A DNA stretch of 64,000 nt. It comes from Flaccisagitta enflata (Eukaryota). Position numbers and translations under genes: made by a program. A model generated the notes under the pieces. That model saw nothing but the letters and a program-made list of their open reading frames with translations, made no database searches and had not been told where the DNA came from. The DNA is taken from the NCBI GenBank assembly GCA_965153355.1, contig OZ231126.1, forward strand, positions 13,888,001-13,952,000, given 5' to 3'. Positions 1 through 64,000 of this stretch are shown here, one piece after another; the first letter of the stretch is position 1; each line of letters begins with the position of its first letter.

Positions 1-30
1 CTAATGTTTATGTAGAGTCACCTGTTTTAA

Positions 31-610
31 AGGGTGTAGAATAGAGGGAGAACCATTTCCTTTCCCTAACTTTAAGATGATATCTACGCATCAACCAATA
101 CTTTTGAAACCTAGTGGGAGGGTCTGTTCATAGTTTAGGATGTGAGTGAACACATTGTGAAAAAAAAAACTGAACATTTTTCAATCATATGGCCGAACGG
201 CCTCTCGACAGGGAAAGCCTGGGATTTTTAAGCAAATCCCCTCAATTTTCAAAGGCCAATTTGACTGACTTAAACCTAATAGGAAAGCTTGAGATTAAAC
301 ATAAGTACATCCATGCTACAACACGGCGGATCAATATCAAAATTTCAAAGATCAGGCCTGGTAAATTTTCAGGATTAACGAGCGAAAAGTGAATGTAGTA
401 ATATAGCATATACCTTTTTTTCACTCAAAACGCTTCAAAATCCAAAAAGGTTAACCATTTTTGAGGGTTTTTTGGCTCTGAGCGCTTCCTCTTAATGTTT
501 ACTTTGGAAGAGTCTACCACAAGAAAATAGATCCCGCAAAAAAAATCAAATTTAAGCGCTCAAACGACTGTGACTCAGTTACGACATGATTCTCCAGTAG
601 TCTACGCCCT
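31..610. mobile_element. Non-autonomous TIR element, Kolobok-like (copy 1; copies also at 1557-2135 and 4483-5047)
   Basis: Imperfect ~28-bp TIRs: agggtgtagaatagagggagaa(c/t)cat.. and ..gacatgattctccagtagtctacgccct. The left flank is TTAA and the right flank TTAT. TTAA|AGGG...CCCT|TTAA is the Kolobok signature. Confidence 0.65.
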
Positions 611-2422
611 TTATAAGAGGGGTTTTTTCAGCATTTTGGGTGGTTTGTCTATGATAATGGATAGTCAAGAAGGGGAAATGACACTAGGAAAAAAAATTGG
701 GTCAAAAAGTTCAATCGTTTTGAAAATATAAACGTTTTTGTCTTTTTAAGATGTGATATATAATGTATCATATGAAATATAAGTTACAATGAGTTTTTTT
801 AGCATTTTGAGTGGTTGGTCAATGGTAATGGATAGTGCACAGGAAAAAATGACATTAGGAAAAAGAATCAGGTCAAAAAACTGATTTTTTCTTAAGTTAG
901 AAGCGATTTTTGCCTTTTTATAATATGATATTTATAAGTAAGAATGGACATGCTTAATCAATGAATATTGACTTTAAAATTGAATATTTGAGTTATTTGA
1001 GTCCAAACCATCATAATTCAGTAAGACCAAAGATAGATTTGCAAATTTAAAGGAAAACAAACACCCTAATGTTTATGTAGAGTTTTTTTCAGCATTTTGG
1101 GTGGTTTGTCTATGATAATGGATAGTCAAGAAGGGGAAATGACACTAGGAAAAAAAATTGGGTCAAAAAGTTCAATTGTTTTGAAAATATAAGCGTTTTT
1201 GTCTTTTTAAGATGTGATATATAATAAATCATATGAAATATAAGTTACAATGAGTTTTTTTAGCATTTTAGGTGGTTGGTCAATGGTAATGGATAGTGCA
1301 CAGGAAAAAATGACATTAGGAAAAAGAATCAGGTCAAAAAACTGATTTTTTCTTAAGTTAGAAGCGATTTTTGCCTTTTTATAATATGATATTTATAAGT
1401 AAGAATGGACATGCTTAATCAATGAATATTGACTTTAAAATTGAAAATTTGAGTTATTTGAGTCCAAACCATCATAATTCAGTAAGACCAAAGATAGATT
1501 TGCAAATTTAAAGGAAAACAAACACCCTAGTGTTTATGTAGAGTCACCTGTTTTAAAGGGTGTAGAATAGAGGGAGAATCATGTCCTTTCCCTAACTTTA
1601 AGATGATATCTACGCATCAACCAATACTTTTGAAACCTAGTGGGAGGGTCTGTTCATAGTTTAGGATGTGAGTGAACACATTGTGAAAAAAAAACTGAAC
1701 ATTTTTCAATCATATGGCCGAACGGCCTCTCGACAGGGAAAGCCTGGGATTTTTAAGCAAATCCCCTCAATTTTCAAAGGCCAATTTGACTGACTTAAAC
1801 CTAATAGGAAAGCTTGAGATTGAACATAAGTACATCCATCCTACAACACGGCGGATCAATATCAAAATTTCAAAGATCAGGCCTGGTAAATTTTCAGGAT
1901 TAACGAGCGAAAAGTGAATGTAGTAATATAGCATATACCTTTTTTTCACTCAAAACGCTTCAAAATCCAAAAAGGTTAACCATTTTTGAGGGTTTTTTGG
2001 CTCTGAGCGCTTCCTCTTAATGTTTACTTTGGAAGAGTCTACCACAAGAAAATAGATCCCGCAAAAAAAATCAAATTTAAGCGCTCAAACGACTGTGACT
2101 CAGTTACGACATGATTCTCCAGTAGTCTACGCCCTTTATAAGGGGGGTTTTTTCAGCATTTTGGGTGGTTTGTCTATGATAATGGATAGTCAAGAAGGGG
2201 AAATGACACTAGGAAAAAAAATTGGGTCAAAAAGTTCAATCGTTTTGAAAATATAAACGTTTTTGTCTTTTTAAGATGTGATATATAATGTATCATATGA
2301 AATATAAGTTACAATGAGTTTTTTTAGCATTTTGAGTGGTTGGTCAATGGTAATGGATAGTGCACAGGAAAAAATGACATTAGGAAAAAGAATCAGGTCA
2401 AAAAACTGATTTTTTCTTAAGT

Positions 2423-4285
2423 CAATTCAATTCAATTCAATTTAACAGTTTATTTCCCCAAATGCGCGTATAACAACAATATAGCGATGGATCAGCGGGG
2501 GAGGACCATGCATAAGCCCTTCATGTCAAATAGTGGTATACTTTCTATTTTTTAGTTTGGACATCGACGGGCTTGTTCATGTCGACCCTCGTGATTAAAG
2601 TCACAAATGCAGGATAAAGATGAGATAGAAAAAGACAAAACACAAAATGTACAAATTCATGCAAAAATTAGAAAACGATCAACAGGCAAATGGCATGACG
2701 TACGAATACGTCGATAAAAAGAACAATATCTACAATAACTTAAATCAGGGCATCAATATTAAAACAAAAACATGACGTACGAATACGTCTAACAATAAAA
2801 TTCTGTAACGTAGGAAAAAAGAATAAATAAGCGTCTATTAATTGAAATATTTTTTGTTTCTAAGCATTCCATAAATGATAGAGAAGGCATTGTGAAATTT
2901 CTCTGTTTTCAAGTAGACTGACGCAAAGTTAAACATAATCACCATCCATAATCAAAATCATAATATGAATAGTGACTAATACCTGGAGTGGTGGAAACTA
3001 ATATATAATACCGATGTCAAAACAGTGATTCCACAAATAATCATAAATCCAGCTTTCCAACAGGAAATCCCCTGCCCTGTGGGCACTGGTGTTCTGTTTA
3101 CTATGCAAATTCATAGGAATCTGATTAAAGCTGCAAATAGGGTTGACGAGACATTTGTTCATTTTTACGTATAAATTACTAATTTGTTTTCTTTATGACT
3201 TACAATTGTAAACACAGTATTAATACGACCATGGCTGCAATAAATACAGCCAAGGAAGGACAGCAGGTCCCCCAAGGGAGACAATCAGTAAGACCGTGAG
3301 GTCGCCCATCAAGACAATGAAGTCTTGACAGAATCAGTAGGACTATAGAAATTTGAGTTTGTTTAGTGAAGAGGCTTATTTTTAGTCAGGGAAAGAAAAA
3401 AAAAGTTTTACAGAGACTACATGATCATAACCTAACCTTACCTTACCTAACCTAACCTAACCTCAACCTAACCTAACCAAACCAAACTGAGTTAGCTTGA
3501 GCTTAATACTGTAGTACTATAAGTGATGTTTCTTGTCTTTGCATCTAGGATTAGTACAATCACTTTTGTGGGCATATCTATTAAGTAGCGACTTTTTTAA
3601 CTGTCTTTTAAAAAGAGCTTTCTGATCTATTTTTCTTAAGTCACTTGTGGTATTATTCCAAAGCTTTGGGCCAATAGCACTGAAACTGTTGGAGGCAGCT
3701 CTAGATTTGTAGTTGGGCACTTTTAGGTCTAAAGGATTTTGAGCCTGGCCCCTAAGATTGTACTCACAATTATACTGAGTGCTACAAAGGTTCTGTATCT
3801 TTTTTGGTGCACGCTGGTAGAAGGAATCATGCATAAGTAATAAGCATTGCTGCTCATAGAGATCATTGAATTTTAGTAGTCCAAGTTGTTTCATTCGGGG
3901 CTCTGTGTGGGCAGAGAAGTAAGACTTAGTTATTGTTCTAATTGCTCTTTTTTGAATATTTACTATTCTTTTTTTATTTTGGGCACTGCATCCGCCCCAA
4001 GCAGGCAATCCATAGAGCACATGAGGTTGAATGAATGAGTGGTAAAGAATTTTTAGGGTTGGAGGTGGGAGCAGATTCTTTACTCTGTTTATCATGCTGT
4101 TACTTCTTGCTATCTTATTTGCTACGCTAGTGCAATGCTTTTCCCAGCTTAGAGTACTATCTATGGTTATTCCTAAGAATTGTGCATCATCATAGATACC
4201 GAGTTTTTCTCCATCAAGGTAGATCTCGGGAAGTTTTTGATTTTTTGGAAGTGATTTTTTTCTAAAAATAACAGTTAAGAAATTA
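2423..4285 (-). mobile_element. 5'-truncated non-LTR retrotransposon (CR1/L2 group): C-terminal part of the RT ORF (3517-4285), ~1.1 kb 3' UTR and (TTGAA)n tail
   Basis: The ORF has post-RT motifs FLGITIDSTLSW..H, LKILYHSFIQPHVLYGLPAWGG, QKRAIRTI, HTEPRMKQL and SFSAIGPKLWN. The tandem tail caattcaattcaattcaa is at 2423-2440. The element splits the repeat unit at cttaagt|tagaagcg. Confidence 0.9.
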
Positions 4286-6544
4286 AGAAGCGATTTTTGC
4301 CTTTTTATAATATGATATTTATAAGTAAGAATGGACATGCTTAATCAATGAATATTGACTTTAAAATTGAATATTTGAGTTATTTGAGTCCAAACCATCA
4401 TAATTCAGTAAGACCAAAGATAGATTTGCAAATTTAAAGGAAAACAAACACCCTAATGTTTATGTAGAGTCACCTGTTTTAAAGGGTGTAGAATAGAGGG
4501 AGAACCATTTCCTTTCCCTAACTTTAAGATGATATCTACGCATCAACCAATACTTATGAAACCTAGTGGGAGGGTCTGTTCATAGTTTAGGATGTGAGTG
4601 AACACATTGTGAAAAAAAAACTGAACATTTTTCAATCATATGGCCGGACGGCCTCTCGACAGGGAAAGCCTGGGATTTTTATGCAAATCCCCTCAATTTT
4701 CAAAGGCCAATTTGACTGACTTAAACCTAATAGGAAAGCTTGAGATTAAACATAAGTACATCCATGCTACAACACGGCGGATCAATATCAAAATTTCAAA
4801 GATCAGGCCTGGTAAATTTTCAGGATTAACGAGCGAAAAGTGAATGTAGTAATATAGCTTATACCTTTTTTTCACTCAAAACGCTTCAAAATCCGAAAAG
4901 GTTAACCATTTTTGAGGGTTTTTTGGCTCTGAGCGCTTCCTCTTAATGTTTACTTTGGAAGAAAATAGATCCCGCAAAAAAAATCAAATTTAAGCGCTCA
5001 AACGACTGTGACTCAGTTACGACATGATTCTCCAGTAGTCTACGCCCATCCATTTATCCATCAAACCTCTTATTATATACAAAATCTTTTTTATTTCTCT
5101 AGTTATATGGCAGATGTCAGAGTTGAAAGCAGATTGAAAGAAAAGAACACTCAACGCGACTCTGAGTGACAAGACCGGATACACGGAACTTGAGTCGCGT
5201 GAGGGTGGGCAGGGGTAGTGATCGTTAGGGCCGATGGTTTTTGCATCAAATCAATTGATTACCACAGCCTGCAGCTTTTTTAAACAGACTATGTCTATAC
5301 TGCACTGTTGAAAACTACTCGCTATATGACTTTTCTCCGTGATTTAGAGGTTCCAGATTTGATATTTCGATCATAACTTGATGGTGGTTGTGGTAAAAAT
5401 GTCATATTGGCCACCAAATTGGGCCACTTAGCCTTAGTCTTAGAAATCGAACCTAAAATTCATGAGATTATAAAACTAGAGCTCAAGATCTCACTAGTGG
5501 TGCAATTCGCATGTTTCTATCATTTTTCGTTTAGATTTGAGAGCATTTCAAAGATGAAAGGGTTTGAAGGGGAAATTGCGGCTTCAATTTCAATGGCAAT
5601 TTTGACATTTTTCACAAATTTCAATATTTCGCGGCTTTGGATAGACCAATCTGCATAAAATTGGTGATCAAATTGAAGAGTTTTTCCTGTTCTAGCTGAT
5701 GGTAAAAAAAATTTTGATCGACATTTCCCAAAAAAAATTCTCTGTAGAAGCAGGTGCAAAAAAGTCAATTTTTTTTGCATATTGGTCAATCTTAGATGAA
5801 AAAATTAGGCCACTTCCAATTCTTAAAAAGACTTAAAATTCATGAGCAAAATAGAGTACTGCTCAGGAGCTAACCAGTGCACTATGGTCTGAAGTGGCGT
5901 CATCTTCAGCCAAAACCTCTGAATTCCAGATTTCTCTTAAAAGTCCATTTTAATGATATTTTATGCGATAGATATTGATTTTTTTCATTTTTGCTAAAAT
6001 TTTTCAGTTATAATATTATACTTTTGCTTATTCAATAGTGTTTAATATGTTTTTGATATGAATATTTTTTAGATTTTTTTTATCACTAAGAATTTTTTTT
6101 TAAATACCAGTAATGGCGGCTATTGCTGTGAAGAAAAAAATTGCAAGTATTAGCCACTTTCCACCAAACTTTTGTCTTTAATCATTGCAATTTTTTTTAG
6201 CTGTTAGATTTTGTCAAAAATAATTGTATATATTGATAGCACTTTAAACTAGAGGAAAATATGATTGCGCAAAATAAACAAGAGGGGCTGAAATACTCAA
6301 AATCACTCTCACAGATGACTAGATATGCTTTCTTGAATTTGCATGCTCAAACAAGCATAGATACACTCCTTTTTTGATCCTATAAAGAATCATAAAATAA
6401 TTGAGAAAAAAATTGATTTGAAATTTTTGTAAATAAATCTTTAAAAAATCAACTCAAAAAATACTTGTAGAGAATTCTGATTGGCACCAGATAAAAGAGA
6501 ATTATCATATTTAAGTAATCTATCAATTTCATAAGAGGCCACAA

Positions 6545-7560
6545 CACCCCCCTCTGGATAGCCCCCCAAAGAAAAACAAAAAAACCCATTCTGGGGATCC
6601 CAAGAACTATCATCTAGGATGTCTTGGCTACACAAAACAACATCAGACTAAATCATTTGAAGGCAAAATTTGGGAAAAAGTCACTTTTTTTGCAAAAATC
6701 AAGCAATTTTTGCTATATTTAGAACTTTCATAGTTCATACAGCTTCCAAAACTTTAGAAAAAATCTAAAAAGTGTAAGATTAACTAATGTGTAACTAGTT
6801 TTACCTTTTCAAGCTAGTTTGGATGGATATTTCAAAGATTAGAGCAAAGAAAATCACTTAAAACCAGAAAATCGAGTTTTTTTCAGCATTTTTTTCCCTA
6901 AAATCATTCAATACAGAATATTGACATATATATAAGAATAAATGTAATAGTGAAATGTATGTTTATGTACTTTACTGTATGTAATATATATTTTACTTGC
7001 ATGAAATAATTTTGAAGTATTGATAACATTTCAGCTTGAAAATACTAAAAAAAGCTTAAATTTACTGTTTTTAAGTCATTTCTTTAGCTTTTGAGAGTTA
7101 AATATTTCTTCAAACTAACTTAAAATGGTAAAACCATATGAATTTCAACTGTTCCCACACACTTTTTATAGTTTACGGGCTTATTGATGTAGCTTGAGTG
7201 ATTTTAGGCAAAAGAATGCTGAAAAAAACTCGATTTTCTGGTTTTAAGTGATTTTTTTTGCTCTAATCTTTGAAATATCTATCCAAACTAGCTTGAAAAG
7301 GTAAAACTAGTTACACATTAGCTAATCTTACACTTTTTAGATTTTTTCTAAAGTTTTGGAAGCTGTATGAACCATGTAAGTGCCAAATATGGCAAAAAAT
7401 GCTTGATTTTTGCATAAAAAGTGACTTTTTCCCAAATTTTGCCTTCAAATGATTTAGTCTGATGTTGTTTTGTGTAGCCAAGACATCCTAGATGATAGTT
7501 CTTGGGGTCCCCAGAACGGGTTTTTTGGTTTTTCTTTAGGGGGCTATCCAGAGGGGGGTG
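6545..7560. mobile_element. Non-autonomous foldback element with ~365-bp TIRs, CAC...GTG ends and a 4-bp TSD (Chapaev/CMC-like)
   Basis: 6545-~6910 is the reverse complement of ~7195-7560. The direct repeat ACAA lies at 6541-6544 and 7561-7564. Confidence 0.85.
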
Positions 7561-8270
7561 ACAATCAGCTGGATGAGATACTCATTTTACTGTAAGAAAT
7601 TTATGTTTTAATTAATAACAAGAGGAACAATATAGAAAACATACTAAAATTGTTAATAATTATCTGAATTACCTAATACATACAAATAAATGAAATAAAA
7701 AATAGATTTTTTAAAAGATTAAAATTATTGGATAATCATATTTTTTCCCTTTTGTCCCATATGTTAGTACCTCCCTCACAGCTTGAATCTAGTCAATCCT
7801 GCATAGATTTTTACATAGGGAATTACCAAGACGTTGACATCCCTCCTGTAAGAAAAAAATGAATGAACGAATGAATAAATGATTGAATGATTTGGAAAGT
7901 GAACAAATGAAAACTGGACTAAAGCGTGAATGCCTGTTTACGGGTTACGGCAGGGTCACAAACGGCGTTAATCCTTCCTTGCCCGCCTCCTTCCTTTCCC
8001 CACTTATACATATCTTTTCACACTTGAACATAATGGACTGACCAATGGGCCAATGAACAAACAGACTGACTGAGCCAAAAAAATTGGAATTTAAACAATG
8101 AAATATTCTTGACCCAAGAATACGAACATCTGATAAATGCATGTGCCTCTGCGTCGACTTCTCCCTTCTTCTGGTTTAATATCTCCCTGTCCTTATTTTC
8201 TTTTTCCCTTTTCTCCATCTCATTCCATCTTGTCTTCCTATCTTCCTTCCCTCTCCTTTCTAACTAGTCC

Positions 8271-8329
8271 CTTCTTCTTCTTCTTCTTCTTCTTCTTCTT
8301 CTTCTTCTTCTTCTTCTTCTTCTTCTTCT

Positions 8330-8361
<32 letters not shown>

Positions 8362-8485
8362 CTCTTCTTCCTCTTCTTCATCAGAGACCTACCATTGACA
8401 TAGAATCAGCAAATGGGTTAAATGAATGAATGAATGAATGAGTGAATGAATGAATGAATGAATGAATGAATGAATGAATGAATGC
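8271..8485. repeat. (CTT)n and (GAAT)n microsatellites
   Basis: Direct inspection. Confidence 0.95.
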
Positions 8486-9192
8486 GGGAACACCTGGAGG
8501 GCCAAAGGATAGTATAAACACATTAAAATTGACCGTTGGACATGGATTCTGCTAATGGACCAAACTCATTTTGGCTTAATTTACATATTCCAAGAACTGG
8601 AAATCCCTTGAAAAGCGCCCTTGGGCGGGATTGGGCGGCGATCTAACTCTTCCCCATTTGTTCCAAACTCAATCAGCGATATAAAAGAAGTGGTCTTATG
8701 CTGTGCATTACTGTGCGAAAAAAGAAAAGTATGTTTTACTGGTGCTTCAATTGCAATTTCAGGCTTATTATTCGATCACTCACTGGTGACATAAAATTTT
8801 AGAAAAAAAGTTGGATTTTTGGGCTGTGACAGTGGAAAGGCATGTACTAATGGGTCCTAGAGGAAAAATGTGCAAAATAACTGATTTGCACCCATAATGA
8901 ACAATTTCTGTCAACACTCGATTTTCACAGAATCTGGAAGGCCACTGACCTCTCTGATAATCAGGCCCAGTATAGACATCCCATTTGATGAAAAAAACGA
9001 TACAAATGTGGTTTAAGATACGTAAACATACATGCTTCAGTATGACAAGATGAAAAAAAAACATTTTCAAATGTCGTATTTTCGCGGTTTTAGCTGAAGA
9101 TTTGCCTGTAGAAACGAATGTGCAGTGGTGCAATCGGCGTGTCAATGTGTTTTTGCATTTAGATTTTATAGAACTTCAAAGATCTAAGGGTA

Positions 9193-9755
9193 CAGTAGAT
9201 CTCGACTAGACTTGAGATAACGGGGGCAAGCATTGTGGAATGACGAAAAAAAGCAGGGGAGCGATATTTGAATCATAGACTAATCAAAGGATGGTTAATT
9301 CCCCATGATAGCTGGTTGCCATGGAAATACATTTCCATGTATTCTCGCTAAAGTATCAATATTTTGAGAGATTTTTTAAGGGAACATTGCTTAAAATAAA
9401 ATTTGCTACAACTTTCCCACAGTATGTTCTGTAAGAATGTCGCTCGTTTGGCCGTTGCTAGGGAGCGTATCCATGTGTGACAACCCATAGCAACCGTTAA
9501 ACAAGCGATATTCTTACAGAACATACTGTGGGAAAGTTGTAGCAAATTTTATTTTAGGCAATGTTCCCTAAAAAAATCTCTCAAAATATTGATACTTTAG
9601 CGAGAATACATGGAAATGTGTCTCCATAGCAACCAGCTATCATGGGCAATAAAGCATCCTGTTATTAGTCTATGCTTGAAATATCACTCCCCTGGCTTTA
9701 TTTGTTTTCCCACAATACTTGCCCCCGTTATCTCAAGTCTAGACGAGATCTACTG
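9193..9755. mobile_element. Palindromic Tc1/mariner-type MITE
   Basis: TA|cagtagatctcgactagacttgagataacgggggcaag ... cttgcccccgttatctcaagtctagacgagatctactg|TA. Nearly the whole element is one inverted repeat. Confidence 0.9.
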
Positions 9756-9950
9756 TATGTCAAAACGACAATTTTTGGGTATTTATGGTTGAAATAAAGC
9801 TCCCCTTATCAGGTTGAAGCAGACAACGATCTGACACGACATTAAGAGGAGTCTTAAACAAAAAGATCCAATGTGGTGGATTGCGTGGCCTCGCTGAAAA
9901 TCAGATGCCGCATTCATGCTCATCTCGACCGGGTAGACTCCCCCGGTCAT

Positions 9951-10098
<148 letters not shown>

Positions 10099-10567
10099 TC
10101 GGTGGAACTCGGTCGAAGGAAGGAAGAATAATGAACCTGGAAACAATTTTTTGTACCGTAAAATGAATTTGAATGAAGAACAAGTCGAGGTAACCACTTT
10201 GTATGACTTGGAAAACCGGTCCGACATTCTCGAATTGTCCCTGATTAGATGGTGATACAAAAACTCCTTTCCTTTCCTTTCTTAAAATCTTTGCTCCATC
10301 ATGCGAAACTGAAATTGCGGCCAGCGCCGATATCAGACTTGAAAATGCTCACGTGACAAAATTCCATCGTTGCTTCTACATGTGCAGACAAATCATGTGA
10401 CTTTCTACAGCATTGACTTGATTAACCACCACTCAAAATTGAAATGATCTTCTTTAGAAAGTTTGTCACCATGAAATCGTGCATGAAAATGAAAACGCAA
10501 TAGCATAGTAACAGTGCAGTGACGAGCGCCTTGTTTCAAGAGTAGCAAAAATAACAATATCAACAAT

Positions 10568-10642
<75 letters not shown>

Positions 10643-10915
10643 AAAATCGAGCTCAGGAATAGTACATTGTAAACGATTTTCTTCTAATTGCTCGTCTTTC
10701 AAAATGAGTAACCATTTTATTGAATATTGAATCACATCTCACACGTCGTATTTTCCCTGCCTACAGACATCTTTTTCATCATGTTTTAACCATTGCTATC
10801 ATCACAAAAATATTGACCAAAAGACATAATTGAAAACGAAAAAAAAAATTGACCGTTTACGCTCATCTTTCGTTTTTTTTCCTTGAAAACTAACCTGAAT
10901 GTTTATTTATGAACA

Positions 10916-11353
10916 CACTTTTTTTTTTTTTATAAGAGACAACTTTTTTGAAATCAGCCTGGGTTTTCTTAAATTTCTGGCTGTTTTCAGCCTGAAATTC
11001 TCTTAAACTGTTCTTAATTTCTTCGATGTTTATAAATATATTAATTGAATGAAAATACCTTATTTATAACAATTGTATCTTCAACTTGATAATTATCATG
11101 ATCTTTTTTTACATAATGCCTGATTTCATAGGCAAAAAAATAAAAGAATTTATTTCTAAAGATAGAAAAACCATATTTCTGAAATATTTGAGTACAATTT
11201 ATTTTTTAGATATAAAACCATTTAAAAAAGTTCTTTTGAAAATAACCAAAACTAAACCCCAGCCTGGGCATTTACTTATTTTGTTCTTAAAATTTTGGTA
11301 ATTCTCAGGCTCACGTCTCTTATAAACTGGTCTCTTATAAAATAAAAAAAGTG
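10916..11353. mobile_element. MITE with CAC...GTG ends and a 2-bp (CA) flanking duplication
   Basis: ca|cacttttttttttttataagagac ... gtctcttataaaataaaaaaagtg|ca. There is an internal inverted cagcctggg motif. Confidence 0.65.
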
Positions 11354-11577
11354 CATTACATCTGAAGCGTTCAGGCGATTTTGACACAATCATTACCAAA
11401 GGTAAGTCTATGATAAGTCTACTGCTTCATGTTACTTGTGGCTTGTGCAACAATTTATCCTATATTAAACTCATACAATTAATCAAAAGGAAACAGAAAT
11501 TGAACAAAATTTGGAAAAGATATGGACATTTATATAGTGTAAGCTTCCATTACATACACATACATACCTAATCTGTG

Positions 11578-11650
11578 GTCTACTAAAGTCTACTAAAGTC
11601 TACTAAAGTCTACTAAAGTCTACTAAAGTCTACTAAAGTCTACTAAAGTC
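11578..11650. repeat. 10-bp minisatellite (TACTAAAGTC)x7
   Basis: Perfect tandem copies. Confidence 0.95.
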
Positions 11651-11829
11651 TGCTTGGTTACACTTGCACATTGTTTTTTAGACAATTTCAGTTTCCAATT
11701 CTCCTCTGACTCTTTGTCTAAGGGTGCTTTTGTCTGTGTTAATACATCATCAATTCTGTAAAGCCGGCCGACCGGCAGTGCATCCATCTGTCTGTCTGTC
11801 TGTCTGTCTGCCACATAAGGCAGAAAGGA

Positions 11830-11879
<50 letters not shown>

Positions 11880-12495
11880 TCTTTTTTTCTTGTCCATCTC
11901 AATCAAGATAGCCAGAATATTTTCATAAGGAAAAAAACCTTAAATTGAAGACAAGGTAGGGGGTGTTTGCGTGGGCAGAGGCAGTAACATCAAACTCAAA
12001 AAACAATTTGAGCAAGGGCAATAATGCAGCAAATTCCGCTCATTTTAAAATTTCGACAAATAAGGTCTTGTGAAAGTAAAATGTATAAGACTTACTTAAT
12101 GTGAGACAAACCGACCAACCGACCCACCTCATAACGAGATGGGGAAACACCTTCTTAAAATGCGAAACAAACATTTTATATTTCAAATTTTTTAAAATGA
12201 TTAAAGTAGAAAAACTGGGCAACTGGCAACGGGCCATAGGGACAAGACTAAGGAGCGAAAAAAATATAATCCACCTGTAAAAAAAATAGAAGTTCGAGAA
12301 TCCTCCAATACACTATAAAAGGGAACAAACTTCAATAGCGTCTAATGAATGTTTGAATTGATTCTCGCAATTTTTTTAAACAATTTTGTACTTTAAACAT
12401 GACCAGAGCGTGTCATGGACAAGCTAACTCGTCTTTGATTCTTTGATTCCTTTGCGATCACAACAGGATTATCTGTCAAAACTTTCTAGGGGATT

Positions 12496-12695
12496 TTTAG
12501 TCGCGGACACACGACTCTACACCTTGCCGTGTTGGTTGGCATGTCAGTATGTCGGTCCGTTGGTACGTTACAAATATTTCGGAATTTCGAGCGTTTTTTT
12601 GAATTACTACAAATAGTTTAGAATTTCTAGCGGTTCTTTGCATTGCGGCCTCTGCCAAACCGTCCACAACTGTCTTGCAGTGTCCGGCCTTGTTT
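12496..12695 (+). mobile_element. Helentron-associated (HINE/DINE-1-like) short repeat. Relatives at 16652-16873, 25048-25286, 27361-27505(-), 45384-45543(-), 57482-57690(-), 58699-58882, 60771-60998 and 61306-61548
   Basis: Shared layout: a TTTT(A)G 5' end with a short hairpin (agt(c/t)gcg...cg(c)(a/g)act), a central (GTCC/GTCG/GTCT)n tract, and a 3' end ..ccttgtt or ..cacttgtt. Confidence 0.6.
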
Positions 12696-14388
12696 TCTTC
12701 ATTCGGAGTTGCGATTTTCTTCTTCTAGTTTACTAAGCAATATTGAGTTTAATTGGCAACAGCGATACCCAGATCTTCAACAGTGAGTGCTGACTGCTGA
12801 CAGTTTTCAAATCTGAGCTCTTAATGTGAAATACGTCTCCTTTTCCTTGAGGCATAAGTGTATGGCGGGGAATCTCAAAGGGCCGTCAGTTTCAAGTTTG
12901 ACAGAGCTTCAAGCCCAATGGGCTTTATCACTTGTTCATTCTATTCAAATCTCAAATTACACTCTCATACAAGAAATAACAGCCTGATTTGTAAGAAAAA
13001 CACACATTCTCTCTCTTTCTTCCCCTGAATATGCTTTTTCGCCTCTTGTTTTCTTTTTTTAACATTTTTTTTTTCATTTTTTGCCTCCTGTTTCTACATG
13101 GACTTAGGTCTAACAAGGGTGTAAGTCCGACAAACAGGGATATCGGCCGACGTCCTTGACGTCCCTCCCCACACACCCATGCCTAGAGGGCATATACACA
13201 TCGTCAGTCGGTCGCTCTGTAGATCTGTATGTTGGTAAGCAAGTATTGGCCAAGTTGGCCTTGTTTTACAATCACGACTTTGTTTGAACTGAGATTGAAA
13301 TTCTGTTTGTGCTCGCGATAACATCTCGATTTTTATTTGTTCTTGGCTTACAGACGCTTGAGCCTCAAAAAGAAACTTTTTCTTTATTCTTTCCACCTTG
13401 TCTTGGCTTTAATGTTTTTTTTTCTTCTCACGATCAAGTTCAAATCTCGCTCGCTTTTTTATCCTACGTAATATTGTTCTTTTAAAGTTCCTTTTTGAGT
13501 CGCTTGCCTAGCGACTCATCAAGCGGGTGTGTTCGTGGGTCCGTAAGGTCTTAGGTAGGTCAAATCTTTCATTAGTCGGCAAATTTGTAAAGTAACAAGT
13601 GAAACAATATCCCTTTCTTTACCCAAACTGAAATGAATGAAAGAGGGCCCTGTGCAGTGCAGTGCACCCTCACTGCCTAGTTAATACTCGCACCACTGCA
13701 CTACTTGTTTTGTATAAAACAAAATATGAAAAATGTTCATTCTCATTTAAACATAAAAGCAAAAAGCTTACAAAATATGGTTAAGCGCAAATGATAACCA
13801 AAATTCCAAAAATCATGGATGACGTGAAATCAGCTCTTTCTTGCCCACTAGTATGCATTACGCTTAGTAAGAAAAAAACCAAAGTTTTCCAATCACCCAA
13901 TGCAGTGCACTGGCATGTTGCTATGTTGGAAAGATGGCTAGAAAACAAAATTTATGATCCCACGTGACCTAAAACCATCAGCAGCGAGCCTTCAGAGTTA
14001 ACAAAGGAATTAAAGAGAAATTGAGTCCCCTCAAAAAACCTTAAAGTTTTCAGTCGCTGCCGATGGTTTTAGGCCACAGAGAGCCACGAAATTTTTCCGC
14101 CAGGCTTCTACCGTTATTTCACATATTTTCATTCATTGCCATTGGTAGGCAAAGAAGTGCGTCCAACTTTACGACGGTTCACAATTGAGATTTTTAGCTC
14201 GTACGTGGAGAAGCATGACATCAGCTAGTATTTCAGATTTCAGGATAATCGCATCAATAGTTTAGAAGTTACGGCCTTTTTCATACTTAAAAAGTAAAAG
14301 AGAAAACCGACGTTCTTTTTTTCCGTTTTTTCTTTGAACTCGCCCCCAATCAAATTCTTAAATTTTTTGAAAAAAATAATTTTACAGG

Positions 14389-14755
14389 TTTTGGATCTAG
14401 GCGAATAAAACAATTTCCTATCAACTGCACCCCACTTTTGAAAACCATTTTTCAAAAAAATATTTTGTGATTTTTTTTTTCAAAGTCCCTGACGCGCGAT
14501 ACAAAAAAATTTCAAAGTTTTTTGAAAAAAAAAATGAAAATACAAGATTTTGGATCTAGGCAAATCAAACAATTTCCTATTGATAGCACCCCACTTTTGA
14601 AAACCATTTTTCAAAAAAACATTTAGTGATTTTTTTTCTAAGTCCCTGACGCGCGACAAAAAAATTTTCTAAGTTTTTTTTAAAAAGTGAAAATACAAGA
14701 TTTTGGATCTAGGCAAATCAAACAATTTCCTATTGATTGCACCCCACTTTTTTTT
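14389..14755. repeat. Tandem repeat with a ~155-bp unit, ~2.4 copies
   Basis: ttttggatctaggc.aat.aaacaatttccta recurs at 14389, 14548 and 14701. Confidence 0.85.
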
Positions 14756-17210
14756 TCAAAAAAAAAAATTTCAATAAGGGCTTTTTTGGGGGCCCTTAGG
14801 GGCCCCTAAGAAGAAAATGATAATGTTTAGTTAAAGCCGACGGCGAGAGAAATCAAATCTCCGTCAAACAAGACCAAGAACGCCTTGATCGGTGGTGTAT
14901 AGAGCCTGTAACAACAGTCAACACTTCAGGGGGCGAGTTTTTTTCAAAGGGGGATCCGCTTTCAGCCTTAGAAATTCCAAGTTGTAGATCAAGGCCTACC
15001 ATTGGCTGTCAGAGAACTTTAGTCATTTTTTGCCAACCGTAATATGCATATTGCTGCTCTTGCCTATCCACATCACCGCCCCTATTCACCCACATTGCAG
15101 CCAGAGCTGGCCTGGATCAACCTAAAGGCAGAAAAGGCACTGCCTTAGGCCTCGCGCTTTGAGGGTTTGAAGGGGCCTCGCGCTTTGAGGAGGAAGAAGG
15201 GGGAAAAAAAGAAGAGGGAGAATAAAGAAGAGAGGGGAAAAAAGAAGAGGGGGGAAAAAGAAGAGGGGGAAAAAAGAGGAGAAAAAAAGAAAAGGAAAAA
15301 ATAAGAGGAAAAATAAAAAAAAAAAAAAAAAAGAAAAAAAAAGAAAAAGACTAACAAAAGTTTAAGTCTTGCTTTTACATCTACCAAGGCAAATAAAATC
15401 ACAATGAAAGTCTGTTGGCCTTGTTTTTGTTGCAGGCTCACACACTTAAAAGAGGCTGTGTCTAATGGACAGCTTGTACCTAAACGACAAGAAGCAATAA
15501 TGATAGAAATCCCTGACCAGTTCTTGCTGTAGTTGTGTCCTGGGCATCTGTTGACATCAATCTTGGTCTCTCTTAGACATAACCGTATAGAAAACCTAAA
15601 ATTTCAAAATATTCAGATATAAATTTTGACAGCATTTTTTAAATCTACAGAAAAAACTGAAAGAAGAAAGTGTTTTCTTTTTTTCAAAATTCCTTCGAGA
15701 CCATTGTCATGAAGTGATATTTGCTTAATAGGAATGACTTAATATTCTATTAAGGTAGAATTATGAGTAATTTTGAATTCCACTGAAGTGGCAAGTTCAG
15801 TGAGAAAGCAATCCACTGAAGTGTGAAGTTGCACTTCAGTGGAATGAATTTTCCCATTCTGTTGTCGGTCAGGGGTTTAGCTATGTCATCAAGCATTATG
15901 CAAATAGTCCATGAGAAAAATAGAAATCCAAATTCTTCTGCAGGTCTCAAAAAGCCGAAGATACTCTTCGACTTGTTTCCAAATGAGTGCGAGTGGACAA
16001 CTCTGCAACTCAAATTTCAGCGCTCAGCTTTGCAGAGCCCATACTTCTGCCTCTTTTCAGCTGCTGCCATCGTTGCTGCAGCTACTGCTACAGCAGCCTT
16101 TGCCGCGGCATGATGATTCTCCGCAGCTGGTGATGCGCACGAAAACAACTAAAAGACGAGAAAAAAGAACCATCCAGTCTGTGTTAGACTCGCCCTTACA
16201 TAATTCTGTTCAGTTCTCATCTGTTTGGCCGGGGATGAATCATCCATATACAGCACTCAAAAACCACGAAAAGAAAAAAAAGCGGACAAATTCAGTTTGA
16301 GAGAGGAAGAAAGAGCTTGTCTTCCCGTCCGAACTGAAAGCAGTTAAGTAAATTTGGGCTTTTTTCGCTCCGATCTCTTCTTGTTATTTTCCTTTTCAAT
16401 CGTTTTTAATCGTTCAATATCTTTCCAACTAAAATGAGAAGATTAAAAAGCTTGTCTCTGAACTGGTCGTTGAAATATTGAAGTTTTGTTTGAGAACGAA
16501 TGAAATTGAGTTTCGATAACATCAACCAAATCGAAAGGCGATTGAGCTGAAGAAAACTGACTGATTTTCATGGGCCTTCCAAATTGCAAAAGGACTTCAA
16601 TTGATTTCCTAGAAGCTTTGTCTCTCATCCAACGGTTGATACGCTAGTCTATTTTAAGTCGCGTGCACGCGACTCTATGACCCACTCTGTCCGTCGGTCG
16701 GTCGGTCCGTCCGTCTGTCGGTTGGTCGGTTGGTCATGTTTAGCTTTTTTTTTGCGGTTTTATATCATTTTAAGTTATTTTAAGCTATTTCAAAACAATT
16801 TATGTTTGATCTTTTAGTCTTTTAATCTTTTGGTCTTAATAACCGCACGCGACTGTAAGGTGTTGGCCTTGTTAAATTCCTAAAAAACCAGCTATCCCGC
16901 TATCTGTATGAAATATAGATAACATTACTTCCCAACTCTAACAGAGCTAAGGATTAGAGCATTTGGAGCTCTCAATGGTGTTTAATCCGGACCCATCATA
17001 ACTATCCTCAAGATTGATTAAAACAACAAACATTTTTAGAATCGTAGGAGATCAAGTGTGTCTGAACCGCGGTCCGTTGGTCCAACACTCAATCATCGGC
17101 AAAGGTTTACAAGAGGACCACATTTTTTTTAGCGTCTGTAACCGAGTTTTTTTTTGCCAAACATTGTGCACTGGTACATATCTGAAATAAAAGCAACAAA
17201 TTCAACCATT

Positions 17211-17378
17211 CCTACCCCTACCTCTAACCCCCCCTACCCCAAAACCCAACCCTACCCCTAAACCTAACCCTACCCCTAAACCCAACCCTACCCCTAAACC
17301 CAACTCTACCCCTAAACCCAACCCTACCCCTAACTCCCCACCTTCCCCTACCCCTAAACTACCCCTAACCCTAATTCT
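17211..17378. repeat. 18-bp CCTACCCCTAAACCCAAC tandem array; the same family occurs at 27715-28050 and, degenerate, at 35405-35690
   Basis: Direct inspection. Confidence 0.85.
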
Positions 17379-18203
17379 ACAATCAAATCAATATTTTGAT
17401 GCGCGAGAGATGAACAAGAATGAAAGTCAAATATGGACGGCAGGAGCAAGCGGCGTCGAAAGCAAAAGACATTCCCTAGTTTTTTAAGTGTGGTTCTCTT
17501 GTAAACGTAGACCCAATTATCTTTTTTTTTCTGCAAGAGAGGGGAGAAAAAGACATATAAGTATTGGGAACAGCGAGTAGACTCCGATGTAGAACAATAT
17601 TTTCAATAACACAAAACGAAGAATATATCACGATCAACATAAAGCAAAATGACACAAAAATGCAAAATGACACAAAATATTAATTACACCTTCGATAACG
17701 CCGCTTCTTTCCATAACAGCCAGTAACTCAAACCAATTATCTATTCCAATAAAATGAAAGTTGATTCAACGAAAAGCGTTTACAATGTTATCAATTTCTT
17801 AATCATCAGATAAATTCACACGTTCAAATTTTGTCAACTTTTCCGCACAGATTCTTGCTTTATACTGTAGACTCAGACCCTGGGCTCAAAGACCTTTACT
17901 CTGGCAACATCTTTACATCTGGTGTAGAAGGGGTAAAAAAAGTCACAAGGGCAGGGGTAATGAAAAAATGGGTCTTAGTTAAGAGGGCTATGCTGTTTTA
18001 CGGGTCAAAGACAATTCTCAGCGAGGTTCCAAAATAAATTCACTTCTGGACTTCGAAAAAGGTGAAAATGTGAAGAAAAAGAGCACAAAGAAGAAGTAAA
18101 GAGTGGGGTTTGATACATTTTGAATTAACTCGGGCTTAGGTGTAGTCCAAACTATTACGATATCATTTATTGTTGAATTTGCTGTTTATGGATAAAATAA
18201 TAC

Positions 18204-18257
<54 letters not shown>

Positions 18258-18561
18258 CGATTGATTGATCAAATGTTGCATTGTTCATATTAGGTTACCG
18301 TCCCTGCAAAAGAGCATCATTGCTCGAAATATAGGGAAGAAATTTAGAGTGTCAAAACTTTAGTGGATATGTCCAGTGGGTAAAGTGACAAAATTTGTCA
18401 CAATTTCTGTCATTAAATGAAACCACAAATATGATTGAAATGATTTTATTATTCACCATTTTCCAGCATGCATTTCTGTTGACGATGGATAGAAACTTCG
18501 AAGTTGCTTTTGTCCTCGACTCCTCGTCCACGCGACTCGTGACTCGTGACAATTGGTGACA

Positions 18562-18908
18562 ATGGACAGAAGCTTCATCATCGCCTTCATCTTGTTCATC
18601 ATTTCCTTCATTTACGTGACTCGCGATGTTTGGCGACGGAATTCGCGTCTGGCCCTCTTCAGGATCTCCAAAACTGACAAAATCAAACAAATCGAGGATG
18701 AAAACGACGAAAGACTGCAATGGGCTGATGCGTGGATGCGAACTCGGCTCGCCAGCGACCAGGGTGAGACTCGGAAATAGGACAAAGTGTCACTTTTGGC
18801 TTTTGGTAAAAAAGTTATTACTCTGTGTATACGATTATCAAAATCTAATTAGTCTCTCTTTTGTCTATCTTTAAACTATCCTTCTCCCTGTCGGTCTTTT
18901 CTGTCTTC

Positions 18909-18990
<82 letters not shown>

Positions 18991-19427
18991 ATACAGATCC
19001 CACTTCATTGTACCCTTCATCATCCCTCCCTCCCTCCTCCTCCTTGGACATCGTCATCATCACAACTCCTCGTCCCGGCGAATTTCGAACTTTGACTCAA
19101 ACTGCGACTCGTTTCGCGGAATTGGCGCAGCGCCAACATTTCTTCAATGCGCGCGTCATTCTTTGTGACGTATCCAAGGCCAAATACGAATCATCATCCT
19201 CGTCATCAACGATCTCTTCATCTTTATCATCATCGTCAACGCCATCAGCATCGTCGTCGACTTCGGGACTCGACAATAGTGAATTGACGCTTTTAACGAA
19301 ACAATTTGGATTTCCGGTCGTCAAACCCCCCAAAAACGTAACCAAAATGAACATTTTTGAAAAGGAGAAACAAGATTATCTCTACTGCCTTAACGCTACT
19401 GCCGGTGGATTCGTTGGTAGCGTTTTC

Positions 19428-19512
<85 letters not shown>

Positions 19513-20354
19513 TTCCCTCGTCCCCGTCACCCCCAAGTGACGCCGTATTACTCGTAGAGGATGACGCGTATCCTGAGCCGGACATTTTCGGCGTTCTTGA
19601 CGACGTCATTCACTCTCGAAGTCGACGCGTCGCCGAATTTCGATCGGCGCTCTTCTTCAAGCTATATCATCCCGAGCGGCTTCTCGGATATCTCAACCCG
19701 GAACCGACGCGCATCTTAGAATGGATTTTGTTCTCGGCTGTGACGGCGTCGTTACTGAGATGTGCTCTCGGTGTTGTAGCGTCTTCAGTCATCTTTAGGC
19801 GTGTTAGAATAGGATTCAATACACTCTCCCTCGTTGGGAGGCCATTGTTGTACAGTTGCAACACCGGCAGAAGTGACACCGACCGTAACGTTAACTATGC
19901 CATTACGGAAAACACCCCTTCGCCAGTATCGACTGCCTTCTCCTCCTCATCATCCTCATCATCATCATCATCCTCCTCATCATCATCATCATCATCTTTC
20001 ACACTTTTCCTTCCATGGCTCCTGTGTTTCCTCTTCGCCATGTCTGCCTTGGAGCTTCTCGATCGTAACGCAGTTTTGCATAGGCGCCGTTTCGATCCTC
20101 GTCTTTACGCCGTCGTACCGGCGCCAAACTGCTGCACCGTCGGCATCTTATTCCCCCGGCGTCAAATTCCCGGCGTCGTGTCGTCGTTGAGCGGCGTCAG
20201 TTGCCGGCGTGGATTCGCCAAAGACGCGGCGTTAGACGATATCAAACGGCGTCATCGAGTTGGCGCCTTCTTTATCGAACCTAATCTCGTGAAACACATC
20301 GGGTTTTACTCGACGCTGAGAAAAGCCGCGACAGTCAATCCATTTTCTGTTTGA
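18562..20354 (+). CDS. PGAP4: PGAP4/TMEM246 homolog (Golgi GPI GalNAc transferase); exon 1 18562-18763, exon 2 18997-20354
   Basis: N-terminal TM segment MDRSFIIAFILFIISFIYV. A phase-1 GT-AG intron (18764-18996) joins the exons in frame. Family motifs: NIFEKEKQDYLYCL, VLLVEDDA, KLYHPERL..Y.NPEP.RILEW, VVPAPNCCT, GFAKD, EPNLVKHIGFYS.LR. Confidence 0.92.
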
Positions 20355-20919
20355 TTTGTTTTGTTTGTGTAGATTTGAATAATTGAATTACTATTGACAT
20401 GATTGACATGATAGATGGGATGAAATCAGTAAATTGTGGGCACATCTTGTTTTGACAAAACCGGGTTTTACTTTCCCAAACCGCTACAGTCAATCCTATT
20501 TCTGCCTTATTTGATTTGTTTTATTTGTAGTATTGTTTCATATTTCATGTCTACATGGTGATCAGTGAGTTAAGTTAGATTTTAGTATTACCGGTTGATT
20601 CCTCTTGCTTTGATCAAACAAGTTTTTATGTTTTTTTTCATACTGGTCTCGTTGCGCGTCATTTAGAAAAAAAAATGCTGTGATTGTCTCCCATGAATGG
20701 CTTGTTAGCAATAGTTTCAATTAGATGTCTGATGATACAGGGGACATCCGGACATGGGACAGATCACCAGCTTTCTGTTCATTGAAAGTCATGCAATGAC
20801 TCATGGTAGCCTTCTAAGAAAACGAATCCCTGGACCCTGATATTTTCAACAAGGATGTGGACAGATAGAATTTAGTTGATTCCCTTTGCTTAGATTTCCG
20901 AGTTATGTACGTCCATGCT

Positions 20920-23900
20920 TGAATGAATGAATGAATTTATTTTCAAAGGCAAACATACAATGAAAAATTGTAAGAAACGCTTGCTTTGGAGGATAGCCAG
21001 TGAAAGTCTAATGACTTTTTTCCAAGAGGGTCCTCGAAAATATATAAAAAAGGAGGGAAAAATAAAATCCATAAAATTGTTTTAAAAGACACAAAGAGAA
21101 AAAAAATGTAGTCCGTAAACTCGTAAGACAGAGAATACTGCAAAGTTCAAAACCGTAAAATCAGTCATATTGCGCGATCAAAAACTGTTTAAGCTTTTGT
21201 TTAAAAACTCGAAACTCGTGTATATCCTTCAGAGTATTCGGGAGACTATTCCATTGCTTTATAGCCGTAAACGCGAAGCTGCTAGGTGAAAGAGATAATT
21301 CCCGTGACAATTGGAAATTGTGGTTACTACCGCGTGTATTGTGAGAGTGGACAGTAGAGATAGACCGAAAATTTGGAAGCAAATAAGTTGGGGCCAGATT
21401 ACGCCGAATACGAAAGAGGTGCGACATTCTGAAAAATTTTACACGATCAGAAATAGACAACCAGGATAATTCCTTTAGATGCTTCCCATCAACATGACCT
21501 CGAAAATCCATGCCATAAATGAAACGTATCATCTTCCGCTGAATGACATTTAGTCGTTCCTTCAATGCTACCGTGAGCCCGCCATGCCAAGAACTACAGC
21601 AATAATCAATACTAGGCTGGATAAGAGAGGCACAAAGAGTCTTTCGTGACTTGACATCCAAGAAACTCGAACAACGATAGAGAAAAGCAAGTTTTCCCGC
21701 ACATGCTTTCATGAGACTACCTGCATGTGCCGATCCATCGAGATGAGAATCTAACATTACACCAAGATATTTTACGCTAGAAGTGCGCACAACAGGTGTC
21801 CCATCGCAAAAGACCTGGAAATTTTCCACCCCCTTCAATTTTCTCTTCGAACCGAAGAGCAAACATTCGGTCTTCCCCACATGGAGGGACAGCCTGTTGT
21901 CCACAAGCCAGCGCTTACACGTTGAGAGTTCTGTACTTAAGTGATCAGCTATGAATGCCGGATTAGGATGAGAGAATAAGAGAGCCGAATCATCTGCATA
22001 CAATGACAATCTACAAGTTAAACTGATACTCATATCATTGATATAAATGAGAAATAATAAAGGACCGAGAATGCTTCCTTGTGGCACACCACATGTCACC
22101 GTCATAAATTCTGACCTAGATCCACCAACGTCGACACATTGCTTCCGATCAGTAAGATACGATTCAAACCAAGACGTAGAGGAAACACCGATAGATTCAA
22201 GCTTATCGCGTAAAATACTATGATCCACCGTATCAAACGCTTTCTGTAAGTCGATTAGAACCATACCAACCAAGTTTCCCTTAGCTAGTTCACCCTTAAT
22301 GTAATCGGTAAGCCCAATCAGACAAGAATCAGTGGAGTATCCCCCACGAAAACCGGACTGATTTTCAAAAAGCAAACCACGTTTTTCTAGATATTCACTT
22401 AATTGTGAATGAACCGCTCGTTCTAAAATCTTTGAAAGAACATTCAAAATACTAACCGGTCTATAATTGCCGGGATCGAGAGTAGAACCTTTTTTGAACA
22501 AAGGCAAAACTTTTGCTTCTTTAAATACCGCCGGGACTGTTTCAGTCGTGATCGAAATATTTATGATATGCGTAACCGGGGTTATAATACATTCAGCACC
22601 ATCCCGTAAAAACAACGAAGAAATATTATCAAGGCCAACTGCTTTTTTAGTATCAAGTGACAGTAATTGCTTCCGTATAAAGTGACTCGAGACAGGTGCC
22701 AGGCAAAAAGAAGGACTTAAACCAAGTTTACGTGAGTAAAAATTTCTAAAGATATCCGTACATGTGCGAAATGCACCAAGGGGATTTGGGAGTTTAGAGA
22801 CAAGATCCGCGGCAACAGAAGTGTAAAAAGAATTGAAAGTACGCGCGACACTAAATGAGTCAAAAATTTTCACGCCATTCTGTTCTAACACAATAGATGA
22901 AGAACCACCAGATTTTTTACTGAAACCGAGAGACTTCAAATGGCTCCAAAGCTTCCCAGAATTACCCCTATTCCTTGCTATCTCGCCCTTAAAAAAAGTT
23001 TCCTTTGCCAATTTGATGTCTCTCTGGACCATGTTTCTAACACGACAGTAATCCTTATAAAGATCCGTATTTGAACGATCCTTCTTAAACCGTGATAAAA
23101 GACTATTCCGTTTCTTAATTGCTGCAAGTATGTCTGCATTCATCCAAGGGTTTTGTTTATTTCTAACACGTACTTCCCTCAAAGGGGCAACCGTATCAAT
23201 AGCAACCCGAAAAAGACGATTAAACTCAGTCAGGCAGAAATCTACATCAACAGAGGACAAAACCGTTGACCAATCAATTTTCCTCAGTTCATTCAAAAAA
23301 GAAATCTGGGAATAAAACTTAAAAGACCGAATCTTTTTCACATTTTGACTAAAAACCATGTCCTTAGCAGCATGCCTTGAACAAAAGGTAACCAAATGAT
23401 CGCTGAAGCCAGTCATAATTACGCCGCTGTCCAGGATCAAATCACTAACATTTGTAAAAATGTGATCAATAAAAGACGATGACGTTGGCGTAATTCTGGT
23501 TGGCTCTGATATCAGTTGGTTACATCCAAAGAAATCAAGAATTTCCCTGTATCTACTAAGCAAAGGAGAACGACTGCAAAAGGTGTCAATATTAAGGTCA
23601 CCCAAGACAAAAAACTCTGTCCCAGGATCAATTCTAGACAAGGATGATTCCAATTTAGACAAGAAGCTACTATCGTTTGGCGGGCGGTAAATGCTACAGA
23701 CCAAAATACCTTTAGACCGTGGGAATAGAAGCTCTGCCCAGGAAGCCTCAAGTCCGTCGACATCAAGATCAGGTCGAGGGTTAAACGCGATGGTATTACG
23801 TATGTAAAGCGCCACTCCACCCCCATTCCGATTCCTGTCTCGTCGAACTAGATTGAAGCCAGGAACACTGACCTCGCCATCATTGACCGTCGAGTCCAGC

Positions 23901-24740
23901 CACGTCTCAGATGCTGCAAAGACAGCAGCCTTCGTTCGTGACAGGAGGAGCCGTATCTCGGGAATTTTTGGAAGGAGCGAACGCACGTTTGAGTGAAGCA
24001 AGTGGAAGCCTTTCGACGATAAGACACGAGGAAGAGGACACGTAAGGAAAGACGACGAGGAGAAGGAAGAGGAAGAAGCAGCTCGCGCGGCGTTAGTAGT
24101 ATCAGCGTCAACACCAACCCTAATGTCGGCATCAACGTGGTCGTCGTCAGCGAAAGGTAAAGAAGAGAAGCTGCAGAAGTCGCACACAAACGCGATGTCT
24201 CCGCCGTTATTCACGCATTCGTTATATTTCGTAAGAGAGACAGAGACAGAACATCTGACATGCGTCCATCTCTCACAGTAATCACAAGAGACAGCCTTAC
24301 TGGCTTTCGTCACACCCCGCGTACAAACAACACATGGATGGGCGACCCTTCTCGTCTTTTTGTCGGATAATGGACCGGGGTGTATATGGACATCGCCGGA
24401 GAGAAGAAGATGCTGTTGTTGTTGATGTTTTGGATGCTGCTGTTGTTGATGCGTTTGCTGCTGTTGTTGTTGATGCTGAAATTGATGCCGCAGTTCATGT
24501 TCCGTTATAAGAAGCGACGTGTTATTGAGATTGACGGATGATGAGTCGCGAGATCCTACGAGGGATACGAAGAGAAGAAAGACGAGTGGGGCAGCCATAC
24601 CGACACAGATATCGTGAGCTGACGCTGATGCGAAGCAAAATTCCCACTGCCTCGATAGAGTCTTAACGGCCTCGTGCACGATATCGGGTCAACACCGACA
24701 TATAGAGTTAGAGTTTTTCTTTGTCTTCACGTCGCCATGG
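20920..24740 (-). mobile_element. Apparently full-length single-ORF LINE (CR1/L2/Crack group) with an (ATTC)n 3' tail
   Basis: Intact PHD-APE-RT ORF. The ~240-bp 3' UTR ends in ataaattcattcattcattc (20920-20940). The 5' boundary is approximate and no TSD was found. Confidence 0.9.
21161..24598 (-). CDS. LINE polyprotein, 1145 aa from the first ATG: hydrophobic leader, polyQ, 2A-like motif, PHD finger, APE endonuclease, reverse transcriptase
   Basis: PHD: CVVC..CDYC..WTHVRC..CDFC. APE: HSNVRSL, ASETWL, YRPP, GDLNID, IDHIF, SDH. RT: NYRPVSIL, QSGFR, IDLQKAFDTVDH, GVPQGSILGPLLFLIYIND, YADD, YLGV. Confidence 0.95.
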   Translation of the reverse strand: MAAPLVFLLFVSLVGSRDSSSVNLNNTSLLITEHELRHQFQHQQQQQQTHQQQQHPKHQQQQHLLLSGDVHIHPGPLSDKKTRRVAHPCVVCTRGVTKASKAVSCDYCERWTHVRCSVSVSLTKYNECVNNGGDIAFVCDFCSFSSLPFADDDHVDADIRVGVDADTTNAARAASSSSFSSSSFLTCPLPRVLSSKGFHLLHSNVRSLLPKIPEIRLLLSRTKAAVFAASETWLDSTVNDGEVSVPGFNLVRRDRNRNGGGVALYIRNTIAFNPRPDLDVDGLEASWAELLFPRSKGILVCSIYRPPNDSSFLSKLESSLSRIDPGTEFFVLGDLNIDTFCSRSPLLSRYREILDFFGCNQLISEPTRITPTSSSFIDHIFTNVSDLILDSGVIMTGFSDHLVTFCSRHAAKDMVFSQNVKKIRSFKFYSQISFLNELRKIDWSTVLSSVDVDFCLTEFNRLFRVAIDTVAPLREVRVRNKQNPWMNADILAAIKKRNSLLSRFKKDRSNTDLYKDYCRVRNMVQRDIKLAKETFFKGEIARNRGNSGKLWSHLKSLGFSKKSGGSSSIVLEQNGVKIFDSFSVARTFNSFYTSVAADLVSKLPNPLGAFRTCTDIFRNFYSRKLGLSPSFCLAPVSSHFIRKQLLSLDTKKAVGLDNISSLFLRDGAECIITPVTHIINISITTETVPAVFKEAKVLPLFKKGSTLDPGNYRPVSILNVLSKILERAVHSQLSEYLEKRGLLFENQSGFRGGYSTDSCLIGLTDYIKGELAKGNLVGMVLIDLQKAFDTVDHSILRDKLESIGVSSTSWFESYLTDRKQCVDVGGSRSEFMTVTCGVPQGSILGPLLFLIYINDMSISLTCRLSLYADDSALLFSHPNPAFIADHLSTELSTCKRWLVDNRLSLHVGKTECLLFGSKRKLKGVENFQVFCDGTPVVRTSSVKYLGVMLDSHLDGSAHAGSLMKACAGKLAFLYRCSSFLDVKSRKTLCASLIQPSIDYCCSSWHGGLTVALKERLNVIQRKMIRFIYGMDFRGHVDGKHLKELSWLSISDRVKFFRMSHLFRIRRNLAPTYLLPNFRSISTVHSHNTRGSNHNFQLSRELSLSPSSFAFTAIKQWNSLPNTLKDIHEFRVFKQKLKQFLIAQYD

Positions 24741-24923
24741 GCCCAACATCGGGATCGTTGTCGTCAAAACCTTTAATTAAGCAAATAAAAGAATATTATT
24801 GATTACAATCTGGATCAAAATTCAAACTATTTCTGGGTTGGCATTCTGTGAAATGGTTAATGAAAGCATGGCTCTTTTATTGTTTTTTGCATTTTTCCTT
24901 TCTGAATAACAAGATACTATCAC

Positions 24924-27127
24924 ATGCGTTATTCTAAGCTGTGGCTGTGATTGACAGGGCGATAGGGGAATCCAGACAGGCAGAATTGCAGGTGACAAGT
25001 AATCCGGGATTACAATATTGTTGCGCACCAGGCAAATTGATTGTGCGTTTTTTGGATGCGGACACGCAACTTAGCAATAGGCGTTTTCCGTCCATCCGTC
25101 CGTTGGTCCGTCTTTTAGTCTGTGATGAGTTGAAAAATACAAAAACGCGTATTTTTAATGCTGCAGTTGTGATTGTCTGTGAGAGTGTGTGAGGGATGGG
25201 GGGCGGGGTGAGCAAGTGTGGAGGTTATATTCCCCTTCCCAGTTCCCACTCATCCGCAACGATATAGTGACCCCGAGTCACTTGTTAAACTAAACGACTC
25301 AATTAATAGGGAAAGACGGGCAGACATGCAGACTGGCGGATAGACAAAACTTTTAGTTCTCGAGTCTGCGACTGGAAATATTTACGGTGATTTATTTCAT
25401 CAGGGGGAAGTGAAAAAGAAAAAATCGTCAATTTTCAAACAACAAAATATCTCATTTTTTTCGTTTGAGCAGGTAGTCCAACTAACTGGCTGTGCATTTT
25501 GCGGGTTTGCACCCCTTAATGGGCTGGGGGTGGGCAGGGGCAGGGGTAAGAACCCCTGGGGGCAATTTTTTTGCCAAAAATTAAGATAGGCTCATATTGT
25601 TGCAAATTTTCTGAAACGTCCAGATATGAAATTTCCAAAAAATCCATTTTTTTTAGTAAATTGGCAAAAAAATTTTAGAGTCCCAGGTTGAACTAGGTAG
25701 GGTAGGGTGGGGTGGAAAGGGTGTAAAAAAAATGATCAAAAATGTAAAGCTCATTCGATTCCAAATTGTCTGAAACGTCTAAATAACATTGTGTCAAAAC
25801 AACTTTTATTTTACAGAAATTTAACATTTTTTTTTCTGAGTCTGGAATTTCTGGCTGGCGTCTTAAAACCAGAAACTCTGTAAATTCTAGTTTTCCTTAT
25901 TTTCCGCTGATTTAATTAAGTTTCAAGGACGATATTGTTTATAATAGTGTTAGAACCACCAAAGATCGCAGGAAAACAATTGAAGCTTAATTGGGCATAC
26001 ATTTTTAAAAGCTAAGGTCGAGCAAGTGGGTGGGACAGAGGTTGGGACAATTAAACGTCTTAAAACCAGAAACTCTTCCTCTTGCTTCTTACGACTTTGG
26101 CCACACTTCATAACATCGTATCACCCCAATTTCTTTGATACTTTTGACTAGTGTGTTTTGAAACATGAAATGGGGTCAATCTGCCATGACGGTGTAGCTT
26201 TTTGGGGTTCAAATGAGCGTTTTGTAAGGTGGGAAGAAAAAGAGCAAAAAAAACGGACTTGTAAGCGATTGAATGAAAAGATGTTTCCATTATTTTATTC
26301 GACCTGTTGGTATCATTTTTGCGGCAATTATTATTAGGACTCTCAGGGCAAAAGACCAGAACCATAGAAAAATATAATTTCTGGTGAAAATGGGAAATTT
26401 TTGACAAATTTTCCACATCACGCAAAAATCACGCCTTTTTTAACCAATTTTAGGTGTAAGAATATTGGGTCAAATGAAAAAAAATTTTTACATGAGACCA
26501 AGTATGGCTCTGAAATTCTAAACAAGACCGGGTTTGTTCATTTTAATGTGCAAGATGGCCCAATGATGAGTAAATCTGTATGTTTATTGCTGATGACGTC
26601 CTTAAATGCACACTTCCGCCTGATCAAATAAATCACCTTACATGAAATATTTATACAGAATATTTACAAAATGCAACCTGCATTGTCAGCTTGTTGCACT
26701 CGGCTTATATCTCGTTCAATATTTATACGCAATAAATGCTCTAGTTTTTTTTTGTTTTGCTGTGGATGAATTATATACCGGTAACTAGATTACTTCAATC
26801 AATCATTGAAACCAGACGTTTTCTCTCTGATGAGTAGTTAAAAATATATCGTTTGTATAAGTGATCAGTTGGTCGGTCTGTCTGACGGTCGAGCATGATT
26901 ATCTAACAAACACAAAAATACACAAATACAAACACAGACACACACACGTAACACACACACACGTAACACACACACACACACACACACATACACAACTAGG
27001 TACAAGAGTGAGTGTTTGTTAGATAATCATGCTCAACCAAGAGACAGACCGACTCACTCTTGTACCTAGTTGTGTGTGTGTGTGTGTGTGTTACTAACCA
27101 AGACGCTGTGTCTGTGAGGCCTTTAAT
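24924..27127 (+). repeat. Copy 1 of a dispersed ~950-bp composite repeat (copy 2 at 61182-62787); each copy carries a different insertion
   Basis: 24924-25385 matches ~61182-61649 and 26638-27127 matches ~61646-62787 (the latter with an insert). Confidence 0.9.
25386..26637. mobile_element. Non-autonomous TIR element with 27-bp TIRs and a 4-bp TSD (TTAC)
   Basis: ttac|ggtgatttatttcatcagggggaagtg ... cacttccgcctgatcaaataaatcacc|ttac. The paralogous empty site atttacatg is at ~61644-61652. Confidence 0.9.
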
Positions 27128-27618
27128 TACTGGATAATACGGTTTGCCTATCTTGATAAATGATGATGATGAAAATCACAACTCAAAAATAAATCATCGA
27201 CTAGCTAGATAATTTTGGCCGGTTCCTCCCACTGCTAGTATGCGGTTTTACGAGAACCAAGTTTTTAAGAACAACATTTAAAGGTTTCATTCTAGATGAA
27301 AGATTTTAAAATTTTTGATAAAAAACGAGCACTCGCAGATTGAGATTTGAAACAATTGAAAACAAGTCCGGATACACAGCCATCAGATGCGGACGGTTTG
27401 GCAGGGCGGAAATGCGCGTTTTCCCACTTTTTGACTGGATCATTACGGTTCGACAGACGGACGGACAAAGCCTCTTACTGAGTTGCGTGTCCACAACTAA
27501 AAAAAGAACTTTTCAACGCTGAAATCTGTAAGATTATCCATGTGTTCTACAGGAAATTGGCCCTTTGGGGCCCCTGCCCTGCTCTCACCCCACTTCGTAT
27601 GTTCTAAAAATATCCTTA

Positions 27619-28155
27619 GGCAAAGGTGAAGGAGACGGCCGCACCTACGTAAACGTATGTTTTTGCATTCTTTTCATGCGATACCACTCTGACATGGGTT
27701 TTTCGGGTCAACCCTTCCCCTAAACCCCACCCTACCCCCAAACCCAACCCTACCCCTAATTCCAAAACAACCCTGCCCCCAAACCCAACCCTACCCCTAA
27801 ACCCAACCCTACCCCTAAATCCGACCCTACCCCTAAACCCAACCCTACCCCTAAACCCAACCCTTCTCAAACCCAACCCTACCCCTAAATCCAACCCTAC
27901 CCCTAAATCCAACCCTACCGCTAAGCCCAACCCCACCCCTAAAACCCTACTTCTAAACTCAACACTACCCCTATACTTAACCTTTAACATACCCTGCCCC
28001 TAAACTTCACCCTAAACATAATCCTACACCTAAACCCAACCCTACCCCTAAAACCTGTTTCAAACCTTTCAGAATGTTCAACCCTGTTGAAATTGATGAT
28101 AAAACTAAGGTTGGAAAGTTATAAACTTAGTGCGGCCGTCTCCTTCACATAGACC
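27619..28155. mobile_element. Non-autonomous TIR element with GG...CC ends, an 8-bp TSD and an internal 18-bp tandem array (Merlin-like)
   Basis: TATCCTTA at 27611-27618 and 28156-28163. TIR core gtgaaggagacggccgcac / gtgcggccgtctccttcac. Confidence 0.85.
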
Positions 28156-28316
28156 TATCCTTAATTTAGGGGCCATTCAAAGCCTTGATGTTCTTACAAA
28201 CTAGATTCTTATTAAAAAAAAAAAAGTAAATCGAGCCAGGTTTACATCACTACAGCAAATTGTAATCCTTGCCATAGGCAATAGAATATGGTGGTATTCT
28301 TTTCAGATAATTTGGT

Positions 28317-28332
28317 GGCCCTTAAAAGGGCC
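28317..28332 (-). terminator. Histone 3' stem-loop (SLBP site) with a purine-rich downstream element
   Basis: The minus strand reads ccaac-GGCCCT-TTTA-AGGGCC-acca about 30 nt after the stop. AAAAGAATA lies ~13 nt downstream of the stem-loop. Confidence 0.92.
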
Positions 28333-28362
28333 GTTGGGGTATTAGGAGTTGAAGGATGGAAT

Positions 28363-28995
28363 TTACTTCTTCTTGGGGGTCTTCTTGGCCGCGGGCTTCT
28401 TAGCCGCGGGTTTCTTGGCCGCGGGCTTCTTAGCGGGCGACTTCTTGACCGTCTTGGGCTTGGCGACCTTCTTGGCGGGGCTCTTCTTCACCGCCTTGGG
28501 CTTCTTGGCAGACGCAGCCTTCTTGGGCTTGGCGGCGGCCTTTTTCGGGGTCTTCTTGGCGGCCGCGGGCTTCTTGGCGACCTTCTTTGGAGACTTCTTG
28601 ACAGCGGGCTTCTTGGGCTTAGCCGCGGCCTTTTTGGGCGTCTTCTTGACGGCCTTCTTGGGCTTCTCGACCTTGGCGGCCTTGAAGGAACCGGCGTGGC
28701 CTTTAGCGGTGACGAGTTTGCCACCGGCGACGCCCTTCTTCAAAGCGAGGTTCAAGCTGGTGTTGGTCTTCTTGTTGTCCTCGACCTTGAAGTTGGCCAA
28801 GATATACTTCTTGATGGCGACCTTGGAAGATCCCTTCTTGTCGGCGAGAGCGACGATGGCTTTGGCGATCATCTCACCGAAGGGAGGATGGGCCGCGGGC
28901 TTCTTGGGAGCCTTGGGCTTGGCGGGCTTCTTGGCCTTGGCGGCGGGGGCCGCGGGAGCGGCTGCGGCAGGGGCGGCGGCGGCTTCTTCAGACAT
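28363..28995 (-). CDS. H1: Histone H1 (210 aa, intronless, replication-dependent type)
   Basis: [11 protein letters not shown]-tail. Winged-helix globular domain [26 protein letters not shown]...LALKKGV..GKLV..KG.AGSFK. K/A/P-rich tail with S/TPKK motifs. Confidence 0.97.
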
Positions 28996-29097
28996 GATGT
29001 CGGTCTTTGGCTTGATACCTGGGCTTAGGATGAAGAGAGAAGAATCTTGCTCGTTAGCTGTGTGCGATTTGGGATGGAGACGAGAGGAGAAATCGAG

Positions 29098-29179
29098 TTT
29101 TTGAATAGAATCCTTTCGTGAATCGAACCTTATCGAGAACAGCTCGCACTGAGTGAGAAAGAAAGGATAAAATGTGTTT
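29098..29179 (-). promoter_or_regulatory. H1 promoter: H1-box AAACACA (29173-29179) and TATA-like CTATTCAAAAA (29098-29108)
   Basis: The motifs are at the expected order and spacing upstream of the H1 ATG. Confidence 0.6.
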
Positions 29180-30295
29180 CGACGTGTGCTTGTTTTACAC
29201 AATTAAATCTATTTTTGTAGTATTTGTAAATGACATATTATTTTCATTTTGATGTTGAAAGAAAGCCCAGACTTTTTTCTTTTAAAAGAGATGCGTCACT
29301 TTTATATTTCCCATCGCAAAGAATGTGAATTTGAGTGTTTTTTAACGCATGTCGCTTTTCAACTGATGTGCTAGATCTCAGAATAACATAGAATGAATGG
29401 CATAAACAAATGTCGATTTAGCTAATGTTATGTAAACTGTAGCCGTCGTATTTTTACGTTAATGGAGGCTTCAGCGTTTGAAGTGTCAGTGACCAATTTT
29501 CTGCTCTACAATTAAGCGGTTCAATCCTTAAATATTACTAAGAAAGTAACTATATAGAAATGAAAAGAGAGGCAAAGCGAGCGAGAATCTTGCCTCGGAG
29601 CAACGAAAGACTTAGTTGAATTGCAAAGCAGACTACCTCGTATGCAATAAGGCTTGTTATAATTGTGCTTTGCCATAGTGAAGTCAGTTCCATGTGATTC
29701 GATACACAATGAGCTCGTTCGCAATGGTGAAAATTGCACTAGTTGTTCCGTAAGGCCTAACTTTGTATGCAATAGAGATTAGAGATAATTGCATTTTTCC
29801 AATGTGAGCGGTCGGTTTCCTTTATTTCGATACTGCGGCTTAAGCTAGGGATACTCTCAGCGATATCAGCTTGATTCTCTTGCTTTAACGGCTAATGCTC
29901 AATACAGTCAATACTGTTTTGCCAATGGAAAAAAGCGCTATACGATTGGCAAGCTAGTAAGCAATAAAACAGTCAATACAGCAAATTCCGATTTGCCATT
30001 GTGAATATTTACTTAGCCACTAATGACTAAGCCAACTCATGGAGGACCATGACCAATCGTCTTCATGCAACGCATTACGCGCAATTGTGACCATTTTGAA
30101 TGATTACCTCGTTTCATTCAGATAAGGTTCCCGTGTTAAGATTTCTCCTATTCTTTGTAATTCTTTCAAACTCGTTGTAGTCTGATTGCATGGACTTGAA
30201 TTTACCTGTGTGTTTGTCATTTGTCTGTCTTGCGTCTCTAGGTTGTATTTTCTGTCAGTCTGTCCGTCCGTTACCTGTTTCTTTTTAGCTTTCCC

Positions 30296-31692
<1,397 letters not shown>

Positions 31693-32286
31693 CAATGGAA
31701 ATCATCCATCAATAGAAATCATCCATCTTTTCATTTTTCCGTCATTCCCACTGATTTCTTTCAGCTGGAATCCATCTATCCATACACCTTACCGTCCATG
31801 ATTATATTCATCCATTCTCTGATCCATTCTCCATTTCATTCAACTGCAGTTCATCCATCCAAGGAATTCCAAATAAATTCCTCGACCATTCCAACAGATC
31901 GTTTGATATCATCGCGATGAACAAATCCGAATTCAAAATCCTTTTCCCTCCTTCAAATGAAACGTTTGGAGAAATTGAACTTGGAATTCTTGAATAACTC
32001 AGCTGACAAGGACAAAGGAATTTCGTTCCGCTCACAACGAAATTTGGCGGGACCCCGCGCTGCATCAAAGACGGACGACTTATTCATGGTCACAGCGACG
32101 TCGTCGTCGTCGTCGTCGTCATCTTCATCGTCGCTATCCAAAATTTCATCGTCGTCGTCGTCGTCGTCATCGTCGTCATCGTCAATCTCTCTGACCCAAT
32201 TGACAACAAAGGCAAATGAGGAGGGAAACCAGACCGACTTCAATGCCGAGAATGTCGATGGCACAAACAAAAAATGACCTATTGTT

Positions 32287-33290
32287 CACGGTAAAAAAAA
32301 ACCACAGTGGTTTGTTACCGGTTTGTGTATTTTTCGTAGGGACTTTTTTTCTTGCAGTGGTTTGTAAAAACCACTGACTGCTTCTTTGGCCGCTCTGAAA
32401 TTTAACAAACCAAAAAGTTTTCCCTATGGTTTGCGGTAACCTTGCGTGGTTTCTTGGCGCCCCGCGGCCCGCGCCCCGCGGTTTATTTTTTAAAAACCAA
32501 CCCAACGTTTAACAAACCACGGAATATATTACCTTGGTTTGTACAAAATACCCGCATCCCTGGCCGAAAAGGGTTTTGTGTATATCTTTGAATTCCTTAA
32601 AACCAGAAGGAATCGTTCCCTTGGTTTTTTAAAAACTTACTCCGGCTTCCACAAACCACTGATTATCTGTCGTTGGTTTTTAAATAAGAAACGAAGGTCA
32701 CATTGTAAAAAATTTTGTAAACCAAAGATATATAATCAGTGGTTTGAGCAAAAACAACTGGCCCAGAAACGTTTTTTTTCTTTCTCAGCCTTTCCGTGGT
32801 TTGTCCAAACCCATTTTAATAACACTGCTGGTTTGTACAAACCAAACTACTCTTTTCATCGAAACGCACAAACCCTTACGCAGGGTTTGTAAAAACCATG
32901 GATTCTGCATAATTGGTTTCCACAAACTGGATGTGGTAACATATTTTTATTGGGCCAACCCTACGCCATGGTAATTTACCTTCACGGATACAGCACAATT
33001 GGTTTGCACAAACTGGACGTGTATAAATAATGTTTTTTCCACAAACCTGAGCGTTTTGGTTTGTACAATCCGAATACCTATCGTCATTGGTTTTTAAAAA
33101 CCATATGTAATCGTTCCAATATTAATTATGGAAAATTTTTTTCATGAGCATATGGTTCTTACAAACCCAAAACGATGGGTACTTGGATCGTACAAACCTG
33201 AAGGATCAGGTTTGTGCACCAAAAATGATTGTAACGCGTCCGGTTTGTGTAAACCAACAAACCTGTCTGCGTTACGGGTGGTGAAAACCC
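32287..33290. mobile_element. CMC/EnSpm-type transposon terminus: CACGGTAAAAAAAA end plus ~1 kb of subterminal GGTTT(G/T)..AAACC repeats
   Basis: Dozens of direct and inverted ggtttgt/acaaacc motifs begin immediately after a CAC terminus. Confidence 0.65.
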
Positions 33291-33353
33291 TAGCTATTAT
33301 TATTTCTAGAGTGTTTTTTTGGGGCGTCCTCGAATCTCTTAAAAAAGCTTCAA

Positions 33354-34273
33354 AATTACAGTCCCCGACGGGGGACTGTAATTGTTGAAGCTTTCTCGTT
33401 GCGTAAACGCAACTCGAAAAGATACACGACAACAAAATAATTTAAAAAAAAAAAAAATTTGCAAAAAAAAAAAAAAAAATTATAAAAAAAAAATTTTTTT
33501 AAAAAAAATTTTTTTTAAAAAATTTTTTTGCCTAAGTCCTAGTAATATATTGCTACATAAATAAGCTTATATCTCATAAACCAGACTTCAAATTTATTTC
33601 AAATTTGGCAGGGGCTATTCAATTGATGTCCTTTACTTGTACATAAAATTAAAAAAAAAATTCACATAACTTTACTACCCTTTGCTTATGTAAACTGCCA
33701 AAGTCCTAGTAACATATTACTACATAAATAAGCTAATATCTCCTAACCCAGACTTCAGATTTAATTCAAATTTTGCAGGGGCTGTTCAATTGATGTCCTC
33801 TACTTGTAAACAAAATAAAAAAAAAATTCATAAACTTTTACTACCCTTTGCCTATGTAAACTGCCTAAGTCCTAGTAATATATTACTACATAAATAAGCT
33901 AATATCTTATAAACCAGGCTTCAGATTTAATTCGAATTTTGCAGGGGTGGTTTATTTACTATCCTCTACTTGTATACCAAATTAAAAAAAAATTCACATA
34001 CTTTTACTACCCTCTACCTATGTAAACCACCTAAGTCCCAGCTAAATATTACTACAAAAATAATAGGCAAAGGGTAGTAAAAGTTTATGAATTTTTTTGA
34101 AAATTGGTACACAAGCTCCTATTGACCTATAAACAACACCAGCAAAGTTTCATAAAATTTTGAAGTCTGGATCCAAAAATATGAGAAGGTTTTAAACGCC
34201 AAACGACAAACGACAGACTACGTATCACTGCTACTTCATAGTCACCGACGAAAACTGTTCGTCGGGGACAATA
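33354..34273 (+). mobile_element. Helentron-like non-autonomous element with ~166-bp internal tandem repeats
   Basis: 5' hairpin aattacagtcccc-gacg-ggggactgtaatt. 3' hairpin gtcaccgacgaa..ttcgtcggggac shares the gtc.ccgacg motif. Repeat units start at ~33530, 33697, 33863 and 34029. Confidence 0.7.
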
Positions 34274-35877
34274 GTCAGTCGGTCTGTTTCTCAGCTTCTC
34301 CTGTTGCTCGGTCTGTCGGTTCTTGTTTTTGCATCACTGCTCCTGCCCAACTGTCCTTATATTCGTCCTTGTTATTTCATTCAATGACGTACATTTGGAA
34401 ACAGTCATTTTGAATAACTTTTCTTCATTCATTAAATAAATTATTCTTTCATTCATCCATTCATTCATTCATTCATTCTTTCATTCATTCATTCATTCAT
34501 TCATTCATTTATTCATTGAAAAAAATTTATTAAAAAAAAGCTTATGGAGATGAAAAAATTCTCTTTAAGGGGAAGCATATCGTTACAGTCTTTGGCTCTT
34601 CCCTTAGGTCCTTTTTTTGTTCATTTTTTTGGTCCGTCCGTTGGTTGGTTGGTTGTTTGGTTGGTTGGTTGGTTGGTTGTTTGGCAAAGCCTATTGCCCT
34701 AAACTTGCCCTTTTTTTATTTTAATGTGAGTATATGTATAGTTCTTTCAGTTGGGTTGTTGGTTGGTCGGTTGGTTGGTTGGTTGGGCAGTCGGTACGTT
34801 GGTCGGTAGGGCGGTCGGTTGGTCGGTTGGCTGGTCGTTCTGTTGGTCGGTCGGTTGGTTTGTGGTTCAGGCCTTTCCCATTGAAAAAATTCAAGTGATG
34901 CCTCTCCCATATTGTCCTATTATGGGAGGTTTTTTTAAAAAATAATTTTTTTTTTAAAGTAAAAAACAAGTTAAATATGTGTCAACTTATTCTTTAGTAC
35001 CAGGACATGCAAATATTTTGTTTGGGCGCCCCCCCCCCCCTCCCCACAAAAAAACACCCTTGAGATAATATTTGTTTCACCACCGCGAAAATGGAAAAAA
35101 AAGAAAAAATAAAAAGATTATTCTTAAAGAAATCAAAACCTTTTTATTCAGTATCGGAATGGTACGTAAGCAACTTGTGTTTTTATAATGTATAAGGCTA
35201 TGTCAGCAACTGTTTTTCAATATAGTTTGCAGTGAAGAAGTACGCATAGGAAAAAAAAAACGGAAATAACGAAATCGATCAACGAGCACAGGAGAACCAC
35301 AAATAAAACTAAAAAACTTCGGCTTTCATCCAGTATCTGTCCATGAAAAAAACATTTTTTTTAAATAGAGACGCCAAATTGACATTTAACATGATTCATA
35401 ACAACCCCTAACACAACCCTTAACCACATAATATCAACACCTACCCCTACACACCACCCCTAACGCAATCCCCACTCCTTACCCTAATTCCTATCCCCAA
35501 CTCTAACCCCACCCCTAACCCTAATCCCTACATATAGGTATACCTACCCCTAACATGCACCCCCCCTATCAATATCCTCACTCCTACCCCCTACCCTACA
35601 CCTACCCCTACACACCTAATGCTATCCCCACTCCTTACCCTAATCCCTATCCCCGATCCTAACACCATTCCTAACCCAATCCACATTCCTAACTCTAAAA
35701 GAGCCCTAACTGGACCGCTTACCCCAACATCAGTTTTAACCTTAACCACCATACTATATCAGGCAGTTTACATGAATAACGCTGTCAATGAGCCTATGGA
35801 AATCTCAATTTTTAATTAAAGATGAAGGCCAAGTTTTAAAAAAATAAACTGTAAACAGCCTGGAATGAAACAAACTC

Positions 35878-36462
35878 TCAGTCATCATCATCAAAGGCAT
35901 CCTCATCATCATCGTCGTCATCATCGTCACCATCAGCCCCCTTATCATCATCTTTGGCATTTGGTTGGCGACTTCTCTTTATGTTCAACTTCAATCGGTG
36001 CGACGGTTTCTTGGGTTTCTGTTCACTCCGGTATCTCGCCGTGATTACCGGAATGATCTCGCTCTTCGCCTGGGCCTAGAGTGTGTTTGGTGTTGTGTTT
36101 ATGGTTTTGTGTTGTGGTTGGGGTAGGGTTGGGGTGGGGGATGGGTGTTGAATGAAGTTTAGTGGGTTAAAAATTAAGAAGTCACATTGTCACATTCACG
36201 CTCTTTTTCAGTTATTAAGTGTTGAGCCCATTTCTTGCTTTAACATATGTGTTATGTTGGTTGATACAGGGGCCAAAAATAAATTGAATCCTATGTTTTT
36301 ATCAAGGAATGGAAAACTTTTTTTTTGTTAACCCCAAAATGTCCCACTTTCTTATAATGGTAAAAATGTCACATGTAGGATTGTATTTTTTGGGGGTCTT
36401 TAAGGAATAAAAGTACTATGTAAACATTTTCCCAAAGCATTTACCCTTGGGGAAAACATTTG

Positions 36463-36541
<79 letters not shown>

Positions 36542-36790
36542 TATATGTTATATATTTATTAAGATTACTTCTGTTTTCTCAAAAAAGGAACAAATCACCT
36601 TTTTTTTTTTTTTTTCTTTTTAAAAAGGAAATCTAAAACTACTACTACTACAACTACTACTACTACTACAACTACTTCTACTACAACTACTACTAATACT
36701 ACTACTACTACTACTACCACTACCACTACTTCTGCTACGACATCTACTACTACTTTTTACCACTACTACTACTACTACTACTACCACCAC

Positions 36791-36836
<46 letters not shown>

Positions 36837-39800
36837 CAAATACTTAATAATACTTTTAATTACTAAAAAACACTACTACTAATACCATCACCAAATAATA
36901 TACCAAATACTAAAACAATTTTTACAACCTAACGCCCAACCTGCTCATGACGTAAGGACACTCCGACTTTCTTGTCCAGTTTCAGCATCTCCCTTCGCAT
37001 GATGGGGGTTTGGACCGGTTTGTAAATGGGATTCACTCCTTGCAGGGAGAAGTTCGGCTGCTGGAAGATCATTCTGTTGACAAGGAGGAATGAAACCGGA
37101 GGAATTCATTACTTTTTCAACTCTTTTTTAATGGTTGTTTAATAGTGCTTCTTCCCAGAAAGAGTTCAACCTCCAATCTCCACAGTGTAGTTATGAAATT
37201 CCTCAACCCATCTCACTCTTTAACTGGGAATGTCAGTTGTACAACATATCACATGACAAGATCAATTACAAAATAAAAAAAACAAAGGCAGAACAAAAAC
37301 AATACCCAATTCACTTTCCGATGAAATTGGCCTAACACCAGCCTCTGGTGCTAGGCACCATCTTTATTTGAATCCCCTCGGCACGCAACAATTTTTTTTA
37401 AACCAAGTTTTTGATGAGCATGGAAGCTGCATGTGTGTTAAATCCCCACACTGTCCCCCTAGGTTTTTCTTATAATGGTACCCCTTTATATCAGTCAAAA
37501 CCTTACCCCCCCCCCCCCCCCAAAACAAAAAGGTTAAACATGACAAGATAAATTACAAATTACAAAAACTAACAAAGGCCGACCGGAAAAAATACGCAAT
37601 TTACCTTCCAATGAAATTGGCTTGAGACACCAGCTTCCGGTGGGTGGCCCCATCTTTATTGGAAGTCCCTTCGGCACGGCCCAAATGTGTGAAGACAGTA
37701 AATTTCTTTGACAGCATCCACGCCCACCACTGGATAACCAGGTCCCCCATCGCGTCTTCTTCCTCTTCCCATTCTTCGGTCTCTTCGTCTTGAACGAACA
37801 TCGACTTGTAACTCACCACATTCCCCTCGGTGATGAGGAAAACCCAAGTCTGTTTAGGGTCCGCCTCACCGTTGGGTTCCTCCGGGAAATCTTTTTTACC
37901 CATTGTATGGATTGGGCATTGGGCAGTGGGCGTAGGGAAGCAGGTGCATGCATGTGTATTGGGTATTGGACCGGGAAGGGGAGTAAGAAAAGGTAGTTGG
38001 TTGTATGAAAATAAAAAAGATAACATCATTTCACCTCAGTTCCCATTCCATGGGAGTTACGGCTGGTATTCTATACCCAATCATTGCCAACTGGTCAATG
38101 GAAACGGTTTTACTACGTCTTAAACAAACAACAATTTGAGAGAGAAAGGATTATTTGATTTTTGGACCTGTTACGCCAAATCTGAGAACAGCCCCAGATT
38201 TTCCAGTGTTCGATTTAAAATCGATTTGATCTGGTCTCTCTAAACAATACCCGTTCACCTTTTTTTGGTTTCCATGGTGGGGAGGGGGGGAGGGAAAGGT
38301 TGACCATGACAATTTTTTTTTTAAACAGTAGGAGGGATATGGTGCACAAAGGTGGAGTATCACAAAGGTAACCTACTTTTTCTAAAGAAGAAAAATATCA
38401 GCATTTTCTGGGCCTCACCTCAACAAATATGTTTTGGGTCTCCTTTAGGTTTCCTTCGGTCGACACACAAGCCTTTAATAAAAAGGGGAGGTTAATACTC
38501 ATTTAAACAACAGTTTTTTTCTTCGCCATGGGTGAGGGGCGGGGAGCCAATAGTCATCTATTTCCCTTTTTTTTCTCACCACTTTATCTTTTTAAAGAAA
38601 TGTAAAAAAAAAAAAAATTCCTGCAGAACCAACTTACTAACTTACTCACTAACTTACTTTAAAGAAAAAGAAAGGAGAGAAAACAAGAATAAAAGGTAGA
38701 AATGTCCAACCAGTCTTTTTCTTCGACTCGGCCCTCCTTCCCCCCCCCTCTCACCCCTCCACCATATCTAAATGTACCCAAGCAAGACTCACAAAACAAC
38801 ATTCACCTGGCTCATTAACAACATGCCACGCAACCCCCAAATGGTCCGCCAGTTGTTACTCTTGGACATGATGTCAATTCCGGCCAATTTGTCGCCATGC
38901 ATCGCGACGAGGTACTTCTTCCAGAAGGTGTCCAAACGATTCAAAAGAATTTTGTAACCACCAGGCACATAAACGTCCATAAAAACTTTGATGAAAAGTT
39001 TGTGGTAATCCTAGAATGCAAAGAGATCGTTTTACAAACTTCACCCCCCTCCTCCAATAAAGAAAAAAAATAAAATGCCAAAACCTCTTAGAGGTTTAGG
39101 CATCAAATTTTTCTCCTTTGGTGGGGGGGAGGGGGGGGGGGGGGAAATCTGTTCAACCAATTTTCCTGCGTGAAGGTTGCTTTGTTGAGTTGTTGGGTTG
39201 GTTGCTCAGTTCAATTTGTCTTTTCTCATATATATGGAATTGTGCCAGTATCCTACCCTAGCAATGCACCAACCCAAACAACGAAAATTCCTATTAAGAT
39301 ATGTGTGTTGTGGGCCTTTTTTTTTTGGTTTAACCATATCATTGTGTATAGTTGGGCTCATCACATTTTCTGACCTGTGAGATTTGTGGGAACCTCTTGG
39401 GGAATTCTTTAAAAAAGTCGCCGACGTCCGGTTTGTAAGCGGCCATCGATGGAGTTACTCCCGATTTCACCGCCAGAAACTAAAGAAGGTAAATCACCCT
39501 ATTAAGGAACCTCATTTATAAGCATCATCATTGGTAAACAACCTGATCCAAAAACCACCTTCATTCCATTTTCTGAACACTGAAGGTTTTTAAAACATTT
39601 AATTCAAACGTACCAAAACTTGGTCTTTGGTAAGCTTCTCCTCGCTGGTAAGGTTCGCCCGTGCTGTTGGTGTGAGATGTCGTAATCTCTCTTGTTTCTC
39701 CTCCATCTCTTTGTATGTCTGTTCCGAGTGCTCATCCAACAGGTAAAACTGAACCCCGTTTGTTGCCCAGAGACTTTTTTCGGAACCACGCGGCACCAAT

Positions 39801-42800
39801 CGGGATGTAGCGTCCTTCCCATTGTAAAGTGAGGGTTCAACATCACTCTCTGAAGAACCTTGGTCGTCAGGAGTTACTCGGTGTTCGGGTTCCCCTGCAG
39901 TGGGGGTATAATGGTAATTGAAAAGACAATTCATTGAAAAGAAATTTTTCATCCATTACAAAGAACAACCATGATAGGTCAACACAGCAACATAAAAACC
40001 AGACACAATCTTACTCTTTCGTCTTAGAGCACACCAAATCGACGAAATCTTCTTGGCCAGTTCGTTTTGTAAGTCGATCTCTCCCAAAGTTTGGTGCCCG
40101 GTAAAGAACCGTGGAGCGTCGGCCTTTATGAGTCCTAACAAAAGACCCACGGCATCCTTGCTGGTCAACTTCAACGTTGATCCGTTGTTAAGTTTCAACG
40201 TGTTGTCCATGTTGTTGACCAGGAGTAGCTCGACGATCATCGCCTGATTATGGGATTAAGTTAATTGTCAAATTAAGGAGATCCTTTACGCCCAAACGCA
40301 CAGGACGTCATATAATATGGGGTACCTGTGTTTCTCAATTACCATATCCTTTTTTTCTATTCAATATACAGATGTCCATCATGGTTGTGTATATCATATG
40401 TATCTCCCCACCTCAATGGACAATTCATCCGTCATGATTTTGGCTGCCATACTCCAGTAATTGCGGCTTTTCCCTTCCTTTAAGTTGTAGCAGTCCATTA
40501 TGGCATAGAGCGTCAATTCGCCCAACTCCGCCGCCTTCTTCGTCATTTGGGGCACGACGATTCTTTGGTAAACTTCTTTTATTTGTGCTGTGGAATCTAT
40601 ATGGAAATAATGGTTAAAGTCAAGCCTAGTCAGCCCTAGGGATAGTTCAATGAGTCTTTTTCTTTTTTTTGGCAAACACTAAACCAAAAAAATTTCAATA
40701 ACAACATCCTGGTTCCAACCTTTCAATTCACTGAGAGCGGGCCTCTTCGACTGCAGGAGGTAGAGATCGTCCTCGTCCGGGTTCACATTGGGCCTTTGGT
40801 AGATATATTGGCTGGAGGGTATGTGTTTGACAACCAATACGTTATGGCCGTCCATATTATTATCAATCAACTCCAGCCACTCCTCCCAATCCTGTGTCCC
40901 CTTTTTGCGCAGGAAAACTTTATGGGTAGGGGAGACTCGATAGTCGAAAACCTTTTTGACGCTTAAGGCTTCATGCCTCATCCCATAATCAAAGCGTAAC
41001 TCGCGGTCGCCGACTTTAATACCGCGGCCATAAAGTTCCTCCACCAACGTCACATCTGCATAAAACAAAGACAATTAGTCATAATCAGTGGAGTGACAAT
41101 GAAGCACCTCCACCTTCTTTTGGTAATAGGGATGGGTTGTGTCTGGCCAAAACAAATGTGCCCAAGCACATTTGTTTAATTTTTACAATTACTCATATAT
41201 CCGGATAATCACCCTTGGAATTTCCCGTTAGCCTCTGGGAAGGCAATTTCTTTTATGTCCAGTCTATGTAACTTGCATAAGTCAACCGATACACTCACTT
41301 ACCAAGACCATCAAGCATTGCACTCATGGGTTCGGTATTGCTTGCGAAACTGTGTTTTGGTAGGTCCACCAACACAGGTCCACTTGGGTTAACAAAACCA
41401 GTCTTCGTCTTCGCCTCCAACCGCAGTCTTTCTCGAATGTTTTGGACATCGAAAGCTCGAGATGTGTCTATTGGCCAAACCGACCTTCCATGAACTGTGG
41501 GGATGTGTAAAGAGAATCAGAATCATTTCCTAGTCCTGGGCTATGCGATTGTAAGGTTAGGCGCGTGAATCCGTCCAAAAATTATAAATCACTATATGTG
41601 TAAACCAATTTACACACACCTTCGCTGAATTTGCATTTTCCAAGGGCAACTTCGGTCGCTTTGGTCCTTGGGAAAACATCTTTGTATACAACCGGCAAAG
41701 CTGAATGAGTACGACGCTTTGGTTTGGGTTTCAGCGGTGGTGGTGGGCCGCTACCCTCAAACCGCCCTTCATCACGCCTTTGCTCGCTTGTGGATCCTGT
41801 GCAGGGTTGTGTATAGTTGCATGCCCTTTTTTCTGTATTTTGGGAGGATACTATTCCAAGTTTGTTTTGGTCTTATGTTGAGAGGCGCATGTAATAGTTT
41901 CCACTGCAATATGCAAATGAGCATTTTAGCCACCAACACGATCAGTGCAACAGATACTGCCGTAAAATCAATCCTCTGGCATTTGGTGATTTCCTTTATA
42001 CATCCCCTCAATCCTTTTCTTTCCCCCCCTCCCTAACATAATTCAGGGGGGGGGGAGCAACTATACACAGCCCTGTTTTCCAAAAAAAAAAATATGAATC
42101 CAAAGCGGATCTCCCCTTGGAGGAATCCTTTTTCCTTAGGTGGTTCAAACACCACATGCTTGGTTATGTCCGTCGCTCTTGTGTGTAAGTCGGTTTGTTG
42201 GTCAGTTGGTAATCCCTTGGTTGATGATCCACATGTTGACTATATTACCCTACTTGGCCTTTTATTTCCTTTATATTTTTGGCCATATTTTTTTCACCTG
42301 AAGCAACAGCTGTGGCATCCGAACTTTTTCCGGGAAGCGGCGGTTGTGATTCGCCGACGGAACTGCCAACCACCGGAGGGACAGCTTCCTGACGTGGCCT
42401 CTCTCTCCCATGTCCTGATTGTGATGCGGTCCCAGCGTAAGTCGTATCAGTTCCATAACCTACAAGTTGTGCAGTGAGAAAAAGAAAATACATTTTGGTT
42501 CTCTTTTGTATCCCTTAATCATGTGCACAGAACACAAAGCACAGTGTCCTTTGCACACCTACCCGACTCATTCCTTCTTTTTTCAAGTTGACCGCCAAGC
42601 TCAGCGTCGACTGACAATTCTTTTTCTCCTTCAGCATTGGACGATGAACATGCCGGCTCCGAGGAAGGTATATGATGGATCAATTTCTCCTTGTTTCCAA
42701 TGCACCTAGTCAGCACATCGAATGGCACAACGGGAGGTGTAGCATCATCTTCTCTGACTACAAAATCCACTTCCTCGTCATTTTCGGAGTCATCATTGAT

Positions 42801-43682
42801 GTCCTGTAACCCTTTGTCTTCGTCTTCTTCCGCCTCGTCGTCTTTTTCTTTTCTCTGTCCACTGTCTTGATGGGTTGTCTCATCAATACCCAGCGAACTC
42901 ATGTTTGGGGGCGGCAACACGTTTGGGGTCGCGGGAGGAGTTTCCTTAGCTGTTGACTCGGACTGATGCGCCGAATCCGTGTCCTCAGGGGAAGGGGAGT
43001 GACGGGAAAACGAAGAATGTTCCATGTGATTGTCACCCTTTGAGGTTTTGGGAATTGTATTTTCCGGGTCGGAGGACTGTTGAGAGCCACCAACCCCCGG
43101 CGATGACGCTGGAAGAGTAGTTGGTGGGTAAGGCTCGGGAATGTCGGCAATTGGGCTTCTTAGTTTAACCCTAGGAGCTTTGGCCCCGACGCGATCTGCA
43201 AATAAAGGGGAATGGTTAACAAGGTCGTATACACGAGCAGAAGTCGCAGGCGGGTGGGCAGGAGCGGCGAAAAAGCAAAGTATTTCCAACAGACAGTCAG
43301 ACAGACCTTCACGATCCACTGTAGTTAATCTTTGGTCGATGTCTTGGGTTGAAGCCGAAGAGTCCATAGGGTTTAAACGAATCTTGGCCTGTTTCGCGTT
43401 GTTGGCTTCCACGATGGCGTCCACACTTTTGATTTTCTTTCCTTTTGAGTTTTTCCCATCTTTTACATTCCCACCCGTTCCCCTATCAGAAACTGTTTTC
43501 CCCCTGGAATCTTTGTTAGTTTCCGTTTTTCTCCCCCCCCCACCCCCCTTTTGGCCTCTCCCCCCATCCCCCTTGGCCCTTTTTGAAGTTGAGGAAGACT
43601 CAACGTCATCGTCGGATTCTTCCGATGACCCCTTTCTCGCCTGCCTGCCTGAAGGCGTTTTACGTTGGCGGGTGGTGGACAT
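35878..43682 (-). CDS. Multi-exon (~12) gene, probably the CMC element's second (non-catalytic, SAMD3-like) protein; may be partly decayed
   Basis: The ATG at 43682 opens a ~370-aa basic/acidic disordered exon. Protein-like exons, mostly with AG/GT borders, lie at ~42297-42459, 40710-41056, 40410-40597, 40015-40243, 39612-39895, 39375-39478, 38807-39010, 37605-37890, 36940-37090 and 35878-36075. Further exons may lie at ~41280-41800 and ~38400-38470. The helical pattern PDVGDFFKEFPKRF..ISQDYHKLF resembles animal EnSpm ORF2. Confidence 0.6.
36462..36840. repeat. (TA)n and (TAC)n microsatellites in the last intron of the ORF2-like gene
   Basis: Direct inspection. Confidence 0.95.
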
Positions 43683-44074
43683 GTCAGTTTTTGGAAAATG
43701 TTTTCTTTAATGGTCACTTAGTTGTAAGTTTAATGCTGCAAATATTTGTTAAAAACCAAGAGTTGGGTACGTGAGCTCTTCATACAAATAATGAACTTTG
43801 GCTAAAACAGGATTTTTTTATTCAACGCAAAATGATATGCTTTGGTTAAAAGAAGTAATTTTTTAAGAAAACTTTCCCAATACATATCTTTTCTTCCTTT
43901 TTGGTTTTACTTTATTTATATATTTTTAAAGTTCTAATACAACATTTACAATTCCTTGGAAGGGGAAAAAACAATTTTCCAGTTTCCTTTTTGTTTTTCC
44001 CAAAAAAATTACAGCTTTTAACCAAAAGTTGGATTTCTTCATCACATCACATTGTTTCTTTCACACTTTTTATT

Positions 44075-44773
44075 TCCAGAGGGAGCAATGTAAAAAACCT
44101 TGAACCGCTTTTTACAGTTTCCTACAGAGTGACTCTGGTTGTGGTCCGGATACCCTTTTTAAAAACATGCCCTGTAAAATATCTGTAAAATCCCCTGCTA
44201 AATTCCACTGTTAAAATCCACTGTTAAAATCCCCTGTTAAAAACCCCTGTTAAAAACCCTTTTTAAAGAACCCACTAAAAAACCCCTTTTCAAAACCCCG
44301 GAGAAAAAAAAACCTCTTTTCGAAACCCAGGTAAAATAAAACCTGTAAAAAACCCTTATTAAAAACCACTGTTAAACAACTCTGGTAAAAACCCCTGCTA
44401 AAAAACCCCTGTTAAAAACACCTGTTAAAAACACCTGAGAAAAAATGTGTAAATAACCTCCATAAAAAACCCTTTTTCGAATGCTGAAAATGCTTGTTAC
44501 AAGTTAAGACAAACAATTGGTCAAAAAGTAAAAACAAGTTTCAAAAAGAGGTTTTTAATCGAGGTTTTTAATAGAGGTTTTTATCACAGTTTTTTTAAAA
44601 AGGTTTTTTTTTAGAGGTTTTTAACCAAGGCTTTTAACAGAGGTTTTTTACAGAGGTTTTTAACTTAGGTTTTTAACACAGTTGTTTAACAGAGGTTTAA
44701 AAAGAGGTTCTTCACAGAGGTTTTATACACATGTTTTTTCCTTAGGTCTTTGTACAAAAACATTCTCTCTGGG
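44075..44773. mobile_element. Foldback MITE made of AAAAACCCCTGTT arrays and their inverse, with (C)CCAGAG...CTCTGGG ends (non-autonomous CMC-like)
   Basis: The left half repeats aaaaacc(c/a)ctgtt and the right half repeats aacagaggttttt. The ends are ccagagggagcaatg / cattctctctggg. Confidence 0.6.
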
Positions 44774-44933
44774 TAAGCTTGTATCAGGCTGTAAAAAACT
44801 TAAAAAACATGTTAAAAGGTTTTTTCCTTTGCCGCCTCTGTCTTTTATTTTTTGCGAAACACGTGTACAATCTTATTCTTCGACAGTTTTGGGTAGACTA
44901 TAAAACACTGCCTATGTTTAACCACTTTCGTTA

Positions 44934-47317
44934 TTAAGCATCGTTTGCGAAGGTACCTAGGACTTCAAGCATCTGTTGTTTTTCAGAGTTTTGGGCAAAG
45001 ACAAACTCCTCTCCAATGATTGAAACAGTCCAAGGACTTCCTAGGGCCGCCAATTGGGAAAGTCTAGTGAAATTTGCGTTTGCCTCACGACCGTCAATCT
45101 CCGCCAAATCCTCGAATCTGCCACGTTTCGGGTTGCGCCCCTGCATCCATGAAACCTGGCGCATATATATGAACCAGGTAAGAATTTTGGGCTACTTTTT
45201 TAAATTTTTATGGAAAGTTAACACCCTGGGTAACGAGAATGAAACCTACCAGTCCTGGAGGTTTATTCTCCTTTTCCTCTTCGTTGTCAAAAACCAGTCG
45301 GCGAACATGAACTTCTGAGGCGTCCCTTCTGTTTTTATGTCCACTTGCCCCCTGATGTTTTTGAGGAGGCTTTTTCCATGTTAAACAAGGCCGGATACCC
45401 AGCCAATAGTAGTTGCGGACGGGTGGGCAGGGGTGGAAATGCGCTTTCAACCTTTCCAACCCGATCCCCATGTCAGACGGACGGACCGACCGACCGATGG
45501 ATGGACAAAGCCTATCATAGAGTTGCGTTTTCGCAACTAAAAACGGAAACCCTTTTATGTTTTGTTACTATTGAAACTATTAACTGTAATTGTTATACCA
45601 CAAAACAACATACAACAACATCAACATACAACAACAACAACAACAACAACAACAACAGCAGCCAACATAACAACAACATACTAACTATGTTTGGGGAAAC
45701 ATTCTCCTTCTCCCTTTCATGGATGGACAACTCCAATTCAACAACGCGGTGGTTTTTGGCCCCATTCTTGCGACCTCTAGAGCCTCCTTTTACGGCTTGT
45801 TCATTTCTTGGAAGGCACCCAACTTCCACCCCCATGTCGCGGTTAGATCCAAAGATGTTTACCCCCAATTCGGAAGTGCGGGGGGACTCTGTAGCAGGCG
45901 TGTATAAAGCTCCACAAGTTTTTTCACCTTTGTGCTTAAAGTCACTTAAAAAAAAAAAAAAAAAACTGTTTCTCATCTTACACTCCCCCCCCCTCCCAAA
46001 ACAAAAGAATTTATTCTGGATGACTTAAGTAAAATTAGAAAAGTTTTTTAATGTGGGACTTTAAACAGGCCTGCTCGCAAGTCAATACCGTGTGGATCCA
46101 TGAAACCATGGTGATCGACACAAGACGCGCGAACACCTCTCGAACATCCTGCGACACCCGTTTGTAGTTTCGAAAACACGCAGGCACCTTCCACCCGTGA
46201 AGTGGCAGGACCAATTTCCCTCAAGACGTCCTCGCCACCAACGGAAGTGGCCTCTGTAGTAGGCATGTATAAAGCTCCACAAGTTATTTCCCTTTGTACT
46301 AAAAGTCACTTAAAAAAAAAAAAAGTTTCTTATCTGTCACCCCCCCCCTCCAAAAAGAAACATGTTTATTTTTAAAAAGGAAAACATTAAAAAGTTTGTT
46401 AATGTGGAACTTTAAACAAGCCCGCTTGCGAGTCAATACCGTGAACAGAATCAACCGGAGCGGCACGAACACCCGCGGAGCTTTCATCAGTATCGGTCCA
46501 TAGATGATTTTGGGCGCGTTCCTCAATGCCTCGGGTTGGACCATCGCGCGCCGTTTGGTCCAGAAATGATGTGGGGTCAAAGGTTTCAGTCGTGTCGTAA
46601 AAACATCCGCTCGAATTGAGAAGACCGGTCAACTCGCCTTCGTCGCCGAATAAAGTGGAGAAGTCGGAAGGGAGGCTCTGTGGTGGTGGAAATAGAAAAT
46701 TTTGTGGGGGGGAAACATTGGGGACCCCGAATGTCAGGAAAGGAAATTTTCACTTTTTCCACTTCCTGATTTTTTCGGGGTTGGTTGCATTTTTTTAAAT
46801 GGAATAGTAATGGAACAATAAAGGTTAACTCGCAATTGGCAACATCAACCATCCTGCAACTTACATCATCCTGATTGGGCTGGCCAGGTGAGACGTCCAG
46901 ATGGAATGACGACGACGTCGACAAGTCGCCTGGATCTTGGAATGATAAAAAATCTTTGAAGGCATTGTCGGAGCCTGTGGCCAACAATGCCTCGAATTCC
47001 AACAGAGCATTTGTTAATGTCGCGGGATTTACGTTCCTCGCCAAGTCCCAAATCGTGGAATCACCTTGACTCGGCGCGTCCCAATCCACCAAACTTTCAT
47101 CTGAATCCAGGTGGATTTCGCCTCGCAGGAAATCGGAACCGGAAGGCGACAATGGTGGTGAAGTTATAACGGAGAGCGAAGTAAGGGTGGACACGGAATC
47201 CTCCTCATCGATCACCAACCCCAAATCCTCATCACTGGCGGCTGCACGGTCCTCAACCTCGTCGAGGATATGGCCCATGAAGCGACAGACCTCCTCTGAG
47301 ATAGCTTCTTTGGACAT
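44934..47317 (-). CDS. Multi-exon gene of unknown function (acidic, S/D-rich N-terminus; internally duplicated segments)
   Basis: The ATG is ~150 bp downstream of the transposase stop. Protein-like segments lie at 46860-47317, 46410-46650, 46060-46290, 45690-45940, 45248-45345 and 44934-45175, separated by T-rich intron-like stretches. The exon phases are not fully resolved. Confidence 0.5.
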
Positions 47318-47468
47318 TTTCTAATTTATTGTTTAAGGAAAGGCCTTTAAAATCCAAGTTTATTGTCTATGGCAACCTAGAGAAACATACAACACATTTC
47401 GCCAATCAAATGAACTGCCAAATACGATGAACGGAATGAACGATTTTTTTCAAACATCACTTTCACCT

Positions 47469-50400
47469 CTAAGGCACCAAGGCCATCAAACCAGAATCAT
47501 TTTCTGGGTTTTTATGATCACGGCCAAAATCATAAGAATAGTAAACGTTTCGGCGAAGATGATGTTCGTAAATTGGTTGATTAACTTCGTAAAATTTACT
47601 CGCAAACTCCGAAACAATGACTAAGTTATATTTAGCCGATTGAAGTCTATCATATACCAAACACCCCGTATCGGGATCGACCTTTACTCGCCAAACTCTT
47701 GTGTAAAAACCCACTATATTGGAGTCAGCCTTATTCACCAGGAGATTTAATATTTGACAGTATTCATTTTCCTTTTTGAAGTAAAAGGTGTTGCGGAAAA
47801 ATGGCGTGTTCATGATTACGAGTGATTTAAGTTCGGAGAACTCACCAAGTCCAAACGCCTTCCAACTGTCGACAACATGCTGTTTGGTTTTTCTCCTTCC
47901 TCTGGTGCCGAGCCTCTTTATTTGTCGCATAGGATCAACCAATCGATATCGTTTGGTGATGAAGGCAGTCTTTCGTTCATGCATTTTGGCAATGTATTTC
48001 ACCACAGCTATCCTATTTTTCGAGTCATGAGTGATCCCCTTTAAAAGCTTATGATTGTTTTCACCTCGCAATGCCGACGTTCCAGTGTGAGCAGGGCCAA
48101 AATTACGAATCCCATCACCAGAGTGAGTAAGGTAGTGAGCTTTGGGTCGAATTGGTGGATGGTAAAATTGTGGCGGTTTCAAACGTGGTTTCTTTGACGG
48201 AGGTGGTTGTTCTCCATTTTCAGAGCGTCCCTCTTCCTCGTCACCTGACTCGTCACCTGTTCCTTCATCCGCCCTTTCAATACAGTCGTCAACTTCCCCA
48301 TGCACAGAGGGGTCAGTTCGTTCGGCTTCATTGTCCTCTTCCCATTCCAAATCACTTGCTTCATTTCCCAGGCCATTGTTACCCTCTTGAGATTCCATCT
48401 CATCTTCTTCAAACAAATCCTGAGACTGTTCCTCTCCTCTTTGGTTATCGCCTTCCGAGTCTTCTCACCCCTCCACTGCCTCTTCATCATCATCATCATC
48501 ATTATCGTCATCGTCCTCATCATCGTCATCGTCCTCATCATCGTCATCGTCATCATCATCATCATCATCATCATCATTGACCACATCATCTTCCTCAGAC
48601 TGAGTAACCTCATCTTCTTCTGCACATTCATCCTCTGCCTCATTTTCACTTGGGTCTTGTTCTTCTTGTTCTTCTTGTTCTTCTTGTTCATCTCCGCTCG
48701 TTAAAGTGGTTTGGCTTCTTCTTTGCTTCCCCCTTTTCTTTGCATTTTCAATTGCTCTTTTTTTCTTCTGTTTCTCATATTTTCTTTTGTCCGACGCATA
48801 TCTTTTGTTTTTCGTCAGTTTAAATCTTAGTGAAAACATTAGTTTGATTTTTTCCTCCAACACTTCAATTTCCCATTCGGCTATGTGGAGTCTGGAGAAA
48901 AGCTCGTCGATAGACGCTAAAACCGCAAGCAGCTTGTATTCTGTGGTTTTACAAATGCTGCGGTAATCCTTTAAACCCCGAAAAGCGACGCGGGTGAGTT
49001 GTATGGTTGTTGAAAATTCTAAGAGGTATTCATCTACAATTCGGGATTTTTATTTTAACAGCCTGATTGAAAACCTTGTGGAAATTTTATTAGGGTTCGG
49101 GGTGGTGTTAGGGTTATAGGTGTTGTTACGGGTAGGATTAAGGTTACAAATCTTATGGGTCATGGAAACGGTCAATTAAATCTTTCCTTTTTCATTTCTG
49201 TTTTTTACTACAACATTATTGTGAAATCCCGAAAAATAGATGATCACCTTTGAAACTACCCTGAAAACAGGGGTACGTTTTTTCGGAGTAATGCTTCTTG
49301 TTGAAAGGTGGTATTGGATTTCTTTTATGTCTTCCTTTCTGTAATGGAATTTTTTTGTACTGAAACGCCAGATCATCGATTTCGATGATTTTTTTCTTCA
49401 TTAATCTTTTGATGGCAAGTCCAAAATAATCCTTCCCACTTCCGCCGTGGAAATTATGCCACACATCTCCTGCAAAGCCCCCAGATTCATGACAAATAAT
49501 GGTTGTCACCTCTGAATTGGTCAACAGTTCTAAAACGAAAGAAAGGAACATCGCTTGCTGTGACTAGATTTTTTTCATTATTGTTTGGGGGACCAAGAAA
49601 TTTAAACAATGAAATAGTTTTCTTTCGTCATCATTGTGAGGGCTTTGCAGGAGATGTGAAGCAATGGGACGAAAAAGGTGTCCTTGCCTGGCAGATCTTC
49701 CCAGACGTGAAATCCAGGCAGGTGGCGCAAGGGAGTCTCAGTCCTTATGCCACAGTTTTGGCCGGGCATGTAATCGCTACGCAAATCCTTTGAAAGTTCG
49801 AAGAATTGGTCGGGGTCCTCGCATTGGCTATATGCAGCCTGCGAAACATTGCATTGTCGACAGGGAAACTGGACGTAATTGTTGAAGGACCCTGATAATC
49901 CGGCGAGGGGGTTCATACATAAATTGTCCCCCATCGCCGTTCCCAATATTATTTGAATTATGTCGTCTCCAATTTTAAATTCCGTTGTTAGAAGGGACTG
50001 CAGGTTCTCCATCACTTTTTTTAACAGTCTGGGGTATGTATGCTTCTTGCATAAGTTTGACTTGCAAAGTCCGACCAAGAAGGTACATTGTTCCGTTGTT
50101 GAATGGGCGGAGAGGTGGACGAAAAGGTACATGCCGAAGCACTTCAGCACAGATCAGTAAAACTGATAACCCTAAAATATTAGAATTTGCTTATTTGCTT
50201 TTTTTTAGTGTAAAGGTACCCCTTGGGGTTATTCAAGAATCCTGAATATTTTTAATCTGGGACCCATATTTTTCTAACAGTTGATACAAGAAGATTAACA
50301 ACAAGATTGTCCTTTTATGATAACAAATGGCTGAGCTATGACTATTTAAAGCTTTGGGGGTATCCCTGGGGGTCCAAATTTCAAACCCCCGTAAAACCCA

Positions 50401-51857
50401 AAATATGGGTCCGAGAGTAAAAATATTTGGGATTCTTGAATAACTCCTAAAGGGGTACCTTTACACAAAAAAATAGCAAATTCTATTTTTTGAGGGTTTT
50501 CCGTTTTACTGATCCGTGCTGAAACCACCCTTATGTTTGGATCCATTTTTCGTATAGCCGCTATCAATCCCAAAATCGTCGACAAAAAAGGAGACGACAA
50601 GTGGCGAAACGTGTTGTGGTAGTTGCGCAATTTTCTCTTTGATTCTTCGTCCATCATAGATGGTGTGGTACCGTTGATTTTTGGAGTCACCCCTTGCTAA
50701 ACATTCCTCATTAAAACGATTATTTATTTCACGGCAGTTTTTCGCATGCTGCCATATCGGGGCAATTCCCTCGCTTTCGAGAAAACGTCGCATTTGTTTT
50801 ACGATGTCAAAAACGATGACCGTATCCTTGGGAGCCAGCTCTTTGTCAATTTGCCACTCCATAGGTTCGATGATCTCCTCGGTTTCTTGAAAAGTTTGTT
50901 CCCTCCGATAATTTGATCCAAATTGTTGGTTGAAGAAGGGATCCATGAGAATTTTGTTTATTTCATTTTTTAATTCATGGGTCAAGTCATTGTTATTTCC
51001 CAAATTTGTTTTTTGACAAACATCTTCAATGGTGTTGATAATTTGGTTTCTTAAAATTTTCACAAGTTCCTTTAATTGAGTGGCGACGAGATTAATTGCT
51101 TCTTGTTGTACGCGATAGATGTAGCGGAGGGAGCCGTAAAGCAAATCCAGGGTTTCTCCCATTTCAACATTGTCCCTATTTCCCCCGTCCCCTCAAAGAC
51201 GTGTGATTCCGGAAAGTTTTCATCCTGATTTGGTTGTTCGGGGTCACTATCACCACCCTCACCCTCCCCGTCACTGTTGTCTCCGTCCGGTTGAGAAATT
51301 GCGCCAGTTAGATCACCCGATGGAGAATAATTTATAATCGATATCACACTTGGGACGGCGAGGTATTTATGGGTGTTGAAACATTGTTGGACGCGCCGAC
51401 GTGTAGTCCACCACAAGGAGCAGGCTTTTTTGAAGATGCAAGGTATGACTGTGGCGGAGGGTCCGGCGGAGGGTCCGTCGGTGGTTCCGGCCGGTTTATA
51501 TGGGAAATGGGTGAGGAAGTGATTTTTCAACAACGCCATATTTTGTTCTTCAAAGTCGGAAGATGGAGAGAGGGAGATCCTTGAGTTGCAGATTTGGCAG
51601 TCATGATGACTGGTGCTGTTGCGTAATTGCGGGTGGTCGTAATGGTGATATTTGTTTAAATGATATTTGAAACTGTTGAGGAGACGACCCTCCTTTGTTC
51701 CAAAAAAGTGCTTCTTTTTGGGACAGAGAAGACAGAAAGGGGGTTGATCTTTGAAATCTCCTTTGCAAGCGTGAAATTGAAGATGATTAAAACATTCCTG
51801 GATGACATTGGGCAGCTGTTTCGCGCACAAACGGCAAGTTGTATTTGGGATCGACAT
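47469..51857 (-). pseudogene. CMC (EnSpm/Mirage-like) DDE transposase with N-terminal C2H2 zinc fingers, ~1190 aa reconstructed; disrupted
   Basis: ZnFs: CRLC..H..FH, CLLC..HLNKYH, CQIC..HFLTH. D1 is in FFVDDF..GSKHK (50575-50580) and D2 in MGDNL..N.LAG.SGSF..PCRQC (49926). LPGDVWHNFHGG forms across a GC-AG intron (49470-49687). A GT-AG intron is at 49019-49247. PKAHYLTH..IRNFGP..LRGENNHK carries the catalytic E (48060). Lesions: a 1-bp frameshift near 51163, a MITE at 50145-50521 and an in-frame TGA at 48465. Confidence 0.85.
50145..50521. mobile_element. Palindromic MITE inserted in the transposase catalytic domain
   Basis: TIRs cagcacagatcagtaaaac / gttttactgatccgtgctg, with imperfect inverted symmetry over ~130 bp. 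No clear TSD. Confidence 0.85.
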
Positions 51858-51892
51858 ATTGACTCTGTACGTTACAAATGAATGAGAAAAGG

Positions 51893-51979
51893 CTCGACAA
51901 TATTCGTAGCAAAAACCGCTCGACAATATTCGGAGCAAAAACCGCTAAACAATATTCGGAGCAAAAACCGCATATAAAA
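51893..51979 (-). promoter_or_regulatory. Three 26-bp tandem repeats directly downstream of a TATA-like box, upstream of the transposase ATG
   Basis: ct(cg/aa)acaatattcg(t/g)agcaaaaaccg x3 at 51893-51970. The minus strand reads TTTTATATG at 51971-51979. The ATG is at 51857. Confidence 0.5.
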
Positions 51980-52001
51980 GCTTGGAGAAGAACACAAATT
52001 G

Positions 52002-52682
52002 CAAGGGGGTGAAAGCTAAAATGTTTTTAGCATATTTTAGCCTATTTTTGCAATTTTTTGAAAGTTTTTGAAAATTTTTGCACAATTTAGCACATTTTAG
52101 CATATTTTAACACCATTTGGAGATAACTGGACCCCTGCTGCCAGCAAAAATATGTTGAAATATGCTAAAATAGGCTTAAATATTCTGAAATTTGCTTCAA
52201 CATGGCAGAATGTGCTAACACCCTTGGAAATCTTATCAACCATAGAAAAGGCTAAAATATGCTTAAATTTTCTTAAATGTGCAAAAAATTTGCTAAAAAA
52301 TAGTAAAAACCACTAGAATCTTGAGAATCTCACTAAAGTGATTATGCCAAAATCTACTACAAGCGATAAGAAGAGGATTAAAGGTGCTGTAATCATTAAG
52401 GGAATTTTAATGAATTTTGGCCTGTTTTTGCACAATTTAGAATATTTTAGCACATTTTTGGATATTGTTACATATTTTATCATTTTTGGCGGCCAAAACA
52501 AGTTATCCTGTTTTTTAGGCTTTGTAAACCACCTTTTCACACATTTTAGCACGGTAGATAAGGCGATCAAATGCTTATTTGTACTAAATATGCTAAAATG
52601 TGCAAAAATTTGCTAGAACCGGCTAAAACTTGCAAAAATATGCTAAAATATGCTAAAAACATTTTTGCCTTCACCCCCCCTG
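52002..52682. mobile_element. MITE with CA(A/G)GGGGG ends and internal TTTAGCA repeats (hAT/P-like)
   Basis: caagggggtgaaagctaaaatgtttttagcatattttagc / gctaaaatatgctaaaaacatttttgccttcacccccctg. No TSD recognised. Confidence 0.75.
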
Positions 52683-52740
52683 CTTTTGAACAATAACGGA
52701 AGCGAAAGTTACTTTCTCAGTCCACAGAAGATGTTTTATT

Positions 52741-54238
52741 TCAACACTTTTTTGGCACAAAAAAGGCGTAAGGGTTCCATGGCACAGAGTCGTCGGAGCC
52801 ATCGGAATCCTCGTCGCTCAGTTCGAAAGGTAACTCCTTGAACTTGGAGACCAAGGATGTGGTTGGAGGTTTCAAGGCGCCGTCGTTGATCGCTTGTTTT
52901 TCCTTGAATTCTTCGTTGACGTTGTTTTCCGTGGGGAGGAACCAGGATCGCATCTCCGCTAACGCACCCATGGGATCCTCCCGTATCCATCCCTTTTTAT
53001 GAATCATGGACAATGAAGTTGACATAGAAATGTCATAGACATGGCACCACTTTTGGAAATGAATTAAGTAAAATTACCAATATGAGAAAACACCCTGTAT
53101 TCCCCTTCCCTACCTGGGGTTTTTGCGGAGGAGCATACGGGGAATCACTCCAAAGCATAAACGCCTGGATCCACGCATCCTTAGTGAGGGATTCTTTGGG
53201 TTTCTTCAACACCGGAGAAATGTAATCGTAGAAACTAAGCCACTGACGAACCTTGTTATGACCCCCAGATTGGACCTGGGGTTGGTCATTTAGAGCGAAG
53301 GAGTTTTTATCATTCATTGTCTATATTGATTGAGGAGAAACCGAATCTTAAACCTGCATGAGTGAACAGGGACATTGGAGGAGAAAGTACACAGGTTTCA
53401 CTGTGACAAGCAAAAGCAAAGTAAACTATATAAAGACCCTCTGGTTTTTCCTTTCGGGTTAACTGCATATATGATACAAACAGCGGGACTAACTTCCAAT
53501 TGTTTGTTTAACAAATATATCCTTGTTGGAGGAAGGATAAACAAAATGAAAAGGGGGCAAGCAGGAGATGTGACAAAGAAACATTTTAGCCCTTTTTAGT
53601 TTTGGTTTTCCATCTTTTCTCCTTACTTGAAATATAAAAAACTTTTGTGTGTTATTCTTACTGTTAACGACTGTTTTTTATGTTTTGAAGAATTTTGGAT
53701 AAGAGAGAGAAATGGAAAAGATGCAAAACTAACCTAGGCTAAAAATAGTTTTTTTCTCACTTTCCCCCCACCCCCACAACCAGCCTGGAAGAACGCAAGT
53801 ATCACAAGTCTAACAGGATCCACAATGACCAACTTTTTTTCTTGGCCAAGAGAGGAATAAAAGTCCGGGAAACCGGTTGTCTTCTTCCACACGCATTTTT
53901 CTGGGTGGCAAAACCCCGTCGCGACCAAAATTGCCTTCAAGGCGGTGTACGAGAGGATTCGTTTCGACTTTGATCATTGCTCCGGGTTGTTGTTTGGGCC
54001 TTTTGGTCTTTTTGCCTGGAAACAAAACCCGGCGAACGCGGCGAACGCGGCGAACGCGACGACGGACCTTGCAAGCATTTACCCCATCTACGCCCAGTGG
54101 GGAACTATTTCGATTCGCCAGAGGATCGCCAGTGGCGCGACCACTATATCCACACAGGCGTGTAAAAGGTTGAGTTATTTTTCCAAATATTTCACACTCC
54201 TTTATTTGATTCTTTAAACCATACAGATGGAAAACCAA
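52741..54238 (-). CDS. Putative multi-exon gene of unknown function (candidate cargo)
   Basis: Protein-like minus-strand segments at ~53810-54200, ~53115-53355 (ending at CAG|GTAGGG) and 52741-53025, which ends in a stop. Confidence 0.35.
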
Positions 54239-54390
54239 AATATAAAAGGTTTTATGGTTAGAATTGTGTGGTTTACCTTTTGTTTATCAACCCATAAATG
54301 TAAAAAAAAAAAAAACAGACATTGTGTTTTTTTTTTTTTTCTTCCCCATCTCGAAACCATTTCTCATTACTCATTGCTCATTACTCAACA

Positions 54391-55765
54391 TTAAACACGC
54401 CTGTATCCAAAATACGATCGATTTCGGCCAATCGCGGATTTCGCCCAATTAGAGTCCTTTAAACTTTGAAGGTTCTTCAACTCGATCCTTTCCAGCAGGA
54501 CGACCGGAGAGTCTCGCTGCGAAGGAACTCCGTCTTCCTCGAGAATCTTGTTTTTGTCAATTCCAAAAACGTCTCGTATTTCGACGCTCGCTTGTGCTTC
54601 TTCAGGGCGATGAGCGAAACAAGCTTGCTTGGCCATTGCTGTGTGAAAAAGAAAATGAGAAATATGGTCAGTTTTGGTATAAAACAATAAAATACGGTCC
54701 ACATTGGCAAATTCATGAGCACCAATGAGGCTAACCTGATTCCATATCATTGAAAGCGTAGCTTCGAGGATGGTTGATTCAGCGGAACGCAGAAAGATAT
54801 TGTCCAAGTTATCCTTTTACTAGTTCTTTGTTTAAAATACCTTGATTCTCCTGAAACAATAGAATTGCTACTGCATTGGTAAACAAGTGGGAGCAATTTG
54901 TCGAAAGAGACTTCATATTGAAGATGAGAAAAGAGGAACGAACGAAATGAAATCAAAAACGTAACCATCTTTGCATGGCGAGTTTATTCCCGATGGCGTT
55001 GATACCCACGAATGTCCAAGAATGGCCGAAATGTTTTTTAACAACACGTTAACCAAATAGAAGAAACAAAGTTTTTCAACCATCGCAACTTTAACGGTCC
55101 AACGACAAAGACGCGAGATCGGCAGTGGAAGACGTTGTAGGGTCCAACATTGGGGAGCGTTGCTTCATTATTCCATGTCGATTTTCAGAGTCCCCTGTGC
55201 GACGAAACACGACAATGGAGTCGACGTTTTCACCTGGAATAAGAGATACCTTCCAACATAACCGTCACATTTGTTGGCTATCCTATATTCTTCTAAAAAG
55301 GCAATTCTTACGATCCGAAGAATGAATACAGTTTGGGTCACAGACACATGACATGCGCCTACCTATGAACAAACCATCCACAATCTCCAGATTTTGAGAA
55401 GCGAAATCCATGGTGGATCTGCCGCCCAACCTCCCCAGCTCCACATAAACATCATCAAAGGAGCGATAGGCCGGGTTTTCGGTTATGCGAGCAGCGTTTT
55501 GGTCCCTGAGGCGCATATTAACGGGGACCATCGACACGAGATTTGGAGAAGGATGTTCGTCTGGCAAACTGGAACGGTACACTAGAACGCCCTCGGTAGT
55601 TTCTCCCACGTAGACTCCTCGTAAAATCGAGATGTTGCCCCAATACTGGAGTATCGGAATGGCTTTGATTTCACCCAAGTGAAACCACATATTGTGAATG
55701 CGAGGTTGACAGGCACCAAATGTGGAGGGGTGGCCACTCGATAAGGGTGCTGGACGCATACTCAT
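54391..55765 (-). pseudogene. Degenerate ORF(s) of unknown function (candidate cargo), broken by frameshifts and stops
   Basis: Non-repetitive, protein-like ORFs at 55283-55765 (160 aa), 54747-54968 and 54391-54807. The last two overlap and would join by one extra A in an A-run near 54815. Confidence 0.4.
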
Positions 55766-56385
55766 GTCTTAATGAGAAAAGGCGGGATTTTATTAATAGG
55801 AAAGTTTTTTTAAGTTTTACTAAAACACTCGGCAAAGGATTTCCCAAATCACCCTGAACCACAAAACAGAAGCCATCGATGTTAAAAGGAACCAATTTGG
55901 ATTGTGGAACTACAACAACGAAACAATGAGGGATGACAACGATATTTCTTACAAAGCCGCCAATTTTAAGCCTTCAATAAAAAGAAGAGAAATAAATCCT
56001 CGTGAAACAGAAAAATCATCCAAATCTTGGGCTGAACATGACGTGATAACTATTTGAATTACCAACATGATCAAAAAATAGTCTTGGAAATATGAGTATG
56101 GATGTGAGAGACTGGGAGGGCAGATTCAAGGCCTGAGAGGACAGATTTCAGGCCTGGGATGTGAGAGATAAATGTAAAGATTGATAAAGAATAGTTCTCA
56201 AAGCTTTTTATCATTTTTTGACGACTTTAAGATTTTGATCAACCGATGAACCACCCAACCAAACAACAGACAGTGCCGCTCATAGAATTGAAAATGAAAT
56301 GATAAGGTTTATTAAGAAGAAGAAGAATGCGTCATCTTCGCGGTTTGAGCACAGGCGTAACAAGCAAACAGATGGATGGGTGGAG

Positions 56386-58343
56386 TAACAGCTTTCAGGA
56401 TCATGCAAAAATCGTGATCTCTTACCGTCCATTCCGTACTAGACCAATTTTGGGGTGGGGAATTCACTCGGATCGTCAAAAATGGGCTCAGAACAATATT
56501 TCGATCCCCATCGGCCATCTGAAGGGCCCCGAACGAGCATTTTTTGTGTTTTTCGTGATTTTTTGGGATTGGTTGTCTTGAGGGGGAAAAATGAGCGGTC
56601 CCTGCTGTAAAATACCTCTTTTGGAAGTGAGAAGCCCAAATCTGAGAAAAAAAAATGGTACAGAATTAAGTTTAAGTGACCCAAAAGTCATTGAAAGGGC
56701 CCCGATCGAGCATTTTTGGCATTTTTTGTTGATTTTTCATGTTTATGAGTGAAAAAATGCTACATCTGACGTTATCAATCATTTAAAGGGCATGGATTTC
56801 AACCTCCCTGCGCTTTGTGGTAATTTAACACTATTTCAAGAGGCTTTATCTATTTTATAGTGTATTCTCTCTCAATCAGTTAGCAAATGAATTCGGACGG
56901 ATTTGTAAATGCTATGTCACCTTCCAAGGTACCCCCCCCTACAGCCCAAACAGATCATCATAAAGACTGAAAATTTGGCATGGACACTTATCTTAGGCTT
57001 AATCGTGGGGCCATCAAGGCGATTTTTGATAAGTTGCCCCGAAGCAGATTTATGGGGCAGGGGTGGGGGTACCCCTGGGGGGCAAAAATGACAAAAAAAA
57101 TTTTTATCCGATTTTTTTCACTTTTTCGACTTAGCAGCTTAGGCTAGTGTCTTAGGTACTAGGAAAACTCATTTTAACCCAACTTACTCATTGTAGTCAT
57201 GATTAATGCTCTCTAGGAGGGACAATGTCAAAACCGAGACTTACGAAGAATCTCAATTTGTGTCAATTTGACTAGGCCATCGACCGACCTAATTCTAACT
57301 AAAGCAAGAGTTTTTTTTAAACAGCAAACGCAATTGTATTTATCGATTAAAAGATAAAAGATTTCTTACAATGAAACAGACATGTATACTGTTGAGTATC
57401 TTTCCCTCCCCCCCCCCCCGTGGGGGAGAGGGGGAGTAAAATCAAAGGGTTTGGAAATGGAGTAAAAAATTCAATAGCTAAAAACAGGCCAGATACAATG
57501 GTCGTGTATCGCTGGTGCTTGGTGGTGGGCAGTGGTAGTAATGTGGGTGGGCAGTGGCAGTATGGGACAGGTTGGGGCTGCAATGTGGCTATTACAACCT
57601 ATTTCTCGCCATCTCAAACTTCGCGTCACCTTCAGTCCTTCCTACCAATGGACACACCCTATTATAGAGTCGCATAGCCAGCGACGAAAAAGAAAATTTT
57701 TGAAGATATAACTCTCTTGGTAGTACCAAAAGTTGATATAAGATTACTTAAACTAAATTTGATACTATTTTGATTCAAGTTATACCATATTCATTCTCTA
57801 TGGGGTAGAGATGCAAAGTTCTTCGACCAACCGAGGGTAACGGAATAATAAGCGCCAAAGGGGGGGGGAGAGAAGAAATCAAATGCTGCTCAACTTTATA
57901 CACGCCTGCAATGAAAGCATAAGATTAAAGTCATGGGGAATCAAACACAGTGATACGACAATCCGACCTGTATGTAATGAAAAGGAAGGTGGGAGAAGCA
58001 AGGCCAAGTCACAGCATGTTATGTAAAAACGAATGAATGAATGAATGAATAAATGAATGAAAAAATACGTCAGAATTGGCCGTTTTGCACATCTCAAACA
58101 TTTGATGAACCGACGACAAACAAACATGACCTCTTATAGAAAAGCGAGGATGCGCCTTAAAAAAGAAAAAAAAATACAGGAAAAGGTAAACATTACTTTT
58201 GGCAAGACCAAATCATAAATCCTGATTAGTTTAACAATATTTAACACTTTTTTTACCTAAAACAACTGTTTTATCGCATTATGGAGAAGAAAATTGTAGA
58301 TTTAGCATCCCGACAAAACGCGTCGCAGGCAACAAAACCTGTC

Positions 58344-58439
<96 letters not shown>

Positions 58440-60168
58440 GATGGCAACTTTAACTTCGGTTCCGGGGCAGGGGCAGTGCCCCAACCAGAGGGCTGAAGTT
58501 AACCTTCGATTGCATTCTTAAGATGTAACTATCTTTAATTTTGATGAAGGAAAAACAGTAAAAAATGAAAATGGTTTTGCCATCAGCTTTTGTTATGACT
58601 TTCTAATATCAGCGGGGTAACAACTTATCAGGCCCTGGTCAGGGTGACAACTTTTTAGGGTGACAGCGTATCAAGTTCTCTTAAGAACGATGGATCAATT
58701 TTAGTTGCATGCTACGCGACTTCACCCTACTTTGACCGTCGCCCCGTCAATCCATCACACTTTTTTTGTGTCTACAGTCTTTGGTCCCACTGCTCCGGCC
58801 CAAATCGGTAATAACCTCAAATATAGCCCTTGCTTACCCGCACCTGATTGCAATAGCTGTGTATCCTATATCTGGCCTTGTTTGACCAAATGCGACTATT
58901 AGACTGAAATCCTAACTCGCTCTTACATTTGGGGGAGGCAAAAGGTCATTTTATTTTCTGATTCATCAGTTGGCAAGCCGCTTGGATTGTTTGGTGCTAA
59001 TGATGGGATAACTGCTGACACTGGTCACAATATTGTTGCGGACGGGTGGGCAGGGGTGTCCAACCCCCACCCCACTTTCCCTACATGCACGGAACCATCC
59101 AAAACACATTTTTTTACTCGTGCTCACGGACCAATGGGCAAACAGACAGACCGACTGACAGACAAAGCCTCTTATTGATTATGGAGTTGCGTGGAAATGG
59201 TAATTTATGAAGAAAAAGAGCTAATGCACTGTTTCTGGAGGCAGTAGATGAGTTCCGGACTTGCTATGCTTAACGCCTGATTTTCAGACTTTGAAATCGC
59301 CAAAAACCTGGAAATGTGACTTATCAAGTTTGAAATAGCCTAATATTGCATTCTAATGAAGGAAAAAACAAAATAATGCTTTATTCTCGTGCTAAAGACA
59401 CCGAAAAAAGTAACCAAGTCAAAGAAATGAAAAAAATCGAAGAAATGTTTTTTGACATTTTTGCCCCCCAGCGGTACCCCCACCCCTGCCCCATAAATCT
59501 GCTTTGGGGCAACTTATCAAAAATCGCCTCGATGGCCCCACGATTAGGTCTAAGATCAGAGTACATGCCAAATTTTAAGTCTTTATGATGATCCGTTTGG
59601 GCTGTTGGGGGGGGTTCCTTGGAAAGTGACATAAAGCATATACAAATCCGTCCGAATCTGTAGATAAAGAAACATAATGCTTGTTCGGGGCCCTCTTAGG
59701 GGCTGTTTCACTATGATATGGTGCTCAAATGCTTTCTTTGACTGGGGAATCAAGTTCAGCATCTGAATTTAGGCCCACCATTTGCAGGAATTCCATATTG
59801 CTCACCTGACATGCTAGTTAGGTGAAAAAATAACTGAAAAATGCACGTTCGGGGCCCTTTTAGGGGCTTTTTTGTTCTGATAAGTTGCTCTAACACTATT
59901 TTTGATAGAGGAATCAAGTTTATCATCTCAAACAAGGTCTGCAACGAGTATGATATCAATGTAGCACGCCTGACATGCTAGTTACAGCAAAAAATAGCTA
60001 AAAATAGCCAAAAATGCTTGATCGGGGCCCTTCAGGTAGCCGATGGGGATCGAAATATTGTTCTGAGACCATTTTTGATGGTCTGAGTGAATTCCCCACC
60101 CCAAAATTGGTCTAGTACGGAATGGACGGTAAGAGATCATGATTTTTGCATGATCCTGAGAGCTGTTA
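56386..60168. mobile_element. 3.8-kb non-autonomous foldback element with long bipartite TIRs and a 10-bp TSD (MULE-like)
   Basis: ATGGGTGGAG at 56376-56385 and 60169-60178. The outer ~160-bp IRs are 56386-56545 / 60010-60168. The inner ~240-bp IRs are ~56892-57130 / ~59420-59657. Confidence 0.85.
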
Positions 60169-61181
60169 ATGGGTGGAGGGACAGAGACACAGTCACAAAC
60201 ACGCACACTGTTTTTCTTATTGATTTCTATCTGTTTTTCCTGTTCTTATCCTGGTTCTTTTTTTTCCCTTCTTCATCCTTTGTTCTTGTTATTTTTCTTT
60301 ACGTTCTTCATCCTCTTCTTCTTCTTCTTGTTCTTCCTCCTCGTCGATTATATTCGTCGGCATCTGTACCATTCCATTCCAAATTCGTTCATTTATTCTT
60401 TTTCTTCTTTTTCTTTTTCTTTTTCTTTTTCTTTTTCTTTTTCTTTTTCTTCTTCTTCAGCAATCCCGTCTTCTCCTCGCAAGTTTTCGTAGCTCTGTCC
60501 ATCTTTTTCCTTATCTTATTCTCAAATTTCAGCAATTTTCATTACAAAACTGATGATATGAAGTCTTACAAAGATTAGGGATTTACGCTTATACGGCGCA
60601 ACGCTAAGGTTAACGAAGGTTTTTTTCTATATGAAAATTCGATTGGCTCTCCAATGATGCATTGTCCAAAGCCTGAAATCGAATTCTCATTTTGACATGT
60701 TTTGGAGGGTGCTTTCTGTTAAACCATGAAATTGGTCTAAAATGAGCATGAACCAGTAGGGACTTTGAGTTTTTAGTTGCGAACTCGCAACTATATAAGA
60801 GGCTTCGTCCGTCCGTCTGTTGGTCCGTCCGTCTGTCCGTGAGAACGAGTTGAAAAGTGGGAAAACGAGCGTTTTAGAAGCTTTTCGTTTTTGTGTCTGT
60901 GTTGGAAGGGGGGTTAGGAGGGGCGTTGGGTGTGGATGGGGGTTGGCTGCCCCTCCCTACCTGTCAACAATGATATTGTGACCCCACGTCACTTGTTTGA
61001 ATCTCTGCCAGCCATGGATGCAACTGGGATTGAAATCATGAATATCAAATTTCAGACTGGGATGGGAAATTCGCTAATTGCGACTCTCGGAGGCGCTTTC
61101 GTAATGCAATGATAGGGTAGGCTAATCACATCCTCTCACGGCAAAACACTGGTATCCCTTTCTTAAATATAGAATTCTCGA

Positions 61182-61964
61182 ATGCTTTATTCTAAGCTGT
61201 GACTGTGATTGACAGGGCGAAAGAGAAATCCAGACAGGCAGAATTGCAGGTGACAAGTACCGGGATAACAATATTGTTGCGCACCAGGCAAGGCTGATTG
61301 TGCGTTTTTTTGGATGCGGACACGCAACTTAGCAATAGGCGTTTTCCGTCCATCCGTCCGTTGGTCCGTCCTTTAATCTGTGATGAGTTGAAAAATACAA
61401 AAACGCGTATTTTTAATGCTGCAGTTGTGATTGTCTGTGTGAGTGTGTGAGGGATGGGGGGCGGGGTGAGAAAGTGTGGAGGTTATAAATATTCCCCTTC
61501 CCAGTTCCCATCCATCCGCAACGATATAGTGACCCCGAGTCACCGGTTACACTACACTATACTCAATTAATAGGGAAAGACGGGCAGACATGCAGACTGG
61601 CGGATAGACAAAACTTTTAGATCTCGAGTCTGCGACTGAAAATATTTACATGAAATATTTATATAGAATATTTACAAAATGCAACCTGCATTGTAAGCTT
61701 ATTGCACTCGGCTTATATCTCGTTCAACATTTATACGCAATAAATGCTCTAGTTTTTTTGTTTTTGATTTTTTTGCTGTGGATGAATTTTGTATCGGTAA
61801 CTAGATTACTTCAATCAATTATTGAAACCAGACGTTTTCTCTCTGATGAGTAGTTTAAAATATATCGTTTGAATAAGTGATCAGTTGGTCGAGCATAATT
61901 ATCTAACAAACACATAAATACACAAAAACAAACACACTGACACACACACAACTAGGTACAAGAG

Positions 61965-62053
<89 letters not shown>

Positions 62054-62449
62054 CGATGTATGGCAGCCTGGAGCCTAGGGACTTCAAAGCCAATTCCAAG
62101 CACGACAGCAAATCTAAGCACGACAGCTTTTTCACTGATTTGTTTTGATTTCTATGCTTTCTAAGCCAATACTAGCCAAAAAGTAAAAAATAAACAAGTG
62201 ATTCTCATCTAGATGGTTATTTCTTTGTCAAATAGATCTGTTTTCAATTGATTCATACAATCTAATATATTGTGCAAAAAAAAGTATCTAGAAAAACTGT
62301 ATAGTAGGTGGGGGCAAAGCATACTAATCATCATCACATATCAATCAAGCCCTTGCCTCATTGTGCTTTGCAAACTCGTTTATTATTTCCCCCCATAGGA
62401 TTTGATTCAATAAAGTTTTTCTGATGTGTTTATTTGTCTGTCTGTCAGC

Positions 62450-62524
<75 letters not shown>

Positions 62525-62787
62525 TTTTATTCCCTTCAAAATTTGTTCTCAACACATTTTCAAGCCCGACAGACTTTCAAGCCCGACAACAGGGACGTCA
62601 CGTGATGTCCCTGAAGTCCCTTGCCATACATCGCTGTCAGTGTGTGTGTCAGTGTGTTTGTTTGTGTGTATGTATGTGTTCGTTAGATAATCATGCTCGA
62701 CAGACAGACAGACCGACTCACTCTTGTACCTAGTTGTGTGTGTGTGTGTGTTACTAACCAAGACGCTGTGTCTATGAGACCCTTTAT
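61182..62787 (+). repeat. Copy 2 of the dispersed composite repeat (see 24924-27127)
   Basis: High identity to 24924-25385 and 26638-27127. Confidence 0.9.
62051..62636. mobile_element. MITE with CAG...CTG ends (hAT-like) next to a (GT)n tract
   Basis: 15-bp TIRs cagcgatgtatggca / tgccatacatcgctg. It is absent from paralogous copy 1. Confidence 0.7.
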
Positions 62788-63182
62788 TCAGTGTCCCCAG
62801 AAGATCTTTGGAGCTACTATCCAACTTGAGGTTGAGCGCTGTTACTATCTAGGTAGTAGCTGAATTTTTCCCCTCATTATCTATATTACTATCCAGACAT
62901 AACATTTGTACTACAGCGTATACAAATATATCTGGAGACAAGGAAGAGACAAATTGACAGTCACAATGTTGGCAAATTTGATCAAAAAAACACAAAAACC
63001 AAGGCAATATTTCATCTTTGGAGGTGCAAAATTAAAAATTTTTCATTCCTTCATTCACTCATTCAATTGGTGATTAAGATAGGCTTTCCAAGAAGCGCTT
63101 CCACGTCATTCAACACCTCAACAATATCTGCATTTTCATTGGCAGCGTCTACTTCTTGTGAATCAGCGTTGGCATTGTCCCT

Positions 63183-63410
63183 TTAACCATGTGGTTCAGT
63201 AACTTTGTAACTGTACATACTGCTGTTGAATTTTGAGAGCATTGAGGAAAGGATAATCATGTTTGCGCAAGTTTCGTTGCGTCTCTTTAAACCATATGGA
63301 GTTGCAAGAATTCCCTCGACCATGGCTAAACGATTTCTGGGTTTGGTCTTGATTACCCCCACGCCACTAAATGATCGCTCAATGGTGGCATTAGATGTAG
63401 GAAGGCAATT
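63183..63410 (-). pseudogene. hAT transposase C-terminal dimerisation-domain fragment
   Basis: LPTSNATIERSFSGVGVIKTKPRNRL matches the hAT LPxSNAxxERxFS...KTxxRNRL motif. It is truncated upstream by another repeat. Confidence 0.7.
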
Positions 63411-63441
63411 TTGACACTGAAGAAGTGAAGTAAGAGCAGGG

Positions 63442-63788
63442 CAGCAGCCCCAAAGGGCCAATGTCCTGTAGGACACAGGGGGGAATTTCCAAACAACCTG
63501 AGAGGACATATTAGAGGCTTTTGGACAATTTTCCATGATATTCAATGGGAGATTTGCATTTTTTTTCAATTTCTCATCAATTTGCCATGTAATTCTATGG
63601 GAATTTTACATTTTTTTCAAATTTCATCAATTTTCCATGTTATTTAATGGAAAGTTGGCATTTTATCAGTTTCGCATGTTATTCAATAGGAATTTGAGGC
63701 TTGAGATGCTGGGGGGGGGGATGTTCGGACGCACACATGGAAATTCACCCCTGTGTCCTACGGGACATTGTCCCTTTGGGGCCGCTGC
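63442..63788. mobile_element. Short inverted-repeat element; a related end is at ~27535-27590
   Basis: gcagcagccccaaagggccaatgtcctgtaggacacagg / cctgtgtcctacgggacattgtccctttggggccgctgc. Confidence 0.65.
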
Positions 63789-63821
63789 ACCTGGTAATTT
63801 CTAATAGAAAAATGTGAGATT

Positions 63822-64000
63822 AATACCCAAGCAATACCCGAGCATACCCATGAAATGCACTAGCAATACCCGAGCAATACCCAGGCAATACCCAAGCAAT
63901 ACCCGAGCGTACCCAAATACCCGGGCCGAGCATACCCGAGCATTCCCAAGCGATACCACAGCAATGCCAAAGTAATACCAGGCATACCCGGGCATACCCA
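63822..64000. repeat. Degenerate 11-bp minisatellite (AATACCCGAGC)n running off the window end
   Basis: Direct inspection. Confidence 0.85.

What the first reader, a model, noticed from the sequence alone, without database searches (positions are those of the whole stretch)
32287..55765. Putative giant (>=23 kb) CMC/EnSpm-type transposon with four or more co-oriented, intron-containing genes
Seen in the sequence: a CAC terminus with a 1-kb subterminal repeat field, then on the minus strand an ORF2-like gene (35878-43682), an unknown gene (44934-47317), a ZnF-DDE transposase (47469-51857) and further unknown ORFs (52741-55765). Once nested MITEs are removed, these are packed with short spacers, unlike the gene-poor host DNA around them. 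Established: CACTA/EnSpm elements normally encode a transposase plus one accessory protein. Inference: this is one large element with two or three extra, unrecognisable genes, one of them between the transposase and ORF2. It is the best candidate in the window for an undescribed system, a cargo-bearing animal DNA transposon lineage.
Basis: partly seen in the sequence, partly recalled or inferred. Interest (0 to 1): 0.8.

Follow-up and report, generated by a model that had tools for sequence, protein, structure and literature searches.

The report
Decayed CACTA-type transposon copy, extent unproven
The window holds a broken copy of a cut-and-paste (CACTA/EnSpm-type, RAG1-like) transposon with one recognisable end, a transposase gene and at least one companion gene, but nothing shows that it is a single giant element carrying four or more genes.

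Summary
Real: a CAC terminus at 32287 followed by a 1-kb field of GGTTTGT/ACAAACC repeats, and a minus-strand transposase gene (51857-47472) with C2H2 fingers. The gene has the D, D, C(2)C, H(3)H, E layout of the CACTA/Mirage/Chapaev (CMC) group, and a relative's model has a RAG1-like fold. One exon of the "ORF2-like" gene (40679-41074) belongs to a many-variant family, as the transposase does.

Not shown:
- No second end and no second repeat field lie in the window.
- The "unknown gene" and the ORFs at 52.7-55.8 kb have no homologue or domain. Their only support is a transposase-like codon usage.

This transposase copy is defective. It has a frameshift near 51175, a 385-bp foldback insertion in the reading frame, and an in-frame TGA at 48465-48467.

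The repeat field could also be a separate 1-kb non-autonomous element. EnSpm families of 16-20 kb with 4-5 ORFs are already reported from a red alga.

Verdict: new member of a known kind. The giant cargo-bearing reading stays possible (about 0.12) but unsupported.

The parts
32287..33281 (+). CAC terminus (CACGGTAAAAAAAAACC) and a subterminal field of GGTTTGT/ACAAACC motifs in both orientations, many as 14-bp palindromic pairs. Either the 3' end of the element or a self-contained ~1-kb non-autonomous element.
33282..35877 (.). Repeat-rich spacer: a hairpin, A/T tracts, a 166-bp tandem repeat x3.2 (33529-34063) and microsatellites (34424-34860).
35878..43682 (-). Candidate accessory ('ORF2-like') gene. 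It has a 395-codon low-complexity basic/acidic first ORF (42519-43706, ATG at 43682) and further ORFs in one frame at 39599-41074. Only one exon is supported.
   Evidence: no Pfam hit
40679..41074 (-). Supported exon of the accessory gene. It is 86-91% identical to a cluster of 18 protein variants. The TAG at 40679-40681 stands where 13 of the 15 variants read have Glu.
44155..44765 (.). Nested foldback: about 20 copies of a 13-bp unit, then about 17 inverted copies.
44934..47317 (-). 'Unknown gene': a 243-codon acidic/serine-rich ORF (46589-47317) and an 85-codon ORF (44934-45191), separated by repeats (45208-46450). Coding status is unproven.
   Evidence: no Pfam hit; no viral relative
47472..51857 (-). 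CMC-type transposase gene of about 1,190 codons. Pieces: 51857-50530, 50141-49688, 49469-49248 and 49018-47472. Motifs: C2H2-like fingers 51507-51836; D at 50569-50589 (FFVDDFG); D at 49914-49934 (MGDNLCM); C(2)C at 49851-49862; H(3)H at 48123-48140; E at 48051-48071.
51170..51192 (-). One-base frameshift relative to the uninterrupted 450-aa ORF of P0002 (98% identical).
50145..50529 (.). 385-bp foldback (MITE-like) insertion inside the transposase reading frame, flanked by AAG/AAG. No canonical GT-AG pair restores the frame. All close relatives seen share it.
48465..48467 (-). In-frame TGA in the acidic linker, where relative P0001 reads on in the same frame.
52005..52678 (.). Nested MITE with 93-nt inverted ends, 150 bp upstream of the transposase ATG.
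52741..55765 (-). Upstream ORFs of 110, 95, 141 and 160 codons. No homologue and no domain. Three of the four have transposase-like codon usage. It is unproven that they belong to the element.

Best explanation
The region is a decayed, no longer autonomous copy, or the 3' two-thirds of one, of a large CACTA/EnSpm-type (CMC, RAG1-like) DNA transposon of a marine eukaryote. It is riddled with later MITE and foldback insertions.

An intact element of this kind would move by cut and paste. The transposase has N-terminal C2H2 fingers and a DDE core with C(2)C and H(3)H motifs. It would recognise CAC...GTG ends and cleave them. A second protein, encoded downstream on the same strand, would bind the GGTTTGT subterminal repeats and bring the ends together, as TnpA does in maize En/Spm.

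Shown: the terminus and repeat field, the transposase family and fold, the three lesions in this copy, and the repeated-family behaviour of the transposase and of one downstream exon.

Inferred: that the terminus at 32287 and the genes are one unit, that the downstream gene is the repeat-binding partner, and that the 5' end is beyond the window or lost. The two further 'genes' are not established.
For: **Terminus and field.**

**Transposase, links to known families.**
- phmmer with relative P0001 against 1.84 billion representatives gave 161 hits at E<=0.001 and 10 at E<=1e-30.
- I scanned 60 of the 150 listed hits (long ones, picked by me) against Pfam. Four carry DUF4218 and two carry Transposase_21.
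- In those 60 the D, D, C..C, H...H and E columns are invariant or at least 90% conserved. The window has all of them. This is the layout PMC12730594 gives for EnSpm/Mirage/Chapaev/Transib.
- An AlphaFold model of P0005 reached mean pLDDT 76.7. P0005 is 31-55% identical to the window's pieces. Its 44 Foldseek PDB matches with E<=0.001 are RAG1 or RAG1-like chains in every row printed, best E 2.8e-7, and Transib follows.
- The N-terminal profile matches C2H2 fingers (TFIIIA, E 4.6e-16).

**Repeated family.**
- The cluster of the transposase N-terminus has 25 members. Of the 15 read, 7 share one structural breakpoint after 'ERKDNV', a derivative subfamily.
- The downstream exon's cluster has 18 members. 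The 15 read are 86-99% identical pairwise, median 94.7%.

**Decay.**

**Codon usage.** Twelve of 19 minus-strand ORFs of at least 90 aa in 35.8-47.4 and 52.7-55.8 kb score like the transposase. So do 6 of 58 elsewhere and 2 of 16 on the plus strand of the same stretch (Mann-Whitney p=8e-5).
Against: - No second terminus and no second repeat field lie in the 31.7 kb to the right.
- The window's own transposase pieces hit no Pfam family at E<=0.1, so the Pfam link is transitive.
- The accessory exon gave no function: no Pfam hit, Atlas best score 0.76, AlphaFold pLDDT 39.
- The variant clusters come from unnamed metagenome assemblies. They could mix copies, alleles and related species.
- The codon-usage threshold was chosen after seeing the scores, and strand composition may contribute.
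- The right edge of the field reads ...TTACGGGTG(GTG), loosely like the reverse complement of the left end. The field may therefore be its own small element.
Confidence: 0.55

Rival explanations
1. Two unrelated things lie side by side. The segment 32287-33281 is a complete ~1-kb non-autonomous CACTA-type element made almost wholly of subterminal repeats. The transposase and accessory gene at 35.9-51.9 kb are a separate remnant without ends. The other ORFs are chance frames or host sequence.
For: - The field stops abruptly at about 33281. There the sequence reads TTACGGGTG(GTG), close to the reverse complement of CACGGTAA, and an inward-facing GGTTTGT lies about 20 nt from each edge.
- The GGTTTGT motif is at background level in the rest of the proposed element.
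- The 2.6 kb between the field and the last ORF is repeats only.
- The area is rich in transposons: an intact LINE, a hAT remnant and MITEs.
Against: - The end match is weak: 9 of 13 positions with a gap, by eye. No 2-3-bp target duplication is visible (GTT on the left, GTG or AAA on the right).
- The last 300 bp of the field is itself an internal foldback, which can mimic an end.
- The motif orientation is mixed, not mirrored.
- Minus-strand ORFs across the stretch share the transposase's codon usage.
Confidence: 0.25
2. It is one element of at least 23 kb, more than 31.7 kb if intact, carrying a transposase, a TnpA-like gene and two or three further real genes of unknown function that travel with it as cargo or extra helpers.
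For: - All candidate ORFs are co-oriented.
- Their codon usage resembles the transposase's, unlike that of the neighbouring LINE and histone H1 genes.
- The spacers between them are largely filled by identifiable nested repeats.
- Enlarged 4-5-ORF EnSpm families exist elsewhere (PMC6431247).
Against: - The extra ORFs have no homologue, domain or fold.
- Their lengths of 95-161 codons are near chance, apart from the 243-codon acidic ORF.
- There is no right end.
- Gene order in other copies could not be tested.
Confidence: 0.12
3. The genes are host genes, with a domesticated transposase and neighbours, and are not part of any mobile element.
For: No second end was found. The genes contain spliceosomal introns.
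Against: - The transposase copy carries a frameshift, an insertion in its reading frame and a premature stop.
- Many diverged variants exist, including a structural derivative subfamily.
- A CAC terminus with a repeat field lies downstream.
Confidence: 0.05

Closest known systems
Maize En/Spm and other CACTA elements (TnpD transposase plus TnpA repeat-binding protein)
   Same: CAC terminus. A subterminal field of a short motif in both orientations, often as inverted pairs. The transposase and a downstream co-oriented second gene on one strand. The DDE core is linked to Pfam Transposase_21/DUF4218 through intermediates. The En/Spm details are recalled, not from a call.
   Different: The terminus is CACGG, not CACTA. 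The transposase has N-terminal C2H2 fingers and a long acidic linker. The window's protein gives no direct Pfam hit. The accessory protein has no recognisable domain. The span is at least 19.6 kb (32287-51857), against about 8 kb (recalled). The neighbouring H1 gene carries a histone 3' stem-loop, so this is probably an animal.
Enlarged EnSpm families of the red alga Chondrus crispus (16-20 kb, 4-5 ORFs; Kojima et al. 2013, as cited in PMC6431247)
   Different: I saw only one sentence of the review. No sequence comparison was possible. The host is different. Here the extra ORFs are unverified.
[quoted passage not shown]
   Same: The D, D, C(2)C, H(3-4)H, E layout. A relative's model has a RAG1-like fold. 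The end is of the 5'-CA.. type.
   Different: The match is at fold level only, at 10-14% identity. No RAG2-like partner was seen. Placement among EnSpm, Chapaev and Mirage was not resolved, because no reference sequences were at hand.
Fungal CMCT and other DNA transposons that carry a TET/JBP dioxygenase gene (PMC12730594)
   Same: A precedent for cut-and-paste elements of this clade carrying an extra gene.
   Different: There the extra gene has a recognised enzyme family and complete elements with target duplications were reconstructed. Here neither is the case.

Membership tests
CMC / CMCT transposase (EnSpm-Mirage-Chapaev[-Transib]) | [quoted passage not shown] | tested here: met
   The window has FFVDDFG, MGDNLCM, CRQC, AHYLTH and LRGENNH in that order. 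The same columns are invariant or at least 90% conserved in 60 homologues.
CMC / CMCT transposase | A RAG1/Transib-like catalytic fold. | tested here: met
   Tested on relative P0005, not on the window's broken copy. The model has pLDDT 76.7. Every printed row among the 44 Foldseek matches with E<=0.001 is RAG1 or RAG1-like, and Transib follows. TM-scores are low, 0.26-0.41.
EnSpm/CACTA (Pfam Transposase_21, DUF4218) | Sequence match to the family models. | tested here: inconclusive
   The window's pieces give no hit at E<=0.1. Among 60 of its phmmer relatives, DUF4218 is in 4 and Transposase_21 in 2. The link is transitive only.
EnSpm/CACTA | Termini 5'-CAC...GTG-3' as inverted repeats. | tested here: inconclusive
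   One CAC end lies at 32287. No convincing partner is in the window. A weak candidate at about 33281 would define only a 1-kb element.
EnSpm/CACTA | A 2-3-bp target-site duplication. | not testable with these tools
   It needs both ends or an empty site.
EnSpm/CACTA | Subterminal repeats at both ends. | tested here: inconclusive
   A dense field at one place only: 19 motif copies in 1.08 kb against 10 in 62.9 kb.
EnSpm/CACTA | A second, repeat-binding (TnpA-like) protein. | not tested
   A co-oriented downstream gene exists and one exon behaves as a repeated family. No domain, fold or binding evidence was obtained.
Giant cargo-bearing transposon (one mobile unit with extra genes) | The same gene order between the same ends in independent copies. 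| not testable with these tools
   Searches gave no other copy with flanks.

The most novel reading that the evidence does not exclude
An animal CMC (RAG1-like) transposon of more than 23 kb, perhaps more than 31 kb. Besides its zinc-finger transposase and a repeat-binding partner, it would carry two or three further conserved genes of unknown fold that share the element's codon usage. That would be a cargo-bearing or multi-helper lineage not yet described in animals.
Probability: 0.12. Interest if true: 0.6.

Novelty: new member of a known kind. Interest (0 to 1): 0.3.

Why it matters
CMC transposons are the relatives of RAG1. Families with zinc-finger transposases and companion genes in marine animals are poorly catalogued. 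A well-bounded multi-gene copy would show how large such cut-and-paste elements can grow and what helpers they need. This copy is broken and unbounded, so on its own it adds a family record rather than a new principle.

Tried and rejected
**Searches for other copies or context**
- Whole-genome search: no genome is held.
There is therefore no exon model, no depth and no copy ends from reads. The runs were never laid.
- JGI metagenome scans with the transposase C-terminus and with a 24-base terminus pattern found nothing.
- IMG/VR scans with four proteins gave only L001. That hit is a chance match built around the seeded 8-mer.
- Exact look-up of ten window ORFs, including the LINE and a host control, found none in the collection, so it says nothing.
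- tblastn of all 198 fetched proteins on the window found no hit outside the transposase gene and the one accessory exon.
- Earlier-findings look-ups by place and by sequence were empty.

**Function of the extra ORFs**
- Pfam found nothing on 20 ORF pieces.
- The Atlas gave a DUF6830 lead at 0.90, carried by 19% of the cluster's members, for the transposase C-terminus. It gave 0.76 for the accessory exon. Neither was used.
- The AlphaFold model of the accessory exon had pLDDT 39, so it was not sent to fold search.

**Readings considered and dropped or left open**
- The tail 'GVNPYMRF...' of the derivative subfamily was sought in the window as a possible internal deletion joint and was not found.
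- I considered reading 50145-50529 as an intron. Its GT donors are phase 1 and the only usable AG is phase 0, so I read it as an insertion, with some doubt.
- I considered the stop in the accessory exon as proof of a pseudogene. That is not secure, because 13 of the 15 variants read have a stop of their own 11 codons later.
- The direct repeats 24924-27128 / 61182-62788 were considered as element boundaries and dropped. They flank a histone gene and a LINE-rich stretch and contain microsatellites.

**Other**
- The second paper search returned nothing relevant.
Full report
**What the window is.** No genome is held for it. It is eukaryotic and probably from an animal.
- A linker-histone H1 ORF (28366-29202, minus; Pfam E 7e-23) is followed by a histone 3' stem-loop (28292-28337).
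- An intact 1,175-codon LINE ORF with PHD, endonuclease and reverse-transcriptase domains lies at 21161-24688.
- Public runs that hold the stretch are one coded organism and marine or seawater metagenomes.

**The terminus.** CACGGTAAAAAAAAACC begins at 32287. A field of GGTTTGT/ACAAACC motifs follows.
- There are 19 exact copies in 32250-33330 against 10 in the other 62,920 bases.
- The paired form GGTTTGTNNAAACC occurs 17 times, all between 32359 and 33255, against 0.94 expected.
- Orientation is mixed. The last 300 bp form an internal foldback with 129-nt arms.
- Nowhere else in the window is there a second field or a convincing inverted copy of the end.
- If the element is intact and starts at 32287, it is therefore longer than 31.7 kb. 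Otherwise it is truncated, or the field is something else.
- The right edge of the field reads TTACGGGTG(GTG). This is loosely like the reverse complement of the left end, and an inward-facing motif lies about 20 nt from each edge. A stand-alone non-autonomous element of about 995 bp is thus a live alternative, though I see no target duplication.

**The transposase.** The minus-strand ORFs from 51857 to 47472 are collinear with database proteins.
- Close relatives are P0002 (450 aa, 98%), P0008 (98%), P0011 (97%) and P0004 (94%). More distant are P0001 (697 aa, 59-78%) and P0003/P0005 (31-63%).
- Two real introns follow from the sequence and from P0001: a GC-AG intron at 49470-49687 and a GT-AG intron at 49019-49247.
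- phmmer with P0001 against 1.84 billion representatives found 161 proteins at E<=0.001.
- I aligned 60 of the 150 listed hits, choosing long ones. The D, D, C..C, H...H and E columns are invariant or nearly so. Pfam finds DUF4218 in 4 and Transposase_21 in 2 of the 60.
- The window carries the same residues in the same order. This is the signature that PMC12730594 gives for EnSpm, Mirage, Chapaev and Transib (passages seen).
- The profile's first 60 positions match C2H2 fingers.
- A model of P0005 (pLDDT 76.7) matches RAG1 chains first and Transib next.
- The window's own pieces hit no Pfam model.
- I therefore file it in the CMC/CMCT group. I cannot place it among EnSpm, Chapaev and Mirage.

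**This copy is broken.**
- Relative to the uninterrupted 450-codon ORF of P0002, the window has a one-base frameshift near 51172-51181.
- A 385-bp foldback lies at 50145-50529 between two AAG triplets. Taking it and one AAG out gives ...SKHK|CFGMYLF..., collinear with P0003 and P0005.
- No GT-AG pair can give that reading, because the donors are phase 1 and the acceptor is phase 0. The relatives at 90% identity or more read into this insert from both sides. It therefore predates their spread.
- A TGA at 48465-48467 interrupts the acidic linker where P0001 reads on.

**A repeated family.**
- The cluster of the transposase N-terminus has 25 members. Of the 15 read, 3 are full 450-aa forms. Seven share one breakpoint after ERKDNV followed by unrelated sequence, a structural derivative that has itself diversified. 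Its tail is not in the window.
- The exon at 40679-41074 of the 'ORF2-like' gene hits a cluster of 18 members. The 15 read are 86-99% identical pairwise in mosaic patterns.
- Two of the 15 end at the window's TAG. The other 13 read Glu there and stop 11 codons later.
- These clusters come from unnamed assemblies. Copies, alleles and sister species cannot be told apart, but the spread is wide for a single-copy gene.

**The other 'genes'.**
- Twenty ORF pieces gave no Pfam family worth the name.
- The accessory exon gave no Atlas lead (0.76) and no confident fold (pLDDT 39).
- The 243-codon ORF at 46589-47317 is acidic and serine-rich. Its supposed intron is filled with repeats.
- The ORFs at 52741-55765 are 95-160 codons long. 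Viral-contig scans found nothing real.
- The only positive sign is codon usage trained on the transposase. Twelve of 19 minus-strand ORFs of at least 90 aa in these stretches score 0.045 or more. So do 6 of 58 elsewhere and 2 of 16 on the opposite strand (Fisher p=1.3e-5, Mann-Whitney p=8e-5).
- I excluded 30.0-32.3 kb (microsatellite) and the training region from that count. I chose the threshold after seeing the scores.

**What could not be done.**
- Gene order in other copies, the second end, target duplications and RNA exon models are all missing.

**Comparison with what is known.**
- The layout is an end with a motif field, a transposase, and a downstream co-oriented gene. This is that of En/Spm (recalled).
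- A review states that 16-20-kb EnSpm families with 4-5 ORFs were reported in Chondrus crispus (PMC6431247, passage seen).
- Fungal CMCT elements carry TET/JBP genes (PMC12730594).
- My searches did not turn up an animal case. They were few and did not cover Repbase Reports.
- Earlier notes of this scan describe two-gene CACTA-like elements in Naegleria and rotifers.

**Verdict.** This is a new member of a known kind, in a decayed copy of uncertain extent.

Noticed in passing
window 21161-24688 (-): An intact 1,175-codon non-LTR retrotransposon ORF with PHD finger, endonuclease and reverse-transcriptase domains.
   Followed up: partly
window 28292-29202 (-): A linker histone H1 gene with a histone 3' stem-loop just downstream. 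This is a host gene only 3 kb from the terminus.
   Followed up: partly
window 50145-50529: A 385-bp foldback with about 130-nt arms sits inside the transposase reading frame between AAG/AAG. All close relatives seen share it. It looks like a MITE that spread along with its carrier, or an intron-like insert that canonical splicing cannot remove.
   Followed up: partly
proteins P0155-P0158, P0160, P0161, P0165: Seven variants of the transposase N-terminus share one breakpoint after ERKDNV and then unrelated sequence, a derivative subfamily. The new sequence is not in the window.
   Followed up: partly
window 56386-60168: A 3.8-kb unit bounded by inverted repeats of about 750 bp (56386-57132 against 59416-60168, 90-91% over the aligned parts). 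It may be another transposon.
   Followed up: no
window 24924-27128 and 61182-62788: Direct repeats, 87-93% identical in three blocks, lie on either side of the whole region. They contain microsatellites and are probably copies of another repeat family.
   Followed up: no
window 63186-63605 (-): A remnant of a hAT transposase C-terminal dimerisation domain (Pfam E 2.4e-4, just under the curated cut-off).
   Followed up: no
window 30300-31568: A 1.27-kb (TCTT)n microsatellite lies immediately left of the terminus region.
   Followed up: no
window 44155-44765: A foldback made of about 20 copies of CCTGTTAAAAACC and about 17 inverted copies. The unit loosely resembles the GGTTTTTAAAAACC variant of the subterminal motif. 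Whether that is meaningful is unknown.
   Followed up: no
window 18849-20354 (+): A 501-codon ORF with poly-Asn and poly-Ser runs and no Pfam hit. It may be a host gene exon.
   Followed up: no
window 45383-45543, 27360-27503, 60769-60857: A short dispersed repeat shared by three places in the window. One copy lies inside the 'unknown gene'.
   Followed up: no
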